Assembly (NCBI RefSeq): GCF_032191835.1
Contig: NC_083232.1
Location: forward strand, 82,274,001 to 82,338,000
Reading direction: 5' to 3'
Length of the DNA stretch: 64,000 nucleotides
DNA from: Heteronotia binoei
Taxonomy: Eukaryota
The notes beneath the pieces were generated by a model. It was not told where the DNA came from and did not search any database. It worked only from the letters and a program-made list of their open reading frames with translations. Below are positions 1 to 64,000 of the stretch, piece after piece. Positions within the stretch are counted from its first letter, which is position 1; each line of letters begins with the position of its first letter. A program made the translations under genes and the position numbers.

Positions 1-583
1 CTAAATGTTACTAATTTCAAAGCAACCAGGGGGGAGTGGAACTCGGAGGGCATGCAGAGGAGCATCTGGGCGAGGTCCCCTATGACTTTGAAGTCTCTAT
101 CTTGCACAGGATCTAGCGTGAACCTGCACCTGTCAAAATAACCACCTGGAAGGTGTCCCAGGAAAGTGCTTTCTAGGAAGATGACAGGCAGTCATTCCCC
201 AGAAAGCACTTTCCTGGAGGCACTTTGGAGGGCGGTAATTCCAATCCTGTAAATCCAGTTCTCACCAAACTTGCAGGGCAGGTAGAGCAGCTGGAGATCC
301 TTGTGAGTTTGGTGCATTTAGCACACTGGGGGGTGTTCCACTGGGCCACAAACCCTACAAGCTAAACCAGTTCATTTGGTGCATTTTCCTGGTTCATGCC
401 CATCCATAATTAGAACATGTATTCTCTGATCATAGGATATTAAAGTAGTACTTGAGGAGAAGGTATTCTGAAGTAAGTATGCCAGAAGTTTTGTCCTGGT
501 GTCTTTCAAAAACACCTGAAATTCTGAATTGTTAAAATCTTATTTCTGTGAAATCCAACTCACTAAATTTCTCATGTGTGCAG

Positions 584-638
584 CTGAACCTTTGTTTGCT
601 GTGACGAGGAAATTGGAATTATTATCTAAACAAAAGCG
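584..638 (+). CDS. MED1-like exon (55 bp): EPLFAVTRKLELLSKQK
   Basis: cag|CTGAA...AAGCG|gtaagt; phase 1 to 2; aligns to MED1 LPAMTDRLESIARQN. Confidence 0.8.
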
Positions 639-3600
639 GTAAGTTTATTTTTAATGTGCATGAAATGTAAGAATACAAACTATATGTCCAAAGAGGGCTG
701 TTGTCTGATCCACTTCAGCTTGTACTTTTCTAAGGATGTCAGCTCTGGCTTGGGAAATTCCTGGAGATTTTTTGGGGGGAGGCGCCTGCAGAAGGTGAGA
801 TCTCAGCAGAGTATAAATCCATAGAGTGCACCCTCCAGAGCAGCTATTTTCTCCAAGCAAACTCTGTCATCTGGAGGTTAATTGAAATTTTGGGAGGTCT
901 CCAGGCCGCACCTGGAGGTTGGTAACTTTATTTATAAACCCTTTGCCGCTGTTGCACAGCACAGCCCATTCAAATACCAATACGAATTGACACACCTGCT
1001 GTTTTCAGTCCTCTCTAGTATTTTTTACTTCCTAGAAGAATCTGTTGCAGAACTGGTTCCACCTTCCAAGAGGTCTCTGACAATAACACTGCCCCCCACC
1101 TCAAAGGAAAGGATGCTATTAGCTAATTCCATGCTTGAGAGGAGACAAATAGAGCACAACAGAGTCTCAATTACTCTTAACATTTAAGAAGGATACTTTT
1201 ACACATTAGTCTCCTACTTTGACATATTTATTGCTCCACTGTTTTCCCCCGTAATCAAATCCTAAGTTATTGTGACCTATAAACTTATATTGTTAATTGA
1301 TACTTAGACTTAGACTTTGCATATATCAAAACGTCTTCATTAACTTGTATGCTAATTTGTTGTTCACCTCTGTAGAGGCATCTGCCTCTATACATATGAA
1401 CTGTTAACTTCCATTTCTACGTATCTGAGCAGGTGTGCCTGCACACAAATAAACCTTGAATAAACTTTGTTGGTGTGGTAACAAAAGATTCCCTCATGCT
1501 GCTTCCAACGTTCCTGTGTGCTCAGGACAACTGACAATGGCAGTACTTCTCAAATAATTCCCATACGGAGTTGCCAACAGCCTGTGGTCTAGTGATCTCT
1601 CAGAACTACAGCTGATTTCCAGAAGACAGAGACCAGTTCCGCTGAAGAAAATGGCTCCCTTTCCACCTCCAGATCTCCAGGAATTTCCCAACCTGGAGCT
1701 GGCAACCCTAAATTCCCCAGGCCCATCTTGCAAAAACTTGAAGTAAACAAAATGGTGACTGAAATTGCATTCAGTCAGTTCAAAAGTTTAAATGGAAGCA
1801 AAATATTGTTATTAATATTTTACTTTCCTCATACTATAAAGTTAACTTCTTGTTTTGTTTTACCATATGGTCTGCATATCTAAGGGAAAGAAATAAACAT
1901 ACACAATTTAAGCTCTGTGTGTGTGTAAAATGAATAAATGGAGGCACTCAGTAACTGGAACAGTGTTTAAGCCCAACCATGATAGCTCTGTGTGAGTGAG
2001 GGCTTGTTATTAAAGGGCACTGAGCTCCTTCATCTATGGATGTTTCTGTGAGGGGGAGAGAGAGGACCTGAGGTATGAGATGGTTATGGCTCAGTATTTT
2101 AAGAGATGAGATAGGTGGCAAATGTGACACCTTGACCTACATGTAACCCTTAACCTGACAGAGAAGTTTAAAAGGATGGTAGGCTCTCTGTGAGAATAGA
2201 GACAGGGAATCACATAAAGACAGAGCAAAAGTGTTTGCCTTTATTAGGGGCATATTGGAGACTAAAGGCTTGTCATCACTGGCATGTTATTGGTAGATGT
2301 GTTGCTGTCGTTGTATAATCAGCCATGGACTGGGTGTAGTTTAGTTCAGTATTTAAATTATAGCTCTCTATGATCATATCCTTGAAAAGGACATTGTAAA
2401 CAATATGGGAGTTGAGTTTGCTTTCTGTCTCTTGGGTACAAAGAGCTGACAGGCATGTCCTTTCAAAACCACTGATGCTCCTGCACTCAGTGCAAGGTAC
2501 TGTGGAACAGAACTTCCTTTAAGAGCAAAAATGATTAGAGGTGCTTCTCATTGAAGTGGCATTTCATATGATACAGAAACAAAGCACTTGGGTTCTGAAG
2601 TTTAATATGGGAGTTCTCATGGCCACTGGGAAACCAGAAGTCACTGAGTGTACCAAGATGAAGTGGCAAGCGAATCTGCTTCACATTCTGTTGTTTTTTT
2701 TAATACACTTCTCTTCCCTTGCCTCCTTTCTTTAGACTGAACTGTCATACTAGCCCCAATGGAACTGCTTTCTATATCACAACTGAAATGTTCTACATAG
2801 AGATTCAGTTGAAAGCAGATGGAGAACCGATAGAGATAAAACTGGCTCACCCTGGAGAATCTCCTCAGGTAATGTTTACAGATTTGGGGGTGGGGGTGTT
2901 CTGGTTCAATAAATTCCACAGAGAAATAAAATGAAGAGAGGACTGATTATATGCAGGTTCTCCACAGTGTTCCCTTTAAATTGTGTGTGTGAGCAGCCAC
3001 TCATTAACACAGGAAGCCCCGCTCAACAGCAAAGTGCCCATTTTCAGATTACAGCAGTTTTGTTCTGCTCAGGATGTGAACTGTTCTGCTCAGAAGGGGG
3101 GATGAAATTAGAGGGAACATTGATCCTTCAGCTTGGACTACTATTACTACAGCTGACTAAACAGCTTTATCCAGGGCCTTTTTTGTAAAAAAATCCCAGC
3201 AGGTACTCATTTGCAAATTAGGCCACACACCCTGATATCACTATTGTTTCACACAGGGTTTTTGGTATAAAAAGCCCAGTAGGAACTCATTTGCCACATC
3301 CCTGACACCAAGCCTGCTGAAACTGTTCCTGTGCGTTCCTACTCAAAAAGAAATCTCTGCTTATTAAATGTTGTGGGAATAACCTAGGGTTGCCAGCTCT
3401 GTGTTGGGAAATTCCTGGAGATTTGGGGGGGGGGGAGAGTCTAGGAAGGGTGGGGTTTGGGGAGGGACCTCAGTAGAGCATAATACCATAGTCCACCCTC
3501 CAAACTGGCATTTTACTTCAGGGGAATGATCTCTATTGCCTGGAGATTGGCAACCCTAGAATAATCCCTTCTTTCACTGTTTTGAACATGAACATTGCGC

Positions 3601-6600
3601 CCAAGAACATAAGCTAAGTATGAGCCTAAACTTTAGCAAATGCTGCATTCATACCAGTCTAAGATGTCATTTTCCCATTAGACAAAAGGTAGAGAGAATA
3701 CACTGCAGTTGCTAGCTATACTTTGAAAATCAATTTATTTGTTTTCAAATGTACCTTGTCATTGAAAATTTATTCATGGGCTGCATCTTTGCAGCCCATC
3801 TGGACAGTGTGAGTTCCTCTTTGCTCATTTAGCTGTACCCACAAAGGTTCAGTTCATAATAATTGGGAAAGGGTGGGGCTGGAAGGGCACACCCACACTT
3901 CTTGCAAGAAGGAACTTTCAACTTGCAGTCCTAGAAATACAAACTCCTGGAAATCTACCTGCAGTGAACCAGCTCAGCTACATGGTAACTTAGCCACAGA
4001 GACCACCCAAAGGGTATTTATTTTATATATTAACGTTTATACCCTGCCGTTCCTTGTGGATTAAGGAAACTTATAAACAGTGTTCCCTCTAAGCTGAGTT
4101 AGTGTGAGCTAGCTCACAATTTATAGGATTTTCAAGGCAAGTAATGAATAGGGATGGTTTGTCATTGCCTTCTTCTATATAGCAACCCTGGATTTCCTTG
4201 GTGGTCTCCCATCTATGAATGAACTAGGGCTGACCTTTTTTAATCTTTCAGTCTCCAACAAGCTTGGGGTAGTCTGGGGCCTTTAGGGTTGCTAAGCTAA
4301 CCTGAATTTATGCAGTTTGTCCTTTTTGCTGTGTACCAGTCACTGTTGTGGATTTTATAGAATTACTGTACAACTTCTATCCCCTTGTCTTCTAGAACTG
4401 TGAAGACCTGCTGCAGGTTCTAAGGTATGTGTGTTCCAGCCAGGTGGATTCTTGGCATTTGCAGTTGCATGTGTTTGTCATCAAAGAATTGTTTCTGTGT
4501 CACTTGCCAGGTGATTTTCTGTGGTATTTAGTTAGAATTTAATTTCAAGGGTTGCCCACCCCCACCAAGATTTAACTCTTGTAAATGTCATGATTCAGAG
4601 GTCCATAGTAAGAACATCCTTTTCCAGGATCTATACACAGGGTCATGATGGTAGATTCAAAGGAGACATCTGAACTAAAGAATAAGGCGGAGAATAACCA
4701 CTCCTTCAATATGCCAGCCTAGCGGCAAGTCATATTTGTTTCATTGTTTTTAGATGTCAACAAACCAGCTCTATGGCATTTTAATATTAACTATTGGGCT
4801 TTTTTTTTAAAGAAAGAAAGATTATGATACCTTTGGAAAGATTTTGGAAGAACTTCTCAGTATTTACCAAATTCCAGGAAGCAGGTTAGTTCATTACTTT
4901 ATACGTTCTCTTTCATCTAAGACCTTTCCCCTCCTTATGAAGTCTCTCTTTCTTTGCTAGCAAAACAAAAGCCAAAGTGTTTCTTGCCCTGCAGTCTTTG
5001 GAAAGAGACATCACTTCCCTGTCTCTTTTGCCCAGGTGAGTTGAGCAGGAGAAAATGCTGTCTTACATGTTTGGGTTTTGCAGGTGGAATGCTGTGGAAA
5101 CAGCTATTTGTCGGGACAGAGGATCTTCTTATGACTGGAAATGTGGGTCTTTAAAAAATATTTGTATGAAATAATATTTGAGAGGTTTCAGATAGTGTGC
5201 TACAGTATTTCCCCCCCCCCCCAGCTTTCCACACACTCATTTTCAAAACTATTGAACTTCAAATGGGTTTTAAATTGAGAACTTTCTTAAATGCTAAATG
5301 CCAATTCCATTGCGGTCTATCTCAGCTCAAGGCAAAAATTCTGTTCTGGTGTGTGTTGCATCTTTCCTGGGCCTTGGAGGAGGGGGGGGAGGGCGGTCCT
5401 TGAGCACAGGGTTGCTAACCACCAGGTTGGGGGGTGGGATGGTCTGGAGATTTCTTGGAATTACAACTGAGCTTCAGACTACAGAGAACTGTTCCCCATG
5501 AAGAAGAAGGTTGCTTTGGAGGTAGACTCTATAGCATTATACCCTAATCAATCTGTCCCAACCCTTGCCTTTGAAGTGCATTGATTTCCAAATCATGAGA
5601 AGCAGAAAAAAAGAAATGTCGTCTTCATTTTTTTGGATTCAAGGAATGAAAGGACTGAAACAAATTTTGCTATCGCCAAAGTAATCTTAGAGTCACTGCC
5701 TCTAAGCAAATAAAACAGATTCCAAAGTATAGTGTAGTGCCTGATCCATAGTAAGTGGCATGATGACGAGGAGGAGGAGGAGGAGGATTTGTTAACACAT
5801 TAAAGCAAACATGAAATGTGCTGGTATTATTAAGGTCACAGGGGAAGACTGTGTCAGAGTAAGGACAATTCAAAAATCTTCCTTGTAGAACCATGGAGGG
5901 TAAACTATACTGTTCCACTCCCAACTCTCTAGGAGTTGCCCAAACTGGATTTCCTACTAGGGTTTCCAAATCCTGACCCTACCCCCACCCCTTTTCCCCA
6001 GCCACCACTGCAGGCAGTGGTAGAAAATTAATCTAAAAATATTGATGTTGGGCAATGGTGCAACATCACTTCCTGAGAAAACCCCAAAACCACACCAGTC
6101 CTCTTTAGGAGTCACCAGAAACAGCTATGGTTTTATCGTAGAGTTTTCTGGGATTCCTAGACAGGTGTGACCTCACTTTTGATTTTTTTTCCTGGAAGTG
6201 ACATCACACCATCACTGATGATGCTCCATCTGTGTGCCCACCACCAAGGTCCCCCACAGATTGCCAGGCATTGCTCTGCTAACTTGAAACATGGAACTGA
6301 ATTTCTTACTTTATTCTTAGCTATGGCTGCTTCCGTAGTTGGACAGCTGCATGCTTCTGTCCTCACTTAAAGGGAGCTTCCATGTCACATTAGAGAAGAG
6401 CCTCCTGGGGCTCTCTCCTCTGGAGCAGGATCCAAGGAGGAACTGCAAACAAAATATCCACGTGGATGCCCAGCCTGTGGTCAGTACAGGGAGAGGATGA
6501 AACTAGGCTCTGCATTCTCCCCCCACCCCTTAACCAACCTTTTCTTTTCCCAGCTGAGCTGTGGTATTAACCCTATATCATTGTTCAGCTGGAAAATAAG

Positions 6601-9600
6601 AAAGAAGGGAGTGGGAGGGGGGGGGGGAAAGGAGAGGTTGCTGGCCATGCTGGGGCCTACCATAATGTTGCACTGGGGCTTCTGCATCAAGGACACGACC
6701 TGAAAGAGACAGGGGCATGAAGGACAGCAGCAAGTGACATGGGCTCAGGAAGTGTGGACTCCATTCGTCGTGCCGCTTAGGGTTACCAGGTCCTACCTGG
6801 CAGCTGGCAGGGGGGGGATCCTTTGTACTTTTGGGGATCTCCTCCCTCATGAAACTCTATGGTTTGTAGCCAATTTTATTATAGAGTTCTGCTTGAAAAC
6901 TAGAGTGCCGCTGCACAACATTGATGAGGTGATGATGTTGCCTTTTGGGCCAGTTGGGGGCAGGATTTTTCCCTGCCGGCCTGTGCCCCACAAAAGCAGG
7001 TATTCTCCCACCTCCCGCAGTAGGGGTTTGACAACCCTATTGCTGCTGCTGATTCAGTGGGGCTGCGCTTCTGTGTGGAACTTGAAATGTGTTTTGAGGG
7101 CCCAAAAAACAGCCAAGGAGGTAGGGATGCGAGCTGCTAGGTGGGACTTTGGGATCCCCTGGAATTACAGCTCCTCTCCGGGCTACAGAGGTCAGTTGCC
7201 CTGGAGGAAATGGATGTATGGAAGGTGGACTCTGTGATATTGTACCGCACTAAGGTCCCTGATCTTCCCATGCTCCAACCCCAAAATTTCAAGAGCTTTC
7301 CAGCCTGGCTCTGGCACCCCTACCACCCCCATTCCCTGCCTGTGGGGGGGGGGGGCATGGCAACCCTACATGGAGGGCATTAGTGTTGCTCAAAGCCATG
7401 GTGCTGGGGGTAGCTGACTAACCCTTGTCTTCCTTATGCAGTTTCCCTGATCAAAAATGCCTCCGGGCTGCTTTAAACCTCAGTGGGAAAGAAAACATAT
7501 GCACAATACCAGCCCTGCTGCTCATATTACTTTTAGTGGGTGGGTGTGGGGTCCATTTCCAATTCAAGAAGTGGTAGGGGGGCAATAATTAAACCCTCTT
7601 CCACAGGACCACAGACCAAATTTATATTGGCTGGTTTTTATATCACCAGATCTGATCTTTTAAAGTGCCCGTACTTAAATGTATGGGTTAAAAGGACTGC
7701 ATGCACAGCCTTCTTGATGGATTCTTTTCTGCCTGCTTTTTAGGGGTGGGGGGGGAAGGAGCTGTGAGGTCAGATGGACATGGGAGGGGGGCAAATCAGC
7801 TGAGCAATTCCCCAGTTGCCTCTTGCTTCAGGTGGGCAGAAGTCAAGGGTTGGCCTTACCGAATATTGAGGATGTTCATCCTTCACTACTCACTGTGCAT
7901 TCTTTAAAAACAGAGCACTAGATACAGAGAGAACCACCAAAATACTTCATGGAAAAATAGGATACCTTAGGCCAAGAACTGCAGGTACGTCTTTTTTCCT
8001 TCCGCTTTGGAAAGTGTCATCAAATTGCAGCTGACTTCTGGCGACCTCATTGTGTTTTTGAGGCAAGAGACAAATAGTGGTGGTTTGCCATTGTCCGCCT
8101 CTGCACAGTGATCCCAGACTTCCCATCCAAGTGCTAACCAGCACCAAGCCTGGTTAGCATCTGAGATCGGTCAAGATCAGGATGGCCATCCAGGTCAGGG
8201 CTGAACGTCCACTAAAAGGTAGCCTTGAGCAAATCTTGGTAGCAAGCCAACAAAATTTAACAACCTGAAGGCAAACAGCTGAGGGGGGTTGCAGGAGTAG
8301 GCCATCCCGTGAAAATCCATAGCAGTAGATAAAGGCACTGTTGTCTGTGATTTGCATGTTCTTCCTGCTGTTATCTATGAGCAGGGGTGGCCAAAGTTGC
8401 ATGATGTAAGAGCCACATAGAATAAACGTCAAGATGTTTGAGAGCCACAAGTCATGAACATCAGATGTTGAAGCCACATAGAACAAATGTCAAATGTTTG
8501 CGAGTCACAAGACATGAATGTCAGATGTTTGAGAGCCTCAAGGAAGGAAGGATGGGAGGGAGAGGAAGGCAAATAGATGGTGGAGGGAGAGGTGGAAAGA
8601 AAGCAACTATAACTTAAACTGTATTCTCCACGCTGCCAGCTGGCTTGGCTTGGAGAAGTGATTTAAAGAGACAAATGCCTTCATCCATTTGGTTATGGGG
8701 TGGCTGATGGGGGGAGGGGCTTCAAGAGCCATAAAATATGTGTGAAAGAGCCACATATGGGTCCCAAACCACAGTTTGGCCACCCCTGCCCTATACATCA
8801 TTGGCTGTATGGGATAGTTTCTGCTTATGAGTAGACAATTCATACATATGGTAAGGAATTTCTCTTGGATTCCCCCCTTAATTATTGGTCTGGGAGTTTC
8901 TAAATATTATGGGACTATCTGAATATTTTGATACTCAAAAGTCAACATCAGATTTATTTCCCAGAAGCTATAAAAGCAAATGAGGCAAGAGAAAACATAA
9001 GAGAAGCCATGTTGGATCAGGCCAGTGGCCCATCCAGTCCAACCCTCTCGGTCACACATTGGCCAAAACCCAGGTGACATCAGGAGGTCCATGAACAGGG
9101 CCAGAGCTCCAGAAGCCCTCCCACTGTTGCCTACCCTCAAGTACAAAGAAAACAGAGCATCTCTGCCTCAAACACAGTGTTCATCTTAGCAGGGGCTTCC
9201 AAGCGGAAGAGAGAGGAGGAGGGCAAAATTCCAGGGGTCTTTTCCCATATATCTATTGGTGTCATATTATTCACTACTGCATCATTGTAACCATGATTTA
9301 TCAGTCTGTGGTTTTGGATTTTTTAAATCTTGTAGAAACACCTATGAGTCTCGAATTTTATCTGTCACCCATGCAAATCTTGGAAGAACAGCTCACTCCA
9401 GGTAATTGTAAACGAAATAAAGTAGGTAGAGTCATAGTTGAATTTCTTGCAAGAGAAAGCCAAAGCTGGAGAAAGTTGCGAACCAAGTGAAACATTCAAA
9501 GCTGTGCTGATCTCCTTGGTAATGCCAGTCCTCTTACTGCTTTTGCGGGGCATCCACTTGCTGATGAGCTGCATTCGGACAAAATGGTGAGCCACAAGTT

Positions 9601-12600
9601 CCCATAACGAGAATGACTTTTAGAAGTCCTTGTTGTTATTATTATTATTGATTTGATTGAATGAATGAATGAATTGCCTCATCCCAGCTAGTGCTGGGCT
9701 CTAGGCAAAGTACAACAATAAAATACATACAATAGTTGATAAAATCAGTTAATTAAAAACAAATTACAAACCCCAATAGCATAAAGTGCTACCAATTCCT
9801 GCTTTCCAGACACTGCGTTGGGAGCAGAAGACTCCCCTCAAGGAAAAAAGGATGCCAGCCCAGCAACCATTCTGTCTTCAAACAAAAGCCTGGCGGAACA
9901 TCTCAGTTTTGCAGGCCCTGCAAAATTGCAGAATATCCCGCAGGGCCCTAGTATATTCCAGCAGAGTATTCCACCAGGTCGGGGCCAGGACTGAAAAGGT
10001 CCTGGCCCTTGTTGTGGGCAGTCAGACCTCTTTAGGGCCAGGGATCACCAGCAGGTTTTGACCAGTGGAGCTGTTCCAGGGACATAGTGGAGGAGGCAGT
10101 CCCATAGATACATTGGTCCCAGACCACTCAAGGCCTTAAAGGTCATAACCAGGGTGCTTTTTGTAGCAGGAACTCCTTTGCCTATTAGGTCACACACCCC
10201 TGATGTAGCCAATGCTCCTGGAGCTTACAGTAGGCCCTGTACTAACAGCCCTATAAGTTCTTGGAGGCTTGGCTACATCATGGACGTGTGGCCTAATAGA
10301 CAAAGGAGTTCCTGCTACAAAAAAAGCCGTGGTTCGTAACCGAAACCTTGAATCTGATTTGGTACTCAACCAGAAGCTACTGTGGCTGGTGCAGCACAGG
10401 TAGAATATGCACTGTCCGTGACATTCCAGTCGGGAGCAGATGTAACTAGGGTTGCCAATCCCCAGGTGGGGGTAGGGGATCCCCCGGTTTGGAGGCCCTC
10501 CCCCTGCTTCAGAGTCGTCAGAAAGCGGGGGGAGGGGAGGGAAATGTCTTCTGGGAACTCTATTATTCCCATAGAAAATCATGGAGAATTGATCTGCAGG
10601 TATCTGGGGCTCTGGGGGGGGCTGTTTTTTGGGGGTAGAGGCACCAAATTTTCCGTATAGCATCTAGAGCCTCTCCCCAAAATACCCCCCAAGTTTCAAA
10701 AAGATTGGACCAGGGAGTCCAATTCTATGAGCCCCAAAAGAAGGTGCCCCTATCCTTCATTATTTCCTATGGAAGGAAGGAATTGAAAAGGTGTGCTGTC
10801 CCTTTAAATGTGATGGCCAGAACTCCCTTTGGAGTTCAATATGCTTGTCACAGCCTTGATCTTGGCTCCACCCCCAAAGTCCCCAGATATTTCTTGAATT
10901 GGGCTTGGCAACCCTAGATGTAATTTACAAACTCTACTAACTCATCTAGTGACCCGCCAGGGGGCTTCGGGTTTTCTGAGTGTTAACTGCATATTTAATA
11001 TTTAACCCGACCCAAACAGAAATGCAAGGCGCTCAGTAACATCTAATAACATCACAGTAAACAGTGCTAATCAAGAATTAATAATAACGCCATCTAGGGA
11101 TTAAAATTGTATACGTTTGAGATGTTTTAATAATTTATTGTGATTTTATTAACTTAATTTTAGGTTGTTTTAATTGTTGTTAGCTGCCCTGAGCCTATCA
11201 GGGGAGGGTGGGATATAAATATAATAAAATAAAAATAATATCTGTATCAGACATTGCATTACGTTGGGGTTGGGTCTTTTTCTGTTTCAAGTACATATAT
11301 ATGCACACCATATGAAGCTGCCTTTTACTGTATTAGACCATTGATTCAACAATCTCAGTATTGTCTACTCAGACTGACAGAAACTCCCCAGGTCTCAGGC
11401 TGAGGTCTTTGACATCGCCTCCTACTGGATCCTTTTTTCAACTGGACATGCTGTGGATTGAACCTGGAACCTTCTGCAGCCCAAGCATATGCTCTCCCAC
11501 TGCCCCTTTTCCTAGTCAAATACTTTTAAAAAAACGATTATACAAAGCATGCATATGTTATGGCGAAGGATTGACTGTGTCTTGCAAACTTCGAATGGCA
11601 AATTAAGCAGTTGGGGGGGGGGGGGTTATTTTTTAAAAAAAGCCCAAATAGATTGCCCTATTAGAAAAGTCCCTGCCTCTGAGCAACAGACTTGAAAGTC
11701 CTTGGGTTTAATGAAGGGGGTGTGCAGATGTCTGACTTCTTGCTTCTCCTTTCCATCAGGCTTGCAGGTACCTGGCATGAAGGTGTTTGTAACAATTGGA
11801 GGGTCTGATGTAGCTTACAAACTTCCTATCTATCCACTGATAGGGAACTCTTTGACAGAAACTGATAGGTAAGACCAGGGACATTATTGATGCTCATGAA
11901 GGGGCTAAGAATTTCCAAATCTAACCAGGGGCAGCCTTCAAATGGTTTTGGCGGAAGCTGAGTTGAGTGATCCTTGTAGCACTGCAAGGGCCTCTCAGTT
12001 CAACAACACCAACAAGGGGGAGGGGGAGTTCACCCAGTGCTTCCTTCTGAAAAGTGGTGGCAGTGTGGCTTCTTGCTGCATCTGTGGTGACAACTGGGTA
12101 TGCACACAACAGTTTTCCTGTCTTCTCCTTGTCTCAGCTGCTCTCCAACACGGCGGGGGGGGGGGGGGGAGCAAGGAGAGAGAGGAAGGCTTTTATCAAG
12201 ATTTTTTTTTAAGTAGTTGACAGATTACTAAAGCATTGTAACAATATAACAGCCAATCGTCATAAGCTGCTTGCTCCTGTCTTTGATTTTAACAGTCTTT
12301 GACTTTTCATGGTAGAGCCATAAATGTGCATTATTTCTTCTATCCACCTATATATTAATATAATTCTTATGCCACTCTTCGGGAACCTGCCAAAGATGGC
12401 TTATGAAATAAAACATATTAAGAATAAGTTATTCAACCAAATCCAGAATTTTAAAAACTCAGACAGAACATTAAAAACTGGATAAAAGTTGCATGTGCTC
12501 ACCCTCTCAGTCTGTGTTGGGATTGACAGGACTATCTCACAGATGCTAAAATGTAATGGAGCCATTATTTTAACTGACCATCTCAATAAGTCCCAAGAGA

Positions 12601-15600
12601 GCTCTTAACGGTGGTTATACACTCCAGAGTAATTGGTGGAAGGGGAGGTTTTATCTTTCATTTTGTATAATGAGTTGCCTGTTTCTATAATGAGCAGCAT
12701 GCCCTTAAGTACTTGGAATCGTCTTTGCTAAGTGGTCTGTGTGGTTGGAATGGAAGTGTGCACAGTTGCTATTTTCTGCCATAGTGGCTCCATAGGCCCC
12801 ACTCTGCCTGTCTGGTCCAGGGCTGGCCCTGCCACTAAGCAAACTAGGTGCTTGCTTAGGGTGCCAGCCTTCTGGGGGCACCAAATTGGGTACCCCCATG
12901 TGACTTAGTGACATTATCAGTGTGTGGGGGGGGGGTGCCAGAAGTTAGCCTTGCCTGGGATGCCAGACAGTCTAGGGCCAGCCCTGGTCATGGCAAATAC
13001 TTCCACTTCTTCCACTTCCCAGAGGCAAAAGTTCTGTTTCTGTGTGGCTGGCTTTATTTAGATCAGAGGTCCCCAACCCCCGGGCCATGGACCAATAACG
13101 GGCCATGGCCTGTTAGCAACTAGGCCATGAGCTGTGTAGTTATTTCATTATATATTGCAATGTAATAATAGAAACCATCCCCCTTCCTTCCAGTCCGTGG
13201 AAAAATTGTCTTCCACAAAACCGGTCTCTGGTGCCAAAAAGGTTGGGGACCACTGATTTAGATCCTTCAAAGGATTATGACTTCAGGTTGTGCTACAGAA
13301 GCCTTCACAAGACCAGCTCCCTTTTAACCATTGATCCCTCCTACCTCTGTTTTCCAGCCAACCTGTCTTCTTGCCCCTGACTGCAAAGCTCTGCATGAAA
13401 TTCTCAGCTTGCTTCTTCCTGAAGTTCCATCCACCTTTTCCAGTGTCTTCATCCAACATTGAGAAGCTACAGAAGCTTACAGGCAAACTGATTTAGTTAG
13501 AATTTTGAGTTGTTCGCCTCCTCCTTCCCTCCTACATGACTGCAAAATGTTTAGTTAATACTTCCTTATGAAGTCTTCTTTAACATAAATGTTAGTGTGT
13601 GGGGAGACCTATATTTTGCCTACAAGCGTATCCCAGGAACACTAGTAGTTTCTATCCACATTCAATAGATTCAAGAACAAATTTTACTGACGTGACCTGA
13701 CTAGCCCAGGCAAGTCTGATCTCATCACATCTTGGAAGCCTAAGTAAGGTCAACTGGGGTTAGTAGATGATGAGAGACCACCTTAAAATACCAGCAAATT
13801 AGTGACTTTCAGACACAAACACACATCCAAATACAAAAAATACCTCCCAAAAAAGAGTTAAAACAACAAATTTCACTTACCATGGGGAAACAATCCATAA
13901 GAATCTCTACACATTATTATCTCTGTTTTTGTGTGTTTGTTCCAAGTTGCTCTTACACAGTATTATTTCCTACCAATAATTCCAGTGAAATAGCATTCCA
14001 TTTTTCCCGTCAGATTAAGTTATGCTCTATAGGCAATAAATGTGTTGTTTGTTTCTCTAGTCATGTCCTGAATGGCCCTGACGTATTGATGGCCAGTGAA
14101 AGTAAGTGACGGCCACAAGCTTTAAGACTGAGTGAAATTGATGCATGGAGAAGTCCATTGATGGATACTAGGTTTGTGACTGAAGGGAGCCTCCATCTAC
14201 AGAGCCAGCAAAACTCTGAATAGCAGCGCTAGGAGGCGGCAACAGTAGGGGAGAACCTTGGCTTTTATGCCCTGTTTGTTTGGTTCTCCAGGGCAACTGG
14301 TTGACCACTGCATGAAAGAGGATGCTGGACTCGATAGACTGATGGCCTGATCTAGCAAGCTGTACTTAGTTTCAAAACTTGTCGTAAGAACCTATTTGAA
14401 ACTTCTGTGAACAAACCTGAAATTTTGACTGGATGTCCTAATTTATTTGTCTGCCTTTGGAGAAAGGAGAAGCTTTAGAAAAGGAGCAAAACAGCTAAAA
14501 GTTCACCTTGGCTAAATCTAAGTTTGATCCTGAACATTTTTACTTGAAAGTTGATCCTTGTCAATACTTGTTTCCAAATATGCTTAGCAGTTCAGTTTTC
14601 TGTTGGAAGTAAGGCCCCATGGATGCATTCAAGAAATGGGGTACCTGCAGGGGGTTTTTTGTGCCAGAGCCCACTGGAGCACAGCTCCACCTGGGATAAC
14701 CAGGGTTCCAGCAGAAGAGGACAGCCACATGCTCCTAGGCAGGCAACATTTGCCAACTGGGCTCACAGGCCCAAGCCATGCTGTGGTATGGCTTCCTTAG
14801 GCCCAGCTCACTAGCTGGGTTCGTGGGGCTGAGCCATGCTGTGGCATGGCTTCCCAGAGCTCCTGCTGGGCTTTTTCTACAAAAAAAAAAGCCCTGGGTA
14901 CACACAGTACACTCCTCCACTTGAGTTTGATGGTGGCATGGTGGAAACTACAATCAAGTTGCAGCTGACTTATGGCAATCCCATTCAATTTTCAAGGCAA
15001 AAAGACATTCAGAGATTGTCATTGCCTTCTGCCTTGCAATCCTTGTCTTTCTTGGTGGTCTCCCATCCAAGTGTTACTCAGGGCCAACCCTGCTTAGCTT
15101 CTGAGATCAGATGAGATCAGGCTAGCCTGGGCTATCCAGGTCAGGGTTGAGTAGAGTTTATACATTTCTAAATCCAATGAGCTTGGCCAGGGGTGGAATT
15201 CTAGCAGGAGCTTATTTGCATATTAGGCCACGCACCCCTGATGCTGCCAATCCTCCAAGAGTTTACAAGGCTCTATTTTGTAAGCTCTTGGAGGATTCGC
15301 TACAACAAGGGGGTGTGGCCTAATATGCAAAGGAGTTCCTGCTAGAATTCTACCCCTGGGCTTGGCTCCCTCAAAGGCCAGTTGTGTCAGAGAAGGAGAA
15401 AAATCTTCTTTGTCTTGGATTGACTTATTCTATGTCTCTGGAGTTGGTGTTTCTTTGAGGCAAGGCAATGCCAAAGACAGCCATCCTGATGAGCATGCTA
15501 GGGTTTGACTTCTGGTGAAGGTGTTTCACATCTGATCATCCGCATGAGCTTGCCTTCAGGGTCAACTGGTTCTTTCCTGATGTTCAGGAACTTGAAGCTC

Positions 15601-18600
15601 AGCCCACAGAAATGGAAGGGAGGAGTGAGCAGAAGATGCAGAATCTAAAGAAGAGGCTGAGTGAATAATACCCACATCATTCTCATGCCCACATCTCCTT
15701 CTTTTCATGCATAGTTGAGAGGGTGACAGAGGGGGTCCTCACATGAAAATAGGAAGGGCAGGAGAAGTGGCAGAGGAGAAGATGCAGAATTAATTAAATT
15801 GATATTTGTGGTGTGGTTGATGACAATCTTGACCTTTCAGTTGCATAACCTTGTTGCTCTGTTGGCAGAGACCCAGCAGTCTCCTGGTAATTCTGTCACC
15901 AAGGTGCACTTGATTTTTGCTTTGATCTTATGGCCTAATCATTGTCATAAGAAAAGAATTTTGTTTCAGGAATTGCAATAGATGGCTTGAACCTAGCTCC
16001 TCTTCATGAGTTGATTGTTCAGCACGCCCTTTCTGAAAAACACAAATATAATCCAGCAGTTAACAACTTTTTTGTTGTGGTGAGTACCCCACTAATAAGA
16101 ACCAGGACCTGGATGAAGAGGGATGTAACAGTTTAAATCAGATGTGTTTGGTTTTTCCCTCTCTTTTGGGTTTGTTGCATTTTGGAAAGCCATGTAGATT
16201 TTTGGAAATGTGCATGTTAAATAGACTTCTGCGGTACAATGCCATGACCTCTGACTTAGCCTAACTACATCATCTAAATTTGTGGGATCTACCATGACTC
16301 TAAACACAGCTGCAGTTCTGTACACAGTTTTAACTTTCATGCTACCCCGCCCCAACATAAATTCCATTCAGACTTTAATTAACAACATTGTGCGCTGCTG
16401 AAGACTATTTGACCTTCTTAAATAGGTGAGATGATGTGTTTAGCACAAACACTCACACATACAATTTCTGCAGACTTTTAAACCATTCAAATGCCTTGAA
16501 CTGGGGAGATACTGACTCGCAAAGGCCTTGCACAAACCTGTCTGAAGCTACTGTAATGACTACGTGAATTATAGATGCAGTTTGGATAGTTACGAAAACT
16601 TGCTGATGGGAACAAGTGACATTAGAAATGAAGAGTCAAAGGCTGCTACTGACAGGTTCATGATCATTCTCACTTACTTTGCTTGCATGGCTTTCTCCTC
16701 TGCAACACTTTTGTGTGATCTTACTGTTGTCATTTCTGGAGGTGGGGATTGGGGAATGGACACATTGGTTTTCCCATAAAAGTTGCTTGACTTTGTGGTT
16801 GATGTGCAGCCTGGTTCATCAGATCTAACACCACCACATATAGTATACCACTGTAGCACTTGTTTGCTTGCCTATTTCAATTCCAAAATGTATCGGTTTC
16901 ATATTGCAATAATGAGAGAAGCTTTCTTTGGGGTTTATGCCTTGGGTTTCAGAGTCGTTTGTACATCCTTTTTCTTGCCCAATGGCTTTTTGATCTTGAA
17001 GGGAAGCACCTTCTACTTTCAGCCTGGATTGTTGATGGTTGAACAAAGCAATCTGGAGAATTTATTTTTAACCTTTTATGCAAAGTTCTTACCCTTACAT
17101 CCTTGGAAAAATAATTGTGAATCCAAGAATAAATCTTGCAATATGAGGAATGTGCAGGTCATTGATTTACAACATTTATGTGGGAAAATTAATTGTAAAC
17201 TCATGCCATATATTTGGAGGAGATTGATTAATTGGCTTGATAAAAGTGATTCATGTAATTGGGCCTATATAAGATAGCCACGCTCCACCCCCCCCCTCCA
17301 AAAAAACACCCCATCTTTCAGATGTGAGTTGCATGAGACTATCCAGTCTTTCTGAGAGCACTTTAGTGAGAATCTCAGAAATTGTATTTTCTCCCTTAAT
17401 CTTAAAATAAATAGGATAAAGGATGATTCATATGTCTTTCTGTCTCTGATTTCATTTATATATGCAAGCATTTTTGTATCATTGTGATTCTTCCATTTGT
17501 AGTCAGTTCAAGAGCAGTTAGACTACTTTTTAAATAACTATCTTAAAAGATAACATGATTTTTGACTGAGCTACAAGGTTTTCACTTGACATTTGGAATA
17601 AACAACCTTCTGATTTCTCTTCCATCAGAGGGCTGATAACCTGCAGAGATTGGTTATTGAAGAAAGTAATCACCTTAATATAGCCTGGTGGTTTAATGTG
17701 AATGTGTTGCTTTGGAACAGGCAAAGAGACTCTTGGTTTCCATACATCTGTTTTAAAGGGAATGCTTCCTTAACAAGGGGGTGGGTGGGGGGAGTCAGTA
17801 ATACACAATTACAATAGCACTTTCCTATGCTATGCTAAAAGCTGGGGGTCTGTGTTATGCTAAAAGCTGAGGGTCATTTTATATTTGGTCTGATTAAGCA
17901 GAGAATTGGTGATTGCCTTGAAGTTCTTCCATGATTGAAATATGTACTGCTCTTCAGTGTCTTCCAGATTGCCCAAAGCACTGTTATTACATAAACAATG
18001 GTACAGGAGCATCTTGTTTGACCGGTGCAGTGGTCAGTAAACTTCCATTCACGCATCTACAGTATGTGCCTGATATAATTGAAGTTCTCCGGCATCAAGC
18101 AGCATACAACACACTTGTTAGTAGCTGCATCTCTGGGATTGCTAACTCTGAAGGTATAATTTTTACCCCTCTTTCTGTCATGTCCTGAGAAGATTATATG
18201 GGGGTGGGTGGAATTAAGGATCTGTTTAACTACCAGAAGTGAAACTTAAGGGTAATAATTATGGCCAACATGTAAAAGCTGGAAATGATTTCACTTCTGG
18301 CTAATTAAGAACATAAGGGAAGCCATATACCAACATGTACCACCACCACTGACCACAACTACTGACTCCTCCCCAGCACTATCAGCCTATCTAGACCTTT
18401 GCACCAAGCAGGCAAGAAGCAGGGTTGCTTTTTATACCCCACCTTCCACTACCCAAAGGAGTCTCAAAATGGCTTACAATCTCCTTCCCTTTGTCTCCTC
18501 ACAACAGACACCCTGTGAGGCAGGAGGGGCTGAGAGAGTTGTGACTGACCCAAGGTCACTCAGCTGGCTTTATGTGGAGGAGTGGGGAATCAAACCCAGA

Positions 18601-21600
18601 TTCGTGTCCACAGCTCTTAACCACTACCTGTTCACCAACTGAAGGGGTTTCTTCTGAGAGACACCTTCCACTTATCAGCACGGTGCCTGGTTTCCCTTTG
18701 ACCCTCATGCTTTGTGACAGCGGTGAGGCTGCCGTTCTCAGAGTGGGACACCTTACAAGTCCCTGAGAGTCTTATCCATTTGCCTAACTGTCTCTGTTTC
18801 TCCAGATCAGCCACCTTGGCCTCATGGGTGTGAACTTGTTCCCTGAGAACCAGGAGGTCCTTGCAACGAGCACACACCCATGATTTGTCCGCTAGGCAGA
18901 TAGTCATACATATGCAATACTCGTTATACTCAGTGCAATACACTGGATAGCCCCCGACCTCCTGCTGGCATTCTACCTTCATAACTGCCTTTTTATTATT
19001 TTTGTCTTCCCCTCCCCGCTTTTTTTTTTTAAGTTCTATTTATGTAGATTTGTTTGTGGAAAGTGTGCTTACCCTTTTAGGAATGTGGAGAGACTAGTGC
19101 CCTGCCTTCTTCACCCTGCTGCTCAACTTGCACCCAATTAGTAATGCAGGACTAAGGCTACGTTATCACATATACAAGGGCAGGGTTCTGTGGCTTGCAC
19201 ATTGCACTGTATTGACAAAAAGTTTCGATACAGAGAGAAAACTTAAACAAAACATTATTGAACACAGTTTTGAATCCAACAAAGTTTAGTTCTGGGTATA
19301 AGCTTTCACATGCATGCATACTTCTTCAGGTACATAGGAACAGACTTGCAAAACCTTTACATACAGGTGAGCAGGTTGAGTTACCAGGAAAGGGTAGCTA
19401 GCTAGAGTCGAGATGCATAAGTAACTGGGTGATAAGTATAGCTAAGACAGCTAACATTATTGAGTCCTTCTGTTTTAACTTGCAAGATCATCTAGAGAGC
19501 TTTTGGTAAGTTAACAAAACTTTGCTTGGGTTTTATTTTGAGGGACACCTCTTTTGGTGCGCCTCTCTCTTTTATTTCCTTGTGGAATCTAATCTCTAAT
19601 AAAATAACTTCCTTCCAGTTTCTTCAGAGCTACTTCATTTTGAAGTTTGTCCGGTGAAAGCCAATAGCTTTTCGGTTACATTTCAGCAGCCTGGGGAGGA
19701 AAATCTAGCCTGTGGTATGTGTAAAAAGCAGAAAGGTGGTGGAGGTGACAGCAACTTCTGTACTAAAAACTGTTAATGATAACTGTGGGTTAGGGTGTTC
19801 TTGCTTGGACCCTTAGCAGATTACCAGAACTGTTCCTCCAAAGGCTGTTAAGACTTCTTTTTACCTAGCTTTCCCATTTGTTTTCTTCCCTTCCCTGGTT
19901 GGAACACACAACCCCACTACTTGTTGACTATAGTGTAATGTGATTGCTATCTCTATGATGCCACTTGTTTAATTTCCACATCCATTGGGTTATGTAATTT
20001 CCAAAGTGTAAATTTCCAAGTTTAGTAAAAAAAATCCTAATTGCGTATTCTTCTCTCCCTCCCTCCTGTTCAGTGTTGATTGATGTTCCCAGCTCAAAGG
20101 AAGTCATATGTACTCTTTATACACTTTCTAAAGACAAGGTCTTAAATGGGATTGAGGAATTTTTCAACAGAGTTTTGAAGCGGTAAGTGATGTCACATCC
20201 AGGGCTTTTTTTTGAGTAGGAACACACAGGAATGCAGTTCTGGCTGGCTTGGTGTCATGGGGTGTGGCCTAATAGGCAAATTAGTTCCTTCTGGGCTTTT
20301 TTTTTTTTTTTTTACAAAGAAAGCCCATGTCACATCTAATGGCCAAAGTCTAGCCCCTACAATGCAAATGGACGAGTTCAGAGAATGGCACCAGCCACTG
20401 TTACTCTTTTGGGGCTTTGCGACCTCAGGGTGGAACCCCTCAGGTTTGCCCAAACATCTTAAATATAAAAAATTAAATTAACCCTTGCAAAGACATACTG
20501 ACATCAGTGCTGATATTACAGAAACTCAGCCACTGAACAAAGTCTGAGTCCAGGGGCACCTTTAAGACCAACAAACTTTAATGCCAGGTATAAGCTTTTG
20601 TGTGTATGTATCTGAAGAAGTGAGCATGCACGTGAAAGCTTATGCCCAGAATTAAACTTTGTTGGTCTTAAAGGTACCACTGGACTCAAACTTTATTCTA
20701 CTGCTTCAGACAAATACAGCTACCCACATGAATCCAAGCCACTGAAGGCTGAGTGGTTTTTTGGCTTGAGGAGAGGGTGATAGAGGCAACCAGCAACAGA
20801 TAGCGGTGGGGGGCAGGGCTGGAGCTGGCAGTGGAAGGAAGGTGAAAATTTCCCTTTTTATATGCAAGTTGTCACAGGTACCCTTCTTGTTTCTTATTAA
20901 TACTAGAACACGGATTTCCTATTAAAGAGAATCTTTGTAATACTGAGAATTAAGGACCAAACTTTGTGTTGTCCTAAACGATGTAATACTGTTACTACCC
21001 TTCCATTAGGGAAGACTTTATTTAAGGAGTATGCATTTAGCTAGTCTGAGATTCATTGCAAAGATGTATCTCTCTTTACCGAATAAAATTATATTGCATG
21101 TTGACAAGTGTACTGAGTGAAATCAAAATAGTTGTTGCAGTGCAGGTTCAATCACTGGGGCAGGGCTTTTTTTTTTTTTTGAGCAGGAATGCACAAGAAC
21201 ATCATTCCGGCTGGTTTGGCATCAGTGGGTGTGGCCTAATACCCAAATGAATTCCTGCTGGGCTTTTTCTACAAAAAAAGCCCTGCACTGGGGCAATGCT
21301 TTAAGGCATCCAGTGCCAAAGTTGGCTACAGAATTCCAGGGCCCTTGGGTCTCGGGAGCCCCACTGCAGCTCCCTTCTTCCCCTCAAGCCTTACAGTCAT
21401 GGCTCCCATTTACCCACTTGCTCCAAATGCAGCTACATTAGAGGAAATGGAATATGATTTTCCTCACCATCTTTTTAGCACCATCACAACATGTGGACCT
21501 AAGTTCCAGTGAAGCTGCAGAGGCTTCAGGGGCAGCAGCTCAATGGTAGAGCATCTGCTTGAGATGCAGAAGGTTCCAGGTTCAATCCCCAGCATCTCCA

Positions 21601-24600
21601 GTTAAACTGCTCGAGATGCAGAAGGTTCCAGGTTCAATCTCCAGCATCGCCAGTTAAAAGGATCAGGTAGAAGGTGATGTAAAAGACCTCAGGCTGAGCC
21701 CCTGGAGAGCTGCTGCCAGTCTGAGAAGACAGTACTGACCTTGAGGGACCAAGGGTCTGTTTCAATATCAGGTAGCTTCATATGTTCAACTGTGATGGAC
21801 TCCTGGAAGTAGTGATTATGTGGAATGATGCTCTGTATTCTTGGTGCTTGGCGGGGGGCAGCAGTGGAAGGGCTTCTAGTGCCCTGGTCCCACTGATGGA
21901 CCTCCTGATGGCACCTGGTTTTTTTTTGCCATTGTGTGACACAGAGTGTTGGACTGGATGGGCCACTGGCCTGATCCAATATGGCTTCTCTTATGTTCTT
22001 AATTACCTTGCACTTTGCTTCCACTGGGAACTGGAAGATCAACACAGCATCACCAGTCAGGGTGAGCACATTGCTAGGCTGAATCTTGGCGGGTGCCTAA
22101 TCATCTTGCCTAAAACCTGGTGATCTCTCATTTTCATGGGCATGTGAAAGGAAAGGTTACTAGATGAGCAGCTCAGGACACTTGTCCCGTGCTTAGGGTA
22201 TATCGGGACTATCTGCTTGAACTATCGTCAGTCTGGAAATAAGGGGACAGAATTTCTGGGCTTTAATGCCTCTGTAAGCTTCTCAACTAGGACACACAGA
22301 ATGGTGGTGGAAAGTGTCCTCATGTCACAGCTGACTTATGAGCACCCTGTAGGGCTTTCAGGGCAAGAGACATTCAGTAGCAGCTTGCCGTTGTTTGCCT
22401 CTGTATGGTGATCACAGACTTCCTTGGGGGTCTTCTATCCAAATATTAACCAGGGCTGAACCTGATTAGCTTCTGAGATCTAACGAGATGTAATGTAAAT
22501 GTAATGTAAAATTTTATTTATATCCCGCCCTCCCCCGCCGAAGCAGGCTCAGGGCGGCTAACAGCATTTCAAGTAAACAATACAGTATTAAAAACATTAA
22601 ATTCACATTAAAATTCACATTAAAATAAATCAATAATTAAAACATTCCTAAATCAACACTGGCGGTAACCGTTATTAATCTGGCGGTAAACATTAATTCA
22701 GTTATTGGTGAACGCCTGTTTGAAGAGGGCAGTCTTGCAGGCCCTGCGGAACTGGTCTACGTTCCGCAGGGCCCGCACCTCCTCTGGGAGTTTGTTCCAG
22801 AGTTGTGGGGCCGCAACGGAAAAGGCCCGAGTGCGGGTGCTTTGAAGTTTGACTTCTTTTGGCCCAGGGATATTCAGTCTGCTTTTCCCCACTGACCTCA
22901 GTGCTCTCTGGGGCTCATATGGGGAGAGACGGTCCCTCAGGTAGGTCGGTCCTTGGCCATATAGGGCTTTAAAGGTTATGACCAGCACTTTGTACTGGAT
23001 CCGGTATACGATTGGCAGCCAGTGCAGTCCGCGCAGCCCTGGCCGTATATGCTCCCATCTTGGGAGACCAAGTAACAGTCTGGCCGCCGCGTTCTGCACT
23101 AGCTGCAGCTCCCGGGTCCGGTACAGAGGCAGCCCCATGTAGAGAGTGTTACAGTAGTCCAGTCTTGAGGTGACCGTCGCGTGGATCACCATTGCTAGGT
23201 CCTGATGCTCTAGGAAAGGGGCCAACTGCCTCACCCGCCTCAGGTGGAAGAATGCTGATTTGGCAGTGGCTGTTATCTGGGCCTCCATTGATAATGAAGG
23301 CTCCAGTAAGACGCCCAGGCTCTTTACCCACTGCGCCGTCTTCAGCGGCGCCCCGTCAAAGGCCGGGAGAGATATTTCCTTCCCCAGAATGCCACGACCC
23401 ACATGGAGAACCTCTGTCTTCGCTGGATTTAACTTCAGCCCACTCAGTCTAAGCCACGTTGCAACAGCCTGCAAAGCCCGGTCCAGGTTCCCCGGGGCGG
23501 AGGCGGGCCGTCCGTCCATTAGTAGATAGAGCTGGGTGTCATCTGCGTATTGATGGCAACCCAGCCCAAATCTCCGGGCAATCTGGGCGAGGGGGCGCAT
23601 ATAGATGTTGAATAACATCGGGGAGAGAACTGCTCCCTGGGGCACCCCACAGTCTAGTGTGTGCCTCTGGGATCGCTCACCCCCAATCGCCACCCTCTGT
23701 CCCCGACCCATGAGGAAGGAGGAAAGCCATTGTAAGGCCAGCCCCTCAACCCCTATGTCGGCGAGGTGGTGAATCAGCAACCGATGGTCGACTGTATCAA
23801 ATGCAGCCGACAAATCTAATAACATCAGTATTGCCGCACCGCCTCGATCCAGTTGCCGCTGGAGGTCATCCACCAAGGCGACCAGGACCGTCTCCGTCCC
23901 GTGGCCCGGTCGGAAGCCAGACTGGCACGGGTCTAAGACAGAAGCGTCATCTAAAAATCTCTGTAGCTGCAACGCCACTGCCCTCTCGATAATTTTACCT
24001 AAAAATGGTAAATTGGACACCGGTCGGTAGTTTGCCAATTCGGCCGGGTCTGCTGTAGGTTTTTTCAAGAGGGGGCGGACCAAAGCCTCTTTCAGAGGCG
24101 TTGGAAAATGCCCCTCTAGGAGGGATCTATTTATGATGTCCCGTAGAGGACATCTAAGCTCCCTCTGGCAGGATTTAATCAGCCAAGAGGGGAAAGGGTC
24201 CAAATCACATGATGTTGGGCGAGCAGCAGAGAGAATTCCATCAACTTCCTCCAGGCTGAGTGGGTTGAAGTGGTCCAGTACTAAATCTGAAGACCGGCGC
24301 GGAGCCTCAGTTTCACTTACTGTGTCTAATGTGATAGGCAGGTCTTGGCGGAGCGAAGAGATTTTATCTGCAAAATATTTCGCAAATGCCTCACAGCCTA
24401 TTTCTAATTCCCTAATATTTGGTTTGCCTTGTGGCAATGTTATAAGATCTCCAATTACTCTAAACAATTGTGCTGGGCACGATTTTGCAGATGCAATCTT
24501 GGCTGCGAAGTATTCTTTCTTTGCAGCCTTGACTGCCATCTCATAAGACCTCATAAGTGTTCTATAGGATGTTCTCGTCGCTTCGTCCCGAGTATGCCTC

Positions 24601-27600
24601 CACGGTCTCTCTAGTCGTCTGAGCCCTTGCTTCAGCTGGCGTAACTCCAAGGTATACCATGGTGCCAGCCTCTTGCGAGGGCGCAGAGGGCGCCGAGGTG
24701 CAATTTCATCGATAGCCCTGGATAGCTGGCTCTGCCAGACTTCCACCAGGTCATCGAGGGAATTGCCAGTGGGCCAGGAATCCCTCAGGGCTGTTTGGAA
24801 CCGTTCCGGGTCCATCAAGCCCCGGGGGCAAGCCAAAATAGGCTCTCCGCCCATACAGGGTTGGGGCAACGTCTCCATACGGGCCTTAAGGGCTAGGTGA
24901 TCCGACCATGGAACCGCTTCAGCTGCGATATCGTTCACCAAAATCCTGGATGCAAAGATCAGGTCTAATGTGTGCCCGGCCTGATGCGTGGGAGTTGTGA
25001 CAAATTGAGTGAGCCCCAGTGTCACCATGGAAGACACTAGGTCCATCGCCTGAGTGGAGGCCGTGTCATCGGCATGGACATTGAAGTCACCCAGGACCAT
25101 AAGCCCCGGGAACTCCAATGCCCAGCCTGCCACTGCCTCCAATAGTGATGGTAAGGCGCTGGCTGGTGCGCTGGGCGAACGGTACACTAGCCAGATCGCC
25201 AACCCCTCTCCAACATCCCACGTCAGGCCGGCACATTCAATGCCATCGATCCTTGGAGCCAGGAGAGCCCGAAAGGTGTAATCCTCCCGTATGAACAACG
25301 CTACCCCTCCCCCCCGCCCATTGTTCCGCGACTGGTGAAAGACCGAGTAGCCTGGGGGGGTCATCTGGGAGAGAGCTACTGTCTCTCCGTCCCGCACCCA
25401 GGTCTCGGTCATGCAAGCCAGGTCCACATCCTGTTGGAGTAGGAACTCGAGGGTCGAGGTCTTGTTGTTGATGGACCTGGCGTTGCATAACACCAGTGAC
25501 GGAGACAGGCATTTCCTCTTGGTCCCACTACCTACCACCGTTGGGATGGGAAGTAGACTGGAAGGTGGCCGAGCACCATTTTGTCTCTGTCTCCTTCTCT
25601 TGTGTATCTGTCTATTCCGTCATATCTTCCCCTCCCCAGGAGCACTGGAATCCCTTGGGCAGGCATCCGCACTTGTCTGGATAGCTCACAGTATAACCTC
25701 TCGCGATTGATCTCCTAATCTATCCCTACCTGTCGTTTAACTTATCCCTCCCCTACCAACTCCTCCTATTCTTAGCTGCTAACTCACTAATTACATCTTA
25801 ATTTAATTAATTTAATAACCCAACCCAATCTCCCCTTCTGATCAATTAATAAGAAATTATAAATTCAATCGATTCCAGCAGTTAATAAATAAATAAATAC
25901 TCCCTCCCACCATTCCTAGTTACTGTGCTAAAATTTGTAAATATAGATATATATAAATTAATATATAAATATATTATACATAATCAATCATTAATTAATT
26001 GACTAAAATCAAATAAATTAATTAATAACAGTTTTAGTGAAATTCATTAGCGGTTAGCAGTCAGTTGGTTCCTAGTTTATAAGTCCAGATAATCAGTAGA
26101 GGGTGGTAGTATATATTGTCAATGGGGTGCAGATGCTAAAGTCATAGGTTAGTCTTGGGTGCTGATAAAGTGCAAGTGCCAGTGCAGTTGGTGTGTAAAT
26201 ACATTCCTCTTTCCCAGTCCCTTGTGGCTTGACACACTCCTGGGCTCCCCTGAACCCCGCACAGGGCTTCTCTGTCGGGGAGTATCCAGGCCGTTGGGTC
26301 AGCCCCTCTAGATAGCGTCCGTGGATGGAAAAGGTGGTGGGGAGATCAAGCTAGCCTGGGCCATCCAGGCCAGGGCGTTGGGAATAGTTATGCTAATAGA
26401 CAGCACAACCCAGCTCTAAGTGGGACAGAATTTTACGGCTCTTATTTATATCCCACCTTGAATTTCTTTCAATAAAAACATGGGCTGTAGGGGAATAATG
26501 GAAGAGACTTTGGGGACCTTGTTGCCTTTCCCCCTCCCTTTCCTGAAAAATAAGGTGGCCACTGATTGATAGTTGAGTTAGAAACTGGGCACAGGCTGAT
26601 AAATGGAAAAGACTTGTTCATTCTTCTAAGCTCCCTCTCCACCCCCATTTATGGAAAGGCTGGCCATTTAATGGAGTCTCAGTGGGAGGGGCTAAATAGC
26701 AGTTGCCTAATGGGAAAGGTCCACTGCAGAATAGACAGCATAATTTCAGCTCATTTGAGGATGGTGGCAAACAGTGAATTGTTCTTTAAGGAAGCCAGCG
26801 GGCTATCTGTGGGACAGACAAGGATATACTGGTGAATTCCTTGAATATTCATAGGATTGTTTTCACTCTTCCTTCTAAGGTGCATGTCTGTCCCTATTTT
26901 TATGAGAACAGTTTTCAAAAAGGCTTTCAAGCTACAGTCCAATGAAGCTGTGCAAGGCATGGAAGAAACATCTGAACAAAGCCCACAGGAGGCCTCCAAG
27001 ATGGCAGACATGGACGGCAGTGGAGCCATCTTGCAAAACACTGGACTTGATTGGGAATCTTGGAGCCCCGACATCCTAGAAAGTCTCCCTGACCCAGGTT
27101 TCCTAGCTTCACTGAGTGAGGCCATGGATATCACTTTTGCGGAGCCACTGGATGACAGGACAGAAGCAAACTCTTCCTCATCAAGTCTCCCACCGCTGGA
27201 GCCACTGGATGACAGGTCAGAAGCAAACTCTTCCTCATCAAGTCTCCCGCCGCTGGAGCCACTGGATGACAGGACAGAAGCAAACTCTTCCTCATCAAGT
27301 CTCCCGCCGCTGGAGCCACTGGATGACAGGACAGAAGCAAACTCTTCCTCATCAAGTCTCCCGCCGTTGGAGCCAATGGATGACAGGACAGAAGCAAACT
27401 CTTCCTCATCAAGTCTCCCGCCGCTGGAGCCACTGGATGACAGGACAGAAGCAAACTCTTCCGCATCAAGTCTCCCACCGTTGGAGTCACTGGATGACAG
27501 GTCAGAAGCAAACTCTTCCGCATCAAGTCTCCCACCGTTGGAGCCACTGGATGACAGGACAGAAGCAAACTCTTCCGCATCAAGTCTCCCGCCGTTGGAG

Positions 27601-28374
27601 CCACTGGATGACAGGACAGAAGCAAACTCTTCCGCATCAAGTCTCCCGCCGCTGGAGCCACTGGATGACAGGTCAGAAGCAAACTCTTCCGCATCAAGTC
27701 TCCCGCCGCTGGAGCCACTGGATGACAGGTCAGAAGGAAACTCTTCCGCATCAAGTCTCCCGCCGCTGGAGCCACTGGATGACAGGTCAGAAGGAAACTC
27801 TTCCGCATCAAGTCTCCCGCCGCTGGAGCCACTGGATGACAGGTCAGAAGCAAACTCTTCCGCATCAAGTCTCCCGCCGCTGGAGCCACTGGATGACAGG
27901 TCAGAAGCAAACTCTTCCGCATCAAGTCTCCCGCCGCTGGAGCCACTGGATGACAGGTCAGAAGCAAACTCTTCCGCATCAAGTCTCCCGCCCTTGGAGC
28001 CACTGGATGACAGGTCAGAAGCAAACTCTTCCGCATCAAGTCTCCCGCCCTTGGAGCCACTGGATGACAGGTCAGAAGCAAACTCTTCCGCATCAAGTCT
28101 CCCGCCGTTGGAGCCACTGGATGACAGGTCAGAAGCAAACTCTTCCGCATCAAGTCTCCCGCCGTTGGAGCCACTGGATGACAGGTCAGAAGCAAACTCT
28201 TCCGCATCAAGTCTCCCGCCGTTGGAGCCACTGGATGACAGGTCAGAAGCAAACTCTTCCGCATCAAGTCTCCCGCCGTTGGAGCCACTGGATGACAGGT
28301 CAGAAGCAAACTCTTCCTCATCAAGTCTCCCACCGCTGGAGCCACTGGATGACAGGACAGAAGCAAACATTTAA
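584..28374 (+). CDS. MED1-like protein (divergent Mediator subunit 1 paralog), 5'-partial; 14 coding exons, 2741 nt, ~913 aa in window
   Basis: 14 exons with AG acceptors and GT donors (one GC) join in one open frame with matching phases. Translation aligns colinearly with recalled MED1 N-terminal motifs (YITTEMFYIEIQL~YITSDMFYVEVQL; KVFLALQSLE~KMYLALQSLE; KILHGKIGYL~KILHGSVGYL; ACFFLKF; LRHQAAYNTLVSSC~IRHQVAYNTLIGSC; LLHFEVCP~LLQFEVCP; RCMSVPIFMR~RCMSIPVTMR). Confidence 0.9.
2736..2868 (+). CDS. MED1-like exon (133 bp): LNCHTSPNGTAFYITTEMFYIEIQLKADGEPIEIKLAHPGESPQ
   Basis: Polypyrimidine tract + ttag| acceptor, CAG|gtaatg donor; about half of residues identical to recalled MED1 segment. Confidence 0.92.
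4396..4424 (+). CDS. MED1-like exon (29 bp): NCEDLLQVLR
   Basis: ctag|AACTG...CTAAG|gtatgt; aligns to MED1 SCPELVQQLR; phase fits neighbours. Confidence 0.82.
4813..4884 (+). CDS. MED1-like exon (72 bp): KKDYDTFGKILEELLSIYQIPGS
   Basis: taaag| acceptor, GCAG|gttagt donor; aligns to EKNFDEFSKHLKGLVNLYNLPGD. Confidence 0.85.
4961..5035 (+). CDS. MED1-like exon (75 bp): KTKAKVFLALQSLERDITSLSLLPR
   Basis: gctag| acceptor after a 76-bp intron, CCAG|gtgagt donor; LALQSLE motif. Confidence 0.9.
7914..7984 (+). CDS. MED1-like exon (71 bp): ALDTERTTKILHGKIGYLRPRTA
   Basis: acag| acceptor, GCAG|gtacgt donor; KILHG.(V/I)GYL.PR motif. Confidence 0.9.
8382..8788. mobile_element. hAT-like MITE with CAGGGGTGGCCAAA TIRs and internal short tandem repeats
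   Basis: caggggtggccaaa ... tttggccacccctg; TSD not preserved. Confidence 0.75.
9336..9401 (+). CDS. MED1-like exon (66 bp): TPMSLEFYLSPMQILEEQLTP
   Basis: tgtag| acceptor, CCAG|gtaatt donor; aligns to HLMNLKYYVSPSDLL. Confidence 0.85.
9640..10150 (-). mobile_element. Older L2 3' fragment
   Basis: Similar to 3' end of the intact L2 (gcagggccctg...aggcttttgtttga); (ATTC)n tail. Confidence 0.65.
10447..10916. mobile_element. hAT MITE with TAGGGTTGCCA TIRs (shorter relatives ~743-927, 1568-1710, 3385-3558, 5408-5545, 49285-49480)
   Basis: TIR pair; TSD gatgtaac/gatgtaat (7 of 8). Confidence 0.85.
11760..11868 (+). CDS. MED1-like exon (109 bp): LQVPGMKVFVTIGGSDVAYKLPIYPLIGNSLTETD
   Basis: catcag| acceptor, ATAG|gtaaga donor; aligns to GMNASVTIEGTSAVYKLPIAPLI. 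Confidence 0.88.
13064..13255. mobile_element. hAT MITE (CAGGGGTCCCCAAC-type TIR)
   Basis: TIRs cagaggtccccaac / gttggggaccactg; perfect 8-bp TSD ATTTAGAT; related copy ~62861-63105. Confidence 0.9.
13358..13482 (+). CDS. MED1-like exon (125 bp): QPVFLPLTAKLCMKFSACFFLKFHPPFPVSSSNIEKLQKLT; GC donor
   Basis: ttccag| acceptor; ACFFLKF.P.PVS motif; the only frame-preserving donor is ACAG|gcaaac. Confidence 0.85.
14930..15147 (-). mobile_element. 5S rRNA-derived SINE (others ~4125-4290, 8003-8201, 13690-13790, 30700-30815, 44330-44525; two copies split by LINEs)
   Basis: Reverse complement reads gatctcatctgatctcagaagctaagcagggttgg...acttggatgggagacc (5S internal promoter region) plus an aaggcaatg.caa tail like Sauria SINE. 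Confidence 0.85.
15188..15358. mobile_element. Fully palindromic hAT MITE (others ~3172-3290, 10152-10330, 14640-14900, 20200-20330, 21160-21290, 43191-43359, 52777-52950, 63630-63700)
   Basis: Arms gcaggagct..tttgcatattaggccac / gtggcctaatatgcaaa..cctgc; TSD agcttggc/ggcttggc. Confidence 0.85.
15970..16079 (+). CDS. MED1-like exon (110 bp): IAIDGLNLAPLHELIVQHALSEKHKYNPAVNNFFVV
   Basis: tttcag| acceptor, GTG|gtgagt donor; aligns to APLYELITQFELS. Confidence 0.85.
17958..18153 (+). CDS. MED1-like exon (196 bp): CLPDCPKHCYYINNG...LRHQAAYNTLVSSCISGIANSE
   Basis: cttcag| acceptor, GAAG|gtataa donor; HCY and RHQ.AYNTL..SC motifs. Confidence 0.92.
18632..19000 (-). mobile_element. CR1 ORF1 (zinc finger/leucine zipper) fragment
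   Basis: YPVYC.E...WVCARCKDLLVLREQVHTHEAKVADLEK, typical of reptile CR1 ORF1 N-terminus. Confidence 0.7.
19619..19714 (+). CDS. MED1-like exon (96 bp): SSELLHFEVCPVKANSFSVTFQQPGEENLAC
   Basis: ttccag| acceptor (in-frame alternative at 19628), TGTG|gtatgt donor; LL.FEVCP...FSV.FQ.P motif. Confidence 0.9.
20074..20182 (+). CDS. MED1-like exon (109 bp): LIDVPSSKEVICTLYTLSKDKVLNGIEEFFNRVLKR
   Basis: gttcag| acceptor, AGCG|gtaagt donor; aligns to VMDVQDSTHVSCKLY...FIAKVVQR. Confidence 0.88.
20545..20710. mobile_element. Palindromic Penelope-terminus derivative with degenerate hammerhead core at 20612-20641 (others ~19270-19335, 37170-37230, 53000-53215)
   Basis: gagtccag..gcacctttaagaccaacaaa arm in both orientations; ctgaagaagtgagcatgcacgtgaaagctt. 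Confidence 0.7.
21529..21788 (+). mobile_element. Squam3-like tRNA SINE with internal ~52-bp duplication (others ~11300-11500 -, 43005-43410 +, 45020-45245 -, 55600-55700 +)
   Basis: A-box tagctcaatggtagagc-like head, B-box ggttcaatcc present twice, tail ggcagcttcatatgttca. Confidence 0.8.
21795..21992 (+). mobile_element. CR1-type 3' tail fragment (others ~8990-9180 -, 14140-14360 +, 36270-36365 +, 48525-48725 -, 51950-52150 -)
   Basis: ggactggatgggccactggcctgatccaatatggcttctcttatgttctta terminus repeated across copies. Confidence 0.7.
22490..26341 (-). mobile_element. L2-clade LINE, near full length, in the last intron of the MED1-like gene (antisense)
   Basis: 946-aa ORF2; (TACAT)n tail at ~22490-22510; 3' end gggagggcgggatataaat; ~670-bp 5' region; splits a 5S-derived SINE with short GAGAT duplication. 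Confidence 0.93.
22698..25538 (-). CDS. L2 ORF2: APE endonuclease + reverse transcriptase
   Basis: EN motifs CNARS, TETW, GDFN, TLDL, SDH; RT motifs YRPVSNL, QSGFR, DLSAAFD, GVPQG, YADD; L2-type C-terminus LHWLP...AFSVAAPQLWN.LP. Confidence 0.95.
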   Translation of the reverse strand: MVGSGTKRKCLSPSLVLCNARSINNKTSTLEFLLQQDVDLACMTETWVRDGETVALSQMTPPGYSVFHQSRNNGRGGGVALFIREDYTFRALLAPRIDGIECAGLTWDVGEGLAIWLVYRSPSAPASALPSLLEAVAGWALEFPGLMVLGDFNVHADDTASTQAMDLVSSMVTLGLTQFVTTPTHQAGHTLDLIFASRILVNDIAAEAVPWSDHLALKARMETLPQPCMGGEPILACPRGLMDPERFQTALRDSWPTGNSLDDLVEVWQSQLSRAIDEIAPRRPLRPRKRLAPWYTLELRQLKQGLRRLERPWRHTRDEATRTSYRTLMRSYEMAVKAAKKEYFAAKIASAKSCPAQLFRVIGDLITLPQGKPNIRELEIGCEAFAKYFADKISSLRQDLPITLDTVSETEAPRRSSDLVLDHFNPLSLEEVDGILSAARPTSCDLDPFPSWLIKSCQRELRCPLRDIINRSLLEGHFPTPLKEALVRPLLKKPTADPAELANYRPVSNLPFLGKIIERAVALQLQRFLDDASVLDPCQSGFRPGHGTETVLVALVDDLQRQLDRGGAAILMLLDLSAAFDTVDHRLLIHHLADIGVEGLALQWLSSFLMGRGQRVAIGGERSQRHTLDCGVPQGAVLSPMLFNIYMRPLAQIARRFGLGCHQYADDTQLYLLMDGRPASAPGNLDRALQAVATWLRLSGLKLNPAKTEVLHVGRGILGKEISLPAFDGAPLKTAQWVKSLGVLLEPSLSMEAQITATAKSAFFHLRRVRQLAPFLEHQDLAMVIHATVTSRLDYCNTLYMGLPLYRTRELQLVQNAAARLLLGLPRWEHIRPGLRGLHWLPIVYRIQYKVLVITFKALYGQGPTYLRDRLSPYEPQRALRSVGKSRLNIPGPKEVKLQSTRTRAFSVAAPQLWNKLPEEVRALRNVDQFRRACKTALFKQAFTNN
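26880..28374 (+). CDS. MED1-like terminal exon (1495 bp): CMSVPIFMRTVFKKAFKLQ..., acidic linker, 19-aa repeat array, stop
   Basis: ctaag|G TGC ATG acceptor completes Arg codon CG|G; start matches MED1 RCMSIPVTMRAIRRKA; open to TAA 28372-28374; AATAAA at 28595-28600. Confidence 0.88.
27142..28368 (+). repeat. Coding minisatellite, 57-bp unit x ~21.5 (EPLDDR[S/T]EANSS[A/S]SSLPPL)
   Basis: 1227 bp = 21 x 57 + 30; units differ by only a few substitutions. Confidence 0.98.
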
Positions 28375-28594
28375 TCAAGTAGCCTGCCGGTGTCCTCTTG
28401 TGAAATGGAAGAGCTTCTGCTTTTTACTAGTGAGGATTCTTAAGGGACAAGGTGGACGAAGGCACCACGGATGAGTCACAGACTTCACCCAACAGCCCAG
28501 AAAGAAAGGAAATCTAAAGGAGATGGCAGTGGGAAGTCCTAGTGTCTTTAAGCCTAATTTTTATCTTCTAATACTTGATGATGATTAAAATTAC

Positions 28595-28600
28595 AATAAA
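28595..28600 (+). terminator. Candidate polyadenylation signal of MED1-like gene
   Basis: AATAAA ~220 nt after the stop, followed by a GT/T-rich tract; ATTAAA at 28584-28589. Confidence 0.45.
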
Positions 28601-30083
28601 GGGGTTTTGTTTTTCTTCACAGGAGTTCTTAGGTTAATTTTGTACCTCAGCAACATACTCGTCTAGACTTCTGACAACATAATGTAGGGAGAGGAAACCT
28701 GTGAGAAGTTGCAGGGCATAGGAAATCCTATTCTCCCCCCCCCCCCCATACACACACACGCATACACACACTGCTGCTGCGCCTCTGCTGTCTCGCCTAT
28801 GGCCTTGGCTGGCTGGCATCAGCTCTCACTGTCTTTGTCTCCACTTTCTCCATTCCTTCTGGCACTACCTCCTTTCCTTTTCCCCACCTCAAAGCCCACT
28901 TTCTTTTCTTTCCCCACTTCTCTGCTCGTTTCCCGCCCCCTCACCTCCCAGTTGTATCCATGGCCAAGATCATGTTGGGTCCATTTTCCTTTTACAGCAT
29001 CTCTGCATTCACAAACATTGCTACCACCATTTGGGGGAGGGAGTTTAAATACTCTTTATTATTTGTGGGAAGGTAAACACTCAGTCCAACTAAACTTTGC
29101 AGTAGAGACTGTAGGCAGGAGTAACTGTCTAAGGTGCTTGACCAAGGTACAGCAAGATAGAAAAGGAGGTTCTTTGTAGTTGTGCAGCTAAAGCTTTTTA
29201 TTGAGCTGTATAAAATTTTGAAGTGTTAATGTATCAGGTGAAAAAGAAGTGGGCTTCTGCAGAGTCCAATCTAGTTCCTGTTTTGTACTGCAGAAGAGTG
29301 TAAACTAAAGGTGCATTCACACAGTGACTGTTTGCACGTGGATTTACTACTCTTACACAGTAAAATCCCGTTGAAAAGCATGTTATTTAGTGTGTGTGAA
29401 CACAACCTAAGACTCTTGACTGGATCATGAACCAATAGCTTTGTTTGAGGGATTCAGTTCGTATCCAGTTCATTTACACACACACACACACAGGGAGAGG
29501 GAGAGGGAGGGAGAGACTCTGACTATGTGTTTCTCCATCTGCAGACAAGGTCAGTAAAGTTCTTCCTGAAGTCTCCAGAAATTTATTTCCTGAAACCTCT
29601 CTAGCACCTAACACCACCAAATCTCTGCTCCCTGCTTGAAGTGGGGGCTGGCCCATCCAATTGTCTCTACCTAGACCTATTAGCATTAGTTAAGAGGGAG
29701 CTGAGTCTGAAAAGCCACTGATCATCTTTTCCTCCTTGCCTGTTTTCTGCCCACAGGAAAAAACCTTTTAAAACTCAGAGTGAAGGCTTTGCTCATTTCA
29801 AACATCCAAAAGAAAAAATGCATTGTTTCAAATGCTATATAAACAATCTGTACCAAAGCATGTAGGTGCCACAAAATACTTTCACAATTTCATATGCGGC
29901 ATATGCTGTTTACAAGTATTGCTTCAGAAGGTAGCCATGTTGGTTTGTACCAGGAGAGCTAGATTCCAGTCCAGTAGCACAGTAAAACTAACAAGATTCA
30001 AAAGTCAAAGCTCCATCTGTCTTGTTAGTATCCAAAGTACAGTACTACTGGACTTGAAGCAAGCTCTAAAGAAGCATGTAGAT

Positions 30084-30565
30084 CACCAGTCCCCAACCTT
30101 TTTGGCACCAGGGACCGGTTTTGTGGAAGACGCTTTTTCCACGGACCAGGGTGTGGGGAGGGGATGGTTTCTGGATGATACAATTGTGCACTTTATTTTG
30201 GTGTGGTTAAGTGTGAGGACTCTTATCTGGGGGAACCAAGTTTGATTTCCCACTTCTTCACTTGCGGCTGATGGGATGGCCTTGGGTCAGCCATAGGTCT
30301 AGCAGAGTTTGCCTTGAAAGGGCAGCTCCTGTAAGAGCTCTCTCAGCCTCACCCACCTCACAGGGTGTCTGCTGTGGGGGAGGATGATTAAGGCGATTGT
30401 GAACCACTCTGAAATTTGGAGTGGAGGGCAGGATATAAATCCAATGTCGTCATATTATTATTACTACATTGTAATATATAATGAAATAATTATACAACTC
30501 ACGGCCCCGTTGCTAACAGGCCACGGACCGGTACTAGTTCACAGACCAGGGGTTGGGGACCCCTG
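30084..30565. mobile_element. Same hAT MITE family carrying an internal SINE
   Basis: Perfect 8-bp TSD ATGTAGAT; SINE at ~30220-30452. Confidence 0.9.
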
Positions 30566-31902
30566 ATGTAGATGACATACAAAGCTGCTTTATGAACTAT
30601 CACATTAGCTAACTCTGTAACATTGCTCTATCTGTCTGGGGGGTGTTTCTGAATAAATGCAACTGAGAAGTTTGGAACTATGACTTTGAGAAGTTTGAGA
30701 CACTTCTCAAGGTGAGAGACTCTGGAATTCCTTAGTCTCCCATCCAAATACTAACCAGGGCCAGCCCTGCTTAGCTTCCAAGACTGGGCTGGCCTGGGCC
30801 ATCCAGGTCAGAGTGACAGGATAGGACCAAATACAGCAGGAAATACTCAGAATACAAACACAGCAAGAAAGAGGCCTCCAGTTCCATCTTAGCTGAGATG
30901 GATCCAGGGATTTGTTAGCAGCACAACTTACAGACGTAGATTTTTCCTTGCTTTCCTCCTCCATCAGTCCTTTCTGGCCCTGCCGATTTTAGCCTCTTCT
31001 CACCTGAGCCCCTCAACCTATGTGGGACCTGCAACCTTAGGCATCAAGCGTTCTGGGACTTGGCAAGACTGTTATGAGGGAGGACAACAAAAACAAAGCC
31101 ACACTCCTTGCAGCATTGGATCCACCTTCTTTTATGTACAAAAGGGAGAATGCCTCACATGGCTGCTATCCAGTTTTTCTAGCAAATCCACTAGGCAGCT
31201 GAGGGCATGTACCTTTGCTGCATTTACAAGTTTTCCAGCTGACTAAATACTGCAGGCTAAAAACTGTACATCAGAGAATGAGCAACAATACATTCTGACA
31301 ATGGGCTTTGTCAGGGACCACAGGTGCCGGGTTGCCTTGGTGTATCTATGCCAGGATCATCTGAGTGATCTTGTCTTCCCCATCTTATGCCTCCCCCTCC
31401 CTAACATCTGCCATTTGGCTGGCTAGAAATTTATGAATACATGGACACACTTCCCATCTCCCGTCTTGTGCAGATACCACAGGCCCTTATTCTGGAAAAT
31501 TCTAGACACTCTGTCTAACACTATACGCCTTGAAAAATCCTACTTTGTTCAATAAAAGTTTAGTTCCAGATGAAGGTGCAGAGCAATGCAGTCCTTGCCT
31601 TCTTACTTAGTGGTCTGGGTTAGCTCTAACATGATGGAAATTATGTTTAGCATGGAGGGTATGCATGCTGTTCTCTATGCACAAGACCTGAAAAAGGCAC
31701 TATGACTGTGCAAGACAAAGTTTTCTATTTTATAAAAGCTCAACGTTTGATTATAGCAACCATATTTGTTTTCATAAATCCCACACAATTTGGAATGTAT
31801 CCATCTTAGGGCTCAGGAATTCAGAAGTAGCTTCTGTAAAAGATTGCACTTTATTCTCCATAAATGATTCCTATTTTCTGCAATAAATTAACTTTGCAAT
31901 TC

Positions 31903-32323
31903 CTAGATGTGTTCAGGTGGGCTTGGAGGCAAGCCTAATTGTTCCATTAAACGGACAGTTCTTTCTTTCAGCCAAGAAAGGCCTGGCTTCCCAGAAGTTG
32001 TGTGTCCTTTCGATCTTCTACAACATTCACTTTGGAAAGAAGCAGTCCCACTATTTGTGCAATAGTGTCCACAAAACGGGGTACCATTTTCACCAGTTTG
32101 TTGATCTTGAGCTCTATTAGGCTGCTCCTCTGGAGAATGTGGATGACCAAGGTCCATGTCCTCAACTGTATCCAGTAAGTCCGTAAGACAGGGTTGTGAG
32201 TGCGTACAGTTAAGATCCTTAATTGTATCCTCTTCATATTTGTTTATTTCATTCAGCAAATCAGTAACTCTCTTCAGCATTGCAGAATCACGTTGGTTGT
32301 TGTGACACCAAGACAAAAGAGCA
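31903..32323 (-). CDS. YAE1: YAE1 coding exon 3: ALLSWCHNNQ...DLLDTVEDMDL...EQLGLPPSPPEHI*
   Basis: Poly-T + ag acceptor; SALLSWCH, DLLD..EDMDL and ECCR motifs as in recalled human YAE1; total CDS 660 nt = 219 aa. Confidence 0.93.
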
Positions 32324-33072
32324 CTAAAAAAAAAAAAGCAGACATTTGAGACCAAGTGAAAAGTTAGATACCTACTGCATCATGGACTCTCCTGGAAATG
32401 GGTATCCTTCTAGCAGATACCTGATGTCTCAGTGCAGGTGCTTGCCCTGCACGGCTTTTCTTCTGTGAATTTGACAATCCCAGGAAGCCTTTGCAGGGGT
32501 TAGAAGGGCCCCCCTCCTCTTTTCACCAGCAGAAAAGCTGACTGCATCCAGTGATTTTAAACAGTTCAGGAGGGAAGTGGGCTTGCATTTATGGTGGATC
32601 CCACTTTTCCCAGCTCCAGAAAAGATACAGGCTTTTCCAGGGTGACCGCCTTAGGAGATGTAACCCAGAGGGGGAGAAGCAGACAGGAGTTTTAAACAGG
32701 GCTGCAGCCTGAAACATCTACTTTAAGTTCAATGAGGCATAGGAATGGTTGGGGGAGAGGCAGCTATAATCAGCACAGAGACAGAAATACTCTTGATTTA
32801 AATAACCGCGAAATACTGATTTTTCAGAGCCTACATTCAACGGAACATACATCCTGCCTTCAAGGTACTTTAAATGTATGGGAAAGCATTTTCAAAAGTT
32901 ATTGCTAACTGGACCCCAAGTATATATCTGAAATAGATGTTGGGAAAGACAAGCTTGTGAGTCTCCAGAGGCATCGGATCACTGCTGGAGTAGCTTGTGG
33001 AGGCTTGTCCTAAACCTAAAAACCCTTTTTGATGAGATCTGTCAATTTTAAAAAAAATACTTTAGAACTTAC

Positions 33073-33194
33073 CTTACATTACCTTTGAGCTGACCACAAG
33101 TGAACATGATCTTTGCTGCTTCTTCATACCCCTGATTAAAACCCTGCTGAAGTGTCAGTTCTTTCCCAGCCTCAACTCCTTCCCGATAGCCTTC
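33073..33194 (-). CDS. YAE1: YAE1 coding exon 2 (122 bp): EGYREGVEAGKELTLQQGFNQGYEEAAKIMFTCGQLKGNV
   Basis: Yae1 G-x3 deca-repeat domain (EGYRDG...QQGFNQGY); ttttag| acceptor, AAG|gtaagt donor. Confidence 0.95.
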
Positions 33195-33758
33195 CTAAAA
33201 GCCAAGGAATAGCAACATTAGGTACAAAGAATAGCTTAAGAGCTAAAAAGCAACTACTGTACATCAACATCTAATTGGCTTATTCAAATTAATGAAATAT
33301 CTGAGTTGCATACTGTCAAAAATAGTTGTATATTTATTTATTTTGGGCAATTTATAGTCCGCCCTTTCCCAAGGATGGGCTCAGGGCAGATAACAACATT
33401 CTAAAAACAGTATAAATACAACGGTTAAAACCAGAGCGATGTGGACAATAGTTTGACAGATCATACAAATTATAAATGGCGGCTCAGTTGGGCACATGTT
33501 ATATGAACCGAAGATAGTAAATAAAATAAATTTATGTTATGTTATATGACTATTGTACTGATAATGTATATGTTAAAAAGAAAATCCACTTTTTCATGAA
33601 AAAGTGCATATGTATTAGGTAAAAGTATATCATATGTATTAGGCAAAAGTATATCACCCAGATCTTTCCAACAGAATGAGCTGACAACTAACTGAACATG
33701 CATTTGCCATGCAGACATTAATAAATTAAAAACTAAGATAAAAGTATAATGGTTATAC

Positions 33759-33875
33759 TTTAACCCGTTTCTCCATGGTGCTTTTCCATTCTTTCTGTGC
33801 TATGCCCATCTCATCTGCATCCTCATCAAACACATCATCATTGGCCTGGCTCACTGCTGACCGTACCCAGGACAT
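33759..33875 (-). CDS. YAE1: YAE1 coding exon 1: MSWVRSAVSQANDDVFDEDADEMGIAQKEWKSTMEKRVK
   Basis: Matches recalled human YAE1 N-terminus MSWV...DVFDEEADE...AQREWQSNMQRRVK; donor AAA|gtataa; upstream acceptors at 33956 and 34033 imply a non-coding first exon. Confidence 0.93.
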
Positions 33876-35149
33876 TTTGTCTGTGCTTTTAACACTGAGC
33901 TTTTAAGAAAGCATCACAGAAACTCCAAGCAACCAGATGAAAGAAGGAATACTGTCTGAAGAAAATATCTTCAACAAGAGTAGATGCTGATGATTCACGC
34001 TGATCACCAAAACAGTGTACCATCACAGTTGCCTGCAGGAATAAGTTTAAAAGTACCAGTTTACTAATTTAATAAATTTGCAGTTGTGAAAGTGATTTTT
34101 CAGAGCCTACATTCAACACAGCATACATCCTGCCTTCAAGGTACTTTAAATGTACGGGAAAATATTTTCAAAAGTTATTGCTAACTGGACCCAAAGTATA
34201 TATCTGAAATAGATGTTTGGAAGGACAAGCTTGTGAGCCTCCAGAGAAACGGACCTGTCCATCTGGCTACTGCTGGAAAGATAATGCTGGTCTATCTAGT
34301 CCTTGGTCAGATCTAGCCATGTGATCACATTCTTATGCACAAGGATTCAGCAATGCAATTACATTGTTTTGATGGGCAGTTACTAAAATCAGTAATCTGC
34401 CAAGCACTATGTGATTGTCTGGTGAAGGGGTGAATTAAATCTAACTGTTGTAGTTGTGTCTTCTTCCAAAGTTTAACAGGCTCAACTTTTTGTAAAAAAA
34501 AAACACAGGAAGATTTTATGGGTGACTAGCACCCAAGCCTAGACCAAACACCAGTGACCAATCACTTGTCAAACACCAGTGATGTGAAAACTAATGGGCA
34601 TATAAACCAAGCCCCTCTTTTAATTCCTCCCTAGTCTTCCACAAAGGCTAGACAGATGTGTGATATCAACATGGTTATAATTTATACCTGACTGACAATA
34701 CATAAGGCCAAGAATTCACTTTCTAGGTTCAGTTAGTTATGTCTTCTTTCCTACTACTATATTTTCCTTTTTTTTCTCATGGAAACAATAGCTTCTGTGT
34801 GCCGTGTCCCCTAACTATTCTCACCGCTCCCCTACAGAAAAAACATGGCCAGTAACAGGTATGACCCTTCATAAAACTTCATTTTTCGTATGTACAGGAC
34901 TAGAGTACCCAATGGGCAATAAGTATTAACATTCTGAGTTGCATGGCTATCCATCTGTGTATGTGTGTGTGTGTGGGGGGGGAGTTTTCCTGGAGCCTAA
35001 TCCGTGCCAGGGCTCAGATCCTGAATCAGTTTTCGAGTATTTCTTTAAGCTGCCTTGGTCTATCTATCTTCCATCAGCAATGCGATCTCTGGCAGTATAT
35101 CTATAGGGCCAAGCAGAGTTTTTAGGGTCGCCTGCCACCAGATTCCTGT

Positions 35150-35950
35150 AACCCGACTTGCCAAGCAGAGGCTCTACCGTTTAAGCCCCAGCCCCACCCC
35201 AGAAAACGAGAGAAAAGGGGGGGGGAAGAGATGACATACTCAGTCGGCCGCTTAAGACAACACAAGGCAGGGCAGCTCTTGTGACCCGTGAAGGGCCTAG
35301 AAGGGCCGCATCGGCGACCTATAATGAAGAAACTCTCCACCCCACCTGAAGGTAAAGAGTCGTCACCGTATCCCCACCCCCAGCGAGCAAGTGCTGCGAT
35401 TCTGACGTGGCTTCCTACTCAGCTCCCAACATCTCCGATGCAAAAGAACGCGTCGCACAACGGCCCGCCCCTTCCGGTTCTGTGCTGAAGCGGAAAGGGC
35501 TGAGCTGGGGCGGCGGGGCGGTCCTAGAGCCGGCGCGGTTTGGCTACCCCCGCATAGGAGGCCCGCAGGAGAAGGAAGCTGATGCGTTTTTTCCGCCGCC
35601 CAGGAAGCAACTGCGGCGGGTCCGTCTCCGAAACGGGGTTCCCCCCAAGGCGGAGGAAACCACCTCTTTGAGCAACGCGGAAAACGGCCCTCAGTCGCCC
35701 CCGCGGCCTTCGGCGGGGCTTTACTTCCCAGTACCCGGGAAAGCAAGCAGTGCAGCCTTTCAACCCAATGCGGCGTCTGTTTCCCTGAAAGTAAACCCCA
35801 TGGGTCGCAAATTTGGGGCTTATTTCCGAGGAAATGCGCCCAAGACCGGGTTCGGCTGGACGTCAGGCGGGGACGAGTTCATTTAGCCTCCTCTCGGTCC
35901 GTCCTCCTCCTTCCCTTTGCTTCCCTCACAGACGTCCAACGGAATCCATC
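35150..35950 (-). promoter_or_regulatory. CpG island, probable YAE1 promoter and non-coding first exon
   Basis: High GC and CpG density in an otherwise CpG-poor window; GC-box and CCGGAAG (ETS-like) motifs; 1.3-2 kb upstream of YAE1 ATG. Confidence 0.75.
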
Positions 35951-36868
35951 GACTGCCAGCATAGACAGCTTCGGGAAGGGATTGGATAAATATATGGAGC
36001 AGACGTCCATCAGTGGCTATTAGCCACCCCCTGTCTGGGCCAGTGATGCTCAGTATTGGTGCTTGGGGGGCACAATGGGAGGGCTTCTACTGGCCTGGCC
36101 CCAGGGCCAGCTGTAGACTGTGTGGCACCCTAGGCAAGGCTAAGTTCTGGCGCCCTTCTCCTGCACTTATAACATCACCCAGTTATGTGAGGGGCACCTA
36201 ATTTGGCACCCCCAGAAGGCCTGTGCCCTAGGCAATTGCCTAGTTTGCCTAGTGGCAGAGCCAGCCCTGCCTGACCCCACTGATGGGTTTTTTTGGCCAC
36301 TGTGTGACACAGAGTGTTGGACTGGATGGGCCATTGGCCTGATCCAACATGGCTTCTCTTATGTACTTAGGCGGGGCTTGAGCGCCACCTAGACCATCAA
36401 GTCCAGGGAGAAGAAGGCTTGGGGGGAGGTGCTTGGCAGAATAAGCCAAGGCAGGAGTAAGAGAGTGGCAATGCTGCAGCACACCAGGGGAGAGTAACTG
36501 CAACGGGAAGGCAATTTTCGCTGCCACCTATGGTGAAATCCCTCCACCCATCTGCTTCCCCACAAAAAAAATAACTCCTCAACTGTAAACAATTGCTCTG
36601 ACAAGAGACCTCGCCCTCTGTATAAATAGTCTCATCTCTCCCCATCTCCACACAGACGCACACAATTGTCTGTGTCAGCAAGTGGTGTAGAGGGCTTCTG
36701 GGAGTTCGTAGAGTACCTGAGAGGCATGGATTCAAATTTGGCTTCAAAAGCGGTTGAGGTGGTTACTCTACCTTACTTGCTTCACAGGGTGATTGTGAAG
36801 ACAAAACTTGAGGGTAGGAGGAGGATGGGTACCATCCTATAGTCTTTGGAGAAGGGATGGGGTTATAA

Positions 36869-37144
36869 AATCATAGAATTGGAAGGGGACCCCCAGGGCC
36901 GTCTAGTTCAACCCCCTGCATAATGCAGGAAATTCACGAATGCCTCCCCTTAAATCAGCAATTTCACAAATACTCCCCCCTAAGTCAGTTGGCAATTTTT
37001 CTCCAGGCTAGTTTGGCAAAGGATCCTGGAGCGGTTTTCTTTTTCCTTTCTGGGCATGGAGCAGGGCTCACTGGGGGTGCATGTGTGTGCAGAGGGTTGG
37101 ACTAGATTACCCTGGAGGTCCCTTCCAACTCTGTGATTCTAAGA
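36869..37144. repeat. Two CR1 3' ends fused in inverted orientation
   Basis: Starts tcatagaattggaagggg, ends cccttccaactctgtgattct; both halves match the CR1 3' UTR at ~59075-59345. Confidence 0.75.
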
Positions 37145-37439
37145 TGCGCTCAGTAAATACTCAGATGCAGTTCAAGTCCAGTGGTACCCTTTAAGCCCAA
37201 CAAAGTTTTATTCAAGGTCTGAGCTTTTCTGGTTGGATTTCAGAAACCTAAAAAGCAGAATTGAAAATGGAGCTGAGACACAGCTTAAAACATTAACATG
37301 GCACATTAATGCAGAAATTACATAATAGGCTCATACTTGTAGCAACAGAGAATGCATATTATAGAAAGTCCACAGTCCCTGTACCTTTATGAGAGCATAT
37401 TTCTGAAATATTTCATTACAGTATAGTCCTGCTACCCAT

Positions 37440-38170
37440 ATAAAAAGGCTCTCCTGAATAATTAGATTGTTAATAGTTTGAGGAAAGCCAGGAGGTTGAG
37501 GGATTCCTGACGTTATTAGGTAGGTCATTCCATAAGTTGGGAGGCCAACAGAGAACACATTATATGGACAGTTGTTGATCTTCCCCATTTGATGGGTGGC
37601 ACCTGCAGAAGCCTCTGATCAGATGAGTGAAGCTGTTGTGGAACATAGGGGGAGGGTTAGACCTACAGATATGGTGAACCTAAGCCATGGCTTTGTATGT
37701 GATGCCAGTATTTTGAACTTGTACCCAGTGAGTGATGGTCAGTTAATGGGAACAATATACATGCCCCACCTAGCTCCTGATAATCAAGCCATGGTGTTGT
37801 GTACAACCCAAGTAGAGCAAATTGCAGTAGTCTAGTCTTGATGTTATTGTGGTGTAGATTCAGGAGGCTAGATCAGATGTGTCAAGATGGTAGACCATCT
37901 TCTGAGCTGGAAGAAGGTGTTCTTTGCAGCTGTATTAACTTGCTTCTCCAGCAGTTGTATAGTATCCCAATGGTTTTCAAAGTGGGGGGTATTGCCCCCT
38001 GGGGGATGACCTAAAGGGGTGCTAAGAGACAAGGGGGCAGTGGAGGGCACATTGGAGGTAGGTCCCTTCAACTGCATTGTTTGTTCATTTATGATTACTA
38101 GGCGATGATGCCATGTTGGTGTTGGAAAAGCATGACGGATCACTACAACACTATAATGAGTCAGCTGAAG
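37440..38170 (-). mobile_element. Decayed L2 ORF2 fragment interrupted by a short MITE
   Basis: LEKQVNTAAKNTFFQLR resembles ITATAKSAFFHLR of the intact L2. Confidence 0.6.
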
Positions 38171-38196
38171 CCCCTGGGCTATGATCTGAACACCCA

Positions 38197-38915
38197 CCCC
38201 AGGTTCACAGAACAGATTATGAACATGTAAGATATTCTCCAAGAGCAGCTGGATATGAGGGGCACAGATAGAGATATTTATAACAACAATACAACATAGT
38301 CCAAACCACTGTCCTTGTGCAAAAATGTGCTGTTTGCATGATGCTTCTCAATTGCCACCATAAAATGTCACAGGATAATGGGAAACTTTTGTTCATCTGC
38401 TGACAATCTGGAAATTCCTAGACAAACCATCTTAAGCTCAGTACTCCACAGATGAAACCGTCATGGGTCAGCCTGAACCAGCCAATCCTGATGAGACTTA
38501 CCATGCTATCAACAATAATGAAACAGCAAAGGCCAGCTCCAGCGCACAATTGACTGCTGACAGTGCAACCTCAGACTCCATGAGCACTGAGGCCATTGAA
38601 GGGAGGTTAGCTCCCTGACATCCTGGGTTCCTGATGAAACTCCAGAGACAATGTCATTACCCCAATCCCCAGATCCACTGGAATACAGGCATTGGAAGGC
38701 ATGGTTAGAACTCCTCAAAAGGAGGCAAATCATATGTCTGATCTCCTGACAACATCTGGGTCTGACAACTCAGACCTCTATCCAGTTTGACCCCCGACTG
38801 TTTGGCCAAATATCTCTATTTCCTGTTTGGCCAAATATCTCTATCTGTGCCCCTCATATCCAGCTGCTCTTGGAGAATATCTTAAGTGTTCATAATCTGT
38901 TCTGTAAACCTGGGG
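38197..38915. repeat. 83-bp inverted repeat (38197-38279 / 38833-38915), 553-bp spacer
   Basis: 80 of 83 positions identical by manual alignment. Confidence 0.92.
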
Positions 38916-39310
38916 ATCACCTGAGGCTAACAGCTTGCTCATGAGCTCAATGAGATCCAGCTGTGAGCATAGAATAAAGAAGGAGGCAGCAGATGGGCTG
39001 GGTGTGGAAGCAACACATTATGCTACTGCTGATGTGTGGTCATTGCACTGGTCTATGTTCTCTCCTTAGCCTTCTGGACGGCCTAACTCCTGATCCTGAC
39101 CTTTGGACCTGCCTAAGCGACCACAACTCTTGGACCTCTGATTGAATAACCCTTGGCTCTCAGACAATCTCTTGGATTTTGACTGGACCCTCTAGGTCAG
39201 GGGTTCCCCAACCCCCAGGCCATGGACTGGTACTGGTCTGGGGCCTGTTAGTAACCGGGCTGTGAGTTGTATAATTATTTCATTATATATTACAGTGTAG
39301 TAATAATAAG

Positions 39311-39491
39311 ATTGAGGAAGAATCGTACTGCTACAGCACCAACCCCAAATCAGACTTTTCCCTGCAGCCACTGTGGCTGGACCTGCCTGTCCTGCATTGG
39401 TCTTGTCAGCCACCAGCAAGCCTGCAGCAGACGTGGACTACTGCACCTTTCTTAAATCTTTGTTCGCGAAGTCAAGCCGAGAAAGAGAGAG
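39311..39491 (+). mobile_element. RTE LINE 3'-end fragment (same family as 46182-47345)
   Basis: Near-identical to the 3' ~180 bp of that element; TSD AGTAATAATAAG at 39299-39310 and 39492-39503. Confidence 0.9.
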
Positions 39492-40959
39492 AGTAATAAT
39501 AAGACATTGGATTTATATCCTGCCCTCCACTTTGAATCTCAGAGTGGCTCACAATCTCCTTTATCTTCTTCCCCCACAACAGACACCCTGTGAGGCGGGT
39601 CTCACAGAAGCTGCCCTTTCAAGGACAACTCTGCAAGAGGCCTACCCAATCTCCTTTATCTTCCTCCCCCACAACAGACACCCTGTGAGGTGGCCATTTC
39701 TGCTGCACCAAGTCAGTGAAGTTCATGGTGTCTACTCAGGGGTCAAATAGAGTGGGCCACTCTGGAGACTTGCCTAATTCTACATGCACATCAGGTCTTA
39801 TTTAAAATTTCCTGTTTGGCCAGATAATACTTCTGCTGTATCTGATTTGATCTTAACATATTCTGGTTTTAGGCACAAGTTCCTGAGTTGTGTTGCAAAG
39901 GGGCTGAGGTAAGAGGTGGGGTAGCTGGATCCTGGTGCAGGCCCTGAAGCATCTCACCCAAGACTTCACACCTCAACAAGCACCACAGACATCCCACTCT
40001 TATGAGTTCACTCCTTCCCTTCCTCCAAGGGCAGTAGGCATACCTGCCTCCCCGTTTTACTCTCACACCATTCCTGTCAAGTTGGTTAGGTTGCTCAGGG
40101 AAAAGAATTTTAAATGATATCTAACACCTTGGCAATCCCTTTCTTTATAATATCTCCTAAAGGAAATTCTGATATGCAATTTCTCCCTGGTGGGCCCATC
40201 ACCTAACCCGCAAAGAAGTTCACAGTTGCCTCTCTCCTGCTGCAGGCCTGGCTTGTTAGAGGGGGGCTTGTGTAATGGGTAATATGAGCACAGCTGCCTA
40301 TGCTCTGTGATACGGGCTGCTTGTGGCTTCAGGGTATGCCCCACCCCCAGCCCTGAGAGCCCAGCAAACACGGAAGCCACTTCACTATCCTTACCTTCCC
40401 CGCATTCAAGCAAGGCCCAAGGATGCTGGGGCAGGGGGAGGAAACCTAGAATTGCACCTCTGGCCCCCTCAGCTCAAAATGCCATCATCTGTACCTGTGT
40501 CTTTCATGCCCCACAAGGTTCCTGTCAGTGTTCAGGAAACCCTGGCATGAGAATCAAACTATTTATTTATGGTCCATCTCCCTCACTGAGACTCAGGGCA
40601 GATTACACAGTATAAATCGTAAATTGATGCAATTCATAGGATGTGATGTCTAATAAACAATGGAACAGGGCTAAGATTACTGGAATCCGTTTTCTTATGG
40701 AGGATAATTGAGGTGGAGTCCTGTTTCCATTGGAATGTAATTCAAATGATTTTTCGTGTTACAGATAACTGTCAGCAGTAGAACCAGTTATGTAGGGGGT
40801 AGAGGTCACATTTCCCGTACTGGAGATATACAGTGCTGGCTAGTCACCTTTCAACAATGCTTTGGGTTAGGTTTCCAGGAAGTTGTACTAGATAGCCTAC
40901 AAGGCCCCAACCAACTCTAATCTTGCACATTAACATCCCTAACATCCATGCCCTGTGGG

Positions 40960-41260
40960 ACCTGATGTAATTCCACAAGGCCTGTAAGGCAGTGGTGTTC
41001 CACCAGGCCTTTGGTTGAGGACAGCAACGGTTATCCATCCTTGTTGGCAGTCTCATTCTCTCCCCCACCCCGCCGCAAAGTGGTAGCACCTCTGGAAAAA
41101 ATTAACTGCCACCTGTTTAAATTGGATTGTTAATTTTTATTGTAAATTTAAAAATTTTAACGTATGTTATATGTTGTTTTAATGTGTTCTTGTACGCTAA
41201 CCCGAGCCCTGCTTGCAGGGAACAGGCGGTATAGAATTGAACATAATGAATAAATAACTT
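40960..41260 (+). mobile_element. L2 3'-end fragment
   Basis: ccacaaggcctgtaaggcagtggtgttccaccaggcctttgg resembles L2 FRRACKT.LF.QAF end; AT-rich 3' UTR. Confidence 0.55.
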
Positions 41261-41610
41261 CATTTATACCTCCATCTTCTCCCCAGCGTGAAGGCAAAGC
41301 AGCTTCCATTGTTCTCTCCATTTTATCCTCATACAACCCTGTGAGATAGGTAAGGCTGAGACCATGTGATTGGCCAAAGATCATTCAGCAAGCTTCCATG
41401 GCAGAGTGGGGCTCTTAACCTGGGATTCCGGATTCTGAGCCAAAACAAACACTGGTATTAATTATCGTCAGGTGTTCACCTTAATAGTATAAGAGCATAA
41501 ATGGCCATCTACAGATAAAAATGCTCCTGGTCTTTTTTGCTTTTTAGCTCCTAGGGTTTTCAGCATAAGCCAAATTGTGATTGGCTGTGGTCTGAAGCAT
41601 TATTGGTAGT

Positions 41611-41902
41611 GTGTCCTGTGGCGCAGAGTGGTAAGCTGCAGTATTGCATTACACGCTCTGCTCACAACCTGAGTTTGATCCCGGCGGAAGCTGGATTCAG
41701 GTAGCTGCCTCAAGGTTGACTCAGCCTTCCATCCTTTCAGAGGTTGGTAAAATGAAAATCCAGCTTGCCGGGGGTAAAGCGTAGATGATTGGGGAAGGCA
41801 ATGGCAAACCACCCTGTAAAAAGTCTGCCATGAAAACATCGTGATGTGACGTCACCCCAGAGTCGGAACGGCTGGTGCTTGCACAGGGGACTACCTTTAC
41901 CT
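41611..41902 (+). mobile_element. Sauria-type tRNA SINE, full length
   Basis: tRNA-like head gtggcgcagagtggtaag, body ggggaaggcaatggcaaaccacc, (ACCTTT) tail. Confidence 0.85.
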
Positions 41903-43764
41903 AACCAGATCATACTGGAATCACTGATGCATACTAGAAACAAAGCAAACAGCAGCAGTGCATGAACAGAGCAGTCAGTGGGCTTAGAAGCAGTGTTCCC
42001 TCTAAGCTGAGTCAGCCTGAAGCTCACACATTTTTGTCTTGGCTCAGGAAAAATGGCGCCAGAGCAAACTGATTTATGCAGTAGCTCACAAAGTAGAATT
42101 TTTGCTCACAAGACTCCACAACTTAGAGGGACTATTGTTTAGAAGGGTGTAACTGTTTTAAGATTGCAGTGTAAATACAAGCTCACCTGTTGCCATCACC
42201 AAGTGTCTTAGAAAAAACCAAGAGTTAGTAGTAAGGCCAGCATAGGGAAGTAAGCAGCATAATAAAACTTTTGCAGAAAGGTGTACAAGTAGGGATGAGA
42301 AGTTAATGATTCTCCAACCTGTACAAGAAATATTAAAAGCATATCCTGCAGGTACGGTGAGAATCTGTATGAAAGTTAATTTGTGGGTGTGGAGAAAGGC
42401 TATGTAGATGTTAATTAAGAGCTACATGGTTTTACTTTTGTTGCCAATAGCATCATTCTCAGCCTCTCCTGAATCTGACTTCCTCTTGGAGCAGTTCATT
42501 GTTACAGGTGAAAAGGGCTCTCTTCTATTTGGCTAAGTGCAGCAGAGTGGAAAAAATAGTATTTTCTCCACTGCCTTGTAGTCGCTTCAGTTTATTAAGA
42601 CTTTTCCCCATCACCAGCAGGGATTTCAGGAGCAATTTCCTTGCAACTTAGCAAGACTCCACCGAAAGGATTAGTGTTTCCTAGCAACAAGTGAGGAGCA
42701 TCTGAATTGGTATTGATTTTTTAGTGACAATTACATTGTTTTGATGAATTCTTCTCAAAGCCCTGTGCTGGGGTATTTATAAAGGGCAGCAAACAGTGAT
42801 TATCAGTGACTGCCATGGCTATAAACGTTACAGCATTTGCTATCCTTGAACTCATGCAGCCCAATCCTATGCAAGTCTGATCCACTGTGCTCAATGGATG
42901 TGGTTCACCCCAAAGTAAGCAGAGCCCCCACCTTCTGAGATTAGATAGGTATCCCTTAGCTATAGGCCCGCTGTTGTGATGCCCCAATTATAGAGTATCT
43001 TTATGGGAGGGGCCATAGCTCAGTGGCAGAGCATATGCTTGGCATACAGACGGTCCCAGGTTGAACCCCCAGCATCTCCAGTTACAATGATCTGGCAGTA
43101 GGTGATGTGACAAACCACAACCTGAGGCCCTGGAGAATTGCTGCTAGACTGAGTAGACAATACTGACCTTAATGGGCTGATGGTCTGATTCAGGGCTTTT
43201 TTTTTTTAGCAGGGACTCCTTTGCATATTAGGCCACACCCCCATGATGTAGCCAATCCTCTTAGTACAGGGCCTACTGTAAGCTACAGGAGGACTGGCTA
43301 CATCAGGGGTGTGTGGCCTAATATGCAAAGGAGTTCCTGCTACAAAAAAAAAAGCCCTGGCTCTGGTTTAGTGTAAGGCAGTTTAGTATAAGGCAGCTTC
43401 ATGTGCGTTCATGAGTATACCTGACTAGGGGCATAGCAGGACACTCAAATGCCTATGGAGGTAGCTGAGCTGAGTGGCTCCTGTGTTGCTGGCAGTGCTG
43501 CTGGGGCTGTTCCACTCAGACCTGGGCTGCAGTGGCAAGGCAAAGGAGCACTCAGCTTAGTCCCAGGCTGTGGGGGTTTTGTAATGCCATTTTTGCAGTG
43601 GCTCCAACGGATCTCTTGACCCAGCTTATTTTCTTTGCCCAGCTTATTTTCTTTGCCTGGGACCCTGAAATGTACCTGCCAGGCAGAAAACGCGGTACTA
43701 GGCTACGTGGGCAGTCTATGGAGGTTTGGGGGGGATTTACAGGTGCACACACAGAAGCAGATGG

Positions 43765-44235
43765 AGTAGCCATGTTGGTCGGAAGCAGCAGAACAAAGCT
43801 TGAGTCCAGCGGCACCTTTACCACCACCACCATTTTATTCAAGGTATCAGCATTCATGTGCAAACACATTTCTTCAGATACAATGAAACTGAAGTTACCA
43901 GCCCATATATCTAGGTAGAGGGTGGGCAGCAAACTAGCATACAACTAATGAAGATATTTAACAGATGCAAGGACCAAACAGGAATAAAAAGCTTAGGTTG
44001 TCATTTGTTTGGGTTAAATTCTGGGGGGAAACATAGTGTGAAGGAAATGAAAACCTGTTTAATATCTTCGTTATGCTGTATGCTAATTTGCTGCTCACCC
44101 TCTACCTAGATGTATGGACTGGTAGCTTCCATTTTATTGTATCTGAAGAAGTGTGCATGCTCATGAAAGCTTATACATCGAATAAAACTTTGTAGGTCTT
44201 AAAGGTTCTACTGGACTTTAATTTCATCACACTGC
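43765..44235. mobile_element. Inverted pair of Penelope-type terminal repeats with hammerhead-like core
   Basis: ~43765-43975 is the reverse complement of ~44055-44235; contains CTGAAGA-stem-GAAAGCTT. Confidence 0.7.
44136..44178 (+). ncRNA. Minimal type I hammerhead ribozyme-like motif (Penelope-derived)
   Basis: TGTAT-CTGAAGA-A-GTGTG catg CTCAT-GAAA-GCT-T-ATACA: stem I TGTAT/ATACA, core CUGANGA/GAAA, imperfect stem II, palindromic AGCT stem III. Confidence 0.6.
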
Positions 44236-46181
44236 TTTACAGACTGCCAATATCGCTCTGGATTCTTGCCTGCCCCAATGTTCAACTTGTTGGTTTGGAA
44301 ACAAATGTATTGCCAAAACACTGTAGTCCTCTAGTGTTGGAAAGTGCCATAAAATTGCAACAGACTTATGGTAACCCTGTCAGGTTTGCAAGATAAGGGA
44401 TAAATAGAGATGATTTGCCATTGCCTGTCTCTGCATAGCACCCCTGTGCTTCCTTGGTTCCACCAAGCTGGTGGTCTTCCCTCCAAGTACTAACTAGGGC
44501 TGACCCTGCTTGGCTTCCAAGAGCTGACAAGAGTCCTCCAACAGTCCCACTTTAAAAAGAAACTGATCCTGTTGCAGTAGTCTCTGACGCTTCTACCATG
44601 TGGTGAAGCATACTTTTACCTTGTGATGGTTGTGAATTGACTGTGCAATCTCTCTCGGGAAAGCAGGCATCCTGTACTGTAGCAGAACATCAGGACACCA
44701 ATCTGATATGATCCCTGTTCACAGTTTGCTTTTACCATCCACCCTGAGGGACTTGTTAGTATGGGTTGCTCCTAAGCAACATCCTATTTTTTTTCCAAAA
44801 AAAGGGACACAGTGGAACTTTCCACTTCCTGCTGCCAAGAAGCTACAGCTGTGGGAGACATTGCCCAATGCACCTTTGGAGCTGTTCAGTATAATAAAGC
44901 ATAGAACTTAAGAGCTTGTCATAAAAGGAACACCTGCTGCAGATCTTACTTAACTTGGGGAGGTATTTTCATCAATATTGCATAAATTATGAAGATAATG
45001 ATAAAGTGCTTGGGGAAAGCACTATTGAACACACATGAACACATTAAGATGCTTTGTACTAAATCAGACTCTTGGTCCATTAAAGTCAGCATTGCCTATT
45101 CACACTGGCAGCACCTCTCCAGGGTCTCAGGCAGAGGTCTTTCACATCACCTGTTGCCAAACCTTTTAACTGGAGATGTCAAGGAATTAACCTGGGACCT
45201 TCTACATGCAAAACAGATGCTCTGCCACTGAGCAATGGCCCTTCTCTGTTGTTTTACAAAGCCTGATCAGAAGGTCTGGGGGGCTTTGTCTCTGGAAATA
45301 TCTTTCCTTCTTGGATCTTACAAAATGTGTACATAATTTAAAACTGTAATGTCTCTGTGGTGATTTGTAGCATCAGTAAATGGATCTTTCACTCAAAATA
45401 TTGCTTGGGAGCAGTGTTCCCTCTAAGCTGAGCTAGTTCACAGTTTTCTAGCCTCTGGCTCACACATTTGTGTCTCAGCTCAGGAAAAATGGTCCCAGAA
45501 GAAACTAATTTATGCAGTAGCTCACTATCTTAATGCCAGTAGCTCATAAAGTTAGAATTTTTGCTCACAACACAGTTTAGAGGGAATATTGCTCGGGAGC
45601 AATACTGTGTAGAAGCTGCCTGCATTTTCCCCCTTCAGTTTTGATACAGAGGGGAGCCACTCTTCCATGTAGCACACTCCTGTTCTGGCAGAAAATGTAT
45701 AAATTAGACATCTGCTGTTTCCGTGGGTGGAGCAGCCTTTCCGCTGAACAGTGTTGTTAAAATGTAGCTGTTTGTGGCTGGAGAGGGGCTAAGCAGCATT
45801 TCCTAGCATTATGATTCACTCTTCCTTTTTTTTATGACCTAGCACACAACTGTATTTTTAAGATGCCACACTGAGTTCCAGTAATTCTAAGACTCTGATT
45901 CTGCCTTCTGGCAAGGAAGGCTGGGACTGGACAGGACTGGACTTGTTAGCTGTCGCCTGTCCTGCCTGCTATGGTGTGAACCAAGCTGTTTTACTGAAAA
46001 AGAACTGTTTCTCTTTTCAGAGAGCTGGAACAGCACAATGGAAACTGCATCTAGTCTGGATTCAGGGTATCCCCAGATCCTTGGAGGAAGGGAAAGGTGC
46101 AATTAAAATGCACTTAAAAAAAGGTTTGGCAACTTGGGCTTGTCCGAGCTCAGATGCTAAGTAGGGTCAACTGTGGTTAGT

Positions 46182-47345
46182 CTCTCTCTCTCGGCTTGAC
46201 TTCGCGAACGAAGATTTAAGAAGGGTGCAGTAGTCCACGTCTGCTGCAGGCTCGCTGGTGGCTGACAAGACCAATGCGGGACAGGCAGATCCGGCCACAG
46301 TGGCTGCAGGGAAAAGTTTGATTTGGGGTTGGTGCTGTAGCAGTGCGATTCTTCCTCAATCTCCTTTTTCCTCAAGACGAGCTATGCGTGCGTTCTCAAA
46401 GGAAGAGACAGCCTGGTGGATGGTGTGCCTCCATGCTTTGCGATCTGAGGCTAGGTCAGACCACTGGTGATGGTTGATGTGACAGGTGCCAAGGGATTTC
46501 TTCAAGGAGTCCTTGTACCTCTTTGGTGCCCCTCTATTTCGATGGCCGGTGGAAAGTTCGCCATACAGAGCAATCTTGGGAAGGCGGTGGTTTTCCATCC
46601 TAGAAATATGCCCTGCCCAGCGCAGCTGCGTCTTCAACAGCAGTGCCTCGATGCTTGTAACCTCCGCCCTCTTGAGGACTTCAGTGTTGGTCACAAAGTC
46701 ACTCCAGTGGATGTTGAGGATGGTGCGAAGGCAGCGCTGATGAAAGCGCTCAAGGAGTCGCAGGTGATGACGGTATAAAACCCACGATTCGGAGCCATAG
46801 ATGAGGGTTGTCATCACAACCGCTTTGTAAACATTGATCTTTGTGCTTTTTTTCAGATGCTTGTTGCTCCACACTCTTTTGTGCAGTCGGCCAAATGCAC
46901 GGTTTGCCTTTGCCAGCCTGTTGTCAATCTCCTTGTCGATCTTGGCATCTGAGGAGATGATGCACCCCAGGTAGCTGAACTGCTGGACCGTCTTCAGAAC
47001 TGATTCACCCACAGTGATGCAGGGAGGGTGATAATCTTCCTGGGGTGCAGGCTGGTGGAGAACTTCTGTCTTCCTCAGACTAACTTCTAGGCCGAATAGC
47101 TTGGCAGCCTCTGCAAAGCAGGACGTCATATGCTGCAGAGCTGATACCGAGTGGGAGACGAGTGCAGCATCATCAGCAAACAGTAGCTCGCGGATAAGTT
47201 TTTCCATTGTCTTGGAGTGAGCCTTTAGTCGCCTCAGGTTGAACAGGCTGCCATCGGTGCGATAGCGGATGTAGACACCATCGTCATCATCTAGATCTAC
47301 TGCGGCTCTTTGAAGCATCATGCTAAAGAAGATCGTAAAGAGAGT
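46182..47345 (-). mobile_element. 5'-truncated RTE-clade LINE (partial RT + C-terminal zinc finger)
   Basis: ORF 46356-47321 with YRTDGSLFNLRRL, LLFADD and LRWAGH motifs; frameshift before CSHCG...SH..C; (GA)n tail; TSD TGGTTAGT at 46174-46181 and 47346-47353. Confidence 0.92.
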
Positions 47346-49756
47346 TGGTTAGTACTTGGATAGAAAATCACCAATGGCAAACTATCTGTGCTCATCCTTT
47401 GCTTTGAACACCCCATTGGGAGGTTATCGTAATTGCTGCAACCGGACAGCACTTAATTATCATCATATTAAATGCCAGTTTCATAACCTTTCCCCCAATT
47501 TGGGTGGATTCTAGTTAGAACATTATGAGGACAACTCCTTGGTGCTACATTTGGCATTTTTTCATCCATTATTTTATGGGAAGGCAGGCGGTCAATGGTG
47601 TGATCCAGTGCCTTCAGTCAGAAAGGCCTGACAGAGATCCAGTTGCAGGTTTATTACCTTAACTGCTATCTGTAAGAACTAGGTCTTGGTCATACAAGCA
47701 CAACCTTGATATCAGTGTACTTTTAATGCAGACAATGATAGTTAACTACTAACTGTTTGGGATTTTCAGATTTCACAAACTAATCTACCTAAATTCTCTG
47801 AAAATATACCCATGGGGTCGATCCCGGACTTAAAAATGTATATATTTATACCATGTTTTCCTCCCACCTGCAGACCCAAAGAAACTTGCAATCTCACCTC
47901 TTCTTTTTGTTTTCACAATAACAAGCCTGTGAGGTAGGTTAGGATGAGAGTGACTGGCCCAGGGTCTCCCAGCAAAATTCTATGGCTGAGTGAGGATTTG
48001 ATCCTGGATGCTCTTAATTCTAGTCTGCCTAGAAAGCTCTGCCAACTGTAGTGAAGTAGAACAGAAGGTACTTTTGTGGCAAGCATCTTAATGGCAGAAC
48101 TTGGTTTAATCAGATCAATTCATCAAAGGTGCATTCACACTACACTAAATAATGTGTTCTGCAACTGAATTTTTGCTATTCTTAAACAGTAAAAATCCAT
48201 CCACAAAACACATTATGTAGTATAGCGTGAATGCATCCCAAGACATGGCAGCATTCCCCACTATTAAATTACTTTGCATCAGTCCCCACAAAATGCATAA
48301 TTACTTCTTGGAGAATTTATATCTGAAGATCTACTACACTCTGATATGTTCACAGAGAAAAAGGAGGTCTGGAGGAAGCTGATTAAAAAAAAGAGATACT
48401 GAGGGTCAAAATTACACTAGGATAGTTGCAGAGTGAGCAAGTACATTTTAGTGCAGGTTGTTTTTAAGGACATATACAAGTGATGGGCCATATCCTGCTA
48501 GACTATTTGCAGGTGGGCAACATGAATCATAAGAACATAAGATGAGCCCTGCTGGATTCAGTGGTCCATCTAGTCCAGTATCCTGTTTCACACAACAGCC
48601 AATCAGTTACTCTGGAGAGCCAACAAACAGATGCTGAGGCCTTCCCGGCACTGGTATTCAAAGACTTGCTGCCTCCAAATGTGGAGGTTTCTTTTACTCA
48701 CCATGGATAGTAGCCACTGATAGATAGGAAGATATAGTTTTTATTTATTGACAGTCCTAACTGGAGTTTTAAAACTATGACTTTTTATGTGTATTTATAA
48801 CTGTTGTTTTCTTTGTATTGTTTTTAAATCATTGCTTTGTTTATACTGCAAGGCGCCTTTAGTTTCACAAGGGAGAAAGGTGGCTAATAAATACTTTAAA
48901 TGAAGAAACCAACCTATCCTCGATGAAGCTAATTCCCTTTTGAAGCGGTCTGTGTCTATCACTACATCCTCTGGCAGCAAATACCATGTTTTAACCACTG
49001 GTCGTGTAAATTAATATTGTCTTTTTTCCATTTTGCTTCTACTGCCCATCAAGCTCCATTCGAGGCCCTCAAGTTCTGACATGGTTCTGCAGAATTGTTA
49101 AAAACATGAGAAACTTAGGTTCTGTGGTATATGGTGTGATTCTAAGTAAGGTAATGGACTGGTGTTTCAGGTTAGTGTTAACATTTTCATCAATATCACC
49201 AACTCCTGCTCTCTAATGCAGCCTTGTCCTTCATCCTAAAGGAAGCTTTCATTGCTGCAGTGTTATCGTACTGTTTTATTACAGAGTCGCCAGATTCAGG
49301 TTGGGAAACTCCTGGGGATTTGGGAGAAAAGCATGTGGAAGACAGGAACCTCAGGTACATTGCCCCAGAGTCCACCCTTCAAAGCATCCATTTTCTCCAG
49401 GGGAACTGATCTCTGCAGTCTGGAGATGAGCTGTAATTCCAAGGGATTCCCAGGTCTCACTCATAGGCTGGCAACCCTAATTGAACCAGGCACCTTCTGC
49501 ATCCAATATAAGTGCTCAGTGGGCTGCAGCCATTCTCAAACAACCTGGGCTGAAATGGTGGGATGGGATGGATAAAGGGAATTCAGCTGTAACAACCATT
49601 TGCCTTAAGGAATTATAAGATTTCTTTATAAGAATTATAAGATTTCTTTATAAGACTTTTTGAGCTACTGGCATTAAAGATCTTGGAGAAGGAGGAAGCC
49701 GCGGGGGGGGGGGGCATGCTGCAAGCAGGCTAACTGCACGTTTCCTCCTCATTAAG

Positions 49757-50510
49757 ATTTTTTTTTAAGAAGAAACATTTTCTTTATTTAAACTCTAATA
49801 TCAGGGGTTACATATTCAGCAATAATACGGTATACATTTCCGTGGTTCAGTTAGTGATACAGATAATTGTATATACGTATGTATATATACTGGCACACAG
49901 ACAATTATATAAGCTTAAATGAAAATAATTCTTTATAAAACTCATATTTTGGAATTATACCTTGTTCAATTAGGTACCCAACAACATGGTACCATATTGC
50001 CTGACAAGTATAGTTATTTCCTAATTTTGATGTTGACAGGTTATCTGCAATTTTCCCGATTAAGAAATATTCCAGTCCCACACTGGAAGAGGTGAATTTT
50101 GTCCCTCGGATTTTGTCCCTCGGTTTAGTTGCAATGACTATTCTTGTTATAGCAAGCAAAATGGAAATGACAATATCTGGTTTTTTTAAAAAAAAATTAT
50201 TTATTGCTGGGTGAATCTGGCCAGGAATACAGTAAAACAATTTCTAGCCCTGCAGGTACTGCCACTCCGGTTATTACCTGTACCTGCTGTTGAATTTATT
50301 GCCAAAAATAATGTATATGGGACACAGCCACAACCAACGTAAAAAATCTGCAAATTGCCCGCAATGTTTCCAACATTTTGGGCTGACATTGGAATATATT
50401 CTAAAAACAACCGACTGGGAAGGTGTGTGTCACCTATATAGCAATTTATAAGAATTAAACCTGATATTAAAAATGGCAGATAAGAGACTTGGAGAAGAAT
50501 AAATCTTTAG
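49757..50510 (-). mobile_element. L1/Tx1-type LINE 3' fragment
   Basis: Degenerate C-terminal Cys knuckle YKLLYR*HTP...SPKCWKHCGQFADFLRWLWLCP; AATAAA plus A-tail at ~49760-49790. Confidence 0.7.
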
Positions 50511-50559
50511 CCAGTGTTTATTCTGAATTCTAAAATTCCAACCTACTCAATGAAATTTT

Positions 50560-51330
50560 CATTGCTTTCTTTAGCCGTCAAAAGCGGCGACTGCCTCCAT
50601 CGAGACTGCCCACACCGAGCACGTCTTTTCTCTGCCTGCCCCGCCAATGGGCGGCTTCCCGTCTGGCCGCCGCTCTGGCCCTTCCCCCTCTATGGAAATA
50701 CCCTCTCTCGAAAACAGGCCCCTCCCCCTCCTAGGCCCCGCCTCCCCAGGGGCGCCCCCGGAAGGAGCCGCGCGGCGTTTAGGCCCCGCCCCTCCCCCGC
50801 CTTTCTTCTCTCCCGGAGGGAGGAGGCGCTGCCGGACGAGAAGAGGCTTCCCCGCTGCCGCGCCTTTCGGACCAGCCGCCTCGGCTCTCGCAGCAGCAGC
50901 AGCCCGGTCCGAAAGAGAGCGAGGCAGGCCGCGTGAGCTCCCCCAGGACCGGCTCCGCGCCTGGGCGGCTGCTGTTGCCGCTTTTCGTCCTCCTCCGCCG
51001 CCTTCCCCCAGGCTGGGCCCGGCCTGCCCTCGGCCAGGTGAGCGAACCTTTGCCGCTTTGCCTTCGGAGCCTCTCGCTCGGGGTGTGACCGGCGGAGTCT
51101 GTCGGGGCGGGGGCCGCAAAGGGAGCCTGGCCAACTGCAGGGTTTCGCCGCCTCCTCCTCCTCCTCCCGCTCTCTGCTTCTGCACAGGGCGGCTCGTCGC
51201 CTCTTCCCCCTGCTTGTCCCCCTTTTCCCGCCCTCTTGTCGTGGCTCCTTCGCTCTAGCCAGCCGCTCCCTCTTTTGCCTTGGATGAGAGCCACCGGTTT
51301 GAGTATGTATGAGGCGGCTGGGATGAAGTG
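50560..51330 (+). promoter_or_regulatory. CpG island with probable non-coding first exon (donor CAG|gtgagc after 51037) of a + strand gene
   Basis: CpG-dense; CCAAT near 50644, GC boxes, (GCA)n/(CCT)n tracts, consensus donor. No recognisable coding exon follows within the window. RALA is the YAE1 neighbour in mammals (inference only). Confidence 0.7.
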
Positions 51331-53608
51331 GTTGGGTGGGGGTTGGCTGCAGGACTCGCCTTCTCAAAAGGGTCGTGGGGACGTGGTGGAGAAGGCTGGG
51401 TTCCAGGCTTGCTCTGCCCTTTCTTTTTTTTTTTCCTTCGGATGCTTCTAACTTCAGGCCTTTCCGTCTGCGTTGCTGAGCTTCTTTGGAGGGGACAGAG
51501 GGCACTGCTCAGACTAGTTATCTAGTGGCCAAGCAATGTTCCCACTAAGCTGCAGAATCTTGTGAGCAATAATTCTACTTTTTGAGCTACTGGTATTAAA
51601 GTTGTGAGCTACTGCATAAATTAGTGTGATCTGGGGTCATCCTTCCTGAGCTAAGACAAAAATGTCTGAGCCGGAGGCTAAAAATCTGTGAGCTAGCTCA
51701 CGCTAACTCAACGTAGAGGGAACGCTGGTGGCCAATATGGGGCATGATATTTGACACTCTGATGAGAGAAGCTCCAGCTGTGTCAGCTCTAAGATCCACC
51801 TTGATGCCACCTGCTTGCTGTTCTGGGAAGCCCCCAAGCAGGGCATGAAGAGAACAGCTTTTGCTGTTTCCAGCAGTTGCTAGCCAGGTTCTGTGCCAAT
51901 ATACCTGGGCTTGGTCGCCACAGGTCAAAGATTGCTAGTATGCAGCTTGCATGAAAGAGACATACCTGCATGAAAGAGACAGCCCTGCTGGATCATCCTA
52001 AAAGGGTGCCTAGTGCCAGCCTCCTTCCTTGTTTCCAATAGCAGCAAGTTACAAACAGGACATAAAAGTAACAGCCTTTTGTGGCTGAGTAACTAGTCTT
52101 TAGGAGATACTGTGCCTCTCAATATAAGGTTTTCATTTGATAGTCATGACTAATAATACTCTATGAGTCTGTCTAATGTCCTTTGTCTAAAAGCTATTCA
52201 TGATAGTCTGATTAAATATTCTGCACTTGGAGCTTGGTAAAGTGAAGAAAGGCACTGGATCTATGAGTGAGCTTGAGTCACGCTTGTCCAGAAGAAAAAC
52301 CTTCTCTTCTCTCTCTCTCTCCCCCCCTTCTTCCATTTTTCCTACAGAGGTGGTTTGCAGCTCAAACTTACTCTAATTACTTTTCAGTATTTGAGTATTG
52401 AGGTCCTTATAATCAGGACGGGATTGTAGTGATGGCTCAGATAGCTTCTCATGCTCTGTGTCTACAAATCGTAATTGTACCACTGAACTCAGTTAATACT
52501 ACTTCACTTCTGCCAAAGCTGACATGAGGACAGGATGACTGGAACCTAGATACAAGAATCTGCAAGATTTACAGGGCTCTTAAAGCTTGTCTGTATTATA
52601 TTTGCCAATGGTAAAGATATGTCATGTGGGAATGTTGAATATTACTCTATTTAAAGAAGTTTATTTTAGGTGGTTTGTATATCATGCTGCCTGAGACCAT
52701 CTGTATGTAGTGATGCATCTTGACTGGTATGTTGTTGACATTGTGGTGTTCTGGAGAGACTTTTAGCATTAAATCAGGGCTCTTTTTCTAGCAGGAGCTC
52801 CTCTGCATATTAGGCCATGCCCGCTGATGTAGCCAATCCTGGAGTTTACAGTAGGCCCTGTACTAAGAGCCTTTTAAGCTCTTGGAGGATTGGCAACATC
52901 AGGGGGCGTGGCCTAATATGCAGAGGAGCTCCTGCTAGAAAAAGAGCCCTTATCATAAGAATCTGTGAGAGAAGATGAGAGAACTTCATGAAGTTGGTTT
53001 GGAGGGTAGCTATGTTGGTCTGCAGTATAGTACAATTGGTCTGTACCTTATCCCCTCATCTGAAGAAGTATGCCTGCATACAAAAGCAGAATAAAACTTT
53101 GTTGGTCTTAAAGGTGCAACTTGACTCCTACTTTGTTCTACTGCTTCAGACCAACATGGCTGCCCACCTGGATCGATCTGCAGTAGAACAGTTAGATTGG
53201 AGCACCTTAAAGACCAGCAAGGTTTTCCAGGTATGTTTTTGATAGTCATAGCCTCCTTCATCAAACAGGAGTAGGAATGGAGATCTGTTTTGATCCTAGG
53301 TAGATGGAGTATTGTAAAGAATGCAAAGGTACAATGTATATTGTAATCAGCTTGATTAGAGCAAGGGGAAATGCTTGGTAGAAAATTAGCATCTGTAGTA
53401 AGATAAGTATCCTATGTGTTTATTCAGTGCTCGGGATTCCATTGTTCTGAACTTTTTCATCAATCTCCCATTGTAATTTCCCCTCAGAGTTTCTTTGTTT
53501 GGAGACTGCTACTCTTAGGTCAGCAATGAAATGACCTGGAAGATTAAATTGTTCTCCCATTGTTTTGTTTTTTGAGTATTGTGGTTTTTAATGTTGGGTT
53601 TATGTCAG

Positions 53609-53905
53609 CGGCCCCGTGGCACAGATTGGTAAAGCAGCAGTACTGTGGTCTGAACTCTGCTCACGACCTGAGTTCAATTCCGGCGGAAGCTGGATTCAGG
53701 TAACTGGCCCAACATTGACTCAGCCTTTCATCCTTCCGAGGTTGGTAAAATTAGTACTCAGCTTGCTGGGGGGAAGGTGTAAAAGACTGGGGAAGGCAAT
53801 GGCAAAACCACCCCATAAAAAGTCTGCCGTGAAAACGTTGTGAAAGCAATGTCACCCCAGAGTCGGAAATGACTGGTGCTTGCACAGGGGTCCTTTCCTT
53901 TCCTT
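53609..53905 (+). mobile_element. Sauria-type tRNA SINE, full length (3' part also at ~62735-62855)
   Basis: Colinear with 41611-41902. Confidence 0.85.
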
Positions 53906-53914
53906 ATGTCCATT

Positions 53915-55190
53915 TATTCTTTTGTGTAGGGACTAACCTGTTTGATGTAAAGAGTAGAAGGGCATTGCTGAGATCTGATGGCTTATGAAACGTTGGAAGA
54001 TGAACAAGTAAATGAACCTGAGATGGTATGGCTGGTGTTGTTAGGTCCAGTTTTTGTGTTGTTAGAGTGGATATGGGGACATAATTGGCATCTTGGATTG
54101 TTGCAGGCACTGGTCCCAGAGTCCATGTCTATGTTAAGAAGGGTATTGTGGGTGAGAAGTTGTTAAGGTCTGTGTGGGCAAGTAAAGGTTTGCCTCCCAA
54201 TGCATGGGAGAGAGGAGTATCATTCCCCAGCATAGACTGAAGGGAATTAATAATGCATTGAACAGGTTTGAGTTGAGAACTGTATGTGACCACCAGTGTT
54301 CCCTCTAAGTTACAGAGTTTTGTGAGCAACAATTCTACTTTGTGAGCTACTGGCATTAAAGTTGTGAGCTGCTGCATAAATTACGGTAGTTTGTGCTGGG
54401 GCCATTTTTCTTGCGCTAAGACAAAAATGTGTGAGCTGGAGGCTAAAAGTCTGTGAGCTAGCTCATGCTAACAGCTTAGAGGAAATGCTGGTGACCCCCT
54501 GTAGTGTTTAGACCTATTTTGTAGCAGGTTATCCCTCGGTATCATTCTGGCTTTGTTGATCTGTTTCCTTACCACGTCAAGTGGGTATTGATAACCAAGA
54601 ACGTCTCCTGTAGATTCTGCATGTGAGAATTTCTGTCTGAAGGATCAGAGTTGTTGTGGCGGTAGCACAGAGCTTGGCTGTAGACAATGGATCATTTGGT
54701 GTGTTGAGGATGGTGACTGGAGGCATGTAGATATGTTTGGGAATCAGTAGATTTCTAGCATAAGGTGGTTTTTATGTTTCCATTATGTATTTATGCAGTG
54801 GTGTCTAGAAAGGATGTTTCTTGTGTGGATTGGTCTGTGATCAAGTTGATGGTGGGCTGGAGGATGCTTGAAGGCCTGGTGAAATTTCTCCAGTGCTTCT
54901 TTCCCATGTGTCCAAATGATGAAAATGGCCTCAATAAATCTCAGGTATGAGTTGGGTGTTAACAGATGGGAGCTCTGAGGAAGCACTGCTCCAGGTTGGC
55001 CATGAAAGTTTTGACATGTTGTGGTGCCATATGGGTGCCCACAACTGTGCCATTGATCTGAAGAAAGAAATCTTCACCAAATCTGAGGTAGGTGTGGGTG
55101 AGGACAAACTGGCAGAGCCTGGTAGAGAGGTCGGCTGTGGTGTGGACATAAATCTTGTTGGTCTCTAAGGTGCTATGGGACTCAAATCTA
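53915..55190 (-). mobile_element. Decayed Penelope-like element (RT + CCHH/GIY-YIG region)
   Basis: Broken frames read NGTVMGTHMAPQ, YLRFIEAIFIIWTHGKEALE (catalytic DD lost), SIVYSQAL, CNNPRCQLCPHI...SFTCSSSNV; terminal repeat at ~55150-55185; nested hAT MITE. Confidence 0.88.
54294..54490. mobile_element. hAT MITE with CAGTGTTCCCTCTAAG TIRs, nested in the Penelope element (others ~41993-42140, 45413-45592, 51533-51727)
   Basis: TIR pair; TSD gtgaccac/gtgacccc. Confidence 0.85.
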
Positions 55191-56514
55191 ATATAGTTGG
55201 ATTACTGTTGTCTGTGATTGCTTTATCCATACTTCAAAAGAGATTGTCCATCATCTTGAGGACTCCTTAGCTGTCAGGCTGAACTGAATGAGGCTATATG
55301 TTAATTGCACTATGAATTCTTTTATCGATTCTATGGCATTAGTTAAAGAACTTTCCCTCTGCAGATATTCGAGTGACCAGCTCTCATTCAGAGTATTTAA
55401 AACCATACAGCAATGGGGGTCAAAAAGTGTGCCATTTCAATAAATGCTGAGCTGTTGTTATTGCCTAGTTTTTTTTTCAGATGCGTGACCCGACTTCTAG
55501 TGCTGCTAACAATTTCAGGCTGTCATGGATTGGACTTAAAAAAAAAAAAAACAACTATCAAGTTTCTTGTGTTTCTCACCATTTTGTTAAACAATGTCAA
55601 AGCTTGAGACCCTGGAGAGCCGCTGCCAGTCTGAGAAGACAATACTGACTTTGATGGACCAAGGGTCTGATTCAGTATAAGGCAGCTTCATATGTTCATA
55701 TGTCAGGTTGATCCATGTTGCCCAACTTGGGATAGGCTAGTCAGGAGAGGCAAACCTTGTAGTTTATAATGAACAGGAACAAATTGGGAGATCACAGGTG
55801 GGAATAACAAACTTGGAAATCCCACCCCTCAAGTCCTGCCCCTCCAGGGTTCTAGAAGCACTCTGAGCAACAGGCAGATCTCTCCCCCCCCCCCCAATAT
55901 TGTGTATCTTCTGGAACACATTTAGTCTTTAACATGCTTGTTTTTAATTTTTTTTCTTGATTTACACAGTCACATTTCTTGTCATACATACATTCTTGGG
56001 ATAATCCAACACAGACCCATGTCTTGTCTATGCATGGTTTTTATATCACCACACAAAGGGCAGTCAGTTGATTATTATTATTAATATGAATTCTTATTGG
56101 GGTTAGTTCTTTTCTAGGGTAGTGTTCTGTAATTCTTCAGCATATCTAATAGTTCCTTGTGTCCTGAGCTTCTCAGTATTATGTCTCATAGAATGCAAGA
56201 AAAAGCTTCTTTAAGGAGCTGCAAACTTATCCTTAAAATCAATTCTTCCACACCTTATTCTGCTAATAGGTGGACATCGTATGTCATGCTGGGAAAGCAT
56301 CAAAAGAGGCTAATTTTTTGAGGCGTATGTCCATGTTTGTTCCCTTTTGGGGAATCAAAATTATTTTTGCAGTGTTCTTGATACTTGTAGTCCAAGTATG
56401 TGAAGTTTCCATATCTTCTTGTCCACAGGGTTTTTGGGGATGAGTACATACAAGAAGGATGAGTAGGTACTATCTTGTTGGAGCAGATTTAGAGATGCAC
56501 TGCCCTGTGCTTAA

Positions 56515-56712
56515 ATGATGATGATATTGGATTTATATCCCGCCCTCCACTCTGAATCTCAGAGTCTCAGAGCGGCTCACAATCTCCTTTATCTTCCTCC
56601 CCCACAACAGACACCCTGTGAGGTGGGTGAGGCTGAGAGGGCTCTCACAGCAGCTGTCCTTTCAAGGACAACCTCTGAGAGAGCTATGGCTGACCCAGGG
56701 CCATTCCAACAG
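56515..56712 (-). mobile_element. SINE with L2-type 3' end (others ~18428-18630, 30220-30452, 39500-39690, 41270-41430, 47860-48030)
   Basis: cccacaacagacaccctgtgaggtggg core; 3' end gagggcgggatataaat shared with the L2; (ATC)n tail. Confidence 0.75.
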
Positions 56713-59069
56713 GTGCAAGTGGAGGTCATTTAACCAATCCCCATGATTTTCATAGCTATGTTACATCTGTGTTTGCTCTACAGAAGGTGGTCAGGAGAGT
56801 GAGAGCTGAGAGTGATTAGGCCCAAAGCTGCACCTTTACTTCACAGTCAGGCTTGGATCGGAAATGGGACTTTTATTTGAGACCCCCATCTGCCAGATGA
56901 CTCTTATTTAGTAGAAAACTCTCAAGAAGGAAATAGTCTCCATATGAAAATGATTTTGTTTGCATGCATTTGAATTAGCCAGATGTCAAAAATCCATTTT
57001 AACACAGTGTGGCCTGGAACACTGTGACCTTATGTTAATGGTTCAAATAGCCTATCTCAAATATATCCTGTAACATATACAGTCTTTTGGTTCAGAGCAA
57101 AGAAAGGCAAGTTTGAAGTATGCTAGCTGTTAACTAACAAACTAGATGGTTGTAATGAATGTTTATAGCCTTCAACAACATTATTTCCCTGTTAAAAGAG
57201 GAGCTGTAAAAAACCCCCCAGTTCTCTGCTGATGTTTTAAAAATGCACATTAAACAGTTCTAATGCTTATCATTATAATAGTTTCTTTTAGTTTCATTTA
57301 TAGTATATTGACTTTGTGCTTTAGAGGCATACCTACCATAATATTTTATGTTGTCACGCTAAAAATACGTGGACAAAACTTGTCAAAGTCTGTACCTGCT
57401 AGCAATAACAAAAGAAAAATGGTCTGACTTCTCAGCTTTTGAACACTACACATATGTCCTAAGCTTGTGAAACTATGCAAGCAAGAACTATAAAAGACAG
57501 CGCATAAATCTCTGGTATATATATTAAATAATTCAGGTTGCCCCAAACATTTTGTGCTTCATTTCTCCAGAGGTTTCTGTGTCTCTCTCCCCCCCCCCCC
57601 AACTTCTAGACTTCTCGCCGCTAAGGGCAATCTTAAGGACGGACAGGTTTTTAATCATAATTTTCCTTGCAGAATAGTTTTGCAACTTCCTTCAGCTGCA
57701 GGAATATTTTCTATGTACTGTAGTGATAATGGCAGTTACAAACAAATTGGATTTTAAGAACATAGACATGGGCTATATTTGAGACACTTTATGTGGCAGC
57801 CTAAGCATGTCAGTGGTCCGTGTGTGGAAGAAAGATGCATGTCTCCAAACATGTAGTGAGTTGGAGATCCATGGTGAGAAACCTTGAATGTTTGGGATGC
57901 ATGATGCTATTCATGTTTTACTTTTTATTGTAAGAAATATTAGTGTGCCCAGGCTGAAGAATCAATTGTGATGTGGATCTTAAGCTATGGATTTTTAAAC
58001 TGTCATAACGAACATCCGTACCTAGGGCATGTTCACATCAACACAGGTATAATGATTCACCTTGAATCTTCAGCTACAGGAAATGAGTGACAGCCTTAAA
58101 CTGATCAGTAAATGTCTCCTGTAATTTTACTTTTATTTTTCAAAACACTGATGAGCCTGCCTCAACGGGGAGGGTGGGGTATAAATAAAAAAATTATTAT
58201 TATTATTAAAGTGCTCAGGTGAGAAAAGAGCAGAGTTACTTGGAGACTTAATTGTATTTCTAAAGGCTAATCTGTGAGGTTGCAAAAATAGAACTTGCTT
58301 TGCTTCTTAAAGTATTATGGAAAAGCTGAAGTTTGCCACTTCAGTTGCTTGCTTAGGGGCAGTTGGTAAGCTGCTGGCAAGTAAATGCGTGCTAAATTGT
58401 ACCTCTGATTTACTTTTATTTATCTCTTGGATAGTATACTAGACTGAGCTGTGACTCAGGATTCCTGGATTCCCTTCTCGCCTCTACTGTACACTTAGTA
58501 GGTGGCCTTTAGGTGCCTACTCTCTCAGCTTCCCATGTGCAATAAACACCTTAGAGTTGTTTATAAAGATTGTAGCAAGATACTGTATGCAAGATGTTTT
58601 ATGTACTGGAAAGAGCTATATACATGTTAATGAATCTTGGCATCTCTGTGTCCCCGGAACCTTATATATAGAGCAGTGGGTATAATCATTTGTTGGGCAT
58701 TGTCCTAAACAAATTAAATATGTGCGTTTCGGTTTTGTTGTTAAACAGGAGTAGTTTGATAGCCATATCACAGCAGTTCCACTTTTCAGAATTGTTTGTT
58801 TTTATCAGCAGAGAAAGCTGCACTGGGCAGATAGGTGGGCAGATCTTTAAGATAGGTAAGTGGGGATGCCGAAGCTCTTGTGCTATGTGAGAGGGACTGC
58901 TGAAGCTTCTAACTATGTGTAGTGGCGTGAAATGGGGATTTGAACCTAAGTTTTCCATACTGAAGAATCTGCTCACCATGTCAATCTGGCTCTTAGCATG
59001 CTGTGCTCGGCTTGTCAGATTTCTTCTAGCATTAAGCACAAAATCCACAAACATAATTCTTGATGTTGT

Positions 59070-60160
59070 GGATCATAGAATCATAGAGTTGGAAGCAACT
59101 TTCATGGCTATCTAGTCCAATCTCCATCATAATGCGGGAAATTCACAAATACCTCCCACCCCCAGTAATCCCTGCTCCATGCCCAGAAGATACAATGAAA
59201 AAAGAGGGACAGGGAGAAAGAGAGTGATCCCTGATCCATGCCTAGAAGATGGCAAAAAGCCTCCAGGATCCCTGGCCAAAATGGCCACGGCAAAAAGCCT
59301 CCAGGATCCCTGGCCAAACTGGCCACGAGAAAAATTGCTTCCTGGCCCCAAAGTGGTGATCAGCATTTCCCTGGGCCTCTATAAGAAAGGGCCATGAGAA
59401 CTAAGCACTGATGCAACCTTTCCTGCCCTCCCTCTCATGATCTGCCTTAGTTCACAGAATCAGCATTGCTGTCAGGTGGCCATCTAGCCTCTGTTCAAAA
59501 CTTTCCTGAGAGCCCACCACCTCCCAAGGAAGACTGTTCCACTGAGGAACTGCTCTAACTGTCAGGAAGTTCTTCCTGAGGTTTAGCTGAAAACTCTTTT
59601 GATTCAATTTCAACCTGTTGGTTCTGTTCCGCTCTTCTAGGGCAACAGAAAACAACTCTGCACCCTCCTGTATATGACAGCCCTTCAAATACTTGAAGAT
59701 GGTGATTGTGTCATGTTTCAGTTGTCTCCTCTCTTGGTTAAACATACCAAGTTTCTTCAACCTTTCCTTAAAGGACTTGGTCTCCAGACCCCTCGCCATC
59801 TTTGTTGCCTTCCTCTGGACATGTTCCAACTTGTCTATATCCTTCTTAAATTGTGGTATCCAAACTGAACACAATACTCTAGGTGAAGTCTAACCAGAGC
59901 AGAATAAAGTGATGCCATCACTTGGCATGATCTGGTCACTATATTTCTGTTGATACAGCCCAAAATTGCATTTGCCATTTTAGCTACTGTATCATACTGG
60001 TGACTCAAGTTCAGTGTAAGTAGGGGTCAGTGTAAGACCTCTAGATCCTTTTTGCACATACTACTGCCAAGATAAGTCTCCCCCAATCTATAATTATGCA
60101 TTTGATTTTTCCTACCTAAATGCAGAACTTTACATTTAGCCCTGTTAAAATTCATTTTAT
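59070..60160 (-). mobile_element. CR1 LINE 3' fragment
   Basis: ORF 59452-59874 PQFKKDIDKLEHVQRKATKM...RAVPQWNSLP; CR1 tail (ATTCTATG-like) at ~59075. Confidence 0.9.
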
Positions 60161-63100
60161 TTGTTTAGGATCATGTGATGTTTCTTTATTACCTTGAAAT
60201 ACTAAATTTAATTCATGAATGTTGGGAACAGAAACTGAATAGCTGATTCCACTCCCCACCCCCCAAAAAAGCTGGAGCAAACTTGAGCGTGGTTATCTTT
60301 GCTTTCATTAGCTTGAATAATAATGTGGAGTTAAAGGGTGTGTGTGTGTATATACATTGTCGGCTTCCTTAGCTTCCTTGACATGGAAAAAAAATATACT
60401 TCCTTTTTCATTCCTTGGAAACTGGATGTTTTGTTTGTCCTTTATCATACTTTTCATAGGTTGTCCTGATTTCTTCTTTCTGCAGTCTTTAGATTCACCT
60501 CTCCATGAGAATTATTGCTAAGTCAATAGAAACAGTAGACCAGCTGGGGCTTGTAAAAGTATACGCAAGCATTACAACAGGTAGTTTCAGTATAGACTTT
60601 CTCTGAGCTGATTTTTTTTCCAGATTGTACTCATAACCATGATCTTTTGTGTAGGGTGTAAAGTTATTTTATTTGTGTGAAGTTCTTCCACAGTGTTGCC
60701 ACAACTATTTAGATGCCTCCGATGGCAGAATAAGCAGTTAGCTGAGAATTACAGCATTGGCATTAATTAGTAGGTAGTTGATAGCATTACCTTTGCCTGA
60801 TCTTGACAGTGTTGGGCAGGCATTCTGTGCCATCCCTGAGTGTGTGCATTAAATCTTGCTGTTCACTTGCAGTGCAGTAACTGTCTGCTGAGCTTGACTA
60901 TGATTCTTGCTGGATCATGTAATTAGCAAGATCCGAACTCTAATATATACTTAGAATTTGTCTGTGTGTCAGTTTCTAGGTATTCACCTGCATAAGGTAA
61001 CTAGGGCTTAGCTAATCTTCTAAATGGTAAGCTTATCCTTTGTGGTCACAGAACATCAGGTGGGTCAACAGTTAATACATTTGCCTGCTCCCCCCCCCCC
61101 CAACTGCCTTTCCTAAATGTTTGCTGACATAAACTGCCTTTACCAGAATAACTCATAACAACCATTGTGGATTGCTTGTGTGCATGAAGCCTAGGATTGG
61201 AAAAACACTTTAAATTTTGAGATGCAAGTACCTGAGCTTTACCTGCCAGTCTTGGGTGGAATCAAAACAAACAACCATATATGCGAACATCATTACAAGG
61301 CACCTGAAATATTTTCCAGATCTGAATGGAATTCTTATAAAGTTATAAAGTTTTCATGGTTGCAGTGGAACAGCTTGTTAGAAATGATCCCTTAAAACCC
61401 CTGTACATATTTATTTGTTTGATTTCTGTTCCATTCTCCCCCATGGTTCAGAGCAGATTATAACATAAATAGACAATATAAAAACTGTTAAAATCTATAT
61501 GTATAAAATCAACAATTCACTAGATGGCGTGTAAAATATTGTCACTGTTCCTGGGGGAAGGGAAGAAGCAGAGGTCAGTTGCTGTGTTGACTGTTAAACT
61601 GCAGATGCATATAATCTTGGCTTTTATGTATGTTTGTATTTAAACATATTTATTTTAACAAATGAAGCTTGAGTTGCATCCATATAGAACGAAGAATATT
61701 ACCTATTTATTTCGCATAGTTGTCTTTTCATCATTAGGAGGATGGTTTCAATAATAGATCCCACCTGAACCATTTGAAATTCTCTTTGGTCCCCAATGAG
61801 GTTTTATTCACACTGCCAACACATTTTGAGCCCATCATAAGGATGAGAAAATTGCTGTTAAAAATGAAACCTTAATTTCTTAGGATGGTGACTTCTGTGG
61901 CTGATAAAAATTCTTCCCTTGGACCCAGAGTATACAGCCTTGGTTACAGTAGACTCTTCAGTTCAGTGCTCCTCTTCATTTAATGTTGATTGTGTTAATT
62001 CTAATCCCTGTTGTATTCTATTTGCGAGATTGAGGGAAATCTGTAATGGCATAAGAGCTCTTTTTAATCGTTGCCAATATTTAGCCTCTTGTGTTCTGAA
62101 AATTAGTGAATGCTTTACTGATTACAGAAATATTTCAGTTTTTGTCACAGATCTGTTATTAGTAATTTGACAACCATATGTCCAGATTCTAAGGCCTCCT
62201 ATGAATTTAGCATTCCCAATTACAAACAGGAAGCACAAGTAAACAGCTACATACCTAGAGAATGTTCTTAGCAATCTCTTGTACTCCTCAGCCTTTTCCT
62301 TGCAGTAGGCAGTAAATGCTGACCTTGATGTTAAATGGGGAAGTTGTCCAAACTGGTTAGGTCATGTCTCCTCTCCCTGCAGGCAGGGCTATGCAAATTT
62401 GTGTGGACTGTTTTGGCTCAGAGTGAGGCTGACCCTTCAGTCTTAGTGTAGCCCAGCTCCGTAATGGATTTTGTGTCTGACTAGATTTTTTTTGATTTTT
62501 TTTGTGGTGAGGTGTGAATGACTTCACCCCACTGAAGAGAAGAAACTTTCAGGTAAGTTCCAATGTTTTGTTGCCCTTCAGTGAGGATAGTCATCCAAAC
62601 TGGTTTTATGCCCACGCTATAACTTGGGAAGGATCCTTACTTTTAATTTTTATTCTGTTCCACCAATGTGTTGCACACCTTTTTACCATATGGAGCTTCC
62701 ACATATTTTAACTCATCCTACCTATACCTATAGTAGATGACTGGGGAAGGCAATGGCAAATCACCCTGTAAAAGGTCTGCCGTGAAAACGTTGTGAAAGC
62801 ATCGTCACCCCAGAGTCGAAAACAACTGGTGCTTGCACAGGGAACTACCTTTACCTACAGCAGGGGTCCCCAACCCCCAGGCTGTGGACCTGCACCGGTC
62901 TGCGGCCTGTTAGCAACCAGACCGTGGAGTGAGGCAAAGACCTTTGCCTACACATTTAGAGACCCCTATGGGGGAGCAAGGATGGGGTGTGGATGTGGGG
63001 ACAGCCTGGGGCAGCAAATACTCCAGCATCCTCACCCCCACTGATCTGTGGAAAAATTGTCTTCCACAAAATCGTCCCTAGTGCCAAAAAGGTTGGGGGC

Positions 63101-64000
63101 CACTGTGTCTCACACAGGTATAAAACGTTGACCAGGTTGCAGTTCTACAGATTTCTTCCACCAGAACTCGGTGGAAAAGATCACTGATATTGCTGCAGAT
63201 CTGGTAAAGTGGGCTGTAACATCTTCTGGAAGTTCCAGACCTTGTGCTTCATATGCCTTTCAGATACATGGCTCAAGACCTTTTTACCTAAAGTCTATGA
63301 GACAGAAAATCCTTTAGCCTAATCTGTGCTATCCTTTTTAAGCAGGCGCACGGAGCCCTGCGCGTGTCTAGAGTTTGTGCCAGACTGTCTCTTTGGGATA
63401 ACATGGTGTAGGACAAAAGGACAGTAGTATCCACTCTTGGTTAACATGATAAGGGGAAAATAGCTTTGGTACAAAGGAAGGATCCCTCCTGAGTACCACC
63501 AAGACCTTGCAGAATATACACAATTCTTTCCTGGCCAATAAGCCCCTCATTCAGAAATCCTATTTGCAGAAGTTGTCTCAGCAGGAAAAAACGTCTTCTG
63601 AGAAGGAAACTTTAGATTCTGGTTATGGTGACATTGGGGGTGTGGCCTAATATGCAGATGAGTTCCTGCTGGGCTTTTTCTATAAAAAAGCCCTGGGGAA
63701 TACTCAAACCTGAAAAATACCAGATTTTTTTTTTTTGCACACTCCTAGTATACATACTGCTTGTTTAGGGAAAGGAGTGGTATTCTCAAACAGCAGTGCA
63801 AAAACCGCCAGAGAGACAAATGTGAGAAATAGTATAAGGGCACATGAAATGGTATATTGAAACAGCAAAATATTTATTTAGCATTTATTAAATGCATTTA
63901 TATAGTGAACTACAATGCAATTTGAGTCAAGTAATTAGCAATGCCAGTTGTACTAGGATAGAGGCTTATACAGCACTGCCGCTTGCCCAGTAATTTTTCT

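What the first reader, a model, noticed from the sequence alone, without database searches (positions are those of the whole stretch)
584..28374. A second, strongly diverged MED1: intact intron-containing paralog of Mediator subunit 1 next to YAE1
Seen: 14 exons splice into one uninterrupted frame covering the MED1 N-terminal domain. Several exon sizes (55, 133, 29, 72, 75, 96 bp) and all phases match the human MED1 structure as I recall it, so this is an old genomic duplicate, not a retrocopy. Its best exon is only about 50% identical to recalled MED1, whereas true vertebrate orthologs are highly conserved there, and the neighbour is YAE1 rather than CDK12/FBXL20. Established: the ordered MED1 N-terminal ~500 aa docks on the Mediator middle module (MED4/MED9, near MED24); humans have paralog pairs for MED12, MED13 and CDK8 but not MED1. 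Inference: non-mammalian vertebrates may assemble an alternative Mediator with a swapped MED1 slot. An automated 'MED1-like' label may exist, but I know of no functional description.
Basis: partly seen in the sequence, partly recalled or inferred. Interest (0 to 1): 0.85.

Follow-up and report, generated by a model that had tools for sequence, protein, structure and literature searches.

The report
Ancient short MED1 paralog in a gecko
This gecko gene is an intact, selected copy of an old second MED1 (a Mediator coactivator subunit) that jawed vertebrates other than mammals keep next to YAE1; it has the Mediator-docking domain but lacks the hormone-receptor motifs and long tail, it is already auto-annotated, and nobody has studied it.

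Summary
Window 584-28374 (+) holds 14 exons with standard splice sites. They encode residues 79-991 of the NCBI model "mediator of RNA polymerase II transcription subunit 1-like" of Heteronotia binoei. Three more coding exons lie upstream of the window.

A 51-protein tree puts the gene in a starred clade of short Med1 proteins, found from chimaera and ray-finned fish to amphibians, turtles, birds and lizards. No mammal is in it. This clade is sister to canonical MED1.

- **Gene structure:** both genes have 17 coding exons with identical phases.
- **Neighbours:** the short form sits beside YAE1 (RALA and a CDK13-like kinase in a teleost). Canonical MED1 sits beside a CDK12-like kinase. This points to an ancient block duplication.
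- **Protein:** the ordered Mediator-docking domain is kept (human MED1 E 5e-112, TM about 0.7-0.8). Both LXXLL boxes and the long tail are lost. The tail is short and acidic, and here a 57-bp repeat has expanded it 21.5-fold.
- **Selection:** dN/dS is 0.23-0.32 in turtles and birds and 0.54 between geckos.

No RNA reads hit its exons in three subsampled runs. Function in Mediator is inferred, not shown. A 2008 paper had already predicted two Med1 forms in frogs and fish.

The parts
584..638 (+). MED1-like coding exon 4 of 17 (first one inside the window), 55 bp
   Evidence: Exact spliced match to P0151 residues 79 onward, AG acceptor and GT donor. Same size as chicken MED1 exon 4.
2736..2868 (+). 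coding exon 5, 133 bp
   Evidence: Pfam Med1 hit on the enclosing ORF, E 1.8e-4, which is below Pfam's cutoff. Same size as the chicken MED1 exon.
4396..4424 (+). coding exon 6, 29 bp
4813..4884 (+). coding exon 7, 72 bp
4961..5035 (+). coding exon 8, 75 bp
7914..7984 (+). coding exon 9, 71 bp (74 in chicken MED1)
9336..9401 (+). coding exon 10, 66 bp (90 in chicken MED1)
11760..11868 (+). coding exon 11, 109 bp (112 in chicken MED1)
13358..13482 (+). coding exon 12, 125 bp, followed by the only GC donor
15970..16079 (+). coding exon 13, 110 bp (119 in chicken MED1)
17958..18153 (+). coding exon 14, 196 bp, end of the Pfam Med1 profile
   Evidence: Pfam Med1 E 2.8e-9, 37.1 bits, above the cutoff of 25..
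19619..19714 (+). coding exon 15, 96 bp. With exon 16 it encodes the beta strands that match human MED1 ~437-481, the reported MED24 contact.
   Evidence: PMC7921410.
20074..20182 (+). coding exon 16, 109 bp
26880..28374 (+). Last coding exon, 1495 bp with the stop. It holds the end of the folded domain (CMSVPIFMRT...) followed by an acidic Ser/Pro-rich tail.
27141..28368 (+). Coding minisatellite, 57 bp x 21.5 copies (19-aa unit, about -3 net charge per unit), 97% matches. It makes most of the 497-aa tail.
   Evidence: Tandem Repeats Finder. Paroedura picta has one copy of the unit. NCBI isoforms X1 and X2 differ by 19 aa.
31903..33875 (-). YAE1 coding range (219 aa, Pfam Yae1_N), the convergent neighbour that marks the locus
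   Evidence: with locus L001 coordinates minus 15446. The same arrangement is seen in Paroedura, two turtles, a duck and Callorhinchus.

Best explanation
**Shown.** This is the Heteronotia binoei ortholog of an ancient paralog of Mediator subunit 1, the 'small Med1' or MED1-like gene. It arose before jawed vertebrates diverged, as part of a duplicated block:
- CDK12 with MED1 on one copy.
- CDK13-like, RALA, MED1-like and YAE1 on the other.

The paralog is retained from chimaeras to birds and lizards and was not found in mammals. The protein keeps the whole ordered N-terminal MED1 fold. It has lost both LXXLL nuclear-receptor boxes and the ~1000-aa Ser/Lys-rich disordered tail. In their place is a short acidic Ser-rich tail, which a 57-bp minisatellite has expanded in this gecko. 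The gene evolves roughly ten times faster than MED1 but remains under purifying selection.

**Inferred.** The protein occupies the MED1 position at the lower end of the Mediator Middle module, probably in a restricted set of cells. The resulting Mediator keeps the Middle-Tail (MED24) brace. It could not be recruited by nuclear receptors through MED1 LXXLL boxes, and it would lack the MED1 disordered region.
For: - **Identity:** exact match to XP_060104147.1, 'subunit 1-like'.
- **Fold and domain:** Pfam Med1. Human MED1 chain 7emf_A, E 4.6e-112, residues 21-515 against 11-521. AlphaFold2 model with pLDDT 80 matches MED1 in five Mediator structures at TM 0.64-0.82.
- **Paralogy and age:** in the careful IQ-TREE run the short-form clade scores 96/94* and the canonical clade 100/99*, with invertebrate outgroups. 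Each clade follows the species tree.
- **Gene structure:** 17 coding exons and identical phases in both genes.
- **Synteny:** YAE1 follows the short form in 2 geckos, 2 turtles, a duck and Callorhinchus. In Seriola it lies next to RALA (best PDB matches are Ral-A) and a 1419-aa kinase. The first exon of that kinase shares the MPN... and LVEYDD[IV]SS motifs with the 1478-1483-aa kinase beside canonical MED1 in chicken and turtle.
- **Lost parts:** canonical MED1, amphioxus and a hemichordate all have two LXXLL boxes 100-180 aa after the domain. None of the 26 short forms whose domain end could be located has one there. Short-form tails are 29-497 aa long and acidic in tetrapods.
- **Selection:** NG86 dN/dS on 488 codons is 0.54 (bootstrap CI 0.40-0.75) between the geckos and 0.23-0.32 elsewhere. 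Neutral substitution at the observed divergence would give 7-10 stop codons, with a chance of none of 0.003 or less.
- **Docking regions:** the N-terminal motif (L32, K35, W41) and the strands equivalent to human 437-481 are conserved. A structural paper reports these regions as the MED4-MED9 wrap and the MED24 contact (PMC7921410).
Against: - **No expression evidence.** Three H. binoei RNA-seq runs (2 samples, 1 study, about 6% of each read, roughly 30 million reads) gave zero depth on exons 13-16 and no intron-spanning joints. An RNA search over those exons and the introns between them listed no holder.
- **Weak constraint in geckos.** dN/dS of 0.54 is high for a core transcription factor subunit.
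- **Conservation is uninformative on the interface.** It is spread evenly over the domain and not concentrated on the reported contact segments.
- **Canonical MED1 of H. binoei was not retrieved directly**.
Confidence: 0.62

Rival explanations
1. The short protein works as an antagonist rather than as an alternative subunit. It competes with MED1 for the Mediator slot, or soaks up partners of the MED1 N-domain such as PRDM16-type factors. This would damp nuclear-receptor and MED1-IDR-dependent transcription.
For: It keeps the docking domain but lacks the LXXLL boxes and the long disordered tail. The MED1 N-terminal region 1-530 binds PRDM16 directly (PMC4318147). Its fast evolution would fit a regulatory add-on rather than a core part.
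Against: There are no expression or binding data. The acidic tail with a recurring Glu/Asp-x-SSS-hydrophobic motif, kept from frogs to lizards, suggests the tail has a positive function of its own. This rival differs from the best explanation only in its outcome, not in its binding mode.
Confidence: 0.2
2. In this gecko lineage the gene is losing its function. Constraint is relaxed, the gene is transcriptionally silent, and the tail is being overrun by a minisatellite. On this view the gene is intact only because decay has not yet hit the frame.
For: The gecko-gecko dN/dS of 0.54 is about twice that of turtles and birds. No reads fell on exons in three RNA runs. The 57-bp repeat is open in all six frames, so its openness carries no information.
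Against: The bootstrap CI for dN/dS (0.40-0.75) excludes 1. All 17 exons, their splice sites and their sizes are kept in both geckos. Neutral drift at the observed divergence predicts 7-10 stops, with a chance of none of 0.003 or less. The RNA test had low power: the tissue is unknown and only about 6% of the reads were used.
Confidence: 0.1
3. It is simply the fast-evolving true MED1 ortholog of this genome, or else a retrocopy.
For: I could not list a separate H. binoei canonical MED1.
Against: The gene nests with short forms of species that also have a canonical MED1: Bubo, Patagioenas, Tympanuchus, Pleurodeles, Nanorana and Callorhinchus. It lacks the CDK12 neighbour and has YAE1 instead. 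Other squamates, Crotalus and Ophiophagus, have a canonical MED1 that is 89-90% identical to the bird protein. It has 17 coding exons, so it is not a retrocopy.
Confidence: 0.02

Closest known systems
Canonical MED1 (TRAP220/DRIP205/PBP), Mediator Middle-module subunit
   Same: The ordered N-terminal domain matches end to end: human residues 11-521, 37-40% identity, TM 0.64-0.82. Both are in the Pfam Med1 family, with 17 coding exons and identical intron phases.
   Different: It has no LXXLL nuclear-receptor boxes and no ~1000-aa Ser/Lys-rich tail, but a short acidic tail instead. It sits at a different locus, beside YAE1 rather than CDK12. Its protein evolves about ten times faster: bird-turtle identity is about 70% against about 94-97% for MED1.
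'Small form' Med1 predicted in frogs and fish (Bourbon 2008, PMC2475620), and NCBI 'subunit 1-like' models
   Same: Same gene family. The window gene is the gecko member, and its NCBI models are XP_060104147.1 and XP_060104148.1.
   Different: That paper only lists the existence of two forms in frogs, fish and worms. It does not list chicken among the species with two Med1 forms and gives no origin, domain losses or selection analysis. A 2026 survey of fish Mediator paralogs does not mention a med1 paralog (PMC13069492).
Vertebrate Mediator paralog pairs MED12/MED12L, MED13/MED13L and CDK8/CDK19
   Same: These are duplicated Mediator subunits thought to be mutually exclusive in the complex. 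This rests on established knowledge and on PMC2475620 and PMC13069492.
   Different: Those pairs are in the kinase module, are kept in mammals, and keep the same architecture. This pair is in the Middle module, was not found in mammals, and one copy has lost its activator-binding parts.
Engineered MED1 truncations (1-530 and similar) used in mammalian studies
   Same: They have the same extent as the natural short form: the folded domain without LXXLL boxes or tail. MED1 1-530 still binds PRDM16 (PMC4318147). From my own recollection, not checked here, such truncations still enter Mediator and rescue some MED1 functions (Ge et al. 2008, Mol Cell Biol).
   Different: Those are laboratory constructs of the canonical gene. 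This is a separate, naturally selected gene with its own acidic tail.

Membership tests
Med1 protein family (Pfam PF10744) | Significant match to the Med1 profile | tested here: met
   Exon 14 alone scores 37.1 bits against a cutoff of 25. PF10744 is recorded for the full protein.
Med1 protein family (Pfam PF10744) | Full-length similarity and the same fold as the ordered domain of MED1 solved within Mediator | tested here: met
   7emf_A E 4.6e-112 over residues 21-515 against 11-521. Foldseek E 4e-40, TM 0.71/0.78.
Med1 protein family (Pfam PF10744) | Physical incorporation into Mediator (contacts with MED4-MED9 and MED24) | not testable with these tools
   No partner sequences were available for a complex prediction. 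The only support is conserved motifs in the reported contact segments.
Canonical MED1 orthologs (TRAP220) | Groups inside the canonical vertebrate MED1 clade | tested here: not met
   It falls in the sister clade (96/94*). The canonical clade (100/99*) excludes it.
Canonical MED1 orthologs (TRAP220) | Two LXXLL nuclear-receptor boxes downstream of the folded domain | tested here: not met
   The only LxxLL is at residue 162, inside the fold. Canonical MED1, amphioxus and Ptychodera all have two boxes after the domain.
Canonical MED1 orthologs (TRAP220) | Long Ser/Lys-rich, net basic C-terminal disordered region | tested here: not met
   The tail has a net charge of -75 and 21% Asp+Glu. Canonical tails are about 1000-1260 aa with net charge +3 to +23.
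Canonical MED1 orthologs (TRAP220) | Head-to-head neighbour is the CDK12-type kinase | tested here: not met
   No gene is called within 10 kb upstream, and YAE1 lies downstream. Chicken and turtle MED1 have the kinase neighbour.
Short-form MED1-like orthologs of jawed vertebrates | Monophyly with short Med1 proteins of other vertebrates, following the species tree | tested here: met
   Its nearest relative is Paroedura (73% identity), followed by Hemicordylus, then turtles and birds.
Short-form MED1-like orthologs of jawed vertebrates | Conserved position beside YAE1 (RALA/CDK13 block) | tested here: met
.
Processed retrocopy | Intronless copy of the parent mRNA | tested here: not met
   There are 17 coding exons, with introns at the parental positions.
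Pseudogene | Frame disruptions or dN/dS near 1 | tested here: not met
   There are no stops or frameshifts. dN/dS is 0.54 (CI 0.40-0.75) between geckos and 0.23-0.32 elsewhere. The neutral expectation is 7-10 stops.
Pseudogene | Lack of transcription | tested here: inconclusive
   Depth on exons 13-16 was zero in three subsampled RNA runs of unknown tissue. NCBI models exist, but their RNA support is unknown to me.

The most novel reading that the evidence does not exclude
MED1-like is the resident MED1-slot subunit of a cell-type-restricted Mediator, for example in germline or early embryo, in all non-mammalian jawed vertebrates. Its acidic tail, with the repeat-prone Glu/Asp-x-SSS-hydrophobic motif, would be a built-in activation or partitioning module of opposite charge to the basic MED1 disordered region. 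It would give that Mediator a different set of recruiters. Mammals would have lost this second Mediator state.
Probability: 0.15. Interest if true: 0.75.

Novelty: new variant of a known kind. Interest (0 to 1): 0.52.

Why it matters
MED1 is the main docking point for nuclear receptors on Mediator, and its disordered tail is the standard marker of transcriptional condensates. Almost all of that knowledge comes from mammals, which have one MED1.

Birds, reptiles, amphibians, fish and chimaeras have kept a second gene for roughly 450 million years (date from general knowledge, not tested here). This gene encodes only the docking domain plus an acidic tail. Mediator in these animals may therefore exist in a receptor-blind form with no mammalian counterpart. 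That possibility is directly testable in chicken, Xenopus and zebrafish.

The gene is also a natural experiment on what the folded MED1 domain does without LXXLL boxes and the tail. If the protein turns out not to enter Mediator, the finding is only a fast-evolving leftover of an ancient duplication.

Tried and rejected
- **RNA evidence.** An RNA-run search with exons 14-16 plus their introns listed nothing. A second search failed three times because the server was busy. It then listed three raw-read RNA runs of the species. Laying those reads on 15900-20300 gave zero depth on the four exons and no intron joints. Only 95-99% matches to intronic dispersed repeats appeared. I treat this as low-power: the tissue is unknown and about 6% of each run was read.
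- **Canonical MED1 of H. binoei.** Two word-indexed searches, with owl and rattlesnake MED1, listed many canonical MED1 proteins but no gecko one. Notes of this scan held nothing under CDK12, YAE1 or mediator.
- **Locus fetches.** Isoform proteins P0171 and P0189 were not on record. Exact splice mapping of turtle MED1 P0299 on L008 failed, so I computed no canonical dN/dS.
- **Interface conservation.** The reported contact segments are no more conserved than the rest of the domain. They are about average, so this says nothing either way.
- **RALA in the window.** No Ras-type coding exon was found at 28.4-64 kb.
- **Unnamed short-form database fragments as possible mammalian copies.** All five (P0003, P0006, P0009, P0010, P0015) fall inside the sauropsid or frog short-form groups. 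Four sit beside a bird, turtle, lizard or frog, and the very long P0003 branch is unresolved.
- **Rejected readings.** Retrocopy, true ortholog and dead pseudogene are rejected. The reasons are given under the rival explanations.


Full report
**What is in the window.** The window has no gaps. On the + strand, stop-to-stop frames with clear MED1-like translations are spread from 0.6 to 28.4 kb. Two of them hit Pfam Med1 on their own. Exon 14 scores 37.1 bits (E 2.8e-9) and exon 5 scores E 1.8e-4.

An exhaustive HMMER search with exon 14 returned a 972-aa protein, 98% identical to the query stretch, which also contains flanking intron translation. Cluster look-up names it XP_060104148.1, 'mediator of RNA polymerase II transcription subunit 1-like isoform X2' of Heteronotia binoei. 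A 991-aa isoform X1 (P0151) is also listed.

An exact spliced mapping shows that 14 window exons encode residues 79-991 plus the stop of P0151 without a single difference. All acceptors are AG, and the donors are GT except for one GC. The public locus is GCA_032191835.1, CM063334.1, at 82.26-82.31 Mb. It shows three further coding exons upstream of the window, making 17 in all.

**It is a paralog, not the ortholog and not a retrocopy.** I built a maximum-likelihood tree of 51 N-domains. They were 29 short forms, 16 canonical MED1 and 6 invertebrate outgroups (amphioxus, two hemichordates and three arthropods).
- The short forms make one clade (96/94, starred) and canonical MED1 makes another (100/99, starred).
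- The two clades are sisters within vertebrates.
- Each clade follows the species tree from chimaera through ray-finned fish and coelacanth to amphibians and sauropsids.
- Several species appear in both clades, among them Callorhinchus, Pleurodeles, Nanorana and Bubo.

Chicken canonical MED1 has 17 coding exons of 28, 107, 79, 55, 133, 29, 72, 75, 74, 90, 112, 125, 119, 202, 96, 106 and 3247 bp. The gecko gene has 52, 104, 79, 55, 133, 29, 72, 75, 71, 66, 109, 125, 110, 196, 96, 109 and 1492 bp. From the second exon on, every difference is a multiple of three, so all intron phases are shared. This is the mark of an old genomic duplication.

**The locus points to a block duplication.** YAE1 (Pfam Yae1_N, about 220 aa) follows the short form, tail to tail, in H. 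binoei, Paroedura picta, Emydura, Caretta, Oxyura and the chimaera Callorhinchus.

In the compact genome of Seriola the short form has two upstream neighbours.
- The first is a 206-aa GTPase whose best solved relatives are Ral-A, ahead of Ral-B.
- The second is a 1419-aa protein kinase.

Canonical MED1 of chicken and turtle lies head to head with a 1478-1483-aa kinase. The first exons of the three kinases share the MPN start and an LVEYDD[IV]SS motif. I therefore read them as the CDK12/CDK13 pair, but that naming rests on my recollection of the human proteins.

From established knowledge of the human map, YAE1, RALA and CDK13 lie at 7p14 and MED1 and CDK12 at 17q12. These regions are parts of the classical HOXA/HOXB paralogous regions. 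That fits an origin in the early vertebrate genome duplications. This last step is inference.

**What the protein keeps and what it has lost.** Residues 21-515 align with human MED1 11-521 in the Mediator structures (E 4.6e-112). An AlphaFold2 model (pLDDT 80, pTM 0.75) matches MED1 chains of five human and mouse Mediator structures at TM 0.64-0.82. It matches yeast Med1 more weakly.

According to Zhao et al. 2021 (PMC7921410):
- the MED1 N-terminus wraps MED4-MED9;
- strands at about residues 437-481 touch MED24;
- the LXXLL boxes lie outside the fold.

The corresponding gecko segments are conserved, with near-invariant L32, K35, W41, F433, E434, V435, F447, P450 and L455. They are not more conserved than the rest of the domain, however.

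Canonical MED1 of all vertebrates sampled, amphioxus and a hemichordate carry two LXXLL boxes 100-180 residues after the domain. They also carry a tail of 1000-1600 residues with zero to positive net charge. No short form has an LXXLL there. Their tails are 29-240 residues long and, in tetrapods, clearly acidic.

Aligned tails show a recurring acidic-x-SSS-hydrophobic element from frogs to lizards, and it is tandemly repeated in frogs. In H. binoei one such unit, single-copy in Paroedura, has been amplified by a 57-bp minisatellite. The array has 21.5 copies with 97% matches at 27141-28368. It gives a 497-aa tail of net charge -75. The repeat is open in all six frames, so only the upstream splice phase defines its reading.

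**Is it functional?** On 488 ungapped codons of six sauropsids, NG86 dN/dS was as follows:
- 0.23 between the two turtles;
- 0.30 between the two birds;
- 0.26-0.32 across orders;
- 0.54 between the two geckos, with a bootstrap 95% interval of 0.40-0.75.

Random substitution at the observed gecko divergence yields 7-10 stop codons, and frames without any stop appear in at most 0.3% of trials. Exon number, sizes and splice sites are the same in both geckos. The gene is therefore maintained by selection, more weakly in geckos.

Its protein changes about ten times faster than MED1. Summed tree paths from bird to turtle are about 0.6 for the short form against 0.05 for MED1. Canonical N-domains are 89-97% identical among amniotes.

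Expression is the weak point. Three RNA-seq runs of the species came from two samples of one study. About 6% of each was read, roughly 30 million reads in all. None of them put a single read on exons 13-16 or showed an intron joint. Reads fell only on intronic dispersed repeats. Tissue is unknown to me, so this shows low or absent expression there, not silence.

**Most likely mechanism.** The docking domain is retained, selected and predicted to fold like MED1. The recruiting parts are gone. The simplest reading is an alternative occupant of the MED1 position. It would keep the only Middle-Tail brace, the MED1-MED24 contact (PMC7921410). The resulting Mediator would be blind to LXXLL-dependent nuclear-receptor recruitment and would lack the MED1 disordered region.

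The MED1 N-terminal region also binds factors such as PRDM16 (PMC4318147). A short form could therefore still be targeted by some activators. Whether it acts as a positive alternative subunit or as a competitor cannot be decided here. Both readings depend on binding that I could not test.

**Comparison with what is known, and novelty.** The gene is already in public annotation as 'subunit 1-like' in many birds, turtles, lizards, amphibians and fish. Bourbon 2008 stated that frogs and fish are predicted to have large and small Med1 forms (PMC2475620).

I found no paper that describes its origin, its losses, its expression or its function. A 2026 survey of fish Mediator paralogs does not mention it.

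Four points appear to be undescribed:
- the gnathostome-wide distribution, with no mammalian member found;
- the CDK12/MED1 against CDK13/RALA/MED1-like/YAE1 block structure;
- the clean loss of both nuclear-receptor boxes;
- the acidic, repeat-prone tail.

I rate it a new variant of a known kind, of moderate interest. The absence from mammals rests on searches that return representatives only, and on general knowledge of the human gene set.

**Earlier notes of this scan.** One note on the same window (s1-340725) described the minisatellite tail. My checks agree with it.

Noticed in passing
window 22698-25538 (-): An uninterrupted 946-aa LINE ORF with endonuclease (Exo_endo_phos) and reverse transcriptase (RVT_1, E 2.8e-38) domains sits in the last intron of the MED1-like gene. 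It may be a young, possibly still active, element.
   Followed up: partly
window 46356-47321 (-): A 321-aa ORF with a weak reverse-transcriptase C-terminal match (RVT_1, E 1.2e-5, below Pfam's cutoff). It looks like a truncated non-LTR retrotransposon copy.
   Followed up: no
window 50500-51500: A GC-rich stretch (GC 0.53 over 50001-52000), open in several frames on both strands, that looks like a CpG island. By synteny it could be the promoter of the next gene (RALA in other vertebrates), but no Ras-type coding exon was found in the window.
   Followed up: partly
window 18399-18839, 19134-19427 and 20207-20300: Intronic stretches collect RNA-seq reads that are only 95-99% alike and continue into unrelated sequence. 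They are copies of transcribed dispersed repeats, not transcription of this locus.
   Followed up: partly
Tails of frog MED1-like proteins P0205, P0206, P0020 and P0038, against window 27141-28368: Frog short forms also carry tandem acidic Ser-rich units (for example EE-x-SSSIVEE in Ascaphus). A similar tail element has thus been amplified independently in frogs and in this gecko.
   Followed up: partly
window 13483: The intron after exon 12 uses a GC donor (CAG|gcaaac), the only non-GT donor in the gene.
   Followed up: no
L009 1-7300 (Seriola lalandi): The teleost short form lies within 10 kb of RALA and a CDK13-like kinase. This links the MED1-like locus to the CDK13 region and mirrors the MED1-CDK12 pair.
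   Followed up: yes

Follow-up and report, generated by a model that had tools for sequence, protein, structure and literature searches.

An in-frame 57-bp minisatellite in the last exon of a MED1-like gene of the gecko Heteronotia binoei

The C-terminus of canonical MED1 is a condensate scaffold, a disordered region (IDR) with alternating basic and acidic blocks, abundant Lys and Arg and two LxxLL nuclear-receptor boxes. Coding minisatellites that lie in disordered regions form a known class of protein-coding VNTRs, the mucin and involucrin-type arrays among them. Large and small forms of Med1 have been described in frogs and fish (Bourbon 2008, PMC2475620). Here we analyze a MED1-like gene of Bynoe's gecko, Heteronotia binoei, whose last exon harbors an array of 57-bp units. 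Exons 4–17 of the gene fall in a window of 64,000 nucleotides (contig NC_083232.1, positions 82,274,001 to 82,338,000, forward strand). Small-form MED1-like genes and coding minisatellites are already known; the array is the H. binoei-specific addition.

A small MED1 paralog and its terminal exon

By orthology to annotated MED1-like genes, the predicted gene is a MED1-like small paralog. Its product is best matched by MED1-like proteins from geckos and other squamates and from turtles, birds and frogs. Pfam Med1 (PF10744) matches residues 69–418 with an E value of 7.8e-39, and phmmer aligns query residues 21–543 with residues 11–550 of human MED1 (7emf_A; E 8e-113), clear similarity stopping near query residue 512, which corresponds to MED1 residue 518 of 1581. 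The H. binoei gene and the small-form Med1 paralogs share the Med1 domain, the exon layout, a last exon that begins with the RCMS[VI]P helix and synteny with YAE1, which is located downstream on the opposite strand in both the H. binoei window and Gekko kuhli. They also share a short-form acidic, Ser-rich tail in place of the ~1000-residue IDR.

Exon maps were drawn from database proteins, exon by exon (Table 1). Exons 1–3 fall 5' of the window. Most block ends have AG/GT at the boundary or no more than 2 nt away, and split codons make the map approximate. Exon 17 is preceded by an acceptor (...ttctaag/G) at 26880/26881, and its unique 5' part is 74–78% identical at the DNA level to the corresponding exon of Paroedura picta and G. 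kuhli, and 56% identical at the protein level to that of P. picta.

Table 1. Features of the H. binoei MED1-like locus, in window coordinates.
Feature	Position	Strand	Description
MED1-like exons 4–16 (Med1 domain)	within 583..20182	+	tblastn and exon-by-exon codon map of XP_060104147.1
Exon 4–16 blocks, approximate	583-636, 2734-2868, 4396-4422, 4811-4882, 4959-5036, 7915-7983, 9335-9400, 11759-11866, 13356-13484, 15972-16079, 17958-18152, 19618-19713, 20073-20182	+	
Exon 17 (terminal), unique 5' part	26881..27141	+	MED1-homologous RCMSVPIFMRTVFKK segment, then acidic linker; fixes array frame
Coding minisatellite	27142..28371	+	21 x 57 bp + partial 33 bp = 410 codons; encodes EPLDDR[ST]EANSS[AS]SSLPPL
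Derived stop TAA	28372..28374	+	in degenerate last unit; opposite Ser codons TCC (G. kuhli) and TCT (P. picta) in three-gecko DNA alignment
Ancestral C-terminal remnant, ~47 codons, now 3' UTR	28375..28517	+	recognisable SSCEMEELLLFTSEDS...; intact in G. kuhli and P. picta
AATAAA polyadenylation signal	28595..28600	+	kept in 3/3 geckos

The array and its reading frame

Tandem Repeats Finder places a 57-bp minisatellite at 27141–28368, with 21.5 copies, 97% matches, no indels and a score of 2218. This agrees with the first-pass annotation, which had read ~21.5 copies of a 57-bp unit at 27142–28368. In register from 27142, the array consists of 21 full units and an 11-codon partial unit, directly followed by the TAA stop. 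The figure of 21.5 copies is the assembly count, on a chromosome-scale contig with no Ns. The consensus unit translates as EPLDDRSEANSSASSLPPL and contains the four acidic residues, single basic residue (Arg), five Ser, three Pro and no aromatics that were originally noted. Across the array, Asp and Glu account for 21% of the residues, Leu for 15% (LPPLEPLDD) and Arg for 5%, while Lys and Phe/Trp/Tyr are at zero. The net charge is ~-66, close to the -65 estimated at first, and is spread evenly along the whole array at -0.16 per residue. The predicted tryptic peptides are SEANSSASSLPPLEPLDDR (or Thr/Ser variants) and TEANSS[AS]SSLPPLEPLDDR, one 19-residue peptide per unit.

A unit-by-unit reading supports the clustering of variants described earlier, with SSSSS and Thr units toward the ends and adjacent Gly units in the middle. 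The SSSSS-type units are units 1–5 and 21; the Thr-type units are 1, 3–6, 8, 9 and the final partial unit; the two Gly-type units, 11 and 12, are side by side; and identical adjacent units occur in runs (13–14, 15–16 and 17–20). Older variants reside in the edge units and identical neighbors in the interior, a pattern that fits slippage or unequal exchange. The array is real and species-specific, and looks like an ordinary coding repeat. It resembles coding VNTRs in its head-to-tail arrangement, its unit length in a multiple of 3 nt, its ~97% alike units, its clustered variants and degenerate edges, its restriction to one species and a one-unit length difference on record. Unlike the usual coding VNTRs, it resides in a paralog of the core transcription machinery, is built from a squamate-conserved segment and supplies its own stop codon.

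Because the unit is 57 (3 x 19) nt long, the reading frame is preserved from unit to unit. Across the array, four of six possible frames are free of stops, so openness by itself is no proof of coding, and the unit variants do not single out the coding frame either (synonymous to non-synonymous changes of 3:5 versus 4:4 in another open frame). The frame was assigned on two grounds: it continues from the MED1-homologous RCMSVP segment with which the exon begins, and it matches the single-copy orthologous codons of other lizards. In line with the first interpretation, the array is in frame in a MED1 paralog's last coding exon. It has the hallmarks of a coding minisatellite, namely tandem units in the 10–100 bp range, a multiple of 3 nt and in frame with conserved flanking coding sequence.

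The RefSeq "MED1-like" isoform X1 (XP_060104147.1, 991 aa, H. binoei GCA_032191835.1, to which the window is 100% identical across the locus) counts the array as coding sequence. Isoform X2 is X1 minus exactly one 19-aa unit, and both isoform models run through the array. The one-unit difference would fit the length-variable tail that was initially envisaged, and may stem from another allele, from a gap in the alignment or from splicing. When ~30 million reads sampled from three RNA-seq runs labeled as this species, in which the presence of the organism is unconfirmed, were compared with positions 26300–27200, none fell on the 5' part of the exon, and two older metatranscriptome runs contained no 3'-flank words. 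Translation of the array thus rests on annotation and ORF maintenance.

The tail compared with other MED1-like proteins and with canonical MED1

The first-pass annotation held that the array replaces the MED1 disordered region. This view is not correct, as the long IDR is missing throughout the MED1-like family, in birds and turtles as well as in squamates and frogs. The array took the place of no more than the final ~47 codons of an acidic tail that was short to begin with. MED1-like tails are 73–144 residues long in sauropsids and ~200 in frogs (family range 73–205), whereas that of H. binoei has 498 residues, 410 of them derived from one amplified 19-aa unit; its net charge is -74, compared to -1 to -37 in the other tails, and the ancestral C-terminus is lost. 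The remnant of that C-terminus carries an extra in-frame TAA at 28441–28443 and a 1-nt deletion near 28438, ahead of the ancestral stop at 28515–28517.

In P. picta, G. kuhli, Sphaerodactylus townsendi and the cordylid Hemicordylus capensis, the segment that makes up the unit occurs once and is followed by a longer tail, and in each of these four lizards the match to the unit beats all 300 composition-preserving shuffles (p < 0.004). Within the squamate tail this segment shows the best conservation, and in other lizards it is situated ~40 residues from the C-terminus. As a tetrapod-wide motif the unit was rejected beyond squamates, with matches in turtles and birds being marginal (p 0.03–0.23) and those in frogs no better than composition. 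A phmmer search of the tail against 1.84 billion representatives recovered this gene and its G. kuhli orthologue, the other matches being unrelated repeat proteins.

The terminal exon of the G. kuhli MED1-like gene contains an array of its own, a 30-bp unit repeated 5.1 times in frame (ASLSDSTVEN, 99% matches). Both arrays affect the acidic Ser-rich tail in the same exon, and both are in frame, recent and lineage-specific. By contrast, the G. kuhli array amplifies a different, neighboring segment, has five copies and leaves the ancestral C-terminus intact. The two arrays are of independent origin. Frog MED1-like tails also bear iterated acidic Ser motifs.

We compared the tail with that of canonical MED1 using the PDB alignment (7emf_A) and the literature. 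Like the canonical IDR, the H. binoei tail directly follows the Med1 domain, is encoded by the last exon, is Ser-rich and has no predicted structure. However, there is no sequence homology past human residue ~518, and the array is devoid of Lys, basic blocks and LxxLL motifs, with a single Arg in every 19 residues. The features of a scaffold IDR are accordingly not found, the net charge per residue being -0.16 in every segment scored and LxxLL being absent from the tail. Clients of MED1 condensates are rich in negative charge (bioRxiv 10.64898/2025.12.23.696191), which suggests by analogy of charge that the acidic tail would act as a client of strong negative charge and not as a scaffold.

PEST-like stretches bounded by Arg had also been anticipated, and the PESTfind formula, as re-implemented here, does score every inter-Arg segment at +8.3 to +11.2 (threshold +5). 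Each segment spans at least 12 residues between K/R/H and includes P, D/E and S/T. The orthologous repeat-free tails also exceed the threshold, at +10 to +16. Neither CK2 sites ([ST]xx[DE]) nor Ser-Pro sites occur in the array unit. Of the features of acidic activation domains, acidic residues and Leu are present and aromatics are absent. AlphaFold2, run with 36 sequences, predicted residues 515–991 without secondary structure; the model was poor throughout (mean pLDDT 41.5), including the domain fold, so the low confidence of the tail discriminates little.

Constraint and origin of the array

On the H. binoei branch omega is ~0.88, compared to 0.48 for P. picta, and pairwise values across the MED1-like family, which is fast-evolving as a whole, are 0.5–0.7. 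Where five outgroups are invariant, 20 changes are unique to H. binoei and nine to P. picta, and at 156 conserved columns the two species deviate 16 and seven times, respectively. The relative-rate excess of H. binoei is mild (p 0.04–0.6). All 17 exons are open, and the 581 non-repeat codons contain no stops or frameshifts, whereas a branch that was neutral throughout should have produced ~9 stops (P ~1e-4); the ORF has thus been maintained. By omega, the H. binoei MED1-like gene evolves nearly neutrally, and this rate, with the deviations at conserved columns, allows for recent relaxation or incipient gene loss.

We consider the array a real coding minisatellite, specific to this lineage, in the final exon of the MED1-like gene; it is probably the product of near-neutral amplification of a segment of the acidic tail, with a predicted polyanionic tail as its outcome. 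The comparisons show that 18/19 codons of the short acidic tail present ancestrally gave rise to ~21.5 head-to-tail copies. A stop arose in the degenerate last unit, such that the protein ends with the array, and the former last ~47 codons are decaying in the 3' UTR, where they carry the extra stop and the frameshift. The product would combine a ~510-aa Med1 anchoring domain with a tail of 410 residues that is rich in Ser, Pro and Leu, polyanionic along its whole length and predicted to have no secondary structure. It would take the place of MED1 in Mediator but lack nuclear-receptor boxes and a basic scaffold-type IDR. The expansion is most likely a near-neutral mutational event in a fast-evolving, repeat-tolerant tail, one that would have multiplied the valency of a squamate-conserved acidic motif with no specific new function. 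The near-neutral rate favors such a mutational origin over a designed function.

A selected multivalent tail, which might act in condensate partitioning, as a PEST degron or in an acidic activation-like manner, its strength being set by unit-number alleles, appears doubtful. It would account for the amplification of the best-conserved piece of the squamate tail, for the one-unit difference between X2 and X1 and for the independent repeats in the G. kuhli exon and the iterated motifs in frog tails; recurrent repeats are, however, equally expected in a mutation-prone, weakly constrained tail. Similarly, all inter-Arg segments pass +5 by the PEST formula, but the score is a weak predictor and the orthologous tails pass it with no repeats. 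The preference of MED1 condensates for negatively charged IDRs as clients would suit a selected tail; the unit, however, lacks aromatics, CK2 sites and Ser-Pro sites, the branch is near-neutral and no reads were recovered from the three RNA-seq runs, in which the organism's presence is unconfirmed.

That the gene is instead losing its function in H. binoei, the expansion and premature stop being tolerated lesions and the tail idle or the gene barely expressed, we judge unlikely. The same lack of reads, with the same uncertainty about the organism, would agree with such a loss, as would the omega of about 0.9, the excess of unique changes and deviations at otherwise conserved sites and the missing ancestral C-terminus. 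Yet the rate excess is mild in a family that is fast throughout, 17 of 17 exons are open with none of the ~9 expected stops, and two RefSeq isoform models run through the array.

We regard a copy number produced by faulty assembly, or removal of the array from the mature mRNA, as very unlikely. The number does come from the assembly alone, X2 is short of exactly one 57-nt unit, and GT and AG lie 57 nt apart in every Ser-type unit, such that gapped alignments would mimic canonical introns. However, the unit variants are ordered and non-random on a chromosome-scale contig with no Ns, and by splice-site consensus a GT with C at +3, no pyrimidine tract and a spacing of 57 nt make splicing improbable; the array also exists whether it has one unit more or fewer. 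Equally remote is the proposal that an expressed array would make a polyanionic "anti-IDR" Mediator subunit in the MED1 slot, binding or neutralizing the basic MED1-type IDRs of neighboring complexes, with unit number differing from one H. binoei lineage to another, the hybrid parthenogens included, and tuning transcriptional output.

The locus is a clean, datable case of a disordered tail remade by tandem amplification, in which 19 conserved residues grew into a polyanion of 410 residues and the old C-terminus was dropped. A sister lineage underwent a similar change in the same exon. Unless expressed, the array is a curiosity of evolution, in a gene on which constraint may be relaxed. It also provides a natural contrast to the basic scaffold-type MED1 IDR, which has been studied intensively, with the same anchoring domain and the opposite charge, and, if the protein is made, may serve as a test case for charge-based rules of condensate partitioning.

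A coding minisatellite in the terminal exon of a MED1-like gene

Tandem Repeats Finder resolved the minisatellite as a single array of period 57 (21.5 copies, 97% matches, 0 indels), which, read in register from 27142, divides into 21 complete units followed by a partial one of 11 codons that ends at a TAA codon. The consensus unit translates to EPLDDRSEANSSASSLPPL. The encoded array has a net charge of -66, constant along its length at -0.16 per residue, and is composed of 26% Ser, 15% Pro and 15% Leu, with no Lys and no aromatic residue. Variation is confined to eight positions of the unit, and its distribution along the array is orderly: the SSSSS form occupies units 1-5 and 21, Thr-bearing units occur at the 5' end, the final partial unit likewise carries Thr, Gly is common to units 11 and 12, and identical neighbours form runs at units 13-14, 15-16 and 17-20. 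Such order and such runs are what local duplication leaves behind, the older variants being retained at the array edges. The unit-by-unit reading and the Tandem Repeats Finder result bear out the copy number, composition and variant clustering described in the first-pass annotation.

Of the six frames, four are open across the array, so that an open frame alone proves nothing. The plus-strand ORF through the array begins upstream, at a splice acceptor, and its exon begins with RCMSVPIFMRTVFKK, which corresponds to RCMSIPVTMRAIRRK of human MED1. Used as a protein query, the non-repeat part retrieved a 655-aa Paroedura picta "mediator of RNA polymerase II transcription subunit 1-like" protein, and tblastn of this P. 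picta protein against the window gave 13 collinear coding blocks plus the terminal exon. The RefSeq H. binoei isoforms X1 (P0103, 991 aa) and X2 (P0002, 972 aa) match the window exons at 100%, all 21.5 units are present in X1, and all 31,374 bases of window 1-31374 agree with the GCA_032191835.1 locus of X1. RefSeq thus already contains the protein sequence and treats the array as coding. The array falls in a known class, the coding minisatellites, and may be both expressed and polymorphic; no description of the repeat was found in the literature searched.

H. binoei MED1-like contains a Pfam Med1 domain (E 7.8e-39) and aligns with human MED1 residues 11-518 of 1581 (E 8e-113), with no homology past residue 518 in the same alignment. 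The gene is a member of an annotated MED1-like family whose close relatives number about 120 proteins from birds, turtles, squamates and frogs, with no mammals among the protein-search matches; large and small Med1 forms are on record in frogs and fish (Bourbon 2008, PMC2475620). After the RCMS helix, sauropsid tails span 73-144 aa (net charge -1 to -22) and frog tails about 200 aa (-23 to -37). The proposal that the minisatellite replaced the MED1 disordered region does not survive these data: because tails are short throughout the family, the long IDR is missing from the whole paralog family. Iterated motifs of the EExSSSIVEE type recur in frog tails and number about 9 in Ascaphus truei (proteins P0084 and P0097); in a shuffle test, frog tails resembled the gecko unit no more closely than expected from composition.

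MED1-like lies tail to tail with YAE1 both in Gekko kuhli and in the window, where the last YAE1 exon alone yielded no Pfam domain. The surrounding sequence also contains LINE-related open frames and a G+C-rich segment (about 53% in 2-kb windows) where both strands are open over long stretches in several reading frames.

Features of the MED1-like locus and its surroundings (window positions)
Feature	Position	Strand	Remarks
MED1-like coding blocks	583-20182		13 blocks, including Med1 domain exons
LINE ORF2	22701-25619	-	last intron of MED1-like; stop-free, 973 aa; endonuclease and reverse transcriptase domains; resembles a recent insertion that may still be coding
Terminal exon acceptor	26880/26881	+	start of the ORF through the array
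Minisatellite	27141-28368	+	Tandem Repeats Finder span
Array stop	28372-28374	+	TAA
Second in-frame stop	28441-28443	+	TAA, in the old coding end
Ancestral stop	28515-28517	+	reached in the shifted frame
AATAAA	28595-28600		conserved in the three-gecko alignment
YAE1 last exon	31882-32331	-	80% protein identity to the G. kuhli neighbour
Open fragment	46359-47348	-	330 aa; weak reverse-transcriptase match; probably another LINE remnant
G+C-rich segment	50500-51520		resembles a CpG island or the promoter of a neighbouring gene

Origin of the array

The unit segment is present as one copy in P. picta, whose exon has no tandem repeat, in G. kuhli (as EPSDDRTEANTSLSSLPVP, with 38 further residues of intact C-terminus, SCELEELLLFTSEDISG..., after it), and in Sphaerodactylus townsendi and the cordylid Hemicordylus capensis. 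Its match to these four tails exceeded all 300 composition-preserving shuffles, while by the same test the match was marginal in turtles and birds and absent in frogs. By these comparisons the H. binoei unit derives from a squamate-conserved tail segment that normally lies ~40 residues from the C-terminus. The 3' edge was read from a DNA alignment of H. binoei, G. kuhli and P. picta. In this alignment the array stop stands opposite Ser codons, TCC in G. kuhli and TCT in P. picta. The former coding end makes up the following 143 bases; it retains 70-80% identity to the other geckos and carries a further in-frame stop and a 1-nt deletion, past which the shifted frame is open up to the ancestral stop. 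The single copy elsewhere and this edge point to a ~21-fold amplification and loss of the ancestral last ~47 codons in the Heteronotia lineage.

The same terminal exon of G. kuhli harbors an independent in-frame 30-bp x 5.1 array (ASLSDSTVEN, 99% matches; locus L003:11745-11896), grown from the segment that adjoins the single G. kuhli copy of the H. binoei unit. Judged across H. binoei, G. kuhli and frogs, in-frame repeats arise recurrently in the MED1-like tail. Since the tail tolerates repeats in several lineages, near-neutral expansion is the most likely origin of the array.

Constraint, isoforms and expression

Constraint was estimated exon by exon. H. binoei MED1-like evolves fast: pairwise dN/dS of the Med1 domain against P. 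picta is 0.57, with branch omegas of 0.88 for H. binoei and 0.48 for P. picta (Sphaerodactylus outgroup, 311 codons, dS equal on both branches). Unique residue changes relative to five outgroups number 38-45 in H. binoei and 25-34 in P. picta, deviations at 156 conserved columns number 16 and 7, respectively, and several nearly invariant positions of the Med1 domain exons are altered in H. binoei (e.g., G224E, S361C and P394L). None of the 581 non-repeat codons carries a disrupting mutation, whereas neutrality over the whole branch predicts about 9 stop-creating substitutions (P about 1e-4), indicating that the gene was kept for most of the H. binoei branch. Constraint may have been relaxed recently.

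The two RefSeq isoforms bear on expression indirectly. X2 differs from X1 in lacking one 19-residue unit at the Gly pair, one of the few places in the array where the loss of a unit would be visible in a short read. The likelier source of X2 seems to be a second allele with 20.5 units. The difference could also be an alignment gap or micro-splicing: every Ser-type unit carries ...GACAG/GTCAGA, and GT and AG recur 57 nt apart, so that a gapped alignment resembles a canonical intron. However, with C at +3 and no pyrimidine tract the putative splice site is weak, and an intron of only 57 nt would be unusually short, which favors the second allele over splicing. About 10 million 100-nt reads from each of the only three RNA-seq runs labelled H. 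binoei were aligned to 26300-27200 (intron, acceptor, unique exon part and first unit); none fell on the terminal exon, the gecko's presence in these runs not being established.

Putative workings of the acidic tail

A tail of 498 residues with net charge -74 extends from the intact Med1 domain; an AlphaFold model, itself weak evidence, gives this tail no secondary structure. In contrast to the canonical MED1 IDR, the tail lacks LxxLL boxes, basic blocks and Lys, and it does not qualify as a MED1-type IDR. On the PEST formula, every inter-Arg segment of the array scores +8.3 to +11.2, but single-copy orthologous tails also score above +5, so that the property is ancestral and not specific to the array.

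The putative protein would take the MED1 position of Mediator without receptor-binding boxes and without the scaffold IDR. Work on MED1 condensates reports an abundance of negative charge among the clients, with the strongest interactions shown by negatively charged windows (bioRxiv 10.64898/2025.12.23.696191). Given this preference, the H. binoei tail, if the protein is made, would be a client or counter-ion rather than a scaffold.
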